64,000 nt of DNA, taken from Stegostoma tigrinum (taxonomy: Eukaryota). The stretch is taken from contig NC_081363.1 of the NCBI RefSeq assembly GCF_030684315.1, forward strand, positions 23,376,116 through 23,440,115. Direction: 5' to 3'. Of the stretch, positions 1-64,000 are shown piece by piece. A program made the translations under genes and the position numbers. Below the pieces are notes generated by a model that had not been told where the DNA came from, made no database searches, and worked only from the letters and a program-made list of their open reading frames with translations. Each line of letters opens with the position of its first letter. Positions within the stretch are counted from its first letter, which is position 1.

Positions 1-29
1 CATTCTCTCAAGCACCAATGCATATTTGC

Positions 30-320
30 GAAGTATGTTCCACCTATAAGATGCACAGCAGGTAGTCACAAAGCTTCCGTCTTTCTAAACCCTGAACTTA
101 ACAACATGGAAGAGCAAGTGTTGCAAATGCATGGGAATATCACCACCTGCAAGTTCTCCTACAAGTTACTCGTCATCCTGATTTAAATCTATATCATTAT
201 TCCTTTACTTTCACTGGATCAAAATCAAGGGACTCGCTTTATAACAGCTTTGGAGTTGTACATACACCAGACAAACAATAGCAGTTCAGGGGCTAGGCTT
301 ATGAATGCCTTCTCAAGGGT
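30..320 (+). mobile_element. Degenerate 3' end of a CR1/L2-group LINE (family 2)
   Basis: GGGAATATCACCACCTGCAAGTTC...ATCCTGA...AAAATC...GCAGTTCA...CTTCTCAAGGG resembles the reverse complement of the better-preserved copies at 52935-53280 and 55715-56050. Confidence 0.6.
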
Positions 321-1434
321 GAGGCAAACGGGGGATGAGTTGGATGCACTAGCTGCTGTATACGCTGTTAGCTACTGACAGGGCTATTACTCAAGACGGC
401 ATTCAGGCACACTCCAGTATGATGATGTCCTACAGATGTGGGTGGACAGATGCTCTGGATCCCAAAGGAGATAAACCTATCATCTTGATCTTCATTGTAG
501 TTTTAAAGTGTCTGTTGTAAAATGCACCTTGCTTCAAATTGCTTTAATGCAATAAACCACAAGTAGGATTTTTTGAGAAGGGGTAATCTCATTCTCTTTT
601 CTTATACCACGACAGAGTTCCTCATTTTTGACAAGACGTTTCAATCAGGACTCCTTCAGAAATACAAGAACTTACATCTCTCCTGAGCAGTATCTTGTCA
701 TGTAGAACTCTTGTGGGGGGAAGAAACATGCCACATTCCCTTCTTCATTGCAATCAGCTGCCAGATTCTGAAAGGTCAGAATCACAGACAGTCACTTTGG
801 CATCTGCTGTCAAAAGGTAAGTATATATGTTAGTTGAGGGGTTAGTATGCTGGGAGGATAAGATGTCAAGTGGATAAGGGTTATGATTTTGGACAAGTAG
901 GGTGGTAGGAGGTTAGAGTGACTGATGGGTAAGGTGCCAGAATGCAAGGTGTCAAGGGGTGGAGGCAGGTAAGTGATAGAGTGTTTTGGGAAGGTCATAT
1001 GAGGAAAAGACAGCAAGTCCATCAGCCCAATTCATTAAATAAGGGGTACATACAATTTAATGGAAGACACCACTGAGTTACAATGACCAATCTACACAGA
1101 CTCAGGAATTATTCAAAGCAAATTGCCTGGTTTAGAACTCTAGAACACCGTCAAAAATATAAAGAGGTCCTTTTTCAGAAATCCAGGACAGAGCAGGAAA
1201 GGAAATATCTGTTTCAAAAGAGTGGCCATGCTCTGCAAGGGAATTACATATAATTAATGTCTCTCCAGATGAAACAATGGAGCAATTTCCAGGTTAAGAA
1301 GGAATTGTGTCCTCCATGAAAGACATCCAAGAGACAAAAGATTCTTCAGTTGAAAGGGGTCTGAGAGCCCTCACATTGTTAAGGCCATTATCAAGTTCTA
1401 TATTCTTGAAGACAAAGACCTACCAATTTTCCAA

Positions 1435-2535
1435 GTCTGAAGATTGCATATTGAGGTTATCCACTTTGGTCGCAGAAACAGGAAGGCAGATTATTATATG
1501 AATGGTGGCAGTTTAGGAAAAGGTGAGGTGTAACAAAACCTGGGTATCACGGTGGAATAGTCCATGAAGATGCAACAGGCAGTGAGGAAAGCTAATGGCA
1601 TGTTAACCTTAAAATATAAGGATTTGAGATATTGGAATGAGGATGCCTTGCTGCAGTTATACGGGGCTTTGGTGAGGCCACACCTTGAGTATTGTGCGCA
1701 GTTTTGGTCTCCTAGTCTGAGGAGGCACATTCTTGCTGTTGAGCGAGTCTAAGAAAGGTTCCCCGGACTGATTCCCCGAATGGCAGGACTAACATATGAG
1801 GAATGACTGAATTGATTGGGCTTTTATTCACTAAAATTTAGAAGAATGACAGGGGTATCACATAGAGCCTGGACAGGCTAGATGTGGAAAAAGTGTTCCT
1901 GATGATTGGGAAGTCCAAAACTAGGGATCACAGTTTAAGAATAAGGGGTAAGCCATTCATGACTGAGATGAGGAAGAATTTCTTCACTCAGAGAGTTGTG
2001 AGTCTGTTGAATTCTCTCCCACAGGAAGCTCTTGGGGCCAGTTCATTAGATATAATCAAGAGGGAGCTGACTATGGCCCTTGTGGCGAAAGGGATCAAGG
2101 AGTATGGGGAGAGAGCAGAAATGGGATCCTGAGATTGCATAATCAGCCATGATCGAATTAAACGGTGGTACAGGCTCAAAGAGCAAAGTGACCTACTCTT
2201 CATAGAATCCCTACAGTGTGGAAACAGGTCCTTTGGCCCAACAAGTCCACACCGACCCTCAGAGTATCCCACCCAGACACAACCCCTTATAACCCAACTA
2301 ATCTGCACATCCCTGAACACTACACACAATTTAGCATGGCCAACCCATCTGGCCTGCACATCTTTGGACTGTGGGAGGAAACCAGAGCACCTGGAGGAAG
2401 ATCACATAGGCACACGGAAAACATACAAACTCTACACAGTCGCCTGAGGGTGGAATTGAACCTGGGTCCCTCGTGCTGTGAGGCAGCAGTGCTAACCACT
2501 GAGCCACCATGACACCTACTTTCTGTGTTTCTATA
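1435..2535 (+). mobile_element. 5'-truncated CR1 LINE (RT C-terminal region and 3' UTR), interrupted by an HE1 SINE at 2200-2516
   Basis: ORF fragments LYGALVRPHLEYCAQFWSP and MRKNFFTQRVV; the 3' tail resumes after the SINE (CCTACTTTCTGTGTTTCTAT). Confidence 0.9.
2200..2516 (-). mobile_element. HE1-type tRNA-derived V-SINE, full length
   Basis: Minus strand: A box TGGCTCAGTGG, B box GGTTCAATTCC, V-domain-like core, CR1-like tail ending GGGATTCTATG; ACCTACT repeated at 2191-2197 and 2514-2520 (likely TSD). Confidence 0.9.
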
Positions 2536-2929
2536 TTCTGGCAGAATAGTGAAGCCATCGGTTGACATACATTTTTTTAATCAGAGACTTGAATGCAGAT
2601 AGAGTAGTGGCAGATGACATTATGTACATGAAGACATAAATGCTAATAGTAAAAAGCTTGAGAGAGATGATCTATAAGGTGTTAGTCTCTGAAAGGATTG
2701 CCGCTGAGAACTCCATTAAGCACCTCATATGATGCTGTAAAATGGACTTGGGTGAAGAACTGCTCTGGCCCTTGAAGGAGATAGACCTACCATCCAGAAC
2801 TCCCTCATGTTTCAAAACAATGTCTATCATATCAAATTAACTTGCACCTGATTGTTATCATGCAATAAACATCGTGTTTGTGACAAGAATCTCTTCCAGT
2901 TTGATGATCAAGTAGGTTTTGTGGTGGAC

Positions 2930-3642
2930 TTGTTAGTAATGTTAGATCACATTGGATCAGGAGACCTAGTCAATTGGATACAAAATTGGTTTGACAGAGG
3001 GTAGTGGTAGACAGTTGTTTTTTGGACTGAAAGTCTGTGACCAATGGTGACCCCATAGATCACAGCATTGAGTATAGAATTTGGGACATTGTGTTGCAGC
3101 TGTACAGGACTTTGGTGAGGCCAATTTTGGAGTACCACATACAATTCTGTTTGCCCTGCTGTAGGGAACATATTATTCCAATGGAAATGGCACAGAAAAA
3201 AATTTACAATGATGCTACTGCGACTGGAGGGTTTGAGTTTTCCCTGCAGCAAAGGAGATTGAGGTGACGTATAGAAGTTTATAAAATCATGAGTGGCATA
3301 GATGATGTGAATAGCAAAGGTCTTTTACGCAGGGTAGACAAGTTCAAAACTGGAGGGCATACTTTTAGGGTGAGTGGAGGAAGATTTAGAAAGGACATGA
3401 GGGGCAACTTTTTTTACACAGAGTGGTTCTTATATGTAATTAATTAAACTTCCAGAGGAACTGGTAGATGCAAGTACAGTTGCAGCAGTTAAAAGACATT
3501 TGGACAGGCATATGAATCAGAAAGGTTTGGAGCGATATGGGCCACATGCAGACAAATGGGACTAGTTTGGCTTGAGAGAGCTGGTTGTTGTGGACTAGTT
3601 GGACCGAAGGGTCTGATTCTGTGCCGTATGACTCTGACTCTA
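2930..3642 (+). mobile_element. CR1 LINE 3' fragment with internal deletions
   Basis: LQLYRTLVRPILEYHIQF; tail ...GGACCGAAGGGTCTG...GTATGACTCTGACTCTA. Confidence 0.88.
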
Positions 3643-4425
3643 CCATGCTCAGAACAGTCAGGACCGTTACAGCTGAATTTAGAAAGGAGGATGGTGGCAG
3701 CAAGATGAGTGTCCATCTTCCAATGATAGTAACATCCACATTGAAGGAACACATGAAAAAAGCTATATCTATCATCATCTTTTGTCATTTTGTAAGTGTT
3801 TATAAAGTTAAACAAAATTACTAGAGTTGTTCTCTATGCCCTTTTTGAGTTTTGGAAGAAAGAGAAGAGAGTTCTTACTTCAGTTTTAACATGTGCACTT
3901 CAACCAATTCCACTTGGCGAATATTGGTTGGCAAAGTATTCTAACATTTTTAGGTTGCTAACCAGAATACTAATTGTTAAAATCTAACTTTATGGTAAGA
4001 AACTAATATCTAACCAGCATTGTATTTTACGAACACGTTATTTCATTGAGCATTCTTTTTGTAGGATGGAAAAATATGAAAATATAAAAACAGATGTCAA
4101 AGTAGAGGGATTTTAGGAGTTTGCATCAAGTTTTAAAAGTGCTGACTGAAATGACAATTCTGGGTCTTTAATGACTGTCTGTAACAAAATAACTGCTTGC
4201 ATGAGAATGGAATATAGATGTCTCTCTATCAAATATGGAAGCACAACATGTGAAAACATTGTAATATTGTAGTAGAGACAAAGGACTTTTTAAAAAAATA
4301 TGTGAAGTTAGCAAAACCCTCATGAACAATGCCTGATTGGTTAAGGAAAGTATACTCAAACATGGGGCAAAAGATGATTAAGGAAAATGAGAGGTCTACT
4401 GGATAAAAGCCAGGATAAAAGAGAT

Positions 4426-4528
4426 AGTTCTAAGGAACGGTTACTGAACCTGAAGCATTAACTCTGATTTTCTCTTTGCAGATACTACCAGACCTGCTGA
4501 GCTTTTCCAGTAACTTCTATTTTTGTTA
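4426..4528 (+). mobile_element. Short Penelope-like terminal element (family B) with decayed hammerhead motif
   Basis: AGTT-CTAAGGA-ACGGTTACTGAACCT-GAAGCATT-AACT...CAGATACTACCAGACCTGCTGAGCTTTTCCAG; perfect 14-bp TSD AGGATAAAAGAGAT at 4412-4425 and 4529-4542. Confidence 0.8.
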
Positions 4529-5939
4529 AGGATAAAAGAGATCCTGATTTTTGTTTTGTTTGCTCAGGGCAAGAAAAGGGAGACTTTCCACAGACAATTA
4601 AAACCAGGCCAGCTGTCATGGGAGAGAAAGGGGGTGGTTTGAAGATGCAAAGATCAAAGCTGAAAGAAAATCATCCACATGCTGTACCATTAAGGTCTTG
4701 TTTTGGATGGAAGAATCTGCATTAAAAATTACAGCCCTTTTTATTGATATAGTTTATCTCAAAACTTAAAATGGGCTGATTTCATCTAAGAAAGTCAATT
4801 CGACACAAAACTTCACTGTTAAGCCTGTTCTTGCTTAAAAAGATTCAGGTTCCCAAAACCTGCAGTACAAAATAATGTTGTAAATATTTTCTAGCAGTTT
4901 TAGGTTGTTTCAGTTTATTTGAAGCACATTGTTGTAATACCACCAACACCATCCACTTATCCCCAAAATGTTGTGTAAGGACTTCAATAACTTTGGAATG
5001 ACATTGTGATAATTTCACCAAGCTGTGCACCACTGACTATAAAAAAAACACTAGTTGGGAGAATTAGATAAATCTACACCAGACTATACTAGTCTCTGAA
5101 AGACTGAGATAAGCATATGGACATGAACACATGAAATAATTATGTTAGTCCTTCCATAATGAAATCAAAATATCAGAGCCTACTATATTTATGTTAAGCA
5201 TATACAGCAGTGTTTAGTAATATTGTGTCATAAATAATATGATTTATAAATATAAGACTGAAGAATGTTCTTAACTTTGCCATCATCTCAACCAGTCTGT
5301 CTTGAACTCAAACACAGAGTGCCATCAAACCATACGTTCAAAGAGCTCATTTCCTTTTGTCCCCCTTTTGGTTCTGAAAATGGCTTATTGGTCATTGTAG
5401 ATTAGTTGATCAATGTTTCCTGATGACTAACCTCATGTTGAATGAGTCTATTTAATAGTCTCTTTCATTCCTTTCAATCAATATTACTTGTCACTTTATG
5501 GCCACAACTTAAGGAGAAAAGATGTAATTCCCCATTTGTTGCGTTGCTTTACTGCGATTACCTGAATGATTTGCGTAAAACACATCAACATTTGGTTCTG
5601 TGTTATCATAGATTGAAACACAAAAACTTTGCTTTCCCTGAAATGTCTTTACTTGTAGTTTTATACAAATATGAATGTTAATAGGAATTGTTTTCTGGTA
5701 TACATTGAACTGAAATGGAAATGTAAGCTTTGAGATTAAAAGAAGACATTTGTGATATGACACACATAGCTGAATTTGTGAGCACTCATGAGAAAATAAT
5801 GAATTCAAGCTCATGAATTCCCTGCAATAATGATAAAAAGGCAGACCAAGGGTGTATAATTTCATAGAATATACTCTCAATGCAATTCCTTTGTTCAAAA
5901 TGTGGACAGAGAGAGAAAGTAGGAAACCTCAGGCAAATT

Positions 5940-6890
5940 AACTTAATGACTTCTTAGGGAAAATGTTAAAAACTATTAGTGAAAAGATCTAAGATAATTA
6001 GGCAAAATCAACAACATTTAATGAAGGGGAAATCACGTCTAAACAAGTTACTGGAGTTTTTGAGCAAGTAACCCATGCTGCAGATAAAGGAGACGGAGTG
6101 GATGTGCTGCACTTGGATATCCAAAAGGCATTTGATAAGGTGCTTATCAAAATGTTGGTACAGTAAAATCCCACAGCACAGTGGGAATGTATTGAACAGA
6201 AGTTTGGCTAGCTATTAACTAATACAAAATGGAGATTAGGCATAAATGAGTCATTTTGTGGTCGAATGGTGCACTGTGATGATTCGTGCTGGTCTTTAAC
6301 TCTTTCAATTTATACATATTTCTTGGATGAAGACACTGAAGGAATGGTTGCTAAATTTGCTGAAGACACAAAGATATGTAGAACGATGAGTTTTGAAAAT
6401 GATTAAAGTCCGATATAAATGGCTATAGATACGTTGAATTAATAGGCAAAGATTCTAGCAAATAGGGTATAATGAATTAGTGTCCAATTGTTCCATTTTG
6501 CAACAAGAATAAGAATAAACTAAATAATGACTGATTGTAGAGGTATGCAAAGCAGAGAGATCTGAATGTTCTCATGCATAAATTACAAAAAGACGCATAC
6601 AGCCAGTAGCCAAAAACATGAGAATGTTAACATTTACTACAAATGGAATTCAGTACCCAAGTTATGTTGGTGAGACCATTCCTGAGAACTTGGCACTTTT
6701 TCCTCAAATTTAGTGAAAATAAAGTTTTTATTATTTTTAAGTCAGAGGTAGATAGATTCTTGATGAGCAGGAAGTGAAAGCTTATTGGAGGTAGGCAGAA
6801 ATGTGGAATAAGCAGATCAGATCTTATTGAATGGTGGGGCAGACTCACAGGGCTGAGTCAGTTACTTCTCCTAATTTGTGTGATTCCATG
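5940..6890 (+). mobile_element. Old, decayed CR1 LINE (RT to 3' UTR)
   Basis: Remnants of DFQKAFDKV (GATATCCAAAAGGCATTTGATAAGGTG) and KFADDTK (AAATTTGCTGAAGACACAAAG); CR1-like 3' UTR. Confidence 0.8.
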
Positions 6891-9005
6891 ATGTTCATAT
6901 ATAAATCAGTCCTACAACTTTCAAATTTCATCTATGCTGTTTTACAAGGCCAGTTTCGCTATTTGTGTTATGATTGATAATTTTCTCTTGGCTTCTAAGA
7001 AGCTCCGCATTCTGATCACTGTCTGGTGAGTTTTGTTTAAAAGCATACTTAGGTAGACCTACAGCTAAATCTCCTCCCCCTGAATATGGAAACATGTGGA
7101 GTATAGGTCCTATCTAGACATTTTAAGAATCAAACCATGAAGTCTACAGCATATTAAGAGAAGTTGGACAATCTAGTGTATAAACATTAATGAGCAGCTA
7201 GCTCAGGGGTACAAAAATGACAGTGCCTGCAAGTACACACTCAGAAACAAATCTTGGGGAGAAATAGCAAGATAATCAGTAAGAAACATTCAGAATCAAT
7301 ACTGCACAATACTATTTTTAAAATGTGGACCCTTCCAGTCTTCTGTCTGGACTCTTTCTGCAGGTACAAGAGTGTATGGCAGTCTCAAATGCAATGCAGT
7401 GTAATTTTAAGTACATAACAAGCAAGGTCTGCAATATAACCTATTCATTGCCAGTTGCACTGTGCGCTCTGCAGCTCAAAGTCTCAGGTAAGACATCAGT
7501 AAAATATACAGAGATCCAGTTGTTTTGTGATGATTAGCACTATTTCAATATTCTGCTGCTACAATGTCAACATTGTCAGCAGTAAATTTGTTAAATTTGT
7601 CTTTTGAAATGTAGGGATGTTTCTTTGAGTGCTCAGCATGCTTGTTGATTGGAATATTATGGGATTACATTGTTTGAAATAAGCAGAAAATGGATTGTGC
7701 CCACCTCTCCAATTCCTGAGCAACACCTCATACCATCATCATCATAAATGTCCAGTCAGGGAATTGGCCACTGGAAGATCAGTAAATGTTCTTTCATACA
7801 ATATCTAAGGCAACAGGATATTATAATGAACAATATAGGGTTTGTGATGCCAGACCCACCTTTTCATATTCAGTGAAATATGTTCGTAAGCAAAATAACA
7901 GCTATGTACTCCTACCTCCTTTGTCATTGTATGCTCCAGCTTAAAATAATTCAGCTCTGCTGCTACATTACAGCAGCAGATGCAGCCAATACATAAGGAT
8001 ATATGGAAATGAACTCTAGAAAATGATTATGCAGTCTAGCTAATCAATTGAGAATTTTATACTCCTGTATATTTCTGTCTTATTTTCTGACCTGAATTTT
8101 TCTTCTTTCTAATTTCAATTCTTCAAAAAAAATCTGATTATAATAAAATTATTTTGCATGTAATATATGTCAAACACTTATCACATTATATCAATGTTTC
8201 CTCTCAACCTGTTATATTTCTTGCAACACAGATCCATCATCTTTTTCTTTAAATCAATAAATATCATTTCTCTGCTATTTTCACATGTTCCTCAGCACTT
8301 GTATTATCTGTCAAAGAGCTGCAAGTCCAGATTGTTTCAAATTAAGCTAATTGATGCATCTAGAATGAAGAACAAGTTCTTGTTTCATTAGATATAAGGT
8401 TACAATTGCTATTCTCTGCACTGACAATCCCTTGAGAACTAAAATTGGCCCAAAGCTCATTGCAAAGTCTTTTTCTTCCAAATTCTGCTGCTATGGCATT
8501 ATGCTTCTTTCCCACATCCAGTATGACGGCTGGATTGCAACAGAAATTTCATACATCTTTTAAATGCTTGTATCATATCTCCTGTCTTTAACCTATATTA
8601 CTCAAAAAATATTTTTTTCAGTTCTCAAAGCCTATCCTCGGAATTCTGGATAAGTGCCCAGGAATTATCAGAGCCAGTCTGAGCCAAACTGAAAATAAAA
8701 ATGTGCCTTGATCATGATCAAGGCCATGGTGCTAAAAATTGATCACGACTCTTTTTTGGCCATTGAGGTCACAGTTCACAGCCTACTTACACTTGTTACC
8801 TTTGAGGCAGACATCAAACCAATTTGTCACTACCATTCACTGTGTCATTGGATCAAGCAGGGCCTGTGCAGCACTGATAGCTTATGATTTAGCCAGCCAG
8901 CTCCATGTGGAGATGCCCCTCTCTCACCCCAACCCAACCAACAGAGGTGGATTGCCCTTCATTGGTGGATTCCCTGTTATTGAAATGGCTTGTGTCTGTG
9001 AGCCA

Positions 9006-9600
9006 ATGGATGACAGTAAAGGGGTTTTACATTCATGCATGAGGCATTGGAAGACATATTGGTGGAGTTGGAGGAAAGAGATTTCTTTTGTTGGCGATAA
9101 TACAGTGTGGACCTGGAGAAGCGCAAGAGGCCAGGCAGCACCAGAGGAGGAAGAAACTTGACGTTTCAAGTCGGGACCCTTCTCCAGAAATAGGAAGAGG
9201 GAAGGGAGCTGGGAAAAAATAGAGAGAGGAGGGGTGGGGCAGGGGAAGGTGTAGGTGGGATAGTGATAGTGATTGTTGGCGGTATGGCAGGGCAGAGTGA
9301 GATCAGGAAGCCATCAAGGATTACCCTCCACAGAGAATGGAGATGGGAGGCCAGGCCAACAATGCAAACAACCTGGCTCTGACAATATTTCAGTAATTCC
9401 ACAGGAAGATTGATTCCTTTTTACCATGAGTGGTCAAGGTCAGTGAATTCATTGCTGTTTGGCATTTTCTGTATCACTCAAACTCAGTGCAACAGAATCA
9501 CTTGCATTCTGCTGTTTCTTTTGTTGAATAAGGAAACACACAATCGATCAGGGCAGAGCCAATAGAGGACAAGGACACCCGCATTCTTTGACCATGCTCA
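9006..9600 (+). pseudogene. Fossil PIF/Harbinger Myb/SANT-like accessory gene (two exons), split by a Penelope-like insertion at about 9096-9299
   Basis: FMHEALEDILVELEERDFF (from 9032), then after the insertion IRKPSRITLHREW...NANNLA...RK...VVK|GTCAGT (donor 9439), then a KETHNR-like second exon; resembles the Harbinger Myb_DNA-bind_5 pattern; frameshifted. Confidence 0.55.
9096..9299 (-). mobile_element. Penelope-like element terminus (family C) with adjacent purine-rich flank
   Basis: Homologous to the arms at 12655, 29003 and 60272; minus strand CTGGAGA-A-GGGTCCCGACTT-GAAACGTC. Confidence 0.7.
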
Positions 9601-9757
9601 CATCATGGGACTGTCTAGCGCTTGCGGCTTCCACCATTAAAGACATCACTGGGGGTGACAGTTTGTTTCTCCCTTATGCCCCTTCTCAAATCTCAGCATA
9701 TCCCCAATATGCTAACGCACATGGTGAACTCGCTATGGAAGATGTGATTATGGATTT

Positions 9758-10239
9758 TAAGAACATAAAATGTGGAGGCAGAAGAACGCCATTTAGCCCA
9801 GCCAGATGCTCTGCCATTCAATGAGATCATGGTTGATTGGGTAATTTTCAACTCCACTTTCCTGCCTTTTCCCGATAACACTTGCTTCCCTTACTGATTA
9901 AAAGTCTGTCCATCTCAGCAGTGAATATACTTAACAACCAAACTTCTCCCTCTCGGGTAAATAGTTCCACTGATTTACTGCCCTCTGAGAAAAGAAATTC
10001 CCCTTCATCTCTGTCTTAAATGTGCAGCCCCTTATTCTAAGACTGTACGCTTGGCCCTAGAATTTTCCAAAAGCGGGAACCCCTTTCTGCATCTACCCTG
10101 GCAAGTCCCCTGATAATCTTGCACATTTCAAAGAGATGGTTATCATTCTTCTGAACTGCAATGATTAGAGGACGAATCTACTCAACATCTCCGCAAAAAC
10201 ACATTCCTGCCATACCTGGGATCAACCTAGTGATCTTTC
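9758..10239 (-). mobile_element. CR1 LINE 3' end
   Basis: Reverse-complement CR1 3' UTR (CATTCAATGAGATCATGGTTGAT) and C-terminal ORF2 remnants (AAGAAATTCCCCTTCATCTC). Confidence 0.8.
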
Positions 10240-10329
10240 TCTAGACTGTAAAAACCGAAAGAACGGCATATGCTGTAAATCAGGTCAGGCAGGTCTGGCA
10301 GCATCTGTCAAGGAAAAAAACAAGTTAAC

Positions 10330-11325
10330 TGGGACCACTGTTGTTTGTGATATATGTAAATGATATGGAGGAAGGTGTAGGCGGTCTGATCAGCAAGTTT
10401 ACTGATGACACTAAGATTGGTGGAGTAGCTGATAGTGAAGGGGACTGTCAGAGATTACAGCAGAATATAGATCGACTGGAGAGTTGGGCAGATAAATGGC
10501 AGATGGAGCTCAATCCGGGCAAATGCGAGGTGATGCATTTTGGAAGATCAAATTCAAGGGCGAACTATACAGTAAATGGAAAAGTCCTAGGGAAAATTGA
10601 TGAACAGAGAGATCTGGGTGTTCAGGTCCATTGTTCCCTGAAGGTGACAACGCAGGTCAATAGGGTGGTCAAAAAGGCACATGGCGTGCTTTCCTTCATT
10701 GGATGGGGCATTGAGTACAAGAGTTGGCAGGTCATGTTGCAGTTGTATAGGACTTTGGTTTGGCCACATTTGGAGTACTGTGTACAGTTCTGGTCGCCAC
10801 ATTACCAAGAGGATGTGGATGCTTTGGAGAGGGTGCAGAGGAGGTTCGCCAGGATGTTGCCTGGTATGGAGGGTGCTAGCTATGAAGAAATGTTGAGTAG
10901 ATTAGGATTATTTTCATTAGGAAGACAGAGATTGAGGGGGGACCTGATTGAGGTCTACAAAATCATGAGGGGTATAGACAGAGTGGATAGCAAAAAGCTT
11001 TTTCCCAGAGTGGGGGACTCAATTACTAGGGGTCATGAGTTCAAAGTGAGAGGAGGAAGGTTTAAGGGAGATATGCGTGGAAAATTCTTTACACAGAGGG
11101 TGGTGGGCGCCTGGAACACGTTGCCAGCGGAGGTGGTAGACGCAGACACGTTAGCGTCTTTTGAGATATATTTGGACAGGTACATGAATGGGCAGGGAGC
11201 GAATGGACACAGGCCATTAGAAAATGGATGACAGGTTAGACAGAGGATCTTGATCGGCACAGGCTTGGGGGGGCCGAAGGGCCTGTTCCTGTGCCGTAGG
11301 TTTCTTTGTTCTTTGTTCTTTGTTT
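10330..11325 (+). mobile_element. Young 5'-truncated CR1 LINE with (GTTCTTT)n tail
   Basis: Uninterrupted ORF2 C-terminus plus 3' UTR ending TTTCTTTGTTCTTTGTTCTTTG. Confidence 0.95.
10341..11231 (+). pseudogene. CR1 ORF2 C-terminal 296 aa (part of RT domain and C-terminus), open but 5'-truncated
   Basis: FVIYVND...SKFTDDTK (FADD variant), YRTLVWPHLEYCVQFWSP, FFTQRVVGAWN; lacks endonuclease and N-terminal RT motifs. Confidence 0.9.
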
Positions 11326-11477
11326 CAGGTCAGAGAAAGATGCTGCGTGGCCTGCTGTGTTCATCCAGCTCCACACTCTGTTACAATGTTTCGGATCCAG
11401 TGTTTTTGCCTTGACAGATACTGCCAGACCTGCTGAGATTTTCCAGCAACTTTGTTCTTGTTTTTCTAGACTGTATC

Positions 11478-12466
11478 TGATGTTGGATCCATGGCTTTTT
11501 GTCATTTATGTGAATGATTTGCATGTGAATATCGAAGGTATGGTTACTAAGTTTGCAGATGACAACAAAATTAGTAGTGTCATGGATAGCAAAGAAGATT
11601 ACCTCAGAGTACAACAGGGCCTTGATCAGATGGGCCAATGGGCCAAGGAGTGGCAGATGGAGCTTAATTTAGATAAATGTGAGGTGCTGTACTTTGATGA
11701 GGCAAATCAGGGCATACCTTTAAACACTTAGTGGTAAGGACCTGGGGAGGATTGTCGACCAAAAGGATCTTGGAGTGCAGGTTCATAGTTCCTTGAAAGT
11801 GGAGTCACAGGTAGACAGGGTGATGAAGTATACGTTTGGTATTATTTCAATTAATGGTCAATGCATTGAGTATTGGAGTTGGGAGCTCATGTTGCTGCTG
11901 TACAGGACTTTGGTTAGACCACTTTTGGAATACTGCATTCAATTCCGGTCTCCCTGCTATTAGAAAAGTGTGAAATTTAAAAGGTTTCAGAAAAGATTTA
12001 CAAGGATGTTGCCAGGATTGGAGGTTTTGAGCTGTAGGGAGACACTGAGTAGGTTGGGGTTAATATTCCAAGAGCATGGGAGGCTGAGGGGTTGACATTA
12101 TAGAAGTTTATAAAATCATGAAGGGCATGACAGGCTGAATAGTCAAGGTCTTTTCTCCAGGATTGCAGAGTCCAAAACTAGACAGCATTGGTTTAAGGTG
12201 AGAGAAGAAAGGTTTAAAGGAAGTTAAGGGACACCTTGCTCATGCAGTGGGTGGTGCGAATCTGGAATGAGCTGCCAGAGGAGGTGATGGAGGATGGTAC
12301 AGTGACAACATTTAAGAGGCAACTGGATGGGTGGATGAATCGGAAGGGTTCAGAGGGATATTGACCAAATGCTGGCAAATGGAACTAGATTAATTTAGAC
12401 TATCTGGTAGGCATGGTCATGTTGAACCGAAAAGTGTGTTTCAGTGCTATACATTTCTATGACTCA
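11478..12466 (+). mobile_element. CR1 LINE 3' fragment
   Basis: LFVIYVND...TKFADDNK, LYRTLVRPLLEYCIQF; tail TTCTATGACTC. Confidence 0.9.
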
Positions 12467-12469
12467 AAG

Positions 12470-13495
12470 ATGCCATTCACACTATTCCAAATGTGGTCTG
12501 ACTGGTCCTTATATAGTTTAACCATGATTTCCCTATTTTTATACTCCATTTCCTCTGAAATAACGGTCAACATTTTATTGTCACCTCAAATACGTACTTT
12601 CCTTTTAATTCCTTTCTCGTAATTATGGTTCTCATGTCATGTATGTTAGTTTGTTGTAATACAGTGTAGAGTGAGAGGAACACAGCAGGCCAGGCAGCAT
12701 CAGAGGCACAGGGAAGTTGGTATTTCTGGTCAGGAACCTTTTTCAGAAATGAAGAAGGGTCCCAACACAAAATATCAACTTTCCTGCTCTTCTGATGCTG
12801 CCTGGTCTGCTGTGTTCCTCAAGCTCCACACTGTGTTATCTCTGTCTCCAGCACCTTCAGTTCTTACTACCACTGTTAGCTTGTCCTCATGCATTCACAA
12901 GAACTCCCGAATCCCTCAGTATATTTCAAATATCATTCTTCATTTATACAATATTCCACCATTCTATTCATTCTATCAGTGCCATAACCTCACATTTTGT
13001 CACATTACAGACCTTACACAAAATTTTTGCCGACTCTCATAACCATATATATTTGTCTGCAGACTCTTTGTGTCATCCTTACCACTTGACTGGCTACCTA
13101 TATTTGAATCACTCGCAAACTAGACAATGGTACATTCACTTGCCTCATTCAAGTTATTTGTATATGTCATAATTAAATGCATCCCCAGCACTGATTCCTG
13201 TGGCAGTCCATTCACTACAGGTGGCTATCCTGAATATGATGCCCTTATCCCAACTTTCTGACTTATATTAATTAAACAGCCTTCCATCCGTTCTGAATTA
13301 ATACCTCTACCACCATGGGGACTGATCTTATTAATTAGCCAACCAATACACCTTCCGATCAAAAGCCTTCTGAAAATCCACATATGTTATATTCACTGTT
13401 TCCCCCTTATCTATGCTGATCAATAATTCATCAAAGAATTCTAATAAATTTATCAGACACAATTTGTCCTTCATGAAATCACGCTAACAATGCAA
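12470..13495 (-). mobile_element. Old CR1 LINE RT fragment, interrupted by a palindromic element at 12655-12873
   Basis: Reverse-complement remnants CCCAGCACTGATTCCTG (PQGSVLG-like) and AAAGCCTTCTGAAAATCC (DFQKAF). Confidence 0.75.
12655..12873. mobile_element. Palindromic Penelope-like element (family C)
   Basis: Arms GAGGAACACAGCAGGCCAGGCAGCATCAGA / TCTGATGCTGCCTGGTCTGCTGTGTTCCTC meet at TTTCAGAAATGAAGAAGGGTC; probable 11-bp TSD TGTTAG(T/C)TTGT at 12644-12654 and 12874-12884. Confidence 0.8.
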
Positions 13496-14122
13496 TAAGA
13501 ACCACCATTCCTACTGCAGACTATGTGTTATCAGCTCACTGTTGTACAAGGTGATGATTTTGAAATACTTCATATTAAAGCTGCACTGAGCTCCAAAGAA
13601 ATCTGATGATGACACAGGGCCTTTGGTTAGATACAAATTTCTCAAGCACAAGGCCCCAGTGGAAAAATTTTTTGCCTCCTGTTTCAGTTAATCATTGAAA
13701 TTATGCCCACCTCATCATGTACCTTTTATTACTCATTTGAAGTAAATCATATCTCGATTTATGCTCTGACACTGCTAATTAGATAGGCCATAGACTCGAC
13801 ATCGAAAGGAAGACTGGTTTAATTCTGATACATTTCTGTTGCAGCTCTGTAAATTTTTGACTTTTTTTTTGTTACAGAAGCCAACTAACTCGTTTAGAGT
13901 TTTGTTTAAAAAAGAGTAGAAAGGAGCCCGGGTGGCAGCATTCCACAGTTATTTCAACCTATCTGCAATTTGTGTGTTTATGGTCCTTTCAAGGCTAGTG
14001 GTGGGACCCTGTTGCAACAGCAAATGCAAGCTTTGGTTAATGACGGATGAATATGATGAGTGGACTACATTTTCCAATTTTGTAAATTATGTATCAAAAC
14101 CATTGGTATGCCTGCTTTACAA

Positions 14123-14464
14123 CAGAGAACCCCTACAGTGTGGAGGCAGGTCATTCAGCCCATACAGTGCACACTGCTCCTCTGTAAAGCATGCACCCCC
14201 ATGCTATCCTGCAACCCTGCATTTCCAATGGCTAATCCACCTAACCTACACGTCTCTGAACATTATGGGCAGTATAGCATGGCCGATCCACCTAACCTGC
14301 ACATCTTTGGGCTGTGGAAGGGAATTGGGGCACCCAGAGGAAATCCATACAGACACAAGGAGAAAGTGCAAACTCCACACAGACAGTCACCTGAGGTTCA
14401 AATCGAGCCAGGTGCCCTGGCACTGTGACGCAGCAGTGCTAACCACTGAGCCACTGTGCCTCCC
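14123..14464 (-). mobile_element. HE1-type V-SINE, full length
   Basis: Minus strand GGGAGGCACAGTGGCTCAGTGGTTAGCACTGCTG, V-domain core, tail CCACACTGTAGGG; homologous to 2200-2516. Confidence 0.88.
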
Positions 14465-15767
14465 ACGTTCTGGTAATTTGGACTTCTTTGGTACATGTAC
14501 AGCATATTGCCTTAATGCCCTTCTCAGTATGAGTCACTGTCTGCACTGTGCTTGATGCAGTCAGAAATGTACTGTCCCCCATTTTGGAAGACTTCCAGCT
14601 TTCATTCACCATCTCTAACTGTACTATGGATCCAAATTCTGACCACTTTGCATTCAAACAATTTATTAAAAAATAGATTTTACCAACTCCACATCATCAT
14701 TTGTTAATTCCAATTTATATCCCACTTATTTGAAGCCAAATTCAAAGAGTAAAAATAAAAATTGAAATTGATTTTGATTCATAATCATAATTTCTCAACA
14801 TAAAATTACAATGTAAAGAAGTCTTGCAGAATACTGGATTGTTTGAAGTGTGCTCCTGGACTGTAACATAACCTGTAGTTTCCAATTATATCAGAAACCA
14901 CAGAGGTCAAGTGATTTATAAAGTCATTGAAATGCAATATTGTTCAAGCCAGTGTTGATTACTGATATATGGACAATTTCTTTCCTGTTTTAAAGAATTC
15001 TATTGAACTTGACTTGACCACTGCAATTCCTGGTATTGATGACAGTGAATAGTCTCACCTTGACTCAGTTGATTCACTCGTTTTCCCAGTAGGAACTTAC
15101 CAGTGGAAGATGGATTTCTGGAAATACACATGAAGAAGGAATGATATGATTGCTAGGTCAGAGGAAGTTGTAGGAAAACATATAAACGCCTAAAAGAAAT
15201 TGTCCTCAATTTTGAAGTACAACCCCAATGATTGCACAGGATTACCAAATGGATTATGAAGGCATCTATAAATATAAAATGGCTTACATGGGATGATTAG
15301 TAATTCAGTTAGGAATGTGGTAACCAGAGATAGAGGGCTAATTACTGCTTTCCTTCGCAATTCAGGCCTTTAGTATCGTGTTTGGCCAACTGCTTTCGGG
15401 AAACATGAAAGTCATTGTCGGCCTCATGTGAATCAATGATATAACAAAACATAGCCAACACGCTTAAGAGAGGGTAGGGGAATTGGGACATGAAAATTAA
15501 TTTAGAGATCTGTTCTGTGGGGGAGTGCTATGACGAGGATTTGTTATGAAATGAGAAACACAGATGATTGGGTTCCCCTTCGTGTCATGTGGAATTTAAA
15601 TGCAGCTCCACTTGGTTTTTTTTCTCTCTATAAGTTCCAGCAGTCAGGCATTTTGATTCACAAGTTGGAGGTGTGTTGGGCAAAGAAGTCTCCAGTACAT
15701 CACCAAATGAGTTTAGATGGATACATTGGAGAAGTGAGCAAGGTCAAGTAGTTTGAGTGCAATTGCA

Positions 15768-16099
15768 TTTTTTATTCATTCATGGGATGTGGGAATCACT
15801 GGGTTGGCAGCATTTATTGCCCACCTGTAATTGCCAAGTGAGAAGCTTACAGTCAACCACATTTCTGTGGGTCCAGATACATGTGCCAGATGGATAGCAG
15901 TTTTCTTTCCTAAAGGGCATAGAGGGCCAGTTTGATTTTTCCAACAATCAACAATGGATTCATGGTCCTTACTGGACTTGTAATTCCAGATTTGTGATTC
16001 TTTTCATCAAAGTCAAAGCTACCATCTGCTGTGCTGGAATTCAAACCTGGGTCCCCGGAACTTTGTGTCTGGAGTTCAGCCATCATACTACTGCGACAC
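15768..16099 (-). mobile_element. tRNA-derived SINE (family 2) sharing its 3' tail with LINE family 2
   Basis: Minus-strand B box GGTTTGAATTCC; homologous to 17478 and 49811; tail GGGCAATAAATGCTG...CCCACATCCCATGAATGAATAAAAA. Confidence 0.75.
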
Positions 16100-16984
16100 A
16101 TATGGTAGGGTGGGTACTGTGGTAATTAGGTATGGCCCAGGCTTGTTGTACCTGGAAATCCTGCTCCTTTTCAGGCCTACAGGCAATGATGTAAAGATAA
16201 TTGTCAGATGGATTTAACCCTCCTTGCATCGCCTCAGCCATCAGGTTTCCAAAGTGTGTGAAAACTTCAGAGTTTGGTTACAAATATAATGACTTTTAAA
16301 ATCAAGTTACACAGCCTCATTCAAATATTCAGATGAACTCAGATGACCGAACCACTCCCAGTGAGAAGATTGACTGCCCATTATCCTGTCCAAATTCCAA
16401 TAAGACTGGAAATGCTCATGTTTCATTCCTGTTCCAGATTGTACCTTTACATTTTAAACTCTGACACAACGTCAATTCCGCAGTTTTAGGAGCAGAAATT
16501 AGCTGTTAGAAAGAATGTTAACTCAAAGAAGAAGACATAAAAAACTTGTGGAAAACAATCAATATGAGAAAACACACAAACTGGACAAATTTCTATGCAT
16601 GCAGACTGGGAGAATTATAAGCAATCATGCCACAGAATTTATTTATTTATCATATTTATTAGAACTAACAGAAGGTTGGCTGCAAATTGTGTGGGAATGG
16701 AGAATAAACATGTCCAGCTTATAATTAACAGGGGTGGACAAAGCAATGATGTGCACACTATAAAAGCTTCAGGCAGAGTCAAAATGAATAGAGATTAAAG
16801 ATGAAAATGTTTTTCTTCCTTTGTTGGAATTGTACTCGATTATTCTTATTGGGGGAGGAGATTGAACTTTTCCCACAAACAGTGTGTTAAATTCTGTTCT
16901 TCAGCTGTTGAAACTCCCATTTGGATCTGTGTTATCTATTTGAACAGACTCCTGTCTGACCCCAAATGCTGTCGTCTCAATAGG

Positions 16985-17461
16985 TCATGCAAAGTTCTGC
17001 TGCATTTGTCACAACTTGCATGAAATCCCATTCATCACCCCATACATGTTTAATTTCATTGCTCTTAGTTAGGCTATACTTCAGTTTTAAAATTCCCATC
17101 CTCATTTTCAAATCCTTCCATGGCCTCCTTACCTCTGAAGGCTCCTCCACCTTAACAATCCTCTAAGATATGTCCATTTCTTTTGATGCCCATAAGCATC
17201 CCAGATTTCATTAATTTCACCACTGGCAACCATGCCTTCAACTGCTCAAAGCCCTAAATGCTGGAATTATCTCCTTAAACCTTTTGTTTCAATAGATCTT
17301 TTCTGAAAAACTCCTTAAAAGCTAATCCTTTTACCTTATCTTATGACTATCCATCCTTATATGATTCTGCCTTTGTGTGTTTTGAACTTTAAGTATTCCT
17401 ACGAAGTGGCTAAGCAATTTTTATTATGTTAAAGGAATGTTGCAAAAAATAAATTGTTGTT
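16985..17461 (+). mobile_element. L2-like LINE 3' end
   Basis: TTTTAAAATTCCCATCCTCATTTTCAAATCCTTCCATGGCCTC (FKI.ILIFKS.HGL), GCCTTCA...CTGGAATT; tail TGTTAAAGG...TTGTTGTT. Confidence 0.7.
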
Positions 17462-17477
17462 ACACCCTTTCCCATGG

Positions 17478-17828
17478 GAACACAGTGGTCATATCACTGG
17501 ACTCGAGACGAGTAAACTTAAACCCTAGGCTAATGTTCTGGAGAGATGGGTTCAAATCCTACAATGGCAGATGGTGAAATCTTAATTCCACTAAAAATCT
17601 GGAATTAAAACACAACATTAACCTAACTTGAAATATGTCAATGTTGTAAAAGCCCATCTGGTTCACTTATGTCCTTTAGGGAAGGAAATCTGCCATCTTT
17701 ACTAGTCTGGCCTGCACACGACTCTGGACCCACTGCAATGTGCTAAACCTGTGAAATTATGGATCGACAAGAAAGGCTAGTCGAGCCAGCAGTGTCCATT
17801 GCCCATGATCCCATGAATTTTTAAAAAA
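17478..17828 (+). mobile_element. tRNA-derived SINE (family 2)
   Basis: CACAGTGGT...GGGTTCAAATCC (B box); core CTGGTTCACTTATGTCCTTTAGGGAAGGAAATCTGCC; tail CCCATGAATTTTTAAAAAA. Confidence 0.8.
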
Positions 17829-19117
17829 TGACACTGAAATTGCTGTTTGTATCAAAATAGAAAACATTTACATCTCTCAGTTACTTCCCTCAAATAAAGA
17901 ATGGTTTATTGAACAGGATTCAACAACAAAGGATTCCTGTGGACCACATCAAAGTCTCTTAAAGAAGATGAGAGAATATAGAAGGATTGGAGTGTCAAAG
18001 AATTGAAATCATCAGTGAAGAACTGCAGTGTCTCACTTTGATGTAAGAGCAAAATAGACACCAATGATAGACAAAATTTATAGGAGGTATCACTTAACAC
18101 CCATAGAAAATAAAGAGATCAGCAAGTAATTAGAAACAAAACATAACAAATGAAAATAGAAAGCAGCATTTCCTTCCTGTCCCTGGCATGCTGTGTTCAC
18201 AGCTTCATGCTTTTTGACAGCTTTTAATGGGTTTTGACCCGGACTAGTTGGCATAGCCTCCCATTGCTGTCAGCACGCCTGTGTTATTACTTGCAGTTTG
18301 TATGGGAGACATGCAAACTCAAGACTAATCAGTTTTGTCTAATTAACTGGTGATCTGGTGAAGCCATGTGTGTTTGAATTGGGAAACGAAGCACAACTCA
18401 TCCTGAGGCTGAAAACCCTGCTGTTCAGAGGTGCCATTTATTTTAATCAAGTGGTGCAGCATTAAACACCGGCTTCCTTCAGCTGTTTGCAGTTTGGATT
18501 GATTTGGACCCGCGTCTCTTTTAAGTGACTGACTCTATTCATAAGTTGGAATGAACTGCAGGTTGAGTGAGCCGAAAAAGAAGTCTGAAATGTGGAAAAA
18601 ATTCAATATTTTCAAGATATTGAGATGATGTGAACATTCCAGTTTAAAAAAATGCCGCAATCTTTAGTCATCCTTATTCACAAGTGACCTAGCATACATA
18701 ACCAGACAAGCTCAGAATGGCTAGTGTTTGCAAATCTTGGGTGCTCACACTCCAGCTGTTATAGACGCTTGCTGATCTTTTAAATAAACAAGTGGATCTG
18801 AACTTGTGTGGTCCTTGGCCTAATTCCAACCTTAGAATTGGCCATATGATCATGTTTTACTACGATGATGTACATAGTAAAAAATAGTTTGTATCACCAT
18901 TGATCATACGTTGTCATATCATCATGTCATCATCTAGATAACACTGCAACATTTTACGATTTCCTGAAGCAGCCCATTTTCTCGGGGAGGAACCAGACTG
19001 GATGTAACACCATGGGAAAACATGAGCACTGCTGTTTAGCACAACTTTCAAGCAAACCAGAAACAGCTTTAGCAACAAACAATAATTTGACAAAGAGTTT
19101 TTAAGAAAAAGCTCGCC

Positions 19118-19190
19118 GAAAATCAGAAATAAAGATAGAAAATACTAGAAATTTTGGCAGTGTCTCTGCAGACAGAAAACAGAATTAATA
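19118..19190 (-). mobile_element. Highly decayed family-B Penelope-like arm
   Basis: AAATCAGAAATAAAGATAGAAAATACT...GGCAGTGTCTCTGCAGACAGAAAACAGAATTAAT resembles the arms at 52090 and 63743. Confidence 0.5.
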
Positions 19191-19439
19191 AAATTCTTTG
19201 AGGTTGATGGCATTTACTGAATCTATCTGTGCATGTAATTCAGCATTTGACAATATGCCATTGCCTGCAGCACTGGTTGTATCTGTAGGATCATGGTCAT
19301 GTTTTCAGTGAACAAACAAGCTGTAAATTCCCAGCAGTTCTGAATAAATTAATTGCCCCTTTCTGAAATACTTACTCATTTTGCCTGTTTCAGATGTTAC
19401 TGTGCATTATAGATATTTGTAACATCCTGTACAGAAGAT

Positions 19440-19526
19440 CCACGATACACCTCTGAAACAGATAGGACTTAAACCCAGGCCTCCACATTCAGAGGTAGGC
19501 ACACTACCATTGTGCCACAAGAGCTC
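19440..19526 (-). mobile_element. Short tRNA-derived SINE (family 3)
   Basis: Minus strand GCTCTTGTGGCACAATGGTAGTG...CTGGGTTTAAGTCCTATCTG...CAGAGGTGT; homologous to 43017-43133. Confidence 0.65.
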
Positions 19527-21156
19527 TTTATTCCACATTGTATAATTGCTGCAAGATTACTTTTTTTTTAAATCAAGTTTTGTGAGCAATCATTTCATTT
19601 TAAAGAACCAGCAGTGCTTGGAAAATGTGATTGTGAATATTTCATGTGAGGTTTTACAAAATGTCCAGCGATCTGCCTAATGTGTCAGCTGCTGGTACTA
19701 TTCACATCATGGAATGTCATCATATTACAAAAACATAATTGGCTTGTGAAAATATCATTGTCTCCTGTGATTTTATTGTGAATGTGTGGTGCACAGCTGC
19801 TGTGAATAACCTTCTCCTTGCGCAGAAACAAATGGCAGCCCTTTAAAATCAGACAGGACCTAAAAATAGATTTCCTGTTTAAGGGGCGAAACCCATGAAA
19901 TGAAAGTTACTGCAATCATGCTGCTGACATACCCATGCTTAATCATCATATATTAGGAAGATGGAGGATGTTAAAAGGTGGTTTGGGTCAGAAGATCATA
20001 TCACACTAAGTACAGTGAAATTGTCAACCTAATATGGCACTTTGGGAATTCTGGAGGCAGTTCGCTGATGGGTTCATGTCAAGAAAGAGATATGGCCAGT
20101 GCAAGATGGCATCAAATGTTGGAATTCTTGCTGCTGGCAGGGTGCAAGTGCTGAGGTCCATGAAGAGGCATAAGTTTTTCTCACCATTACTTGACATGGA
20201 AATCCCCTGAAATTCATATGATTAGGTTTTGAAATTAGACCTCGAAGCAACTGGGCAAACTATCAACAGTTCCAACATTGTTAAATTGGATGGCCAGCAT
20301 CAGTTGCAGGAAACTTCTAAATACAAAGCAAAACCAATTCAGCAGTCCCTAAGAATGGTTACATGGATTGTAATGCTTGTTTTCCCATTGCATTTAATGT
20401 GATGTAGATAGCATTTCAACTGGGTGCTGTCTTCCACTTAATATGAGTGTATAAATGCAGCCAATGTCAACTCTTCTAATGACTGGCTACACACCTTGAT
20501 GAGTGATCCAAAATTGTGAAAGGCTGGTGAAGGCCAGCCTGTTCCTCTTACAATGGAGTGGCAGTATCTCTGAAGAAAGTGCTGGAAGCTATAAGCATTT
20601 TACATCTACTAGCTCGCGAAAATAAAAATTGAACCATTTACAAAATATGTCACCAGAAAAATAGCTTAATATAACATCATAAACTGTCAATCAAACAAAA
20701 CTTCTTTTCATCGCACCTGTTTTTACAAGGTTCATAACTTTGTGGAGTCATAGTTGCGTTTCTATTATTGGTACTTTGAAAACCTGGGTGTCAATATCTT
20801 TTACTTACAGCAAGAGCAGTTTTGTGTCCCAAAAAAAATTTGAATGGGTGTTTTTAATTGTTCATTGTTTCCCTATAGAATATATATTGGGTGAATGAGC
20901 ATGGAACACCCGTGAGTTGTCATGCTCAGTATGAAATGCCATTGGTAGTGGATGGAAGCTTGAATTGGCATGAGGAAAGAAAGGGCATTTAGGAGTAAAT
21001 GGGCATAAATTGGCATGGATGGTGTGAGGGGCCTCAGAGATTCGTGGGAGACATGAGTTGGCATGGAATTGACATGGGAGAATGGGTAGCACATTTCAAG
21101 CTAATCATTCAAAAATCTAGACTGTGGCACATACACCCCAAGAAAGGCTGGCCGAT

Positions 21157-22590
21157 GAGACCATAAGACGTGGGAGCAGAAGTAGGTCATTCAGCCCATC
21201 AAGCGTACACCACTCATCTCTGGGATTTTGGCTGATTGGATATTCCTTAACTTCACTTTCCTGCCTTTTCCCTACTACCCTTAATTTCCTTACACATTAA
21301 AAATGTGTCCATCTCAGCATTCAGCGTACAGTCAACCCAACCTCAACTGCTGTCTTTGGCAAAGAATTCAACAGATTCATACCTTCTGATAGAAGAAACT
21401 CCCCGTCATTTCTGTTTTAAATGTATGACCCCTTACTCTGAGATTATATCTTTGTTTCCCTGTGTGTGAGTGTCTAGGACCAATCTTCCCACGTCGACCA
21501 TGTTAAATCTGCTAATGATCATACATGCTTCAAAAAGGTCGCCTTTTATTCTTTCAAATCCCATTAGGTACATGCTCAACCCACTCAACCTTTCCTCATT
21601 AGACAGTCCCTCCATAGACACCATCAGCACAGTAAACCTTCTTTAGATTGCCTTAGAGAAAGGGCCCTAAATTTTGAAAGGATTCCAGCTGTGGACTGGT
21701 TTGTGTATTTGTAAAATTTTTGCAAAACCTCCCTACTTTTATTATCCATTCCCTTTGAAATAAAACCTTTACCATTAGCCATTGAATATGAATACTAGCT
21801 TTCTGTGATTCCTGGACAAGGACTCCCGAATTCCTCTCTGTAGCATTAAGCAGCTTTTCTCCATTTAAATAATATTTTGTTCCTCTCCTCTTCCGGCAAA
21901 AGTGCGTAACATCACATTTCCCCAACAATATATTCCGTCTGGTATATTTTTCCCACCTATTTAACCTGTCTATATCCCTCTCCAAACTCTTTGTGTCATC
22001 TTCATCAGTTGCCCTCCCACCTATTTGTGTGTCTTTCCCCAAACTTGGCAATAGTATTTTCATTTTCCTCATCCATATCATTCATATACATTATAAATAA
22101 TTGTGCCTCACATGATCCCTGTGACATACCACTATTTCAGGTTGCCAGCTTAAAAATGCATTCCTTATCTCAACTTTCTGTCTTGTATTAGTTAGCTAAT
22201 CCTCAATCCATGCTAGTATACTACCTCCAACTCCATGCTCCCTTATCTTATTAAGTAGGCAAATATATGGCACAGAGCACAAAGACCCACAGCTTCCCCT
22301 TTATCTATCCTGGTTGTTACATCCACAAAAAAATTCTATGAACATTGTCAGGTATGATTTCCCCCTGGATTATATTGTGCATATTTAACTGCTCTGTTAC
22401 ATTCTTTGTTATAACATCCAACAATTTCCCAGTAACAGACAATAAGCTAACTAGCTGAGATTAAAATATTTTTGTCTCTTCACTTTCTAAGTAAAGGTCT
22501 TATATTGGCAGTTTTCCAGTATTCTGGGATTTCTTTTAGAGTCTAAGGATTTCTAGAAAATGACTACCAGTGCATCCATGATCTCAACAT
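21157..22590 (-). mobile_element. Decayed CR1 LINE (RT to 3' UTR)
   Basis: ORF pieces KDTQIGG...SLERDIDRL, GLSNEERLSGL...RIKGDL; reverse-complement 3' UTR from 21157. Confidence 0.85.
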
Positions 22591-23049
22591 CTGTGAACCT
22601 GTGTCACACAGAAGTTGCCTTGACTGTGCAAAAATTATGGGGATCTTGGAAATTCCTATCCACTCAATGAGCCAGTGAGGGAATGCAGGGTGTTATATTT
22701 TCAGCTGCAATCTTATCCAGCATCAGAAAATTGGGGGAATTGGAATGGGGTGGAAATTCCAGAATCAGATGCTGCCCGACATTTTTAAAGGATTCTCGGT
22801 TCCTTCGGGCCCTAGGAAATCCAGCACACAGTAATTGCCTCTCAGATAACGGGCTTTGCCAGAAATGCTTCTCTGTGAATGTCACATGCCAGCTGGACAT
22901 TGAAGGAGTAAAACTGCCTTTTTTTTTGCGATGTAGCTAAAGTTCAGACATACCATCCACAAAACCTGCCAAGCCTGCAATTCCTAAAATCCATGTGGTC
23001 ACTTTCACCTGATTTTTAATAACAAGAATAAATGAAATATATTACATTC

Positions 23050-23290
23050 AAAGAATAAATTCTTCCTACTAAATCCTTTATGCAGCAGGGAACAATAAAT
23101 GACAAGGTATGAACACATTTCCATCACCAGCTAAGAAGGAGAAAAAGCATAAAAGTTCATTATTATTATTGTTTCCACAGCCACTGCTCCAAGTTTGGGA
23201 CTGAGGCTGCAACAAGTGATAGACTCCAGGGAGGATATCCTTTTTGGAAGTATAGATTTTTCACATATTTTTCAAGGAAAGGAGTTGTCA
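23050..23290 (-). pseudogene. Fossil PIF/Harbinger (HARBI1-like) transposase N-terminal fragment
   Basis: Minus strand with frameshifts: KYVKNLYFQK-DILPGVYHLLQP...VAVETIIIMNFYA-SFLAGDGNV...FIVPCCIKDL, resembling the Harbinger pattern LRF...HLLQP...VAVKVTAALNFYASGSFQ...GD...AVHCCI.EV. Confidence 0.65.
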
Positions 23291-23699
23291 TCTGAGCAAC
23301 TTGAGCAGAAATAACTACCTGCTGAGCAGTATTCCAACCTGCTTCCATCTCCTTCTTCTTCCTGCAACTCTTCCATTTTGGAGTTTCCTCTACTTGTCTG
23401 CCAACTCACGCCTTATTCTAAATGATGCCATGAACTCACGTTTAAGAACAATATATGTTTGTGCAAGAGGTCAGCCAAGATCCCTTCAGACACTGCCACA
23501 ACCCTCCCTGCAGACAATTCAATTTAAAAGGGCAATTACTTGTGTCTTTCTCTCTGGGGAATCTGACTTGTGGGAACAACCAAACACATGGAATCGAGAC
23601 TGACACTTCAGAGCAGTACATACCCCCAAAAAATTATGTGATTGTCTTATTTTTTGGGGGGGGGGGCCCTGATGTGTAAAAATGGACGTTTTCCTTGTC

Positions 23700-23925
23700 T
23701 GATCATAGAATGAGGGCATTGCTGGCAATGTCATTATTCATTGCTCAACTCTAACTGCCCTTGAGTAGGTGGTAACAAACCATCTTTTGAAGTTCAGCAG
23801 TCCACGTGGTTAAGGTACAGCCTTTGTACTGTCCACATTAAATTTCAAGCACTTTGACCAAACAATCAAGAAAGAATGGCACTTTGGTTAGCATTGAGAT
23901 GGTAATATTCCTGTGTGCCTGCTGT
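23700..23925 (-). mobile_element. LINE family 2 3' end
   Basis: GGGCATTGCTGGC...ACTGCCCTTGAGTAGGTGG...GCAGTCCA, homologous to 55715-56050. Confidence 0.65.
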
Positions 23926-24534
23926 GTCTATTCATAGTTGACGCTGGTGTTGTTTCCTCCAATGACCACATTTCAAATCAGCACCTACGTGTGTTTAAAG
24001 CACATTGCAACATGGCCAAAGACAAATAAAATGTTACTTGCACTTTCTTCCTCTTCATTCAAATCACATGAGCACATTTACCCCACAGATGCGCCCTGAC
24101 CCTTGCTTCTTCTGGTTGTGTCAAGTCTAAGAGTGATGACAAATTTGTACTTTGCCTTGGTTTTCAGGATGAATTGTGATTAAATGATGGAAGTTTCTCC
24201 TGTCTTGTTTCTTATTTCCAATTTTGGCTGTTATATTATTCATTTTGGCATTGTCAAGAATGAAGTGAACCTGTTCACACCATGCTTGGCTTCAGCCAAT
24301 TATTATCTGTGTTCAAGAGCCAAATTCATTAATGAGGATCAAAAAAAGTTACACTTTAAGTACACACTCCACTCACTAATATATTCAAGCTGAAAACCAG
24401 ATTTAGTATGACTTGGCAGAACAAGTACTAGTTAGAAAAGCCAATGATTTTAGAAAGTTGTAATTGTACAATTAAGCTTCCAAAATGTTTACCACTTACT
24501 TGGAGATAGGTATCATTAGTCTCTGAAAAGCAGT

Positions 24535-24590
24535 AGCTTCACACTTTGTTATCTTGGATTCTCCAGCATCTGCAGTTCCCATTATCTCTG
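24535..24590 (+). mobile_element. About 50-bp tail-only family-A Penelope-like insertion
   Basis: ACACTTTGTTATCTTGGATTCTCCAGCATCTGCAGTTCCCATTATCTCTG, flanked by the direct repeat TCTCTGAAAAGCAGT at 24520-24534 and 24585-24599. Confidence 0.85.
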
Positions 24591-24726
24591 AAAAGCAGTG
24601 TTTGCTTATGTTACCAACCTAATAAACTCTGCAGCCGTAACAGTTTTTTTTACACAGAAGGACAGCATGCAGACCATTTGAATCTGTGATGTCTCTGCGA
24701 GACCAAACCAAAACCAAATCCAGTGC

Positions 24727-24927
24727 TAACAAAGTGTGGGGCTGGATGAACACAGCAGGCCGAGCAGCATTCTAGGAGCACAAAAGCTGACGTTTCGGGC
24801 CTAGACCCTTGGCCTGAATTGTCAGCTTTTGCTCTCCTAGGATGTTGCTTGGCCTGCTGTGTTCATCCAGCCCCACACTTTGTTATCTTGGATTCTCTAG
24901 CATCTGCAGTTCCCATTATCTCTGATC
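24727..24927. mobile_element. Palindromic Penelope-like element (family A)
   Basis: Inverted arms TAACAAAGTGTGGGGCTGGATGAACACAGCAGGCC / GGCCTGCTGTGTTCATCCAGCCCCACACTTTGTTA; minus strand GGG-TCTAGG-CCC-GAAACGTC; perfect 14-bp TSD CCAAATCCAGTGCT at 24714-24727 and 24928-24941. Confidence 0.9.
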
Positions 24928-24941
24928 CCAAATCCAGTGCT

Positions 24942-26010
24942 CCTGTTATTTCCCAGAGTTCTGCATTATTCTGGTTCTGATCTTAAACCATATGTCCAAA
25001 TTTCCCTTAAAATAAGTACTGCCCTCTATCCCAACCACTCTGGTAAAGCATTCTTTGCTCTGGCAGCTCAATGCGTAAACAAACCTTTTTTTAATCAGTG
25101 ACAATTTTTATTTGTGATTCCACAAGATCAGCTGCACAGTCAGAGGAAGTTATCTTTATTGGCTTAAAAAAAACACTTATTAAGTCTCCAAATCTTCTCC
25201 ATTCCAAAGGGAATGCTAGGTCTTTCATAATCCTAATTTGCCATTCTAGATTCTCCTGGTAGAGCAGCATTATATTACTAGTATGGCTTTAAGGGTCGTT
25301 GTATGACATCGTCATTTTTTAAAATTCTGCAATCAATCATCTAATTTGTGAAAAAAGATCATATCCAATTTTTTGTGGATTTACTTTCAAACTTGAGATT
25401 TCAGGAAATTACACATTTGAAACATCAAGGCTCCAGATCCATCCGCACCCTTCAGTATTTTGCCATTACGTATATACTCATATTCCTTGGTTTCTTTCTC
25501 AAGATCTACTAGTTTATATTTTCTATGTTAAATTGTGTCTTGCATGCATTTATTCATCCAACTAGTCTATCTGTCTTCCTGAAAGCTTTTTTATAAGCTT
25601 CAGAACTGTTTAGAAACCCAACTACTCTTGGATTGTCGGTATATTGCAAGAATGAGTGCCTAAATGCAAATCCTAATCATTTATATACACCAAGGCTAAA
25701 ACTGAGCCCTGAAGTAGAGCATTTCAAACTATTGTTCACATCAATATCTTTTGTTTAGTGCACATCAAAATCATTTACTGTTGTTGCTGCTACATTTTCT
25801 TTATACCAGAATTTACCTAATGTATCTCTTCTGAGATGCCGAAAGACTTGCCTTCTGATAATCTGTAAGCACTACATTTCCTACATTCCCATTATTTGCT
25901 CATTTGGTATTTCTTTTCTAAGAGTCCTATCAAGTTATCAAAATAGATTTATCTCTAACAAATCCATGAAGTATGACTTTAATTTATTCATGAACTTCTG
26001 CATTCTCATG
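24942..26010 (-). mobile_element. Very old CR1-like LINE fragment
   Basis: Scattered reverse-complement remnants (GCCTTCTGATAATCT, ATCAAGTTATCAAAATAGATTT...ACAAATCCATG). Confidence 0.5.
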
Positions 26011-26784
26011 AACATTTAATCGGACAATGCCAAAAGGCAAATTTGATGAAGTTATCAAGTTGTTAAAAATAGAGAATTTCATTGGATATTCTATGACCAA
26101 TGTTTAGTTGGAGAGGCAATCAGAATAGAAACAATAAGGTTGGACCATAATTAAACGGCTGACTATCTATTCAATAAGCTGCATTATGATCGAATCAGTT
26201 AAGGCATTAATGAGATAATTCTTCTGGCTAGATTATGTTGCTGGCTAGTTACTATTCCTAACTGGCTAATACTGTCAGTTAATTAAAACTGCTTAGTTGG
26301 CTAATGTTGCGGTGAGTTCATATTTTATTTAAAAATTGGCCATCAGCCTGCTTGCTATTTTTAGAAAAAGTCAAGTCAAAATGGCAATCTAGAGACTTAA
26401 AGTAGTATGGATGCAGAGCTCTAAAGCTTAAAAAGATATCTTGTAATCTAACAAGTCTTGCCTGTGCGCAGTGGTCAGTTAGTTTCACTGTTTTGTGTCT
26501 CCAAATTGCCACCAAAGTAGAGGGAATCTACTTTATGATGTTGTCATTCCTTATTTGGTGTGAATGTCATGCAGTGATTGAAACCTGCTCCAACAGGCCT
26601 ACCTTTCTTAAGAGAACAGTCTTAAAGTGATAACCCCAGCAAAGAAGCAGCAACAAGAAAAATACATTGAAACAGCAACAGAATAGGAGAATACAAGTAA
26701 AGAAAAACAAAACCAGTAAAAAGAATAAACAAACATTTCAATATACACCACTTAGAAAAAATAATAAAGACCTTTATTGCATGT

Positions 26785-28492
26785 TATTTCGTGTCAGTCT
26801 TCACAGCGGAAGACATGAATAACATGCTGAAAACTAACAGCAAGAAGGTTACAGCAGATGAGGACCTAGAAACTATTATTATCACTAAGGAGACAGTGCT
26901 GGGCAAGTTAATGGGGCTGAAGGTAGACAAGTCTCCTGGCCCTGATGAGATACATCCCAGGGTACTAAAAGAGGTGATGGCGGAAGTAGCAAATGCACTA
27001 GTAATTTTTTACCAAAATTCACTGGACTCTGGGGTGGGTCCCACAGATTGGAAAACAGCCAATGTGACACCACTGTTTAATAAAAGTAGAAAAAAACAAG
27101 TAACTATAGTCCAGTTAGCTTAACTTTGGTAGTGGGGAAAATGCTTGAATCTATCAGTAAGGAGGAAATTGCAAGACATCTGGATATAAATTGTCCCACT
27201 GGGAACACCCAGCATGGGTTCATGAAGGATAGGTCATGTTTAACTAATTTAGTGGAATTCTTTGTGGAAATTACTTGCATGGTGGACAATGGGAACCTGT
27301 GGACGTGGATTTCCAGAAGGCATTTGACAAGGTGCCACGCCAAAGGCTGCTACATAAAATAAAGTTCCATGGTATTACAGGCAATGCATTGGAACGGATA
27401 GAGGATTGGTTGACCAGTAGAAAGCAAAGTGTAGGGGTAAATGGGTGTTTTTCTGGTTGGCAGTCAGTGGCTAGTGGTGTGCCTCAGGGATCAGTGTTAG
27501 AGTTTCAATTGTTTACAATTTACATGGATGATTTGGAGTTGGGGTCTAAATGTGGTGTGTCAAAATTTGCAGATGACACTAAGGTGAGTGGTAGAGCAAA
27601 GTGTGTAGAAGACACTGAAAGTCTGCAGAGGGATATCGATAGTCTAAGTGAGTGGGTGAAGATCTGGCAGATGGAGTACAATGTTGATAAGTGTGATGTC
27701 ATCCAATTTAGTAAGAATAACAGCAAAATGGACTATATTTTAAATGGCTAAAAATTGCAGCTCTCTGCTATGCAGAGGGACTTGGGTGTCCTTGTGCATG
27801 AATTGCTGAAGGTAGGATTGCAGAGGCAGTAGATAATTCAAAAGGCAACTGTAATTTTGCCTGCCATTGCTAGAGGGATGGAGTTTAAAGACAGGGAGGC
27901 TAAGCTGCAGCTGTATAGGGTCCTGGTGAGGCCACACCTGGAGTACTGTGTGCAGTTTTGGTCTCCTTACTTGAGAAGAGATATATTAGTACTGGAGGGT
28001 GTGCGGAGGAGATTCACTCGGTTGATTCCAGAGCTGAGAGGGTTGGATTATGAGGAGAGACTGACCATACTGGGATTATAGTCATTGGAATTCAGAAGAA
28101 TGAGGGGAGATCTTATAGAAACATATAAGATTATGAAGGAAATAGATAAAGTGGAGGCAGGGAAGTTGTTTCCTCGCGCATGTGAAACTAGGACTAGAGG
28201 GCATAGCCTCAAAATAAAGGGAAGCAGATGTAGGACTGAGGTCAGGGGAGACTTCTCCCCCAAAGGGTTGTGAATCTGTGGAATTCCCTGCTCAGTGAAG
28301 CGGTTGAAGCTACCTCACTGAATGTTTTTAAGGCAAGGCTAGATAAATTTTTGAACAGTAAAGGAATTAAGGGTTATTCTGAGTGGGCAGATAAGTGGAG
28401 CTGAGTCTCAAAAAGATCAACCATGATGTTATTAAATGGCGGGGCAGGCTCCAGGGTCCAGATGGCCTATTCCTGCTCCTAGTTCTTATAAT
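26785..28492 (+). mobile_element. CR1 LINE, whole RT region to 3' end, frameshifted
   Basis: KSPGPDEIHPRVLKE, DWKTANVTPLF, QHGFMKDRSCLTNL, DFQKAFDKVP, GVPQGSVL, SKFADDTK, LYRVLVRPHLEYCVQFWSP; tail CCTGCTCCTAGTTCTTAT. Confidence 0.95.
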
Positions 28493-29002
28493 TTAACAAT
28501 AAAAAATGTAATGTATAATAGTGAAGTCAGATTAGGCAGTCAATTTTACATTTATTGAAGCACTGCTATTCAAACAATGTATGCAGCTTTGTTTTGCTGA
28601 TCAAGTGAAATATGGTCTGAGAGGAGTTTTCTGAAAATCTTCTTGCTGACACCAAAGCGAGGCCCCATAGAATTAATTCAGCCAGTCGTTCATTAGAAGA
28701 TCAGAAAGACCCAGGAATTAAATGGAGAATTCTGAAAAACCAGCTTCGGGTGAGAATTCAGGTTACCTTCAGGATTAACAGAGTCCAATTCATGTCAATC
28801 AAATACCTAGAGTCTATTGATGACTTTGCACAAGATGCTGCAGTAACAGGCATGGGTGTGATTTTTCTGCCTCTACACTGATTAAAGCCTTCAGAAAGAA
28901 ACTTCCAGGCAAAGAAAAGGGTCGTGTCATTGATGTATTGCTTAGGGATGGGAACAAACAATGATGCCACGAGTCATCAACAAACAACCGCATGCCTTAG
29001 GC

Positions 29003-29120
29003 AGATATAATAGGAATTGTCGATGCTGGAGTCGGAGATAACACAATGTGGAGCTGGAGGAGCACAGCAGGTCAGGCAGCATCAGAGGAGCAGTAAGTTT
29101 ATGTTTCGGGTCAGGTCCTG
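29003..29120 (-). mobile_element. Single-arm family-C Penelope-like element
   Basis: GATGCTGGAGTCGGAGATAACACAATGTGGAGCTGGAGGAGCACAGCAGG...TTTCGGGTCAGG; stops within the helix II region. Confidence 0.8.
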
Positions 29121-29268
29121 ATAATATAGTTGGCTGGTGTTCCTGCACATGGCTCTGGAATTTCCTTACAAAATTAATTTAGATAAAAATGTCAGTCCCC
29201 TTTACATTTGAAATGTGCTTGGCCACATTACCAATTGATAGCAAATATTTCAAAAATGTCAGGTTATC

Positions 29269-31620
29269 ATAGAACATAGAACATAGAACATAGAACATAG
29301 AACATAGAACAGTACAGCACAGAACAGGCCCTCAGCCCACAATGTTGTGCCGACCATTGATCCTCATGTATGCACCCTCAAATTTCTGTGACCATATGCA
29401 TGTCCAGCAGTCTCTTAAATGACCCCAATGACCTTGCTTCCACAACTGCTGCTGGAAATGCATTCCATGCTCTCACAACTCTCTGTGAGAAGAACCCGCC
29501 TCTGACATCCCCTCTATACTTTCCTCCAACCAGCTTAAAACTATGACCCCTCGTGCTAGCCATTTCTGCCCTGGGAAATAGTCTCTGGCTATCAACTCTA
29601 TCTATGCCTCTCATTATATTGTATACCTCAATTAGGTCCCCTCTCCTCCTCCTTTTTTCCAATGAAAAGAGACCGAGCTCAGTCAACCTCTCTTCATAAG
29701 ATAAGCCCTCCAGTCCAGGCAGCATCCTGGTAAACCTCCTCTGAACCCTCTCCAAAGCATCCACACCTTTCCTATAATGGGGCGACCAGAACTGGACGCA
29801 GTACACCAAGTGCGGTCTAACCAAAGTTTTATAGAGCTGCAACAAGATCTCACAACTCTTAAACTCAATCCCCCTGTTAATGAAAGCCAAAACACCATAT
29901 GCTTTCTTAACAACCCTGTCCACTTGGGTGGCTATTTTGAGGGATCTATGTATCTGCACACCAAGATCCCTCTGTTCCTCCACCTGCCAAGAATCCTATC
30001 CTTAATCCTGTACTCAGCTTTCAAATTCGACCTTCCAAAATGCATCACCTCGCCTTTATCCAGGTTGAACTCCATCTGCCACCTCTCAGCCCATCTCTGC
30101 ATCCTGTCAATGTCCCACTGCAGCCTACAACAGCCCTCTCTACAGTCAACGACACCTCCGACCTTTGTGTCGTCTGCAAACTTGCTGACCCATCCTTCAA
30201 TCCCCTCATCCAAGTCATTAATAAAAATTACAAACAGTAGAGGCCCAAGGACAGAGTCCTGTGGAACCCCACTCACAACTGACTTCCAGGCAGAATATTT
30301 TCCTTCTACTACCACTCGCTGTCTTCTGTTGGCCAGCCAATTCTGTATCCAGGCAGCTAAGTTCCCCTGTATCCCATTCCTCCTGACCTTCTGAATGAGC
30401 CTACCATGGGGAACCTTATCAAATGCCTTACTGAAGTCCATATACACCACATCCACAGCTCGACCCTCATCAACTTTTCTAGTCACATCCTCAAAAAACT
30501 CGATAAGGTTTGTGAGGCATGACCTACCCCTCACAAAGCCATGTTGACTGTATTTGATCAAGCCATGCTCTTCCAGATGGTCATAAATCCTATCCCTCAG
30601 AATCCTTTCTAACACCTTGCAGACGACAGACGTGAGACTTACTGGTCTGTAATTGCTGGGGATTTCACTATTTCCTTTCTTGAAGTGAGGAATTACATTT
30701 GCCTCTCTCCAGTCCTCAGGTACGACTCCAGTGGAGAGCGAGGATGCAAAGATCTTTGCAAGTGGCGAAGCAATTGCTTTTCTCGCTTCCCAAAGCAGCT
30801 GAGGACAAATCTGGTCCGGGCCTGGCAACTTGTCAATCTTAACGTTTGACAAAATTTTCAGCACATCAGCTTCCTCTATCTCTATCCATTCCAGCATGCA
30901 CAACTGCTCTTCAAAGGTTTCATTCACTACAAAGTTCATTTCTTTCGTAAAGACAGAAGCAAAAACTCATTTAGGGCTTCCCCTACCTCCTCAGACTCCA
31001 CACACAAGTTCCCTATGCTATCCCTGATCGGCCCTACTCTTTCTTTGACCATTCTCTTATTCAAAAATGCCTTTGTGTTCTCCCTGATTCGTTCTGCCAA
31101 GCCTTTCTCGTGCCCCCTCCTGGCTCTCCTCAGACCATTTTTGAGCTCCTTCCTTGCCTGCGTGTAATCCTCTCTAGCTAAATTTGACCCAAGCTTCCTC
31201 CACCTTATGTAAGCTACCTTCTTCCTTTTCACAAGAAGCTCCACCGCTCTTGTCATCCAAGGTTCCTTTATCTTACCCCTTCTTGCCTGTCTCAGGGAGA
31301 CAAATTTACTCATCACTCGCAACAACTGTTCTTAAACAGTCTCCACATGTCTATAGTTCCCTTACCATGGAACAATTGCTCCCAGTCCATGCTTCCTAAC
31401 TCATGTCTAATCGCGTCATAGTTTCCTCTTCCCCAATTAAATATCCTCCCATTTTCCCTAATCCTCTCCTTCTCCATAGCTATGTAGAATGTGAGGCAGT
31501 TATGGTCACTATCACCAAAATGCTCTCCCACCACAAGATCTGATACCTGCCCCGGCTCGTTTCCGAGCACCAAGTCTAGAATGGCCTCTCCCCTCGTCGG
31601 CCTGTCAACGTACTGCGTCA
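29269..31620 (-). mobile_element. Young 2.35-kb CR1 LINE: end of APE endonuclease, full RT and 3' UTR, (GTTCTAT)n tail
   Basis: ORFs 31313-31660 (TQYVDRPTRGEAILDLVL...GDSDH), 30936-31325, 29932-30939 (DFSKAFDKVPH, GVPQDSVLGP, KFADDTK) and 29378-29983, joined by frameshifts; ATAGAAC repeats at 29269-29310. Confidence 0.97.
29932..30939 (-). pseudogene. CR1 ORF2 reverse-transcriptase core (335-aa open segment)
   Basis: RT motifs NYRPVSLTS, QHGF, DFSKAFD, GVPQDSVLGP, FADD; frameshifted at both ends. Confidence 0.92.
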
Positions 31621-31879
31621 TGTGAAAATGGTCCAATAAGAAAATATAATGTACATACATTACTGAGGAGGTAAATACGTAATGAATAACACATTAAACT
31701 TTGATCGTCTAATATGGAATCTGTATAAGTATTCGGAGTCGGTTAAAGAACGGTTCCATCTTCAAACTGTTTTAAAATAACCTACAGGTTTTTAATGTTT
31801 GTGCACTGCTTCTTGAATGCATTCACCCTTGATCTTTTCCTAGCCATTGTCTTAAATCCACACCATAGTCTCTGTTTTC

Positions 31880-32560
31880 TGGTCTCTGCATTCTTTCGCC
31901 TGCCAACTGCCTGATATGAATGAGACTGTTCAAAATCTAATGCCATATTTGAGCCAGAGATAAGCTTTTAATGACAATTCCATGCCACCACTAAGACTGT
32001 ACCTCCATGAATTCCCCCACTGTTCCCTTCTGCAGGTAGTCTGCAGCTGAAAACATCAATTCTTTAACCCGCCTCTAGTCTTGATTATTTCAAGATTTTC
32101 TGCATCCATTTTCCTTCCCTAAACTTGAAATCATATAAATTTCTGTTGCTTGTACTTTGATTTGCACCAAATCTCCTCATCTCCCTTTACTGTACTTGAT
32201 CTTTTGCATCAGTTCCCGATTAAGCCACACTCAATTTGAAAATTCTGATCCTTTTCTTTACATTGGGTGGGACAGGGTGGTGATACTCATAAAATTCTTG
32301 GTAGGCAATATCTTGAGGTTCTTCACTGCTCTCCTCTAATTCTGGTCTTTTGAACAGTCTCAAGTCTAAACAGTCAGTAACTGAGCCTTTAGCTGCCTTA
32401 TTTTCTCTTTCTCATAGATTTTTCTTGAAACCGGTTTCTTTGGCCATCTGCAGCAATAATTTCTCATGGGATTTGTGTTAAAATCTGAGTTATAGTATTC
32501 CTTTGAAGCACTTATAATGTGTTAACACTTTACAGTTTCTGTATATATACATAATGTTGG
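31880..32560 (+). mobile_element. Decayed L2-like LINE 3' region
   Basis: CCATGCCACCACTAAGACTG..., CTGCAGCTGAAAC, TGAAAATTCT, GCCTTTAGCTGCCT; similar to 16985-17461. Confidence 0.55.
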
Positions 32561-33177
32561 TATTATTGTAGTAGGGAGAGTACTTCAGTGATTTAAATGA
32601 ATTAACTAAGTTCAGATGGTGGATTCACTGCTTTCACGTGCTCCTCTATAGATATCGGGAATCTTCTGTTTTGTGATATAGCCTCCTGCACAAGACAAAT
32701 TACTGGCTCATTATTATTATCTCTCCCTGTGCTAATAAGTTCAGCAACCAACTCCCAATTAATCGATGAAAAATGGTGAAGCTTTCATTGAAAAGCAAGA
32801 ACCATGTATACATTTATATGTCTATTGGAACAGTTATATTACAGAGTCATATAGAGTTATACAGCATGGAAACGGACTGCTCGGCCCAACCAAGCCACAC
32901 CGATCTTGCTCTGAAACCAAACCAGTCCACCTGCCTGCATTTGGATCATAACCCTCCAAACCTTTCCTAATGATGTGCTTATCCAAATGTCTTTTAAACA
33001 GTGTAACTGTATTTGCATCCATCACTTCCTCTGGCAGTTGATTCTACAAGCAACCACTCTCTGTGTAAAAACATTACCCCTCATGTCCTTTTTAAATCTT
33101 CCTCCCCTCACATCAAAAATACACCCTGAGTTTTGTACTCCCCCACTTTGGGGAAAAGACATTTGCTATTCACCTTC

Positions 33178-33760
33178 AAGCAAAGAACAAAGAAAATTAT
33201 AGCACGGAACAGACCCTTCTGTCCTCCAACCCTGTGCCGATCCAGATCCTCCATCTAAACCTGTCGCCTATTTTCTACGAATCTGTATCCCTCTGCTCCC
33301 TGCCCATTCATGTACCTGTCAGCCTCTACAAATCCGCTGGCAACACATTCCAGGCACCCACCACCCTCTGCGTAAAGGGCTTTCCACGCATATCTCCCTT
33401 AAACTCTTACCCTCTCACCTTGAAATCGTGAACCCTAGTAAATGAATCCCTCACTCTGGGATAAAGCTTCTTGCTATCAACCCTGTCTCTACCTCTCATG
33501 ATTTTGTAGACCTCCATCAGGTCTCCCCTCAACCTCTGTTTTGCTAATGTAAATAATCTTAATCTACTCAACCTCTCTTCATAGCTAGCACCCTCCATAC
33601 CATGCAAGATCCTGGTGAACATCCTCTGCATTCTCTCCAAAGCATCCACATCTTTTTGGTAATGTGGCAACCAGAATTGTACACAGTATTCCAAACGTGG
33701 TCGAACCAAAGTCCTATGCAACTGTAACATGACCTGCCAACTCTTGTACTCAATACCCCC
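33178..33760 (-). mobile_element. Nested CR1 of the (GTTCTTT)n subfamily (same as 10330-11325)
   Basis: ORF 33407-33730 ...MEGASYEERLSRL...RVDSKKLYPRV closely matches the 10341 ORF; tail AAAGAACAAAGAAA. Confidence 0.9.
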
Positions 33761-34108
33761 TTAGCTATGCCCCTTATGATTTTATAAACCTCCATAAGGT
33801 GCCACTCAACTTCGTACACTCCAGCGAAAAATAGCCCAGTCTTCTTTTATAACTCAAACCCTCCATTCCTGACAACATTCTGGTAAATCTTTGTGAACTG
33901 TCTTCCGTTTAATAATATGCTTCCTATAACAGGGTAACTGGAACAGCACGGAGTACTCCAGAAGAGATCTCATCAAAGTCCGATATACCTCAACATGGCA
34001 TTCCAACTCCTATACTCAAAGGTCTGAGCAATGAAGGCAAGTATGCTAAATGCCTTCTTAACCACCCTTTCTACCTGTGAAACAACTTTCAAAGAATTAT
34101 ATACCTAA

Positions 34109-34131
34109 CCCCCCCCCCCCCCCACCCCCCC
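34109..34131 (+). repeat. Poly-C tract inside a CR1
   Basis: C15-A-C7. Confidence 0.85.
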
Positions 34132-35589
34132 AGTATCTCCCTTTTACAATGCTACCCTGGCTACTGTAATTAACTGAACAAGTCCTGCTCTTGTTCATTT
34201 TGCCAAAATGCAATACCTCATATTTATACAAATTAAACCCCATCTGCCTATTGACCCATAGATCTTTGTAATCTTTGAAAACCCTCTTCAACATCCATTA
34301 TATCACCAATTTTTGGTATCATCTCCAAACTTACTAGCCATGCTTCTTTTGTTCTCATCCAAATTATTTATATAAACGAGAAACAAAAGTGGACTCAGTA
34401 CCAATCCCTGTGGAACATTTTGGTCTCAGGCCTCCAAGCCGAAAAACAACCCTCTACTATCTTCCATTACTTTATTCAAGTCATAAAACCTCTCACCCAT
34501 CTGCTCTTAAGTGCTTACAGTTGTTGATTCTGTGATGATCGTTTCAAAAGTTAAAGAGTTGGAAACCCTTGTGGTGTAGCTACAGTACATTTCCATTTCC
34601 ACAAAGCAGCTTTACAGTTTTGTTTTATTTCAAGTTTCCAACATCAGTATTTTTCATTCCATTGCAGGCTCCATTTGTCATGCTCCCACAGTTATTTAGA
34701 GCATTTGATTGGAAATTTATTGCATGAGAAGTGTGGCTTTCTTTCATTATCATTAGTGCTCCGACTGCACAAGGTTTTAGAAACAAAATCAACTGCACCC
34801 ATCATAATTTTCTGTTAAATTCAGTGTTATGGGTAATTAGCCCTGGTTATGTAAAAAGAGTCAAAAACAGCAAAGTCTAAAGCAATTACTGCTTAATTTC
34901 CTGACTTTCTGCAACTATTACCAGGAACTGACATTTTACAGAGTGTTACTTTCATGACTATTCTTTGGTTTCAGCTGTGATTTATTTTTTGTTATCTGAT
35001 CAGGTTCTTAGTTTAAAAAAAAGAGAGACCCTATGACTAAGAGGCACAATCTAAAAATTAGAACCAGACCTTTCTGGAGCATAATTAGAAAACACTTCTC
35101 AATTCTTAAGAGTGGTAAAATCCAGAACTTCATTCTGCAAAACTTTTAATTGTCCATTTTAAATCTGAGATTGATCATTAAATGTCCATTAAAGATATTA
35201 AGGGAATGGGGTATGTCAAGGTATGTGAAGTTTATTTTTAAATTTAACTGTGGGACATGGGATGAGGGAATCACTGGCTGGTCAGTGCACAAACAATATT
35301 CCTTCTCAACTGTGTGGGTGCTTGATCATGTTTCTCAGATCTCTCTGTAGTATAATGAGAAAGCATATGTTAATGGCAAGATATATAAGATGTTTAAAAA
35401 TTGACATCAGCTGCATGAGACTCTGATGCGAGTATAATATGAGATTCATGCAAAATATGATGACTGAATACTCACATGACTCTCCTGCCTTCTCTCTTAC
35501 GTTCATCAATCTAGAGTGTGTATATGAACAACGAGGCCTGAGAGCTTATACTAGAGAGCTGTACTTGAGTATTACTGTAAAGGGGTAAA

Positions 35590-36100
35590 TTTTCTTGAAA
35601 CTTTTCATTTTGCTGTCATTGGAACAATTCACAAAAAATGCTCAGGTAATGGAAAAACAACATTTATACTGTATGAGAGGGCAGTACTGATTGGTTCACA
35701 AGTGGACTCTGATTAGTAACGGTTACGCCTTGGAAAATGCATCAGTTATTGTTGACTGACAGTTAACAAATAAGAATGTGCAAAAAATTAAAAGACATGT
35801 TCTTCATAGACAGTAAGAACAGGTACAAATACAGTACTTGTTTCAACTCAACTAAAGAATCGTCAGTCATTCTCTGGTTCATGTCTCAGACCAATGTCTT
35901 GATCAATTAAAGCAAAGATGCCTGGTTCAAAATTTAAACAAAACTTGGTGGTTAACTGTTGGTCGGTTATACTGTTACATTCCCCATAGCAATGCCAAGC
36001 AATTAGTATTATCTTTTCACGGAGTATAATTTTTTTTTAGCTTCAGTTTTCTTGGCACTTGTCCTGATGATAACAGGATGGAATTTTTTTTTTCAAAAAA
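35590..36100. mobile_element. Old imperfect inverted repeat, putative further Penelope-like family with hammerhead remnants at the outer ends
   Basis: Left arm (TTTATACTGTATGA...TACTGATTGG...GACAGTTAAC) matches the reverse complement of the right arm (GTTAACTGTTGG...CAATTAGTA...GAGTATAA); TGTCCTGATGA at 36060-36070. Confidence 0.5.
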
Positions 36101-37154
36101 AATCAAGTTTTGTACTGCCAAATGATTATCGTGGAGCCATATTTGATAACCTACACTGTTCACATTAAGAAGTATTTTGTAAAGTATGAAGGAATTGTCA
36201 AGCTTTATAAGAGCTATAGAACAAGTGTCATCTGTGTTAACATTTGTGTAGACACCCACAATATGAGAATTTATTTCTAGTCTACTAGTCTACTCCAGAC
36301 TAGTGTTTCAATTTACAAAGAGAATTAATGGCCTGAAGCACAAATAAAACTGAGAGGATGGAATAACTGTACCAATGAACTGTACCAGCGAGATTGGTAT
36401 TGTGTGTAATAATATTTAAAGGAATTCATTGGAGCTCTAGAAAGTCAGACAGTAATAAATCTTAAGGAAGGTAAACACAACGCTATGGCACAGACCAAAA
36501 AATCACTCACTCAGAAGGACAGAACCAATTCCAAACACCCAAACCTTGTAGTTGGCTAACCCATGAGGACTGATCGGCCCAGGGTTCTGCCAGTACGAAT
36601 GACCAACCCACTTTCCTTCAAAGGATCCTTTGAAAAAAAAATTGACATTGTAACAAAGGGGCCATAAGCAGTAAAAATGAAACTAAAGAGAACACTGGTT
36701 GCAGATCAGCCTTGATCTCGTTGAATTATGGAGCAGATTCAAGTACCTCACAGTCCGATGCTTGTTACCAAGTTCAGTCAGCATATAAACTTTCAAGGAG
36801 AATTAGGTTTTGTTTTTGCAAAGAGGAATTCACACTTTATATTACGCATCATTTGTATCAGCTAAGGATATTCACCTGCCATTATATAATTGAAAAGGAG
36901 TTTTCATCGTAGTTAATTGGAATGCAGAAATTCTGCAACTGCTGCATTAAAATCAGCCAATTACCAAATGATGGCAAATATTTCATTCCTGATGAAAAAC
37001 TTATCTCAGGAGCCATGAATCATATGATGTTCCAAAGATAGTGGTATAAAATGTAAACAAAAGGGTTCTATCACTCAGACAACCACTACAAGGATGAGAA
37101 TCAGAGGATTACACTTGCACATCCACTCCTCTGATAGCTGAGCATATTTAAGTC

Positions 37155-37250
37155 CATGAGACAATAAGATGGAGGAGCAGAAGTCCACCATTCACAAAGA
37201 CCATGGCTGATCCAATAATCCTCAAACCCATTTCCCTGCCTTTTCCCCAT
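37155..37250 (-). mobile_element. CR1 3' UTR fragment, followed by a roughly 30-bp Penelope-like fragment (37258-37285)
   Basis: CCATGAGACAATAAGATGGAGGAGCAGAAG...CCATGGCTGATC; then TCATCCAGGTCCACACTTTGTTATCTC. Confidence 0.7.
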
Positions 37251-38090
37251 GACCAGGTCATCCAGGTCCACACTTTGTTATCTCTTATTACAGTTAGGCT
37301 GTATGGCCGAACCATTTAGCACTGACACAAAACCAGAAAGCTTGGCATGGTTGTGAGCAGTCTTCAGCCAAGTAAATTATAGGCAGTCTCGAGTACTAAT
37401 CCAGGGGCTTAGACATGGTCAGTCAACCACTTGGGAAAGTTTGAGTCAGGATTCGCTCCTCATAAGGGGTGAGGAGTCAAACCTCAGGCTGCCCTCCTAC
37501 CCATTTTGACCCTCTGTGCCCAACTGTGGTCTCTTTTCATTCTGGAATGACAGGCAAACATTAAGAGTGATGAAGTGGGCGGCACAGCTGGTCCTTTTGC
37601 TAAAGGTTGGGAGGTATCCCAAGTGAGTGAATAGGCAGTTAGATGGCATGCAGGGTTGGTGGTGTTGGGGATTGGCTTAGTAAATTAGAAATCTCATTCT
37701 TTTACTGTTATTGTTAAAGTTAAAAGTGTTGCAATAAAGAGATTTTTTTCAAAACTTGTTACTGAACAACCTGGGGTGGTTTGCTTTCAACCTGGGTAGG
37801 AAGTAGCCAGAGATAAATTGGGATTTGTGCTAATTTGATTAAATGTTAACATTTGTCGTTACCCTGGGAAGAGTGCAGCTTTGATTTTCAGTGCGCTACA
37901 TTGGTGAGCTGTGCCACCTGTATCTTAAAACGATGTCCCTGCCTTGGGCTTATAACCCTTCAGAATAGTATCGGGCATCAATCCATCTAAGTTGTGAAAA
38001 TTTCCAAGAATGTTGGTAAATTAACATTCTATACTGCTCTCAGATGCTTGACCTTAACGGACTGAGAATGGAACAAATAGCTCTGAAATA

Positions 38091-38278
38091 GCTCTGCCGT
38101 GGAGTTAGCATCATCAGGGGCATTTAAGTGGCTGTTAGGTAGGCATATGGATGATAGTTTAAAGTAGGGGTGGATGTTAGACAGACCTTAGAATTAGGGT
38201 AAAATTTTGGCAGAACATCGTGGGCCGAAGGGCCTGTACTGTGCTGTACTGTTCTATGCTTTATGTTCTATGTTCTAT
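38091..38278 (+). mobile_element. Short CR1 3' end with (GTTCTAT)n tail
   Basis: GGGCCGAAGGGCCTGTACTGTGCTGTACTGTTCTATG...TGTTCTATG; TGAAATA on both sides. Confidence 0.85.
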
Positions 38279-38451
38279 GAAATACAAAGTCTACTGTGTA
38301 ATGCCCTCAGCTTGATTCTAACAGGAAGCACATTTTTTCCTACCTTTGCAATCCAGTTTACTCCACACATGTTCTGCATTCGTCTATGTAGTTAATAAGT
38401 CCTGGTACAGTCAGCCTTTGGTAGAGGACTCTTGTGCCAAATGAAATATTA

Positions 38452-38540
38452 GGCCAGAGGTCACACGACCCCAGGTAATAGACCAACAAGTTTATTTGAA
38501 ATCACAAGCTTTCAGAGCATTGCTCATTGTCGGGTGAAGT
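38452..38540 (-). mobile_element. Penelope-like terminus (family D) with decayed hammerhead
   Basis: Minus strand CCGACAAT-GAGC-AAT-GCTC-T-GAAAGCTT: helix II retained, palindromic AAGCTT in helix III position. Confidence 0.55.
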
Positions 38541-38544
38541 GCCA

Positions 38545-38974
38545 TGGCAACCTTTCCTCCCAAGATTGCAGGAAACTAGAGAGTTGCGAACACATTCCAG
38601 GCCAACACCCAAACCAGCCTCCCATCCATTAAAACCATCAATACATCCTGCTGCATTGGAAAAGTAACCAACATAATGGATGAGCTCTCCTGCCCTGGTT
38701 ATACACTCTTCCACCCTCTTCTATCAGACAGAAGAGAGAAGTTTGAATACATGTACAAACAGCTTGTTCCCTGCTGTTATCAGACTTCTGAATGGACTTC
38801 TCAAATGTTAATGTTGATCTCTCTCTGCACCCTCCTGGCAGCAGCAACATTGTATCCTGTATTCTGTTAAATTACCCTCCTGCACTTGCTTTGTACGATT
38901 TGTAAAGCAAGTAAAGCAACACTTTTCACTGTATCTCAATATGAGTGGCAGTCACAAATCAAATCAAATCAAAT
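38545..38974 (+). mobile_element. Rex1/Babar-like LINE 3' end with (AAATC)n tail
   Basis: CIGKVTNIMDELSCPGYTLFHPLLSDRR...FPAVIRLLN resembles the Rex1/Babar C-terminal motif; tail AAATCAAATCAAATCAAAT. Confidence 0.75.
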
Positions 38975-39011
38975 TAAGGGGCTGTCATCCAACTGAGGTG
39001 GCAATATCTTT

Positions 39012-39320
39012 GGGCGGCATGGTGGTCAGTGGTTAGCACTGCTGCCTCACCAGGAACCTGAGTTCAATTCCACCCTCAGTTGACTGTCTGTGTGGAATTT
39101 GCACGTTCTCCCTGCGTCTGCGTGGGTGTTCTCCAGTTTCCTCCCATGGTCCAAAGATGTGCAGGCTCGGTGGATTGGCCAGGCTTAATTGTCCACTGTG
39201 CCCAGGGATGTGTAGATTAGGTGGTTTACAGGGGGAATGAGTCTGGGTGGGATGTGTTGAGAGTCGGTGTGGCCTTGTTGGGCCAAAGAGCCTGATTCCA
39301 CACTGTCAGGATTCTAAGAT
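39012..39320 (+). mobile_element. HE1-type V-SINE, full length
   Basis: GGGCGGCATGGTGGTCAGTGGTTAGCACTGCTGCCTCAC, GAGTTCAATTCC, TGTGTGGAATTTGCACGTTCTCCC, tail CCACACTGTCAGGATTCTA. Confidence 0.9.
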
Positions 39321-40959
39321 CTAGAGTTGGACATAATTTTGTTTCGAAGGTTATGCAAGTCTTATTTAGGTCATTACAGATAGAAGGCTTTTTTCTTGCC
39401 CCTAACACAACTCCCAAGAATCTTTTCCCTAAATTAAATATGTAGATACTTAGTCATTATTAACTTGATTTTTAACATCTATTTTCAACATGATTGCAAA
39501 AAAAAACTGTAAGTCATTAATAGAGTTATCTATTTTATTTGGGAAATAAAAATCCATCACAATAAAAGAGAAGTTAATGTAAATGACTGAAGTAATGGAG
39601 GATTAAATGTCTTCAAATTTACATTGTAGACAATGTGAAATAAATCACAGCTTCAAACAGTTTTGTTTAGTTTGTTCATCTCATATTTAATTGATGCAGA
39701 AGTCTATAATTTGCATTATCCCACGACTACAATGTTGGAGAACTTCCAATCCGCTGATCAAGTTTCAATAAACAAGCATTGCTTTCATAGACTGTTTGCC
39801 ATTTGTATAATTTTGCTCCCATAACTCTCCAGTTTTGAAATGGTCGTTAGACCTTTACATAAATCTTTTGTTTTAAAAACCTTTGCCTCCTTGCTTTTGC
39901 AAACCGTATACAGCACGTGGCAGATTTATTGGATGTATATGGTAACAGGAGCTCGCAAAAGAAGTTTTACACAAATATTATTACCTTGCCACTTCAAGCA
40001 GATTTCTCAATCTGCTCCTGATCCCATTCCAGCCTCTGTCACAAAGTAACAGAAGGAGTCAAGCTGTTGACAATAGAATTAACCTGATGGTTTTCGGTCT
40101 CTGGATGCTTTTATTTTTGGTGGTGGACTTTTCCCCTCTGAGGTAAAAGATGTTAGGTCTTGAGGAATGGAATCCTTTCCTATATGTTGTGTTTCTGAGA
40201 ATCTGCAAAAATACTTGACCAGCCTCAGTGCACTCCTCTATATCCTCTTTCCATTGATCTCACCAGGAGGCCTGTGGAATTCTGTGGAGATCGCCTGGCT
40301 GACATGACTCAGACATTTCCAAGACGAACAGGCACAATGTTCCTTCCTGCTTACAATCAGAATCTGCAAATAACAACAAACATTTCTTGCTGGAAGTTCC
40401 CCACTTACCCCCATCCCCAGCATACCAAGAAAGACTTTGAACACTTTTCCTAAGTAATTGCCTGTATAAGGGGTGGATGAAGGACTTTACGGCATAACTG
40501 CACTAGAATTAGAGGGACAGCACTTGATTTTACATTTAACAATCTCGGGATTTTCAGGTATAAAGTGCACTTGACTCAACATGTGCGCTAAGCTTTCATG
40601 TCCAATATGTACCTTCTGTTGTACTAGGCTTCATTTACAAACTGAAATATCACAGAACTCTCCATGAGCCAGCTGATAAATTTCTCAGTGCACTTGAATG
40701 TTATAGAGCAAAGGGTTTCATGTTTTGTCCTCAGTGTGTGCTTCTCTGAGCAAGGGTGGCAGGAAGGGATAGAGGATCTTTGACCAAGTTTCTTACTCCC
40801 TCAATGATAACAGGAAAAGTGAATATTTCGGGTAAGAACAGGACTGAGCTCTGTTGTTGAGGCTGCATAAAAACAGCCTCACCATTCTCTCTTACTGATT
40901 TGGCTTACAGTTGAAGATTAGCTGCTTTCACATTTCAAAAATCCTCCGTGGGATGAGGC

Positions 40960-41400
40960 CAGCATTTGTTGCTGCCACCTACTTTCCCATGAGTAATAGA
41001 TGTTGGGCTAGCACCTTGAACTATTGCAGATTAACTAGGGTAGGTGCACCCACAGCATCCTTGATTGCATGTAGCGCAAGGTTAGGAATTTATATGCGGT
41101 TCCCAGTCAGGATGATACATGACTTGGAGGAAAACCTATGTTCTCATGCATCCATTGCCTTTGATCTCTAAAAACAATGATCTTCCTTTGTGCTATTTCT
41201 GTTTCCAATCAGTGGAGAGATTTCCCTAAATTTCCATTGTCTTTGATTGTGCCATGGCTCTTTGAGGCCATGAAGTGCTGACTTGATGTCAAGCATAGTT
41301 ACTCAGCATCTATAGAAATCAGCTCTTTTGTTGATGCACATAAGATATTGAAGGTGATTTTGAAACATGGAATGTGACTTTTACCAAACACCCAATTTTT
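40960..41400 (-). mobile_element. LINE family 2 fragments
   Basis: GGCCAGCATTTGTTGC...CTTGAACTATTGCAG...CCCAGTCAGGATG...GACTTGGAGG, homologous to 55715-56050. Confidence 0.6.
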
Positions 41401-42535
41401 CCAGAAGGTTTCAACTGGTCTTTGTGCTATTTCCTGAGTGTTTTTCATGCACAAACCTTCTCTGAAGGAGCTCATCCATATTCCAAGAGAAAGATGTGTG
41501 GTGGGGATTATTAGACCCTGGTTCTTGATCCAGAATCTATCTCATTTGGATTAAGGCCTCATTTCTGGAAGATGATGAGTTATGATCTTCTAACTCTGAA
41601 AACGGAGGAGCCTACAATAAACACTGTTTCATTCCTGAAGCAAACTATGCTTGATTTACTTTGTAGCATTGCTAAGACGTTTAATTTATACAGTGAGGAG
41701 ACCACAGGCTATTATGTTAAGTGGTATTTATATGCTGGCATTGGAAAAAAATGACACAAATTTGCCTAACTGCCCTTTTATAGATCATTATTCAAACAAA
41801 TGCAGAAGAAAAGAACATTTAAGGTAATAGTTGTTCATCAGAATGCTGGTTTATAAATTCTCTTTTATTTATGTAGCTCTATGCTTGATTCTGACTCATA
41901 ATGGTAGAGTGCTGAGTGAGTGGAGAATTTGATTCAATGGCAGCATGAGGCTTGTTCCATCCATAACATAGTTGGTGAAGAGCGGCTGACAAAAAAACAC
42001 TTTTTTTGCCAAAAATCTATCATTTTCACTGATTTTCTTCTGAGCACCTTTTTCATCTTATTTTGAAATTATGTTCTGCCTTCTTGAATTACAGGCTTTA
42101 TCATATCGAAACAGTACAACTAGCCTGGGCCTGTTGACACAACACATGTGCCTCCTCCTGTCTTCCTATCTCCCTCAATCAGCGTATACTTCTGTTTCTT
42201 CTTCCATATCTATTTAGCTAACTTTCCTGAAATAAATCGACTATTCACCTCAGGCATTCTATTTGATAGCTCCATATTTAACAACTCACAGCAAAGATTC
42301 TCCTGTATTCCGTCCTGAAGTTATTACTGATTCTTCTACTTATAGCTTTAGGACTGCTACATGTGAGCACATAGATTAGAACCTAATATTTCCCCACTAT
42401 AGGTGTCCAATGTATCCTATTATAATTTTAAAGAGCCCTATATTTGTCTTTGTATTTAAGCCTTACCAGTATTCAGCAAGGCTCTGTTATTTCTTATTTT
42501 GTCTTTATTTCTTCTCTTCAGTTTTGATGGAGTCA

Positions 42536-42655
42536 CCGGGGCAGAAAATATTAACTTTACCTTCTTCCTACAGATGCTACCAGACCTGCTGAGTTTTGCC
42601 AACAATTTCTGTTTTTGTTTTAGATCTCCAGCATCCGCAGATCATTGTTTTATCA
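42536..42655 (+). mobile_element. Single-arm family-B Penelope-like element
   Basis: CAGATGCTACCAGACCTGCTGAGTTTTGCCAACAATTTCTGTTTTTGTTTTAGATCTCCAGCATCCGCAG. Confidence 0.75.
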
Positions 42656-43016
42656 TTTTTCTCTTTTATCTGCTCTTGGTTAGTGAGTGGCCCTGGCTAA
42701 AGTAACGTTGCTGCCTTGGCTCGATTGCCCTGGGAAGATGCTATTAGATCATCTCCATGAGTCACTGAGTTCTTATGAAGGTGCTAAGTAAAGAAGCCCA
42801 TATTACACCTTGCATTCTTCATGTATGAGATAAAAGAAGCTCAAGGCTATTTTGTCTGGAGGCCGTACTCCCCTGCCCCTACCTAAGTCCTTGCACTCTC
42901 CAATAAAAAAAGGTGGTTAGTGAATCAGTGTAGGATTCCTGTTTGTATTTGCACACCGCTGAATGTTCTGCCAATAGTAACGACTTAAATGCTATACTAT
43001 CCAGAATTCAGGAGGC

Positions 43017-43133
43017 CCTTTTGTGGCTTAGTTGTAGTGCCCCTGTCCCTGGGCAGGGAGGACAAGGTTCAAGTCCCACCATCTCCAGAGGTATGTAGTA
43101 ACATCTCTGAATACTTTGACTGGAAAAAAAAAT
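43017..43133 (+). mobile_element. Short tRNA-derived SINE (family 3)
   Basis: A box TGGCTTAGTTG, B box GGTTCAAGTCC, CTCCAGAGGT, A-rich end. Confidence 0.7.
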
Positions 43134-44800
43134 AGGTTAATTAAACAATAAAGCAGGCCCAGTTCCCTCACTAACCTCCACCTCACTTTTTTAAAAAAAT
43201 CCAGAATTCAGCTATTTCAATGCTCACTGGGGCTTGAATCACTTCTGACCTATGAGGCTCAACACAAGTTCCCAAGATGTAACTGATCTTGAGAAGTTCA
43301 ACCAGGCTTTTAAGCTATCTCAATGGCTTTTGAAAAGTAAGAAAATTCTCTTGATATCATTGCTCAAACAATGCCTTTCCTTTGTACTTTATACATATTG
43401 TACCAGGAAATAGTTACAATGAAAAGGTTCGGGAAGGGGTTGCAGGGAATAAATGCTAGTTCTATGGCCCAGTACATGACAAAAGGAATTAAGTTTGAGT
43501 TTTATACCATTACTTTCTTAAACACATGGTATTTCCAACAAGCTGGCAAGTTGTGTCTTTTAATGTTGAACATTTGCTGTGCGATGGGGAGCAAACCTCA
43601 ACTTCATGTTTTATTCATTCTGACTTGCTCCTATTTTCTCTCGACTATTCTTGTGTTCTCACGGCCACGCACCATTGACTGAGAGTGTTGGCATCTGGCA
43701 AGAACATAGTAGATGTCAAACCTGCCCAAAATTGGCTGGCATAACAATTCACAGCAGCTTTATTATAATTTGCCTAATTCAGCGAGGTCAACCAAGTAGC
43801 AGTGATTTTGATTGTATGTTTAACCCACATTTAATTCCGCTGTTGTACTGGGAATGCCTTCTTTTCCTGTGGATTTTTGAACTTCATGAAGTCAGTTGGC
43901 TGAATAATTTACATGTGAATTTGCAAAGTCCAATAAAGTATTTTAACATAAATCAACAATTTTGCAGCGCATAAGAAATCCCACGTGAAAAATGTGCACA
44001 TTAACAAAAGTGCCAAACCCACTTATAATGTTAATATTTGTTGCGTCAACACACTATCCCTTTGCCCTGCCACTGAAAAGCCTTTTTTTGAAAGCTGCAA
44101 ATCGCATTAACAAAACAAGTTCTAAATTATATTTTTGTAAAGCCTGATGTTTTGACACTATTACTGAGTCGTGACACGGTCTGAATCTATCAACATGTAG
44201 AAGGAAAACTTTTCTAATAAAAACAGGGTTTAAAAAAGGAAAACAAGCAGTAAGCTGTTTATCTTGTAACCGTGTCTGTGATTCCAGCTGCAGTGTAAGA
44301 ATAATCTACAGAGACATTAAGTGTCCTGTAGTCTGTATCATGCATTTGTTTAGTGAAATGAGCTTGTGAGAACTGAATAACACACAAGGTACTATGGAAT
44401 GTTTCCAGTGAGACTAACTTCTTGTCTATTATTAAACAGCTCTAAATATTAGTTATATTCATTAAAGGGGAAATAGTACTTCAATTTAACTTTCCCAGTC
44501 TTAATAAGCAAAATGTTGAAAATCAGTGGACATCATGGGTAGATTTGTTTATTGACTTTCAAAATTCATTGGAAGATCACCTTTTAGGAAACTAATTTCT
44601 AAGCCCCACTATCATCCCATTGTTACATTAGCAAATGCTCAATCTATTAAAGGAATATTAAATGCTGCATAGTAAAACAAATTGAGCTCTGCAATTTTTT
44701 CAGCTTACTTTTACTTGCATTACTAAATATTGACTGGAACAGGAGTAGACAGTAAACATATGTTTCCTAAACTGGCCAGAAATGTAGTCGAATCAGTCAC

Positions 44801-45046
44801 AAACGTTCCATGGCAGTATTCAAATAAGATCAGAGTTGTTCTCCCTGGTGTCTTGGCCAATATTATCCATGAACCAGCACCTAACAATATGTGATCTGGT
44901 CATTCATTTTCTTATTTTTTTCTGGGAGGCCTGGCTGGCAGACTGGCTTTTGAACAGGGGCAAAATTTTGGAATTACTTCAAGAGTTGTAATAAAGCTTC
45001 AAAACATCCGGAGGTTATGGAGGCAAAATGTAAATAATCTTTCTTT
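44801..45046 (+). mobile_element. DeuSINE (AmnSINE1/SacSINE1-like) Deu-domain relic
   Basis: CCATGGCAGTATT...GTTCTCCCTGGTGTCTTGGCCAATATTATCC...ATCTGGTCATT...ACTTCAA...TAAAGC...GAGGTT matches the recalled Deu-domain consensus and tail. Confidence 0.7.
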
Positions 45047-45469
45047 CTCTCTTCACCTCTTTCCTTCCTGTTTCTGAAACCAGCAGAATAGTTATCATAG
45101 ACGTGCAATGCAAACTGCTACAGATTGTCATTTCAGGTCGAGAGCCCCTTTGCTTTAAAAAAAACACAATTTAAAAAGGCACCACCCAAACTCCTTTGAA
45201 CCAGAGTCCATCTGAAACAATATGCCATCATTTTTCATCTGCCAGAATTTCCAAATATCCTACTGGGTGAAGGGGAAGCAGCTGCTGTCTGTAGTTGAAG
45301 CCAAATCAAAAAAGCAGTTTAAAAATAAATATTTGTAGTGAATTTTTGTCTGTTACCAGAACCCTAGCATCGAGCATGTCACGATATTTTAAAAGAGTCT
45401 GGGTGTGAAATGTATTTTTAGAATTACTCCTAAAGAGCCATAATTCTACCTGTTATTAAGTAGCAGAAT

Positions 45470-45625
45470 GTAAGGACTTATGAAATAAGTGCTGAAGGAG
45501 AACATTCTTCCCCTTGAGCTTACTTCACCATTCAATAAGGTCATAGTTGATCTATTTGTGTTTTGAATTCCACATTCCTGTCTTCCCCGATAACCCTTGA
45601 TTTCCCTATCTAGCAAGGAGCTATC
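45470..45625 (-). mobile_element. CR1 3' UTR fragment
   Basis: CCATTCAATAAGGTCATAGTTGATCT...CCCCGATAACCCTTGATT...CTATCCACCTC. Confidence 0.75.
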
Positions 45626-46539
45626 CACCTCTCCCGTCTCTACCAGAAATACTCTGGCTACAAGGCAAGGCAGAGGCTGAAAATCCCTGAAGCAAGTAAC
45701 TCACCTCCTGCCTCCCCAAAGTCTGATTACTCACTGCTTCATTTATACATTTGCTGAGCAGTGAGGCAAATTTTTCTCCTGGCAGCAGTGAGTTGCCAAT
45801 TACAGAGAGATGATAGATTGTTAAAAACATTGTTAAAGATGCAAGTCACCTCATTAATATTCAAATTCTTATCTTAACTAACAAGCTAAACAATCTAGAT
45901 ATCTTGACAAGGAAAGAGATGTTACCCACCAACTTTAGCTTGCCATTCACTCCAAAGATGGTCTATGTAAAATATAAGGCATCAATATCTCAGGGTAACT
46001 CTGTCAGCACTAACCAGAGCATTGCTTATTCATGGACATTGGCATCTGATATGTGATGGTCTCTAAGAACCTTGATGACATATTTCTGATTCACTTACAA
46101 TATGTTTCTGCACTTCAATGCCGCACTTCAGGCTACACCACATCTCTCATTGTAATGTTGCAGCAAGGAGGTGTTGTGCTCAGGGACATAAGCCCAGCTC
46201 ATGCCTTGGTCCACGCTGCATCTCCAGCCAGTTCACTTGCCGTGATAATGCTTATTCACTGTTGAGCCTGCCTGGATGTTCACAGAATCCCTGTCATTTG
46301 TTGCATTGTCTTAGTATGCTTTATGGCCACAGCCAGATATACCAGGCTCACAGTATTGCTGTATTACCATGCCATTTCATGCAAATGCAAAACCATCAAG
46401 TTTATTGTTGTCAGCAATCCTCAATCCAGCCAAAGGAGACAGTGTTCCGTCAGGGGGCCCCTCACTCAGTAAGTCAAGGGCATCCTCCAATAACAGTCCA
46501 GGAGCCTGGGCTTGGTTTGCCAGCATCTCAGGATGATTA

Positions 46540-47130
46540 AAGTCAAGATGTTCTCTGTAGAGAGTGTGAGGAATCAAATATTGGGCAGCCCACCATCTGT
46601 CTTGTCTCTTTCCACCGCATATTGTTGGCTGTTTTTCTCCAGGAATGAGAGTGGGGGAAAGTTTTAGTAGTGAGAAAAGTGGGTGGTATGGCTATTATTT
46701 TTGTTACAGATGGGGAAGTGTGCCAACGAAGTGAGTGAAGGGGTCAGGGCAGCTGACAGCAAGTGAGGGGAGACATTGCAGGCCACAATGAGAGTGGTAG
46801 ACCATGAAACTTAGTGGGAAGTGTACACAATATCAATAATAATGTGAGTTAGAGATAATGGACAGAATATTGTGGCACTTATGCTGGTAGAGTAGAGAAG
46901 GTCATTGACCTACTTCCAGTGGTGTGATGCATTCCTCCAGATGGCTGAGACTGCACTGGCCGGGATGGCAAACCGTAGATCAGGCTGGCATGTTTTGGGG
47001 TCATGACTTCCAATGTTACTCCGGGGGTAACAGCATATTTCACATGTGTACCACCCCATCCAGCAAAAGCTCCTGGTCCCCACTCTCGAAGCAGGGTATC
47101 AAGTATCCTTTCCTGTCGATTTCAATGGCA
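46540..47130 (-). pseudogene. Fossil PIF/Harbinger Myb/SANT-like gene (two exons)
   Basis: Minus strand PCFESGDQELLLDGV...ASAVSAIWRNASHHWK*VNDLLYST, then ...ERDKTDGGLPNI*FLT; resembles F...LE.LLD.V...QCRKKVNDL / ER.KTGGG. Confidence 0.6.
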
Positions 47131-47221
47131 AATTTCAGGAACCATGCTAAGCATCTCTAGATATGCAGCTCTTTTCTAGGTGTCCAATGGGCTTTTAGAA
47201 GTGGGAACGATGGTGTCTGTA

Positions 47222-47351
47222 TCATCAGAAGGGTCTAGGCCCGAAACGTCAGCTTTTGAGCTCCTGAGATGCTGCTTGGCCTGCTGTGTTCATCCAGATA
47301 CACGCTTTGTTATCTTGGATTCTCCAGCATCTGCAGTTCCCATTATCTCTG
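47222..47351 (+). mobile_element. Family-A Penelope-like element with a micro-remnant of the inverted arm
   Basis: TCATCAGA (reverse complement of TCTGATGA) fused to AGGG-TCTAGG-CCC-GAAACGTC-AGC and the full tail ...CCCATTATCTCTG. Confidence 0.88.
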
Positions 47352-47618
47352 GTTAATAAATTGAGTTTGGTAAGATACAGTGAGAAAATTTATGTAGGTG
47401 CATGGCATGAAGACTCCAAAAACCTCAACACAACTGTCACTTAGCCAAAATTCATAAGGTGCAACCAAATAGTCACAAGTTCAGCTCAGAGTCCTATAGA
47501 ATCGCAAGGTGACAAATAGGCTGATGTTCATTCTAAATGGTGGCTAGGATAAGTGGATCTCAGTGTTGGAAGATCAACCTTGATTCAGTCTTTAACGAAC
47601 TAATGACAGATAGACTTT

Positions 47619-47775
47619 TAAAAGCAAAATGCTATAGATGCTGAAAATTTAGTCCATCTTATTTTTGGCAGAACAGTTCTGAAGAAGTCATATTGGACTT
47701 GAAACATTAACTCTGTTTCTCTTTTCACAGATGCTGCCAGAGACTGCTGAGTTTCTCTGGCATTCTCTGTGTTTG
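47619..47775 (+). mobile_element. Family-B Penelope-like element with a near-intact hammerhead core
   Basis: AGTT-CTGAAGA(47679-47685)-AGTC-ATATTG-GACT-T-GAAAC-ATT-AACT; short inverted-arm remnant at 47619-47650. Confidence 0.75.
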
Positions 47776-47954
47776 TAACAGATACTCGAAATGGTCCGAG
47801 AGATAAATTTGGGTTTACTTGAACAGATATATATGAATATTCAACTGGCTGTTGCTATCAGAGACGTTTTTCTAAAACAATTTAATATCCCTGTTTGCAC
47901 AAAGTCAGATATCCTGATCATTTCCTACCAAAATGACATAATTTTCAGTTCAGA

Positions 47955-48128
47955 GCTGTGCAGGTTAGGTGGATTGGCATGTTAAATTGTCCATCACAGC
48001 CAGGATGTGCAGACTAAGTGGATTAGCCACAGGAAAGGAAGGGTTACAGGGTTAGGGTAGTGGGGTGAGTCAGTGTGGAATGGATGGGCCGAATGGCCTG
48101 CTTCCACACTGTAGGGATTCTATGATTT
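47955..48128 (+). mobile_element. 5'-truncated HE1 V-SINE
   Basis: GTGCAGGTTAGGTGGATTGGCATG...GGGCCGAATGGCCTGCTTCCACACTGTAGGGATTCTATGA. Confidence 0.85.
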
Positions 48129-48209
48129 TATATTCCTACTATTCTAAGGTCATAGATAACGCAGATTGAAATAACAATTGCTTGAGTATGAACAACTAAC
48201 TAAGAAAAT

Positions 48210-48418
48210 CAGAGATAGTGGGAACTGCAGATGCTGGAGAATCCGAGATAACAAAGTGTGGAGCTGGATGAACACAGCAGGCCAAGCAGCATCTTAAGAG
48301 CACGAAAGCTGACATTTCGGGCCTAGACCCTTCATGATGAAGGGTCTAGGCCCGAAACGTCAGCTTTTGTGCTCCTAAGTTGCTGCTTGGCCTGCTGTGT
48401 TCATCCAGCTCCACACTT
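48210..48418. mobile_element. Palindromic Penelope-like element (family A), best preserved
   Basis: Arms of about 80 bp centred on CCCTTCATGATGAAGGG; plus strand ATGATGA-A-GGG-TCTAGG-CCC-GAAACGTC (48334-48361); 11-bp TSD TAAGAAAATCA at 48201-48211 and 48422-48432. Confidence 0.92.
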
Positions 48419-49810
48419 GATTAAGAAAATCATACGGTTTGTTGACCCAATTTCACTCACTGCCCTACATTCCACATTATTTTTTATTTGTAGGCCTTCA
48501 ATGATTTATTACACAATCACCCTGTTTATTTTGGCGCAAAATGGCAAGGCTGATCTCTCAAAAGCATAAAATCAATTAGTATTCATTGTTTGCCGAATCT
48601 TTCAACTCTCTCCCTCAGTTTGGTTTTTCAGCCTGTTCAAGGATTCTTAGATAACTCTGGCAATTTGACAGGCATAACATAGCATCAATATAAACAACGT
48701 TCTCTCTTTAAAATAAAAGCTGCTCGATGAATCATAATTCAATCTGCAAGATGGTGTGGAAGAGATACAAGGCCTCATAGTCAGAGAAAACAAATTCTCA
48801 GGAGTGAGCTACTCACACAGCACATAATCAAGTGCTGGCTGTGAATAGTTTATTACTTCATGTCTGTCTGCCTAACATCAGTGGGATGAAAAGTCTTACC
48901 CCACACTGTGAGATTATGAGAGTTATTCCACATATGTAGCAGTGCACAGCACTGAAACCTGATAGCTTACCGACAACTGCTTGTGAGGCTGACTCCCAAA
49001 TGTGAGATATGCTTTGTATTGTGTTTGTGTGGCAGTATGTCAGACCTTCAGGTTACTTTTGTTCACAATGCGCCCAATAAGCACTTAATGTGTGCAATGT
49101 TATCTGTGGTTTCATTGAACCACACTGCCACGAAGTAGACAGCGGTGCAGCTTGTTTCCCCTTCCCTTGCAACTATTCTGTCTCGCTGAACAGATTCGTC
49201 CTTTTAGAACTTTGCAAACAAGGCGACCAAAAGAGGACACACTAACTGGAAAAACTCAAAGCAGGAAATTGTGGGATTTATCAAATAGAAGTTGAGTTTC
49301 AAGAAATAGCAGATTATCAAAGAAAATATCCACCGGGCACATCTGGGCTTCTTTTTTAATTAGAACCTAATCACCAGAAAATGTTGTTGCTAGCACATTG
49401 AGAGACTGGATATAGGTCTGACAGTTGGCATACATTCCGTTCATGAATTGTAAGTAGTAACAGGAGTTACTTCACTTGACAAATGGGTACAGCTGTTACT
49501 TTACAACCTTGGAATTTATTTTTTTTATGTAGATGGCTGTCCAGGAGTTGAAAAATTTGGTTGCACATTAATTAAAATACAGATGTTAAGTCTAGACAGT
49601 TTTTAAACAGTAAAGACCAAACAACACACATTAAACAAAACTTAATATTTGTTTTACACTCAAGAAAAGATCAGCTGTCAGAGTCGAATGGAATATTTCT
49701 GTTCTGAGGATGGGTAATTCTGGCAGTTGGCACGTTTGGCTAAGAGTAACTGTTTCTTGCCAGCCACATTCCAAGATGAAGATACTGAAGCGGCAACATG
49801 GGGGAGGCGA

Positions 49811-50155
49811 TGGCAAAGTGATATTATTGTGAGTATATTTATGCAGAAACTCAGCTAATGTTCCGGGGACCCTGACTCGCATGCTACCATGTCAAATCTT
49901 GGAATTTGAATTCAGTAACAGGAGATCTGGAATTAAGTATATCCCGATGACTGTGCAGTTATTGCCGATTGCTGAGGAAAGAAACTACCGAGTTCACTAA
50001 CGTCCTTTAGGAAAGGAAACTGCCATCTTAACTTGGTCTTGCCGACATATGACTCCAGACCAATAGCAATGTGGCTGACTATCAACTGCCCTCTGGACAA
50101 TGAATGTTGGCCGAGCCAGTGACACCCTTGTCCTGTGAATGAATTTTTTAAAAAA
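49811..50155 (+). mobile_element. tRNA-derived SINE (family 2)
   Basis: GTTCACTAACGTCCTTTAGGAAAGGAAACTGCCATC...TGACTCCAGACC...GCAATGTGG; tail TGAATGAATTTTTTAAAAAA. Confidence 0.78.
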
Positions 50156-50257
50156 CTGAAATTTTGTCAGGAAGCAAAACACATCTTTCAATAAATCCAA
50201 CAGCTCAGTTGAGAAGATGATGAGTCCAGCTTTTTGCAGCTAGTAAAAGTGATCTTA

Positions 50258-51078
50258 CCAATGGCCTGAGGAGTGGCAGGTGGAGTTTAATTTGGATAAA
50301 TGTGAGGTACGACATTTTGATAAAACAAACAAGGGCAAGACTTAAGCAGCTAATGGTAGGGACCTTGGCAGTGTTGTCGAGCAGAGAGACCTAGGAAGTT
50401 CAGGTACATAATTCTTTGAAATTTGCATTACAGGGAGGCAGGGTGGTTAAGAAGGAATTTGGCATGCTTGAGTTCGTTGCTCAGATTATTGAGGATAGGA
50501 TGTGGGACATCATACTGAAGTTGTACAGGAATTTGGTGAGGCTGCTTTTGGAGTACTATGTACTGTTCTAGTCGCCCTGTTAAAGGAAGAAAATTAATAA
50601 ATTGGAGACGGCTCAAAAAACTTTATGAGGATGCTGCTGGGACAGAAGGGTTTGAGTTATACGGATAGGCTGGGATTTCTTTTCAATGGACCATAGGAAG
50701 TTTGGAGGTGAGCTAATAGATGTTTATAAAATCATGAGGGGCATAGATAAGGCAAATAGCAAATGTCTTTTTGAGGGTAGAGGAGTGCAAAACTAGTGGA
50801 AATTTTTTTCAGGTGAGTGGAAGATTTAAAAGTGACCTGAGCAGCAACAATTTCCACACAGAACGTAGTTCATCTGCAGAATGAACTGACCAAGGAAGTG
50901 GTAGATGCAGATACAGTTACAACATTTAAAGGACATTTGGATAGATATGTGAATGGGAAAGGTTTAGAGGGATATGGGCCAAATGCAGGCAAGTGGGACT
51001 AGTTTAGTTTGGGAAACGTGGTTGGCATGGATGAGTTTGACGGAAGGGTGTGTTTCCATGTTGTATGGCTCTATGATG
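50258..51078 (+). mobile_element. CR1 LINE 3' fragment
   Basis: GAGTGGCAGGTGGAGTTTAATTTGGATAAATGTGAGG (EWQVEFNLDKCE); tail GTATGGCTCTATGA. Confidence 0.88.
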
Positions 51079-52089
51079 ATTTTGCTATCAAATAGAAGGA
51101 AGTTGCCGACAAGATCTAACAATCTCTCTGGTGTGGACTTATGCTTTCCCAATGCTGCTCTGAACCTCATAAAATGAAAGAAATACACTGGTGTCTACAA
51201 CAGTGATGATGTCAAGCAGGATAAGTTGCCGATCACCTTAAAGTATACTCGCAGTCAGCAATCTGAGAAGTTAAAAACATTGTTTATTTATTCAATGTAA
51301 CAAACTTTGAAATGACTTTTATTTTAATGATGGGGAATGAAGAACTTTAATTTCCACAAATATAATGTTAGGTTTTCATGACTAATGGAGATGTTTAGCA
51401 GTAGTTATGAAATTTGGTACATTGTCTAAGAACATAGTAATGTGTGCACTAATATGGTACAAATTTCTTAAAGATTTTAACAGCATCACCAATAGCACAA
51501 TGTGCCTATTTATTGTCAGCTCAAAAATTTGTAATTGATTGCAGTTTATAAATCTTTTCACAGTGTATCCCATGGGAACATGAAAAATCACTGATGGTTC
51601 ATTCTGCAATTAACTGCACATGTGAGGACTTCAGAAGTTATCAATTTCAAACAAAAATGACAACAAACAAATATGATTTCACTGTTAGTGCTACCAAACA
51701 AATCTTAACAATGAAGCCTTTTTTTATCTTCTTTATTAATTTATTATTATTGGATCTCAGGAACATCTAATGGTCCAGTGTATGGATAAAGCCTAGGTAT
51801 ATTCAACTGGAAATCACAGACAGATTAATTGGTCTCAGACAGGATTATATCATGAAACCATGCTTTGAATTTACTGGCTAGAAATACCAAATTGAATTTT
51901 TATAAAGACTTACGTTACATTCCACTGGCTTATGATCACTGTCAAACATGTTTTTTAGCTGAGAGAGTAATTCTTAGCTATGACCTCGTCAAGTTACAAT
52001 TTTGATCACTAGCCATGACCATATCTGGATCATTGGGCAGCTGGAGAGAGAAAGCAATGTAACAAACCAACAAGTACCAACCAGGGGTT

Positions 52090-52308
52090 GAAAGCTCAGC
52101 AGGTCTGGCAGCATCTGTGAAGAAAAAAATCAGAGTTAATGTTTCAGATCTGGTGACCATTCCTCAGAACTTTCCCAGTTCAGAGGAAAGGTCACTAGAC
52201 CTGAAATGTTTACTCTGATTTTTTTCTTTACAGATGCTGCCAGATCTGCTGAGCTTTTCCAGCAACTCCTGTTTTGATTTACAGTATGTGCAGTTCTCTT
52301 AGTTTTTA
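52090..52308. mobile_element. Palindromic Penelope-like element (family B) with two back-to-back hammerhead motifs
   Basis: Minus 52167-52137: CTGAGGA-AT-GGTC-ACCA-GATC-T-GAAACATT; plus 52181-52210: CAGAGGA-A-AGGTC-ACTA-GACCT-GAAATGTT; CAACCAGG at 52078-52085 and 52317-52324 (possible TSD). Confidence 0.88.
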
Positions 52309-52934
52309 TTAATTATCAACCAGGTATTTCAGTACCTGCTTTCTTTGCAGAACAAGGTAAGCTTTGTGATTCTGAAGAAACATGATCTTGAATGGGCTGT
52401 TTTTCTTCATCTTTCCTCCCTCCTTCTGCCTGCCTCTTTACAGGTCTTCAAATCTGCATGCTAGTTGTAAGTACCCAAACAGACAGAGACTGTATCAAGA
52501 ACTCAAGCCAGAAGTGTGGTTGCCAGTTGAACAGATAAATCATTCGTCTCCAGTTTTAAAGTACCTTGACAGAAAAAGACACAGGACCACAAATTCAGCC
52601 TGAATCTACCCAACCAATGAATCTTAAAGAGCTTATTCGCTTCACTAGATGGAATTTACCCCATCAGTCTATAATGTGTTTGTACACATGTCCAAATCAG
52701 ATCATTTTTACCATTTTTCTGGACTGGGTTTAGAAAAATAAGATCTGTACCCCATGCCTTTTAAAAACTCAGGCAAACATGTCTGTCTTTTATGATCGCA
52801 GCATGTAAACAGTTAATCTCTTACAAAATTGTCCTGTAATTTTTTTTTCAAAAAATTGTTATGGTCAACTGTGTGGGGCAGGAAATTTACCTGCTTCTTA
52901 TTTTTAAACATTTGTCCAAGGGCTATAAGAAATA

Positions 52935-54480
52935 TTAGCTGGCCAGCAAATACTTCCCAACCCTGGAGAATGAGGTGGTGAGGTGCCTTTTTGAACTGTT
53001 GTAGTCCATGTGGTGTAGAGATATCAAAATTGCTGCTAAGAATGTGATCCAGCAACAGTGAAGGAACAGCAATGTAGCTCCAAATAAGGATAGGACATGG
53101 CTCACGATGGAGCTGGCAGGTAATGCCATTCCATACTACTGCTATTCTGGTTGATCTTGGTGCCAGAGGTTTAGATGGTGCTGTCAATGGAGCATTACTG
53201 TGTTCCTGCAGTGCATTATGTAGATGTTACACACTTCTGTTACTGTGTATCAGTTGTCGAGGGAATGAATGTTCAATATGGATGAGGGGGTTGAAGGATG
53301 GGTCAGCAAGTTTGCAGACGACACAAAGGTCGGAGGTGTCGTTGACAGTATAGAGGGCAGTTGTAGGCTGCAGCGGGACATTGACAGGATGCAGAGATGG
53401 GCTGAGATTTGGCAGATGGAGTTCAACCTGGATAAATGCGAGGTGATGCATTTTGGAAGGTCGAATTTGAAAGCTGAGTACAGGATTAGGGATAGGATTC
53501 TTGGCAGTGTGGAGGAACAGAGGGATCTTGGCGTGTAGATACATAGATCCCTTAAAATGGCCACCCAAGTGGACAGGGTTGTTAAGAAAGCATATGGTGT
53601 TTTGGCTTTCATTAACAGGGGGATTGAGTTTAAGAGTCGTGAGATCTTGTTGCAGCTCTATAAAACTTTGGTTAGACCGCACTCGGAATACTGCGTCCAG
53701 TTCTGGTCGCCCTATTATAGGAAAGATGTGGATGCTTTGGAGAGGGTTCAGAGGAGGTTTACCAGGATGCTGCCTGGACTGGAGGGCTTATCTTATGAAG
53801 AGAGGTTGACTGAGCTCGGACTTTTTTCATTGGAGAAAAGGAGGAGAGGGGACCTAATTGAGGTATACAAGCTAATGAGAGGCATAGATAGAGTTGATAG
53901 CCAGAGACTATTTCCCAGGGCAGAAATGGCTAACACGACGGGTCATAGTTTTAAGCTGGTTGGAGGAAAGTATAGAGGGGATGTCAGAGGCGGGTTCTTC
54001 TCACAGAGAGTTGTGAGAACATGGAATGCGTTGCCAGCAGCAGTTGTGGAAGCAAGGTCATTGGGGTCATTTAAGAGACTGCTGGACATGCATATGGTCA
54101 CAGAAATTTGAGGGTGCATACATGAGGATCAATGGTCGGCACAACATTGTGGGCTGAAGGGCTTGTTCTGTGCTGTACTGTTCTATGTTCTATGTTCTAA
54201 TATGCTGGGTAGGAAGCAGAATGTTTTGAGTTGGATACAGGCAAGCCCCTTGAACGTTGTTTATGCAGCATGCATACATGCGATTAGGGAGTACCCCAAC
54301 GCATGCTTCACTTTTAATTTGAAATGGTGTCCAGGCTTTGAGATTACTCATTGCAGAATTCCCAGCATCTGACCTGCTCTTGTAGCCATAATACTTATAT
54401 GGTTGATCCAGTTTTTGTGTGTAGTCTATGAGAATCCCAGGACATCGATAACAAGGTATTCAGTTGTGATATTAAAAACT
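52935..54480 (-). mobile_element. LINE family 2 3' region, split by a young CR1 at 53281-54198
   Basis: GGCCAGCAAATACTTCCC...TTGAACTGTTGTAGTCCATGTGGTGTAG; continues after the CR1 (CAGAATTCCCAGCATCTGACCTGCTCTTGTAGCCA). Confidence 0.7.
53281..54198 (+). mobile_element. Young 5'-truncated CR1, near-identical to the 3' 0.9 kb of the copy at 29269
   Basis: GWVSKFADDTK ... SFKRLLDMHMVTEI*; (GTTCTAT)n tail; TSD AATATG at 53275-53280 and 54199-54204. Confidence 0.97.
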
Positions 54481-55714
54481 TCAGAACTTTAATAACTGCT
54501 CGTGGACTGTAAGAATTTAATATAAACTGTTACACATGGAAAGAAACAGCAATATCTCTATCTGGAATAAGCTATTAAGGGACCAGGACACACGTACATG
54601 GGGATTGAAAGTGATTCGCCAAGCTGGGGAAGAAGACTGAGGCAAGGTAACTTGGACAAAACTGTTGACCAGGTCTTGCTGCACACAGACTCCTTCACTG
54701 TCTGAGGAGTAGCAAATGGTACTAAATATAATGTAATCATTGAACATTCCTATTTTGAACATTGTTGAACCTAAGATGATAGTCATAACAATTACTATTG
54801 AATGATTCATTGTTCAAAAGCAAAACAGAGGATAATTGGGGTTGGCTGCCCAACTCAATGACGAAAACCTTTGCTAACGATGTAGGTTTCAGATGAGTAC
54901 AAGATTCAGTGTTAGTATAAACTGCTCACTTTCACATTAAAGTTCATAAATATGTTCTATCAGTCGAAAGATGAGTACACTTTCCTACAAAGAGGATGAG
55001 AGAGAAGAAAATAGACAGGAGAAAAGAAAAATGAATCCATATGCTTAGCAGGGAGAAGATTTAATGTTTTCAAAGTTAGGTGAAAGTTTACTTGCAAGTA
55101 ATATATCACTGAACTATGCCACTTTAGGCACCCAAATCCAATTTGTGATTGATTAAATCATATTCAAACACATAACTTATCTCGATCAATCTCAGACCCA
55201 TCCATTATTGACTGATAACCATTTACCTCAGATGAAAATTTCTAACATAGTGACATATGAAATTTTGACAATAAAAATATTCCCAATGCTATGATCTGCT
55301 CTTCCTTCTTCTTCATTGCTTGTGGTTTTCTAACACCCACTTAAAGCTAGGTCACCATTAAAACAAAAGGTTACTGCAAATTCAGTTTAATCATCTGAAG
55401 TTTCCCTTGCAGCAGCCAGTTAATACAGATGGCAAGCGCCCTTTGAAGAATGTCCAGATTAGATTTTACCGTAAATAATAGAAACTTTTACCAGACAGCT
55501 CAGACATTATGAAGAAGGCTGTCACATGGTGGTTCAGATGGATTTGATCTGCTTGCACTTAAGCAGCAGCAACTGGTGATAAAATAACACTGTCAGAGCA
55601 GAATGCATTTAACTCTTCACATGCAGTTAAGAAAGAGAAGCTAACTCTACTTGTATGTGAGAACAAATCTGGAGGCCGTAAGTAAAGTTTAGTCACTAGT
55701 ATATTCAATAAGGA

Positions 55715-56050
55715 GTTTTTAAAAGTTCCTTTGTGGGAGGTGGGCATCGCTGGCTGGCCAGCATTTATTGCCCATCTCTAGGTGCCCTTGTGAAGGTGGT
55801 GGTGAGCTGCCTTCATGAACTGCTGCAGTCCACCTGCTTTGGGTTAACACACAATACCATTAGGGAGGGAATTCCAAGAGTTTCACCCAGCAGCATTGAA
55901 GGAATGGCGATGTATTTTCAAATCAGAATGGTGAGTGGCTTGGAGGGGAACTTGAAGCTGGCAGCGTTCCCTTATATCTGCTGCCCTTGTCCTTCTAGGT
56001 AGAATTGGCCATGGGTTTGGAAGACGCTGTCTGAGGATCTTTGGTGAAAT
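55715..56050 (-). mobile_element. LINE family 2 3' end (well preserved)
   Basis: GTGGGCATCGCTGGCTGGCCAGCATTTATTGCCC...GAAGGTGGTGGTGAGCTGCCTTC...GGTGAGTGGCTTGGAGGGGAACTTG. Confidence 0.8.
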
Positions 56051-56129
56051 TAAGGATGGACTTCAAATAAAAATCAGGCCATAGCAATTGTTCCCATGAG
56101 AACTAGTACACTACATAAGTGAAAATGGA

Positions 56130-56250
56130 ATAGAAAGCTTTATCAATGAAAGGAGATGGAAAGGAGTTATGTAGAGGAGTATATGGAGGAAAAAAAAATC
56201 AGCATTGACCTATAAGGCTGAAGGGCCTCCTTCTGTACTGTAAGTACTTT
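56130..56250 (+). mobile_element. CR1 3' tail remnant
   Basis: CAGCATTGACC...GGCTGAAGGGCCTCCTTCTGTACTGTAA. Confidence 0.55.
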
Positions 56251-57305
56251 GTGCATCGAGGTTTGTTGATGAGAACTGTCTTAAAACTGTTGAAGTAATA
56301 TTACTGTTTGCAAAGATTTTCCACAATATTTGTAATATTGGCACAGTCATTATGCAATATGACTGAAACAGTCGGTCTGGTGTATAGTTGTATCTTTTGA
56401 TAGCGTGATGTTAATGCTTCTTGATCATGCTTTTAATGGCAGTGGCAAGGTGAGGGAACTAAAAAAAAGGCAACACAGCTTCTGTTCTCCCCTGCCTGGG
56501 GCGCTGTGCAAATATACTGTGTCGCTGGGGCATCGTGAGAACACATTGGGCTGAATTGGGTGATTGTTGGACTTGGGGCTAGAAGCCTACAAATTTGATT
56601 CCAGGCAGGATTTTTTTTCAGCCTTTCATCCTTCTGAGGTGAATTAGATCAATCCCGAGCCTTTGGACAAGTGGAGAAAGACAGGAGCCTGCAGCGACAG
56701 AAGTTTATTTCCTACGCAGCTGCTACATCGTCTAACTATCTACCGGTGGAATCCAGGATCAGTGCTGCATCAAATAGACAAGCTGTGCTTCGTGCATGCT
56801 GGCTCAACAAATTATCTCTGACTCCGATTGTTTGGTGTTTGAGGGCTGGAGTTGCCAATCCATTATGAAAGCTTTAATAACAAGTTTGATGTGAGTGCCG
56901 CTCCAGTGCAATGTATAATCCAGCTGACTGGGCTCCAACACATTGCATTGTGCTATGAGGTGGGAAGATAGGATTTTGATGCCATCGGTTTCCCACGCAA
57001 CGGTTTCTCAGAATGACAGCAGTGCCACTGTGTGAGTAATTCAGACAGATAATGAAGCGCACTAGTAGGCTTCTGCAACATCTAGATTAGGACCTATACT
57101 CAGGCAGATTTTTTAATACTTGTATTTGGTTATGTTGGATTACTTCAATACATTGAATAAGAAAGAATCAAGTTGAGAAGCATAAAATGGCCTTGTCAAA
57201 AGTTGCCTGATTTCCTTGCCATTAGGTTCCTTTCCTTGAAATTAAGCAGGATTCAGCCAATTTAATAGATAGAATCATAGAGACTAATGCAAGGAGAGCA
57301 CAAGA

Positions 57306-57440
57306 TGTGATGAAGGGTTACTGGAATTGAAATCTTAACTCTGTTTTTCTCTCTACAGTTGCTGCCAGACCTGTTGAGCTTTTCCAGCACTTTCTGTGTT
57401 TGTGTCAGAATTCCAACATCTGAAATTCATTGTTTCTATT
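57306..57440 (+). mobile_element. Single-arm family-B Penelope-like element
   Basis: GTGATGAAGGGTTACTGGAATTGAAATCTTAACTCTG...GCTGCCAGACCTGTTGAGCTTTCCAGCA. Confidence 0.75.
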
Positions 57441-57897
57441 ACAGGGCCACCTAACAGTTCACTATCTCTGTGCTGCTGCCTGAGATAATGGTTCCGAAAG
57501 AGTTAACTTTTATGTTATGTTAGTTCTGACCATTTGACTGATGTCTCACACAATCTATGGGTGGAGACAAGGAATTCAACTCTATCTTGCTGAGGGGAAA
57601 GCGTCTGCTTCTTAAGGTTCCATTAATTATGCTCCCACAAATTCAGTTAAACTTAATGGTGTCATGAAAAGAAATTCTTTTTGTTATCTCAGAACAACTA
57701 CTCTAAAGTGATATAACCTCTTCCACTAAGCATGAGATAGGCCTAAGAGAATGCAAAGACATATCAGCGGCCACAAACCATTTCAACAACCCACAAACAG
57801 TTCAACGCACAGGTAAAGGTGATAAGTACCCTCTGGTTATAGGAGTGGTCATCTGGGAAATCACCACATGCCAACCTTTTCAGAGTACCCCAAAACT

Positions 57898-57993
57898 GAA
57901 AATATCGAAAAAAACTGCAATGCTCATCAGGTCTGCAATAACTGTGGAGAGAAAGCAGAGTTAATGTTTTGGGTCCAGTGACTCTTCTTCAGA
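57898..57993 (-). mobile_element. Single-arm family-B Penelope-like element
   Basis: Minus strand TT-CTGAAGA-A-GAGTC-ACTG-GACCC-AAAACATT-AACT. Confidence 0.72.
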
Positions 57994-58927
57994 ATGTAGC
58001 CCTGCTTAGTTTTTACAGCAATTTCTGTTGTTGTCACCCCAAAACCAATCTCACTGCCCTACATTATTCAAAAAAGTATTCAAATAACCTTTGCTTTCAA
58101 TACGTACATAATTTCTCCTTAACTGATTCAACTGCATCTGCCTCAACTGTCCCGCGCGTTAAAGCAAGTATCTTGTGAAGAAAGCTTTCTTCACCTATGT
58201 CTGCTTCTCGTCATGCTAATTTTTATTTGATGGTTCCACATCACCAACAAAAGAAATAAGCTTTCTTCTTCAAACAGCTAAGTTCCTTCATAATTAAAAA
58301 AAAGAAATTACTAGATCTCATTTTAACTTTCTTGGTTGCCATGGAAATAATTTCCACATTTCTCATCATTGTTATAATTTTCCATTGTAACTACCTCCTC
58401 TCTGCCCCTCTTTTTAACCCAGTGATTGGGCTCCATTATTATCATTGTATCCACCACATTCTCTCCTCCCCCCCGCCAATAACATCATCATTTGGACCTC
58501 TGAACCACCATTTAATTGGTATATTTGGTGAAGAAACACCAAGATCAATGCAGTATGCTCCCTAATAGTCCCCAGTCCCATGAGATGAACTTCAGGTCTC
58601 CTCCACAACAGTTTTGCTGAAGCCTTCTTTGCCTGTTTGAAAGTCTAGTGATCTATTCCTGTAAACAATAGAAGAAATTTGAAGGATTTTCAAATAACTT
58701 GTTCTCCTGTCTTGAAAACGTTTAGGTCGTGAGAGCTAAAATTCTGGTCGTTATTTTCCTTTCAATTTAAAATTTTCCAAAAGCCAGCTATTAGCATTTC
58801 ATGCTACTTACATACTCTTTCCAATCTCAGGACACTCCTAACCCTAACCCTCTTTCCCGCCATCGTTTTTTTTTAAATATGGTTCATGACGCAAGGGGAC
58901 ACTTCAGTTCTTCATTCAAGCATTCCT

Positions 58928-59475
58928 TTAGACTCATAGAACTGTACAGCATGGAAAAAAACACTTTGGCCCAAGTCGTCCATGCTGATCAGATATCCTA
59001 AATAAATCTAGTCCCATTTGCCAGCATTTGGCCCTTCTCCCTCTAAAGCCTTCCTATTCATATACTCATCCAGATGCCTTTTAAATGTTGATAAGATACC
59101 AGCCTCCACCACTTTGTCTGGCAGCTCATTCTATATATGCATCACACTTTGCGTGAAAAAGTTGCCTCTTAGGTCTCTTTTATCTCTTTCCCCCCTTATC
59201 TTAAACCAATGCCCTCCAGTTTTGGAAACCCCTAGCCCAGAAAAGACCGTGTCTATTCATCCTATCCATGCCCCTCATGATTTTATAAACCTCCATAAGG
59301 TCAGCCCTCAGTGTCCAAAACTCCAGAGAAAATAGCCCCAGCCTGTTCAGCCACTTCCTATAGCCTAAGCCCTCCAACCCTGGGAACATCCTTGCAAATC
59401 TTTTCTGAGCTTTTTCAGGTTTTCTACAGCAGGGAAACCAGAATTGCGTGCAGTATTCCAAAAGTAGCCTAACTA
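58928..59475 (-). mobile_element. CR1 LINE 3' fragment
   Basis: EYCTQFW...LEGLGY...LGLFSLE...DLMEVYKIMRGMDR; reverse-complement tail AGACTCATAGAAC. Confidence 0.9.
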
Positions 59476-59494
59476 TATATAATTAATTCATTTA

Positions 59495-60065
59495 CAATTC
59501 TTTCATTCATTCACAGAATATGGACAACACTGGCTAGGCTAACATTTATTGCATATCTCTGACTGTCTTTGAGAGTGTAGAGGTGAGTAACTTTCTTTAG
59601 TTTATGTACAGGGACGAACCACAGTGCTTTTAGAAAGGATGTTCCATTATTCTGTCTCAGTAATAGTGAAGGAATGGTGATATATTCCTTAAAACCTTAA
59701 GATACAGGTGCAGAATTAGCAAAAATCAAGGTCAGGCTAACCAGCCTAAAGTTTCCTTTCTTCTGCCTTCCTCTGTCCTGAAACAGGGGTGTTGCAATAA
59801 TCATTTTCCAGTCCTCTGAGACCCTCCTTGACTACAGTGATTCCTGAAAGATCACCACCGATGCCTCCACAATCTTCTCAGATATCTCCTTCTGAACTCT
59901 GAGGTGTAGACTATCCAGTCAGGGTGATTTGTCCACCTTCAGACTTCTCAATTTTCCTAGCACCTTATCCTTGGTGATGCCTTTGCACATACCTCTGTCA
60001 TCTGACTGTCTAAAAGTTTTGATATGATAATAGTGTCTTCACCATGAAGCCTGATGCAAAAGATG
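59495..60065 (-). mobile_element. LINE family 2 tail (59495-59690) followed by an internal CR1 fragment (about 59725-60065)
   Basis: TTCATTCATTCAC...CATTTATTGC; TTCCAGTCCTCTG (PEDW) and GGTGATTTGTCCACCTTCAG (LKVDKSP). Confidence 0.7.
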
Positions 60066-60271
60066 TAGAGAGATAGCTGATTGTTTTCATAACATGGGTA
60101 AAAGTTGGATATTGAAGAGGAACAGGATGGCAATTACAGGGATGTAATTGTGGAGAAAGAAACTGACAACAATGAAGAAAAGCATGCTGAATGATTGCAG
60201 TTGGAAGACTGAGTACCTGCAGTTAGCAAATGGTATTTTGGGATAACAAAGAAGTAGAGCATTAACTGAAA

Positions 60272-60394
60272 GGAGATAGCAAGAACCTCAGATGCTGGAG
60301 TCAGAGACAACACAGTGTGGAGCTGGAGGAACACAGCAGGTCACGCAGCATCAGGGGAGCAGAAAAGTTGACGTTTCAGATCAGGACTCTTCTT
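60272..60394 (-). mobile_element. Single-arm family-C Penelope-like element
   Basis: CAGATGCTGGAGTCAGAGACAACACAGTGTGGAGCTGGAGGAACACAGCAGG...; minus strand AAGAAGAGTCCTGATCTGAAACGTC. Confidence 0.82.
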
Positions 60395-61538
60395 TAACTC
60401 TATACTGTGTGGTCATTAAGTGAAAGGATATGCAAAGTGGATAAAGTGAATATTGGCATGGGTTCTGGAAGTAGTAAGTGTTGGAAGCTTGAACAATAAA
60501 ATAGAAGGAGATCACCAACAACAAGGTTGGAGGGGAAATGAATGTTCGGTTTTAACGATTGGTGTGGGAGAAGATAATTTAAATGAGGACATTGTCTCCG
60601 AAAGAGAGCTGGAACAGTACACAGAGATCTTTTATGAACAATGTGGAGCAAGTAGAGTGCCAATCTGGACTGAGACTGCCAGTGTTTATGTATTGAAATT
60701 ATTACTGAAATATATTTTGGATAAATAATGATCTCTCTGGTCTGATGAATTTCCAGAAGTCTTTTTCTTCAATTCAGAACTTCAAAAACATACAAAGTTA
60801 AAACTTTTTGTAGCAGCATATTTAAACAATGTCCAATTTTGCAAATCATTGCCGTCATTTTAAAGTTCTTTCAACTATTTATAACATTCTTCCTTTTTTC
60901 CCACTGTGACATGTAGGAAGCAATGTCATATATAACTGCAGCATACATTACAAACTACTGCACTTGTTTTTGCTTGTCAGCATTAACTTTTGCTATTTGC
61001 TTTACTGGAACTTTGTGCTTTTGAAGTTATTGTTCAGCTTTTGTGAGCTTTCTAAGCTGCTGTGTGCTTCGAATTGAACGACAGCAGAAAGTAACCCTGT
61101 ACAACTCTATTAGCTTTTCAAATAATAGCTTTCTGAGTGACATCTTTCATCGACCCACCTTGTAGGTTGGTGATTTTGTATGGCATAAATGGGTTAGATA
61201 AAAAAAATGCAAAAATTTTGATGAATGTCTGTTCTAAAATTGAGTTCATTTCATTTACGTTTAATTTTGACATTTCCACTCATAGCAGATATGTCAGATT
61301 AAAACTATGAAGGGCTTTCAACTCTTTGGATTAATTTAAGGGTTTTGTGAGTATTGATTGAAGTGAATAATTTGTTTCTTATACCTGAAATATAAACAGC
61401 ACATTTCCAACCTGTTTAATCACACATCTACCCAAAGTATTTAGCTCTTTGATTGAAGATTGCTGCAAAATAAGTGAGTATTCATTGGTCGTGTTTTCTT
61501 ATATCACCCTGAAATATATTGACTTGGAGAGACTTATT

Positions 61539-61800
61539 AAAATTAATGCTGGCACTTATAATGTTTACACAGGGTGTGAAATGCAGACATGACACATATG
61601 GCATTAAAATTAGAACTGGTATTTATAATGTTTACGCAGGGTCTCAAATATAGACACTTCATATCGCAGTGGAAAATCATGCTGCATTTATAACGTTTGC
61701 ACAGGGCCTGAATTGCAGACATTACAAATGTTGCTGTTAAAATCATTGCTGGCATTTATAGCATTTAGTCGAGCTTTGTAAAACAGATATTGCCATGTTG
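61539..61800 (+). repeat. Tandem repeat, about 67-bp unit x4 (diverged)
   Basis: Units start at 61539, 61606, 61673 and 61739: AAAAT..TGCTGGCA.TTATAATGTTTACACAGGG....AA.GCAGACA. Confidence 0.85.
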
Positions 61801-62459
61801 GTTGGCATTCAGGTTCAGTCTGGCACTCTGCACAGATGTCGTCACTGAACTAAAGAAACAACAAAAATATGTTGTTAAAGTTAAGATTTAGGCAGGCACT
61901 GTGGTATAGATACTGCAGGTAATAGTACTCAGATGGGGTTGGCTCTAATGACACTCTTACAGGCTCAGAAATATTGGCACTACAATACTTAACATATCAA
62001 TATTTAGGAGGATTCCGATGATAGAGCCACCAGTTCAAACTCATTCAGTTGACAAAGGAAGACCTTCATCCTATTAATCAGCTTGGATTGTAAGCTGCAT
62101 TTGGAGATGAAGAGAAGAAAGAAGAGCATGCTGGATCATTGAGCCAACTAGTTGTGACTGCAGTATCGTCTTTAATGTTCATACCAAACATGAAACCAAA
62201 CCCTCATTAATTCTCTGGCTTGAACATGAGCTAAAGCATGCCTTGTTCACTTGCCATTAGCAACATAGATCGGCTGTGCAGGGAAATAGGAAATGCTGAA
62301 ATTGCCAGTCAAACCTGGAAGAGAAAAGTGGATATTGATACAAAGCCAAGAAGTTTGTCATGGTTATCAGCAATCCTCAGTCAACTCAACACAGATGGCT
62401 TTCAAGATAAGGATCCAAGCAGCAAGCCAAGGGTAGCTTCTGATACGAGCCAAGGTGCT

Positions 62460-63003
62460 TAGCCATGGTCTCTCATCTGTTTGGGACTAATGGAGTCAGG
62501 GTCCTCTACATAAGGCTTACCACTGTTCTTTACTCTTTCTGCCCTACAGATGAATGAATTCATCCTGAAATGAGAGGGGGGCAGTTATTATGAGAGATGA
62601 AGTGGGCAGCAAGGCTGTTACTTTTATTGCAAGTGGGAGATATTCTGATTGAGTAGTAGGCAGCGCAGAGTGAATGCAGGCTGAGCACTGTGGTAATTAA
62701 GGATGGGTGGCCATGAGTGAGAGACAATGTTGCAGCCAAGTGAGATTTGGTAGGAGGTGGGGACAGTAACAGAGATAGAGTGAGGGTGAGGTATTGAATA
62801 GAAGGTGGTGGTTGTCAGAGTGGACATTGACCTTGTTCCTACAGTGCTGTTCATTCCTCTGGATGGTTGAGACTGACCTGGGTGACAAGTTCAGACCAGT
62901 TCTTGTGGGCCCTACTGCCAGTCCTGGGGTAGTGAACATGCTGCCTCAGCACCATTCTGTCCACTGAAGCCTCCAGGACCCTGCAGAATGCTAATTTTCC
63001 CAT
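62460..63003 (-). pseudogene. Fossil PIF/Harbinger Myb/SANT-like gene
   Basis: Minus strand MGKLAFCRVLEASVDRMVLRQHVHYP...SVSTIQRNEQHCRNKVN; possible second exon after CTCATTTCAG (about 62566); same pattern as 46540-47130. Confidence 0.55.
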
Positions 63004-63742
63004 TTATTCCTGGAATCGTGGAGAGCCCGTCTCGACTGAGAGTGTTTGTATATGCGCACATGCGCTTTTAAACATGGCACGATATCAAGTATACCAGTTC
63101 TTTCAAGGATATCCCAGCAGTGGCGAGTTGTTGCAGGTATGAATAGCAGTAGAAAGGGACTAGAATCAGACAAGAGGCAAATCAAAGGAGTTGGGTAGGT
63201 AGATAATGAGGTAGGTTTGGGGTGTACAAAAAAGTGCAAAATTGGTGGTGAGAAACAAGGCCTCTCCAGGAAACTCTCCAGGAAACCAAATAAAACGACT
63301 CTTAGCCAATAAATTGCAAGTTCTAGGTCTTTGCCTCAATCCAAAGATAGTGTGTAACATCTGGATAATGGATGGATTTAATGAAACACGAACACTAATC
63401 CCTTCTTAAATAATGGCATATATATCTTACACTCATCTTATGCCTATTTGCTCATTGGGGAAGAAAATAATTTTCGAAGATAGCAATTCAGGCTCATTTG
63501 CACTTTTGCTTTGGAATTAAAATAATAGACAAAAGCACTCAGGCTCTGAGAAGTTAGATCTTCATTTAAATGGTATTATGGATGACATTAGCTTGTTCTA
63601 GGAATAAAAAATAGATTCATTCAGAACCAACATCTGCTTTATACCCTGCCTGCTACTCTTGTATTTAAAGTGGAATGAATTTCAAATAGTCAGTCCTGCC
63701 CAAAAGTAGTTTAGAATTAAAATCAGGCCTATGAGTACTCTA

Positions 63743-63881
63743 AAATAAAACAAAGACCTACAGATGCTGGCAGTATGAAACAAACAAAGTCAGAAATTGC
63801 TAGAGAAACTCAGCAGGTGTGGAAGCAGTTGTGGCAAGAAAACAGAGTTAACAGTTTGAGTCCAGTAAACTGATTTCAGAA
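63743..63881 (-). mobile_element. Single-arm family-B Penelope-like element
   Basis: CAGATGCTGG...CAGAAATTGCTAGAGAAACTCAGCAGG...CAGAGTTAACAGTTTGAGTCCAGT...TTTCAGAA. Confidence 0.75.
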
Positions 63882-64000
63882 GGATCTATATGGTAAGAAA
63901 GCACAGATATAATTAGTAGCCATCTTAACATGTAATTAAGTAACCATCTTGACATTTAATAAATGATTGGTTACAGTAAAAGTGAAGACATACATCACTA

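What the first reader, a model, noticed from the sequence alone, without database searches (positions are those of the whole stretch)
4426..63881. Single-arm copies repeatedly begin at the 5' edge of the ribozyme
Seen: independent copies start within a few bases of the helix I/CUGANGA boundary (4426 AGTTCTAAGGA; 47675 AGTTCTGAAGA; 57308 GTGATGA; minus-strand starts at 57993, 60394 and 63881) and run about 90-140 nt to a similar 3' tail. Only the 9096 copy extends further upstream. Random 5' truncation would not cluster like this. Inference: either the mobile unit is a discrete short RNA (ribozyme plus tail, possibly circular like a retrozyme) or the ribozyme fold is a reverse-transcription stop or template-switch hotspot.
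Basis: partly seen in the sequence, partly recalled or inferred. Interest (0 to 1): 0.7.

Follow-up and report, generated by a model that had tools for sequence, protein, structure and literature searches.

The report
Penelope stubs ending at RNA cap
These 100-140-base repeats are short copies of a known jumping-gene type (a Penelope-like retroelement) that pile up at the front edge of its small ribozyme, not at the ribozyme's cut site, likely because the copying enzyme runs off the capped start of the RNA there, which is a testable clue to how these elements replicate.

Summary
The arms are ribozyme-plus-tail pieces of Penelope-like elements (PLEs) in a 3.2-Gb genome.

- In 1.6 Mb sampled genome-wide, 120 of 489 arms start 8 to 1 bases before the ribozyme core. 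That is 15-30 times the per-base stop rate further upstream, and simulation shows no alignment artefact.
- Exact counts: 6,191 starts at -4 against 54 at -10.
- The predicted cut site (+28/+30) is not the main edge.
- Short and long copies share haplotypes, so no separate short lineage is seen.
- 0 of 28 near-full-length copies start at the edge and 15 read through it, so the fold itself does not stop the enzyme.
- Young copies starting at -4 carry an excess, mostly untemplated G (28 of 40, control 8 of 28), as capped full-length L1 insertions do.

Best reading: cDNA primed at the tail sites nearest the RNA's capped start runs off at -4. No RNA data could test this. Eight paper searches did not find it described. 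This scan's AI notes report the same pattern in other genomes.

The parts
4412..4425 (+). left target-site duplication (14 bp), directly abutting the arm
4426..4527 (+). solo family-B arm, -4 to +98 (short tail); ribozyme core decayed
4529..4542 (+). right target-site duplication, identical to the left one
9096..9275 (-). family-A arm, -88 to +92, ordinary 5'-truncated copy with an imperfect 11-bp TSD
47674..47776 (+). solo family-B arm, -5 to +97; no TSD found
57308..57420 (+). solo family-B arm, +1 to about +114 (blast match runs to about 57440); no TSD found
57919..58034 (.). head-to-head double arm, family B: minus arm from -2 (57994), plus arm internally deleted (+60 to +97); 10-bp TSD
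60273..60394 (-). solo family-A arm, +3 to +125 (long tail); 15-bp TSD-like match 21 bases upstream
63747..63881 (-). solo family-B arm, firm alignment +13 to +130; 63867-63881 may be a decayed 5' part
47228..47351 (+). further solo family-A arm, +5 to +129
29003..29118 (-). further solo family-A arm, +9 to +126
12657..12869 (.). head-to-head double arm, family A, one short and one long tail, joined at the ribozyme edge
24717..24926 (.). head-to-head double arm, family A, starts +6 and +12, short plus long tail
48208..48418 (.). head-to-head double arm, family A, starts +1 and +3, short plus long tail, 11-bp TSD
52091..52275 (.). head-to-head double arm, family B, starts -4 and -5

Best explanation
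The arms are short, independent insertions of the ribozyme-plus-tail part of Penelope-like elements, and their shared 5' edge at about -4 is likely the capped start of the element's RNA, where reverse transcription would run off. SHOWN: the parent elements (RT, Cys linker, GIY-YIG, unit of about 3.6 kb); two 3' end sites (about +95 and +130); 10-18-bp TSDs; the sharp edge; an excess, mostly untemplated G before -4 in the youngest families; read-through of the same site by near-full-length copies. INFERRED: (1) transcription starts at the base of helix I; (2) the endonuclease nicks both target strands, and each 3' end primes internally at one of the two tail sites; (3) on the uncut linear RNA the tail nearest the 5' end is primed, so the cDNA runs off after 100-135 bases and often copies the cap as an extra C; (4) one such cDNA gives a solo arm, two joined head-to-head give the palindrome with one long and one short tail, and trimming before joining gives the shoulder at 0 to +60; (5) long copies come from longer-than-unit templates (a circle made by ribozyme cleavage, or tandem read-through) that have no end at -4.
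For: Edge: 120 of 489 arms at -8..-1; 6,191 against 54 exact starts at -4 and -10; no pile-up in simulation. The edge is set by position, not length: 32 of 78 short-tail and 25 of 71 long-tail short solos start there. Extra G: among the first 100 of 3,543 matches with T at -6, the base at -5 is C 60 (native), G 28, T 10, A 2. The control start at +13 gives C 72, G 8, T 16, A 4; Fisher p = 0.001. In 20 fetched T-G loci every flank differs. The G lies in an untemplated gap in 9 of 10 inverted junctions and outside the TSD in 3 of the 5 solos with a clear TSD. DNA contigs of run X10 also show a G inserted before -4 and -2 (table 5c). An extra G marks capped full-length L1 insertions (PMC11702581, passage). 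Family B: G 12 of 24 non-native bases (p = 0.007 against an assumed 25%). An initiator-like motif sits at -4 or -5 in all 8 reference sequences. Twin use of the tail sites: 86 of 99 pairs have one long and one short tail (49 expected); TSDs in 42 of 55 young pairs and 21 of 69 young solos, against 10 of 275 and 4 of 345 shuffled. Read-through: 0 of 28 near-full-length copies start at the edge and 15 pass it (p = 0.011 against 37 of 123). In vitro, a lizard PLE nicks and extends both strands, initiates internally at two sites, needs RNA downstream of them and uses uncleaved RNA (PMC11167929, main text). The TSS lies in the pLTR of Penelope and Chlamys-3 (PMC8557442, section 10).
Against: No RNA 5' end was observed. 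The G excess is clear only in the youngest families. In my 1.6-Mb sample G is not enriched at -5 in families A2-A5 (5 of 36) or at -6 in family B (3 of 55). The genome-wide listing for A2-A5 is confounded by fold-back A's. Many A-G rows at -4 can come from the partner arm. In 2 of 5 solos the G is part of the TSD, and 5 of 10 solos had no clear TSD. Terminal addition of C at any template end would give the same G. The initiator match is weak: such motifs occur several times per 200 bases of this pyrimidine-rich region. If the RNA starts at -4, full-length copies starting at -4 would be expected, and none of 28 does, so step 5 is an added assumption. 219 of 489 arms start inside the ribozyme or tail (0 to +70), which needs trimming or early stops.
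Confidence: 0.65

Rival explanations
1. The edge is an uncapped boundary set by the ribonucleoprotein. Either a longer RNA is trimmed 5'->3' up to the protein-bound helix I, or the protein holds the RNA just upstream of -4 as a telomerase-like template boundary that acts only near the priming site. The G would then be a terminal addition.
For: The edge coincides with the 5' strand of helix I in both families. It also explains read-through by near-full-length copies without a special start site. The lizard ribozyme is protein-assisted (PMC11167929). The G excess is weak outside the youngest families.
Against: Helix I is only 2 bp in the youngest families, where the edge is still at -4. G specificity (28 G against 2 A) matches the known cap signature. 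An initiator-like motif sits at the same offset in all references (weak).
Confidence: 0.2
2. The ribozyme fold itself stalls the RT or makes it switch template.
For: Stops inside the ribozyme and tail (0 to +60) are several times more frequent per base than upstream. Head-to-head junctions cluster there.
Against: The peak is at the far (5') side of the fold. 15 of 15 near-full-length copies that reach it pass on. A stall does not predict an extra G at -5.
Confidence: 0.06
3. The arms are a separate short mobile RNA (retrozyme-like or SINE-like, possibly circular) released by self-cleavage.
For: About 70% of arms are short (347 of 489). True tandem mini-units of about 300-480 bases exist in this genome. 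A few DNA contigs join the long tail end back to the -3..+5 start.
Against: The edge is about 30 bases from the cut site. At +28, 61 of the first 100 of 3,552 matches are fold-backs on a 4-base palindrome, and the rest are about as frequent as at the +33 control after normalising. Nearest neighbours share the short/long label no more than by chance (0.479 against 0.497), and the commonest haplotype is in 9 short and 5 long copies. Junctions and flanks all differ. The mini-units have other boundaries.
Confidence: 0.06
4. The edge is an artefact: alignments end where conservation ends because different families are compared.
Against: The peak holds within each family against its own upstream reference, including copies over 95% identical. 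TSDs abut the edge. Simulations are clean. Exact-match counts need no alignment.
Confidence: 0.02

Closest known systems
Endonuclease-positive Penelope-like elements with pLTR, inverted 5' copy and 30-40-bp tail (PMC8557442 passages and section 10; PMC3846280 passages)
   Same: RT plus C-terminal GIY-YIG, partial tandems, head-to-head inverted copies, tail on one arm only, TSDs, solo pLTRs, TSS and initiator-like motif in the pLTR.
   Different: The passages read describe 5' truncation without a sharp edge at the ribozyme or an extra G. PMC3846280 explains the inversions by self-priming on an antisense template; the strict long-plus-short pairing here fits priming from both target nicks better.
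Anole Poseidon element PAc in vitro (PMC11167929, main text)
   Same: Two internal RT start sites that define the tail; both strands nicked and extended; uncleaved RNA used; no reads ending at the ribozyme cut site.
   Different: Poseidon clade, with the ORF starting inside the ribozyme (here the first ATG of the long ORF is near +170). The main text does not map genomic 5' ends.
Minimal type I hammerheads of metazoan PLEs (PMC4209133, main text)
   Same: Same core, extra base before stem II, palindromic loop 3, mostly solitary motifs, some on opposite strands.
   Different: That paper ascribes single motifs to truncated PLEs without mapping edges. In D. virilis the 5' end of helix I is an intron end; here family A has no AG at the edge.
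Non-LTR retrozymes (10.64898/2026.07.22.740005, part 1 and passages)
   Same: PLE-derived, non-coding, hammerhead-bearing; monomers dispersed.
   Different: Defined there as tandem units. The arms here are solo or head-to-head, lack the +135 to +245 region, and form no lineage of their own.
Extra G at 5' junctions of full-length L1 insertions (PMC11702581 passages); minus-strand strong-stop DNA of LTR elements (recalled)
   Same: Run-off at a capped RNA end that leaves one extra G; twin priming from both nicks.
   Different: Here the run-off product is only 100-135 bases, is integrated as such, and the two arms overlap in sequence.

Membership tests
EN+ Penelope-like element (source of the arms) | RT followed by C-terminal GIY-YIG endonuclease upstream of the pLTR | tested here: met
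   Family A: RVT_1 E 1.4e-5 in 1 of 3 ORF pieces; GIY-YIG E 5e-4 to 0.012 in 3 of 3 other pieces, below Pfam's curated cut-off; motifs visible. Family B ORF not examined.
EN+ Penelope-like element (source of the arms) | pLTR with partial tandems and inverted 5' copies | tested here: met
   15 of 28 near-full-length copies are partial tandems; 99 short head-to-head pairs.
EN+ Penelope-like element (source of the arms) | optional 30-40-bp tail, often on one arm only | tested here: met
   3' ends bimodal at about +95 and +130; 86 of 99 pairs long plus short.
Neptune/Nematis clades | CX2-5CxxC motif in the RT-EN linker | tested here: met
   C-x4-C-x2-C linker in translated copies; definition from PMC8557442.
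Neptune clade | RT phylogeny groups with Neptune references | not tested
   No reference sequences were fetched; the Neptune label rests on the linker motif and on recall that vertebrate elements of this type are Neptune.
Minimal type I hammerhead ribozyme | CUGANGA, stem II, GAAA, palindromic loop 3, NUH, helix I | tested here: met
   Present in the references; intact core pattern in 46 of 77 short and 57 of 88 long family-A arms, 22 of 55 and 2 of 8 in family B. Helix I is 4 bp in B, 2 bp in young A. Rfam found no hammerhead in the window.
Minimal type I hammerhead ribozyme | self-cleavage (as a dimer or with protein) | not testable with these tools
   Needs an in vitro assay.
Non-LTR retrozyme | head-to-tail tandem units, each with a hammerhead | tested here: not met
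   Window arms are solo or head-to-head. Separate tandem mini-units elsewhere meet it.
Non-LTR retrozyme / SINE | self-propagating lineage distinct from the autonomous element | tested here: not met
   Nearest-neighbour label test on 56 short and 58 long young arms, p = 0.7; only 84 bases were compared.
Non-LTR retrozyme | circular monomer RNA in vivo | not testable with these tools
   Only assembled contigs were available.

The most novel reading that the evidence does not exclude
PLEs make a strong-stop-like cDNA. The ribozyme sits at the capped start of the transcript and works as a switch between two templates. The uncut linear RNA yields only 100-135-base run-off copies primed from both target nicks (most of about a million arms). 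The ribozyme-made circle yields the long, partial-tandem, propagating copies. The pLTR would then act like the R region of LTR elements, and the genome would record both the start site and the timing of cleavage.
Probability: 0.3. Interest if true: 0.75.

Novelty: new variant of a known kind. Interest (0 to 1): 0.5.

Why it matters
The PLE replication cycle is largely unresolved; the paper on the first PLE active in vitro leaves the steps after priming open. These insertions give base-level predictions: a capped start at -4, one nick per tail site, run-off on linear RNA and read-through on longer-than-unit templates. Each can be tested with CAGE and the published in vitro assay. They also explain how one element family left roughly a million ribozyme-bearing stubs (306 arms per Mb in the sample; 232,264 exact matches of one 26-base core) without a separate mini-element. 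The element type and the gross structures are already known.

Tried and rejected
Rfam found no hammerhead in the window; its 4 weak matches are hairpin or chance hits.

RNA evidence: no RNA holder listed with raw reads. Four contig sets were laid and show no RNA ends; their depth was not used.

Fixed-length ruler: rejected, because both tail classes share the edge.

Splice acceptor at the edge: rejected for family A, which has no AG there. Starts are also scarce near the upstream AG (only 9 family-A stops at -30..-9).

Microhomology as the cause of the edge: the -4 region is not self-complementary, and solos show the same peak as pairs (54 of 157 solos).

Cut-site peak: not separable from joins on the 4-base palindrome at +28. 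A small excess near +28 to +36 is not excluded.

The +5 control for the G test is confounded by an A-bearing subfamily (G 8, C 8, A 32, T 52) and was replaced by the +13 control. The pattern admitted the native bases, so it served only as a copy count.

Single-sequence folding did not return the catalytic fold, as expected for a minimal hammerhead.

A genome-wide count of ORF-continuing copies starting at -4 could not be made, so the read-through result rests on 28 loci. No tree was built.

Dropped before counting: of 544 arms called, 55 were left out (locus edge, 3' end below +80, or in the window). Base tallies from pattern searches are hand counts of the first 100 listed rows.
Full report
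Setting. The window is G000:C12:23376116-23440115 of a 3.2-Gb genome. It is rich in LINE-type RT fragments (the CR1 label is recalled). 'Shark-like' comes from recall and from earlier AI notes, not from a call. Positions below are relative to C3 of the CUGANGA core (= 0).

What the arms are. A search with the 9096 copy returned loci whose upstream sequence is the end of a GIY-YIG ORF. Long copies translate to RT, a C-x4-C-x2-C linker and GIY-YIG. Near-full-length copies give a unit of about 3.6 kb with the long ORF starting near +170. This is an endonuclease-positive PLE of Neptune/Nematis type by motif (PMC8557442); no tree was built. The arms hold a minimal type I hammerhead as in PMC4209133, with the predicted cut at +28 (family A) or +30 (family B). 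I built six references for A and two for B. The family-B ORF was not examined.

Check in the window. 23 arms were called. 12 start between -8 and +5, 9 further inside and 2 upstream. The 4426 copy is the cleanest: -4 to +98 between identical 14-bp TSDs. 57993 is a double arm, 63881 aligns firmly only from +13, and five of the six named copies belong to a different family from 9096.

Genome-wide check. I took 160 evenly spaced 10-kb loci. 544 arms were called, including the window; 489 were kept (random loci, not at an edge, 3' end at +80 or beyond). Starts: 120 at -8..-1, 219 at 0..+70, 54 at -190..-9, 96 beyond -190. Per-base stop rates at -8..-1 are 0.045 (A) and 0.081 (B), against 0.0014 and 0.0053 at -100..-31. 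Six simulations with uniform breakpoints at 7-22% divergence recovered flat histograms. Exact patterns with the same flank class give 6,191 starts at -4 and 54 at -10; exact-match retention is similar, 0.47 and 0.49.

3' side. Ends are bimodal near +95 and +130 in both families, the PLE tail. 86 of 99 short head-to-head pairs have one end of each kind (49 expected, p 1e-14). TSDs occur in 42 of 55 young pairs and 21 of 69 young solos, against 10 of 275 and 4 of 345 shuffled. These are independent target-primed insertions; junctions differ from copy to copy. The edge does not move with the tail class.

A self-cleaved unit would start at +28. That site has 3,552 matches, but 61 of the first 100 are fold-backs on a 4-base palindrome and 12 more fit partner microhomology. 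The remainder, normalised, is about 3,800 against about 3,000-3,400 at +33, 1,400 at +13 and over 13,000 at -4 (rough arithmetic on hand counts). A small cut-site contribution is not excluded. Among 56 short and 58 long young arms there is no short-only lineage (84 bases compared). For the stall option I fetched the 28 best matches to the ORF's N-terminal DNA. 13 start at +8 to +245, none at -8..-1, and 15 run on to between -32 and beyond -1,237 (p = 0.011 against 37 of 123 tail-primed young arms). So the sequence is not a stop for an enzyme that arrives from the ORF.

The extra G. DNA contigs showed a G inserted before -4 and -2. With T fixed at -6, which excludes the native base and the common partner ends, non-native bases at -5 were G 28, T 10, A 2. 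The +13 control gave G 8, T 16, A 4 (p = 0.001). With a purine at -6, G:A was 95:5 at -4 (partly partner-derived) and 33:21 at -10. In 20 of the T-G loci all flanks differ. The G is untemplated in 9 of 10 inverted junctions, outside the TSD in 3 solos and inside it in 2; 5 solos had no clear TSD. Family B shows 12 G of 24. Against this, the sample logos show no G excess for A2-A5 or at -6 in B, and one search is confounded. An Inr-like motif (A at -4; A2, A4, A5, B) or a TCT-like motif (C at -4 or -5; A0, A1, A3) sits at the edge in all references. Such motifs are common in this region, and the motif definitions are recalled.

Mechanism. Most likely the transcript starts, capped, at the base of helix I. 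Both target nicks prime internally at the two tail sites nearest that start, and each cDNA runs off after 100-135 bases. It joins the target (solo) or its twin (palindrome), often after trimming. Long copies need templates that continue upstream, a circle as proposed in PMC4209133 or tandem read-through. The lizard data offer a reason why the first tail is favoured: priming needs RNA downstream of the start sites, which the 3' pLTR lacks (PMC11167929). All of these steps are inferred from DNA.

Literature. Seen: PMC11167929 parts 1-2 of 4; PMC4209133 parts 1-2 of 4; 10.64898/2026.07.22.740005 part 1 of 5 and passages; PMC8557442 passages and section 10; PMC3846280 passages; PMC11702581 passages. 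Eight searches showed no paper describing a PLE breakpoint peak at the ribozyme's 5' edge or a cap-derived G. The library lacks most subscription papers, and no supplements were read; Fig. S2 of PMC11167929 may bear on this.

Earlier notes of this scan. AI notes on other genomes report the same edge and the same extra-G reading. I had recorded the run-off reading before and ran the G test. They are not independent support.

Verdict. A real and sharp pattern in a known element type. The structures are known; the edge, the extra G and the read-through contrast add a testable detail. Interest 0.5.

Noticed in passing
L143, L144, L146-L149, L151, L153, L156, L158, L159, L161, L162, L164, L165: Many loci that hold the +135 to +245 region jump near +245 back into the 3' UTR (-48 to -235), giving tandem mini-units of about 300-480 bases. 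L156 has three ribozymes at a 333-base period, and several junctions recur in separate loci. These look like PLE-derived retrozymes that keep the likely protein-binding region.
   Followed up: partly
G000, genome-wide: Perfect palindromes centred on the four bases just after the predicted cut site (+28): 21 such pairs among the first 100 rows. This may be microhomology joining or run-off at a cleaved RNA end.
   Followed up: partly
L180: A head-to-head junction is filled with telomere-like hexamer repeats between the two arms.
   Followed up: no
L257:1237-1245 and 1364-1369 (table 5): DNA contigs join the long tail end back to the ribozyme edge, i.e. rare head-to-tail dimers of the short unit.
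   Followed up: no
family references: In the young families the 8 bases at -3 to +4 recur at the end of the long tail, and both tail ends share a short motif, so the short unit is bracketed by similar sequence.
   Followed up: no
window 10329-11231, 29291-31693, 53227-54199: LINE RT fragments; two are 96% identical over 924 bases (29291-30212 and 53279-54199).
   Followed up: no
window 12669-12826: The weak Rfam microRNA match is only the hairpin of a PLE double arm.
   Followed up: yes
window 61536-61760: Decayed 67-bp tandem repeat, 3.4 copies.
   Followed up: no

Follow-up and report, generated by a model that had tools for sequence, protein, structure and literature searches.

Inverted 5'-truncated copies, a tail at one end and a target site duplication (TSD) are already known traits of Penelope-like elements (PLEs), as stated in the accessible parts of PMC8557442 and PMC3846280. 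The former attributes the tandem and inverted structures of PLEs to steps which are still undefined. Pen2a_Av from Adineta vaga (PMC3846280; scheme in Fig. 2 of PMC8557442) exhibits the same arrangement as the copy from the shark Stegostoma tigrinum described here: a truncated inverted copy in head-to-head orientation, a tail of 30-40 bp at one end, a single TSD around the unit and a hammerhead in the repeat. In contrast to Pen2a_Av, the shark copies consist of only two repeat ends without a frame between them and are present in tens of thousands of copies. Their TSDs are about 15 bp long compared to 8-10 bp in Pen2a_Av, and the one-tail pattern, which is optional there, is nearly strict here. 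The arm lengths in the shark furthermore oppose the self-priming that was proposed for Pen2a_Av.

For Poseidon_Ac from Anolis carolinensis in vitro data are available (PMC11167929). According to the accessible part of that paper both DNA strands are nicked and extended, and two start sites of reverse transcription downstream of the hammerhead bracket the tail; two corresponding sites are indicated for the shark copies. Poseidon_Ac is predicted to form a dimer, and ribozyme cleavage is not required. The start sites do not differ between the top and the bottom strand and the start site has no homology to the cut DNA, while a strict one-tail rule does not appear in this part of the paper. The partner element of the shark copies differs from Poseidon_Ac by a cysteine linker of the Neptune/Nematis type. 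The genomic copies also differ: each target strand appears to use its own start site, and a small number of ends accumulate where the ribozyme cuts.

In twin priming of L1 elements a nick in the second strand primes a second cDNA, which leads to an inversion inside one TSD; this probably holds for the shark copies as well. The arms of L1 inversions, however, derive from separate stretches of the RNA that do not overlap, with starts at variable sites, whereas both arms of the shark copies represent one stretch, copied from two fixed start regions. The non-LTR retrozymes (bioRxiv 10.64898/2026.07.22.740005, accessible part) are likewise short, non-coding, hammerhead-bearing and derived from PLE repeats. 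They are head-to-tail tandems with a whole ribozyme in each unit, whereas the shark copies are head-to-head, carry broken ribozymes and give no sign of mobility as a unit. Neither the head-to-tail units nor the complete type I hammerheads that define a non-LTR retrozyme are found in the focal copy.

A literature search by title and opening of the abstract, for which subscription papers, Repbase reports and supplements mostly lay outside, returned no description from sharks and no twin priming of PLEs. The focal locus is an ordinary one and its layout was already known. Added here are the empty site, a counted one-tail rule, a test of the fold-back explanation and an excess of ends at the cut site. 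The one-tail rule, the independent lengths of the arms and the two piles of 5' ends make the undefined steps of PLE insertion testable, including cutting by minimal hammerheads in vivo.

Structure of the focal palindrome

The window is the whole stretch of 64,000 nt from contig NC_081363.1 that was analysed. It contains an insertion of about 210 bases with two arms of 87 nt each (48249-48335 and 48337-48423), which are 93% complementary (6 mismatches in 87) and separated by a spacer of 1 nt. The centre reads CTTCATGATGAAG. Sequence comparison shows that each arm corresponds to the hammerhead-plus-tail unit found in a full-length element encoding reverse transcriptase (RT) and a GIY-YIG endonuclease. 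In the focal palindrome this end of the Neptune-type PLE, hammerhead plus tail, is present twice, each time truncated on the 5' side, with the two copies head to head. In the following, positions are numbered from C3 of the family's CUGAUGA box, which is 0; on this scale the ribozyme cleaves between +27 and +28.

The tailed arm (48212-48335, minus strand) is a sense copy of the unit, the 5' end of which lies at +3 from C3; it is without the CUG and has therefore no complete ribozyme. Its outer part is the PLE tail of about 35 nt (48212-48246, minus strand), which is missing from the right arm and in full-length copies is located directly 5' of the long open frame. The tail-less arm (48335-48421, plus strand) is a sense copy from +1 to about +83/+88 and stops in the internal start region. 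Both arms are 5'-truncated and meet head to head at 48334-48337, where T48335 is compatible with both of them and A48334 stands in place of C3. The initial annotation of the locus had described near-perfect inverted arms of about 80 bp with a tail on one arm and a shorter second arm, and this description was confirmed.

A remnant of a minimal type I hammerhead is found on the plus strand at 48335-48361. It comprises UGAUGA, an extra A, helix II (GGGU/GCCC), GAAA, a palindromic CG and UC, with the predicted cut between 48361 and 48362; it has neither C3 nor the 5' strand of helix I. The assignment is based on the sequence, on the presence of helix II in the predicted RNA fold and on the agreement with the minimal type I hammerheads in the accessible part of PMC4209133, which have the same extra base between 9 and 10.1, the G10.1-C11.1 pair and the loopless palindromic 15.2-16.2. 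The same source reports motif pairs on opposite strands 100-700 bp apart in metazoan PLEs. The family unit, as represented by the full-length locus L127, displays all minimal traits (CUGANGA, the extra base, a helix II closed by G-C, GAAA, palindromic 15.2-16.2 and UH). Its helix I has 2 bp, as reported for D. virilis, whereas the focal copy has lost helix I as well as C3: the plus-strand arm begins at U4 and the minus-strand arm at A6. The ribozyme of the focal copy is broken by the junction, and neither arm contains a whole ribozyme. The earlier statement that the core differs from the canonical one at C3 only is correct for the core boxes, and the change does lie at the fusion point. The A, however, did not arise by substitution but is the junction base of the left arm, and helix I has lost its 5' strand too. 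Among the 98 arms of 49 sampled palindromes, 48 have retained the core together with helix I. An Rfam scan of the window gave no match to a hammerhead model and only four weak matches.

The RNA of the plus strand is predicted to fold into one long hairpin of -164 kcal/mol (z -23), and none of 200 shuffled sequences folded as well. In the predicted fold the ribozyme core is paired with the antisense arm. To that extent the suggestion that the ribozyme is sequestered by its own antisense is supported; for the focal copy it is moot, as neither arm holds a whole ribozyme.

Target site duplication and empty site

The insertion is flanked by an exact direct repeat of 11 bp, TAAGAAAATCA, at 48201-48211 and 48422-48432, as had been annotated before. 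The two copies are 221 nt apart, and the probability of finding an 11-mer within 10 nt of both ends by chance is about 2e-4. The real duplication is probably 15 bp long with two transitions (48197-48211 and 48418-48432), because the family median is 15 and the contigs of the empty site join at 48196/48418. The final 4 nt of the left TSD equal the element sequence just past the tail, which continues with TGATAC in full-length copies and indicates microhomology at the priming site.

Among the sequencing runs found, those of one organism (A) share 0.9 of the query words and are perhaps from the source sample, and those of a related species (organism B) share 0.08-0.15. With 47600-49100 as query, single contigs from two runs (X5, X8) match 48104-48196 and resume without a gap at 48418, so that exactly 221 nt are skipped; from a further run (X13) no contig spanning the focal site was obtained. 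With 48128-48226 as query, contigs from X5, X8 and X10, which belong to two studies, pass 48211 and then agree with the right flank in 26 of 30 letters; run X1 yielded no contig for this query. The empty site thus carries a single TAAGAAAATCA, as anticipated in the initial annotation. The presence of an empty site with one repeat copy in organism B means that the palindrome is a true insertion with a TSD, which postdates the split from organism B. A retro-insertion with a long TSD, made by target-primed reverse transcription, had been proposed and is supported as well. The palindrome was also called young. It is indeed absent from organism B, the flanks being about 95% identical, but its arms are 6.9% apart, compared to a mean of 2.3% in 50 other palindromes, a sample which required perfect 16-mers and leans young.

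The full-length partner element

The family marker TTTCGGGCCTAGACCC gave 162,457 matches in the 3.2-Gb genome. Many of the first 30 matches extend into a common upstream sequence, which holds RT and GIY-YIG frames. For a view of the whole element 20 loci were chosen for their long open frames, and in these frame-selected loci the order is unit, frame, 3' region, unit. The frame of L127 encodes 1,101 amino acids and is located between two copies of the hammerhead-plus-tail unit. Pfam matches to RVT_1 (residues 583-727, E 1.9e-5) and to GIY-YIG (residues 961-1000, E 0.004) are both under Pfam's cut-off. The translation comprises DKG, CxxC between the GIY-YIG half-motifs, and CCHH in the endonuclease. 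The combination that characterizes PLEs with an endonuclease, a single frame with RT as well as a C-terminal GIY-YIG domain with CCHH, is thus found in L127. Partial tandems with a hammerhead, the so-called pseudo-LTRs, are represented by the units on both sides of the frame in L126, L127 and L128, and the focal copy displays the insertion traits of PLEs, namely a 30-40 bp tail at one end, an inverted 5'-truncated copy and a TSD.

The linker between RT and endonuclease in L127 reads C-NRRK-C-YT-C (C-x4-C-x2-C). According to the accessible part of PMC8557442 a CX2-5CxxC linker is common to the Neptune and Nematis clades. By this sequence feature the partner appears to be a PLE of the Neptune/Nematis type, and the term Neptune-type as used here refers to the linker motif only.

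In the 5' unit of L126 and L127 the AUG within CUGAUGA opens just 13 codons. The long frame of both loci follows a stop located where the tail ends and has its first methionine at residue 13; an intron or an alternative start is possible. The frame contains a variable repeat of the TADGTPP type as well as a Pro/Ser-rich end. Two short frame fragments gave no domain match in Pfam.

Palindromes in the genome

Head-to-head centres in which both 16-mers are perfect were found 9,142 times at a distance of up to 30 nt and 645 times at 31-60 nt, which is 14 times rarer. With outer anchors of one subfamily 2,966, 6,193 and 16,077 palindromes were counted for gaps of 0-30, 31-61 and 62-92 nt, respectively. 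The short palindromes of this one subfamily amount to about 25,000, and the focal geometry with a gap of 71 falls into the largest class.

For closer inspection the first 50 centres on contig C1 were picked without regard to tails. The centres vary between copies, and the exact focal centre is present in none of the 50. In the whole genome it occurs 47 times, on differing subfamily backgrounds and with differing right ends (15 loci), which indicates that this centre recurs and did not spread as a unit. TSDs of 8-18 nt (median 15) are found in 46 of the 50 sampled palindromes and in 4 of 388 shuffled flank pairs, with one mismatch and shared bases permitted in the scoring.

One tail per insertion

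Exactly one arm is tailed in 49 of the 50 sampled palindromes; the remaining one has no tail and none has two (p 9e-14 against 50:50). All 15 palindromes centred near the cut site also have exactly one tail, as do 25 of 27 bystander pairs (one of the others has two tails and one has none) and the 18 long inverted copies. Exceptions among 92 short pairs are one tail/tail and two tail-less/tail-less combinations, and one two-tailed copy (L002/L014) was found in a query-biased set. The 3' ends fall into two narrow regions: those of the tailed arms lie at +125 to +134 (46 of 49) and those of the tail-less arms at +87 to +97 (43 of 49). The simplest link of this pattern to Poseidon_Ac, and one that fits, would be a division of the two start sites between the target strands, with priming at one site per strand.

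The two arms of a palindrome agree at four diagnostic sites in 44 of 46, 40 of 46, 40 of 45 and 39 of 42 cases, respectively, where 0.64-0.77 is expected. Such an agreement is equally expected from a fold-back, from a single active subfamily at a time or from later homogenisation.

5' ends and the ribozyme cut site

All 98 sampled arms end between -6 and +8, most of them at -4 to -1, although the boundary at -6 is partly built in by the 30-nt limit for the centre in the search pattern. Among 173 bystander arms, which include short matches of older subfamilies with unreliable ends, 31 end at -8 to -1, four at -40 to -9, six at -139 to -41 and 40 beyond -140. Single-arm copies also end at the same boundary just 5' of CUGAUGA. 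Of the full-length copies, L130 and L143 have a 5' unit starting at +17 and +4, respectively, with a template switch at -4 in L143, while L126 to L128 run past the -6 boundary into upstream sequence. According to PMC6765202 the transcript begins in the upstream repeat. The sharp upstream edge with a trimmed shoulder fits a run-off at an RNA 5' end that we infer to lie 4-6 nt upstream of CUGAUGA. Tabulation of the axes shows that they cluster at the CUGAUGA box in the whole family, as the focal copy had suggested; they are not, however, fixed on it, but span -6 to +8 around C3 and form a second cluster at the cut site.

This second cluster is seen in two counts. Perfect palindromes centred on AGCT starting at +28 occur 727 times, compared to 47 centred on ACGT 5 nt upstream, a control count which allows for CpG decay, and 23 centred on GGCC downstream. 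When palindromic joins are excluded, 371 ends at +28 stand against 125 at +24, an excess of about 3-fold, with a pattern for +28 that is more restrictive than that for +24 and with about 12 of 100 matches listed being one-base deletions. In the accessible part of PMC11167929 no reads were found at the cut site and uncleaved RNA is the main template. The pile in the shark genome suggests, at a chance which we put slightly above even and as far as it can be read from genomic ends, that some templates were cleaved by the ribozyme in vivo.

Head-to-tail units of about 100 nt that reach from the cut site, or one base before it, to the end of the tail were seen at G000:C1:144587914-144588065 and in L088 (8741-8900). 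The two tandem units on C1 span exactly +28 to the tail, and the one in L088 starts at +27. They look as if the RT had run to a cut 5' end and then primed anew at the tail. An untemplated cap G at the 5' ends of the arms is unreadable from the junctions, since a G/C at these places is provided by the flanking template as well as by the partner arm.

Mechanism of insertion

The focal locus is in our opinion likely to be a one-off, dead-end insertion for which the PLE enzyme made a nick in each target strand, at a distance of about 15 bp from one another, with one cDNA primed per nick. One nick would prime at the tail end (about +125 to +134 from C3) and the second one about 36 nt further upstream, at the internal site (+87 to +97); in vitro, these two sites delimit the tail of Poseidon_Ac. 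Both cDNAs would be extended to the 5' end of the RNA, placed 4-6 nt upstream of CUGAUGA. Their ends would then be trimmed and joined bluntly or by a microhomology of 1-2 nt, which would bring the axis on or near the ribozyme box. Less firmly, a single RNA molecule may have been the template for both cDNAs, and a minority of templates may have been cut by the ribozyme beforehand, which would account for the palindromes of the second class, with their centre at the cut site.

The palindrome had previously been explained by the fold-back of one cDNA. In a fold-back or self-priming process a single cDNA, or else an antisense RNA, would bend back on itself at the ribozyme and serve as its own template, and the copy would end before the tail. 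One tail per insertion and matching arms are predicted and both are observed, some centres are perfect palindromes, and self-priming was proposed for the junction palindromes in the accessible part of PMC3846280. A copy of the tailed cDNA, however, cannot contain sequence past the end of its template, yet in 49 short palindromes the tail-less arm reaches further 5' in 25 cases (the tailed arm in 19, with 5 equal) and is ahead by at least 4 nt in 12. The tail-less arm is also the longer one in 13 of 18 long inverted copies (with a lead of 95 nt to kilobases), compared to four with a longer tailed arm and one with equal arms; 14 of these copies come from frame-selected loci and four from 49 evenly spaced 10-kb stretches, and with the loci mostly selected the bias of 13 in 17 has a p of 0.05. 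In L130 the arms measure 3.4 kb (tail-less) and 125 nt. Most junctions (31 of 49) are blunt or share 1-2 nt and have no loop. Since the arms are of independent length and the tail-less one is often longer, two separate cDNAs are indicated. The focal copy alone, in which the tail-less arm leads by 2 nt only, cannot discriminate between the two. As a general route fold-back is largely refuted; it is improbable for the focal locus, and its scope would be limited to perfect palindromic centres, or to cases in which resection of the tailed arm followed the copying. There is next to no probability that the palindromes are a MITE or another non-autonomous element which moves as a single palindromic unit. 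Short near-perfect inverted arms, a very high copy number and the recurrence of the exact focal centre would be in line with it, but Tc1/mariner-type MITEs have symmetric terminal inverted repeats, a fixed TA and a uniform interior. Here the arms are unequal in 49 of 50 copies, the TSDs are about 15 bp long and differ from TA, the centres differ from copy to copy, the focal one sits on different subfamily backgrounds, and the arms run on into the frame of a retroelement. The earlier judgement against a MITE therefore stands.

A variant of twin priming, in which two RNAs are used in an asymmetric dimer and/or the ends are set by a stall at the protein-bound ribozyme and not by the RNA 5' end or by cleavage, is unlikely. 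The arms of L130 may derive from different units of RNA, about 13 of 50 pairs among the matches listed were mixed by eye (with the end of one arm close to the cut site and that of its partner at the box), ends at +24 to +27 do exist, and the tandem unit in L088 begins one base before the cut site. A stall, however, is expected 3' of the structure, whereas the main pile is located just 5' of the whole ribozyme and has a sharp upstream edge, and two free RNAs alone would not yield 49 discordant pairs out of 50. It was also proposed that read-through RNA is a substrate of Dicer or ADAR. An 87-bp duplex feeding these enzymes and silencing the family seems very improbable to us. The predicted duplex is long and stable, and with tens of thousands of palindromes some should be part of transcripts. 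On the other hand the site is empty in organism B and the arms have drifted, and a Pfam scan of 40 of the window's 75 longest frames, which is a weak test for exons, found no host-gene domain and only four RT fragments. The empty site and the arm drift of 6.9% give no sign of selection. The hairpin is best explained as a by-product of insertion, and any function of it would be putative.

For the preferred priming from two nicks a more specific version can be given, which we hold tentatively and at somewhat less than an even chance. One dimer on one RNA would use both start sites simultaneously, one per strand, so that each inverted insertion would receive a single tail, and the junctions would mark the RNA 5' end 4-6 nt before the ribozyme. 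The pile at GUC/AGCU would go back to hammerhead cleavage in the germ line, with integration of the cut RNA. If this is true, the shark stubs are a fossil record of Penelope integration; cleavage together with integration of cut RNA has so far been seen neither in reads nor in vitro.

Further copies in the window

Two further palindromes, which belong to the same subfamily or to an older one, are located at 12657-12869 and 24717-24922 and have one tail each. Two of the four weak Rfam matches fall on the first of them (12659-12835); they point to the plant microRNA MIR2118, lie below the gathering score and are spurious. Stubs of this kind can be mis-filed as MITEs or, as this match illustrates, as microRNA hairpins. 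Upstream of the palindrome at 24717, at a distance of 130 bp, lies a tail-side fragment of 54 nt (24535-24588, minus strand). The unit is present as a single arm at 47222-47349, 29004-29110, 60273-60377, 9096-9234 and 11337-11383. The arm at 47222-47349, which is 860 bp away from the focal copy, carries a tail and, at the 5' end, a few bases in inverted orientation (TCATCA). The RVT_1 fragments recognized by Pfam at 10329-11728, 27248-27748 and 29935-30966 are likely LINE remnants. In L082 (4394-4750) a 50-nt segment of the central arm region forms a tandem array.

A palindrome of a different sequence family is present at 52091-52257. It has arms of 81 nt with 89% complementarity and a hammerhead-like CUGAGGA...GAAA near its centre, and is probably the same architecture in another PLE family.
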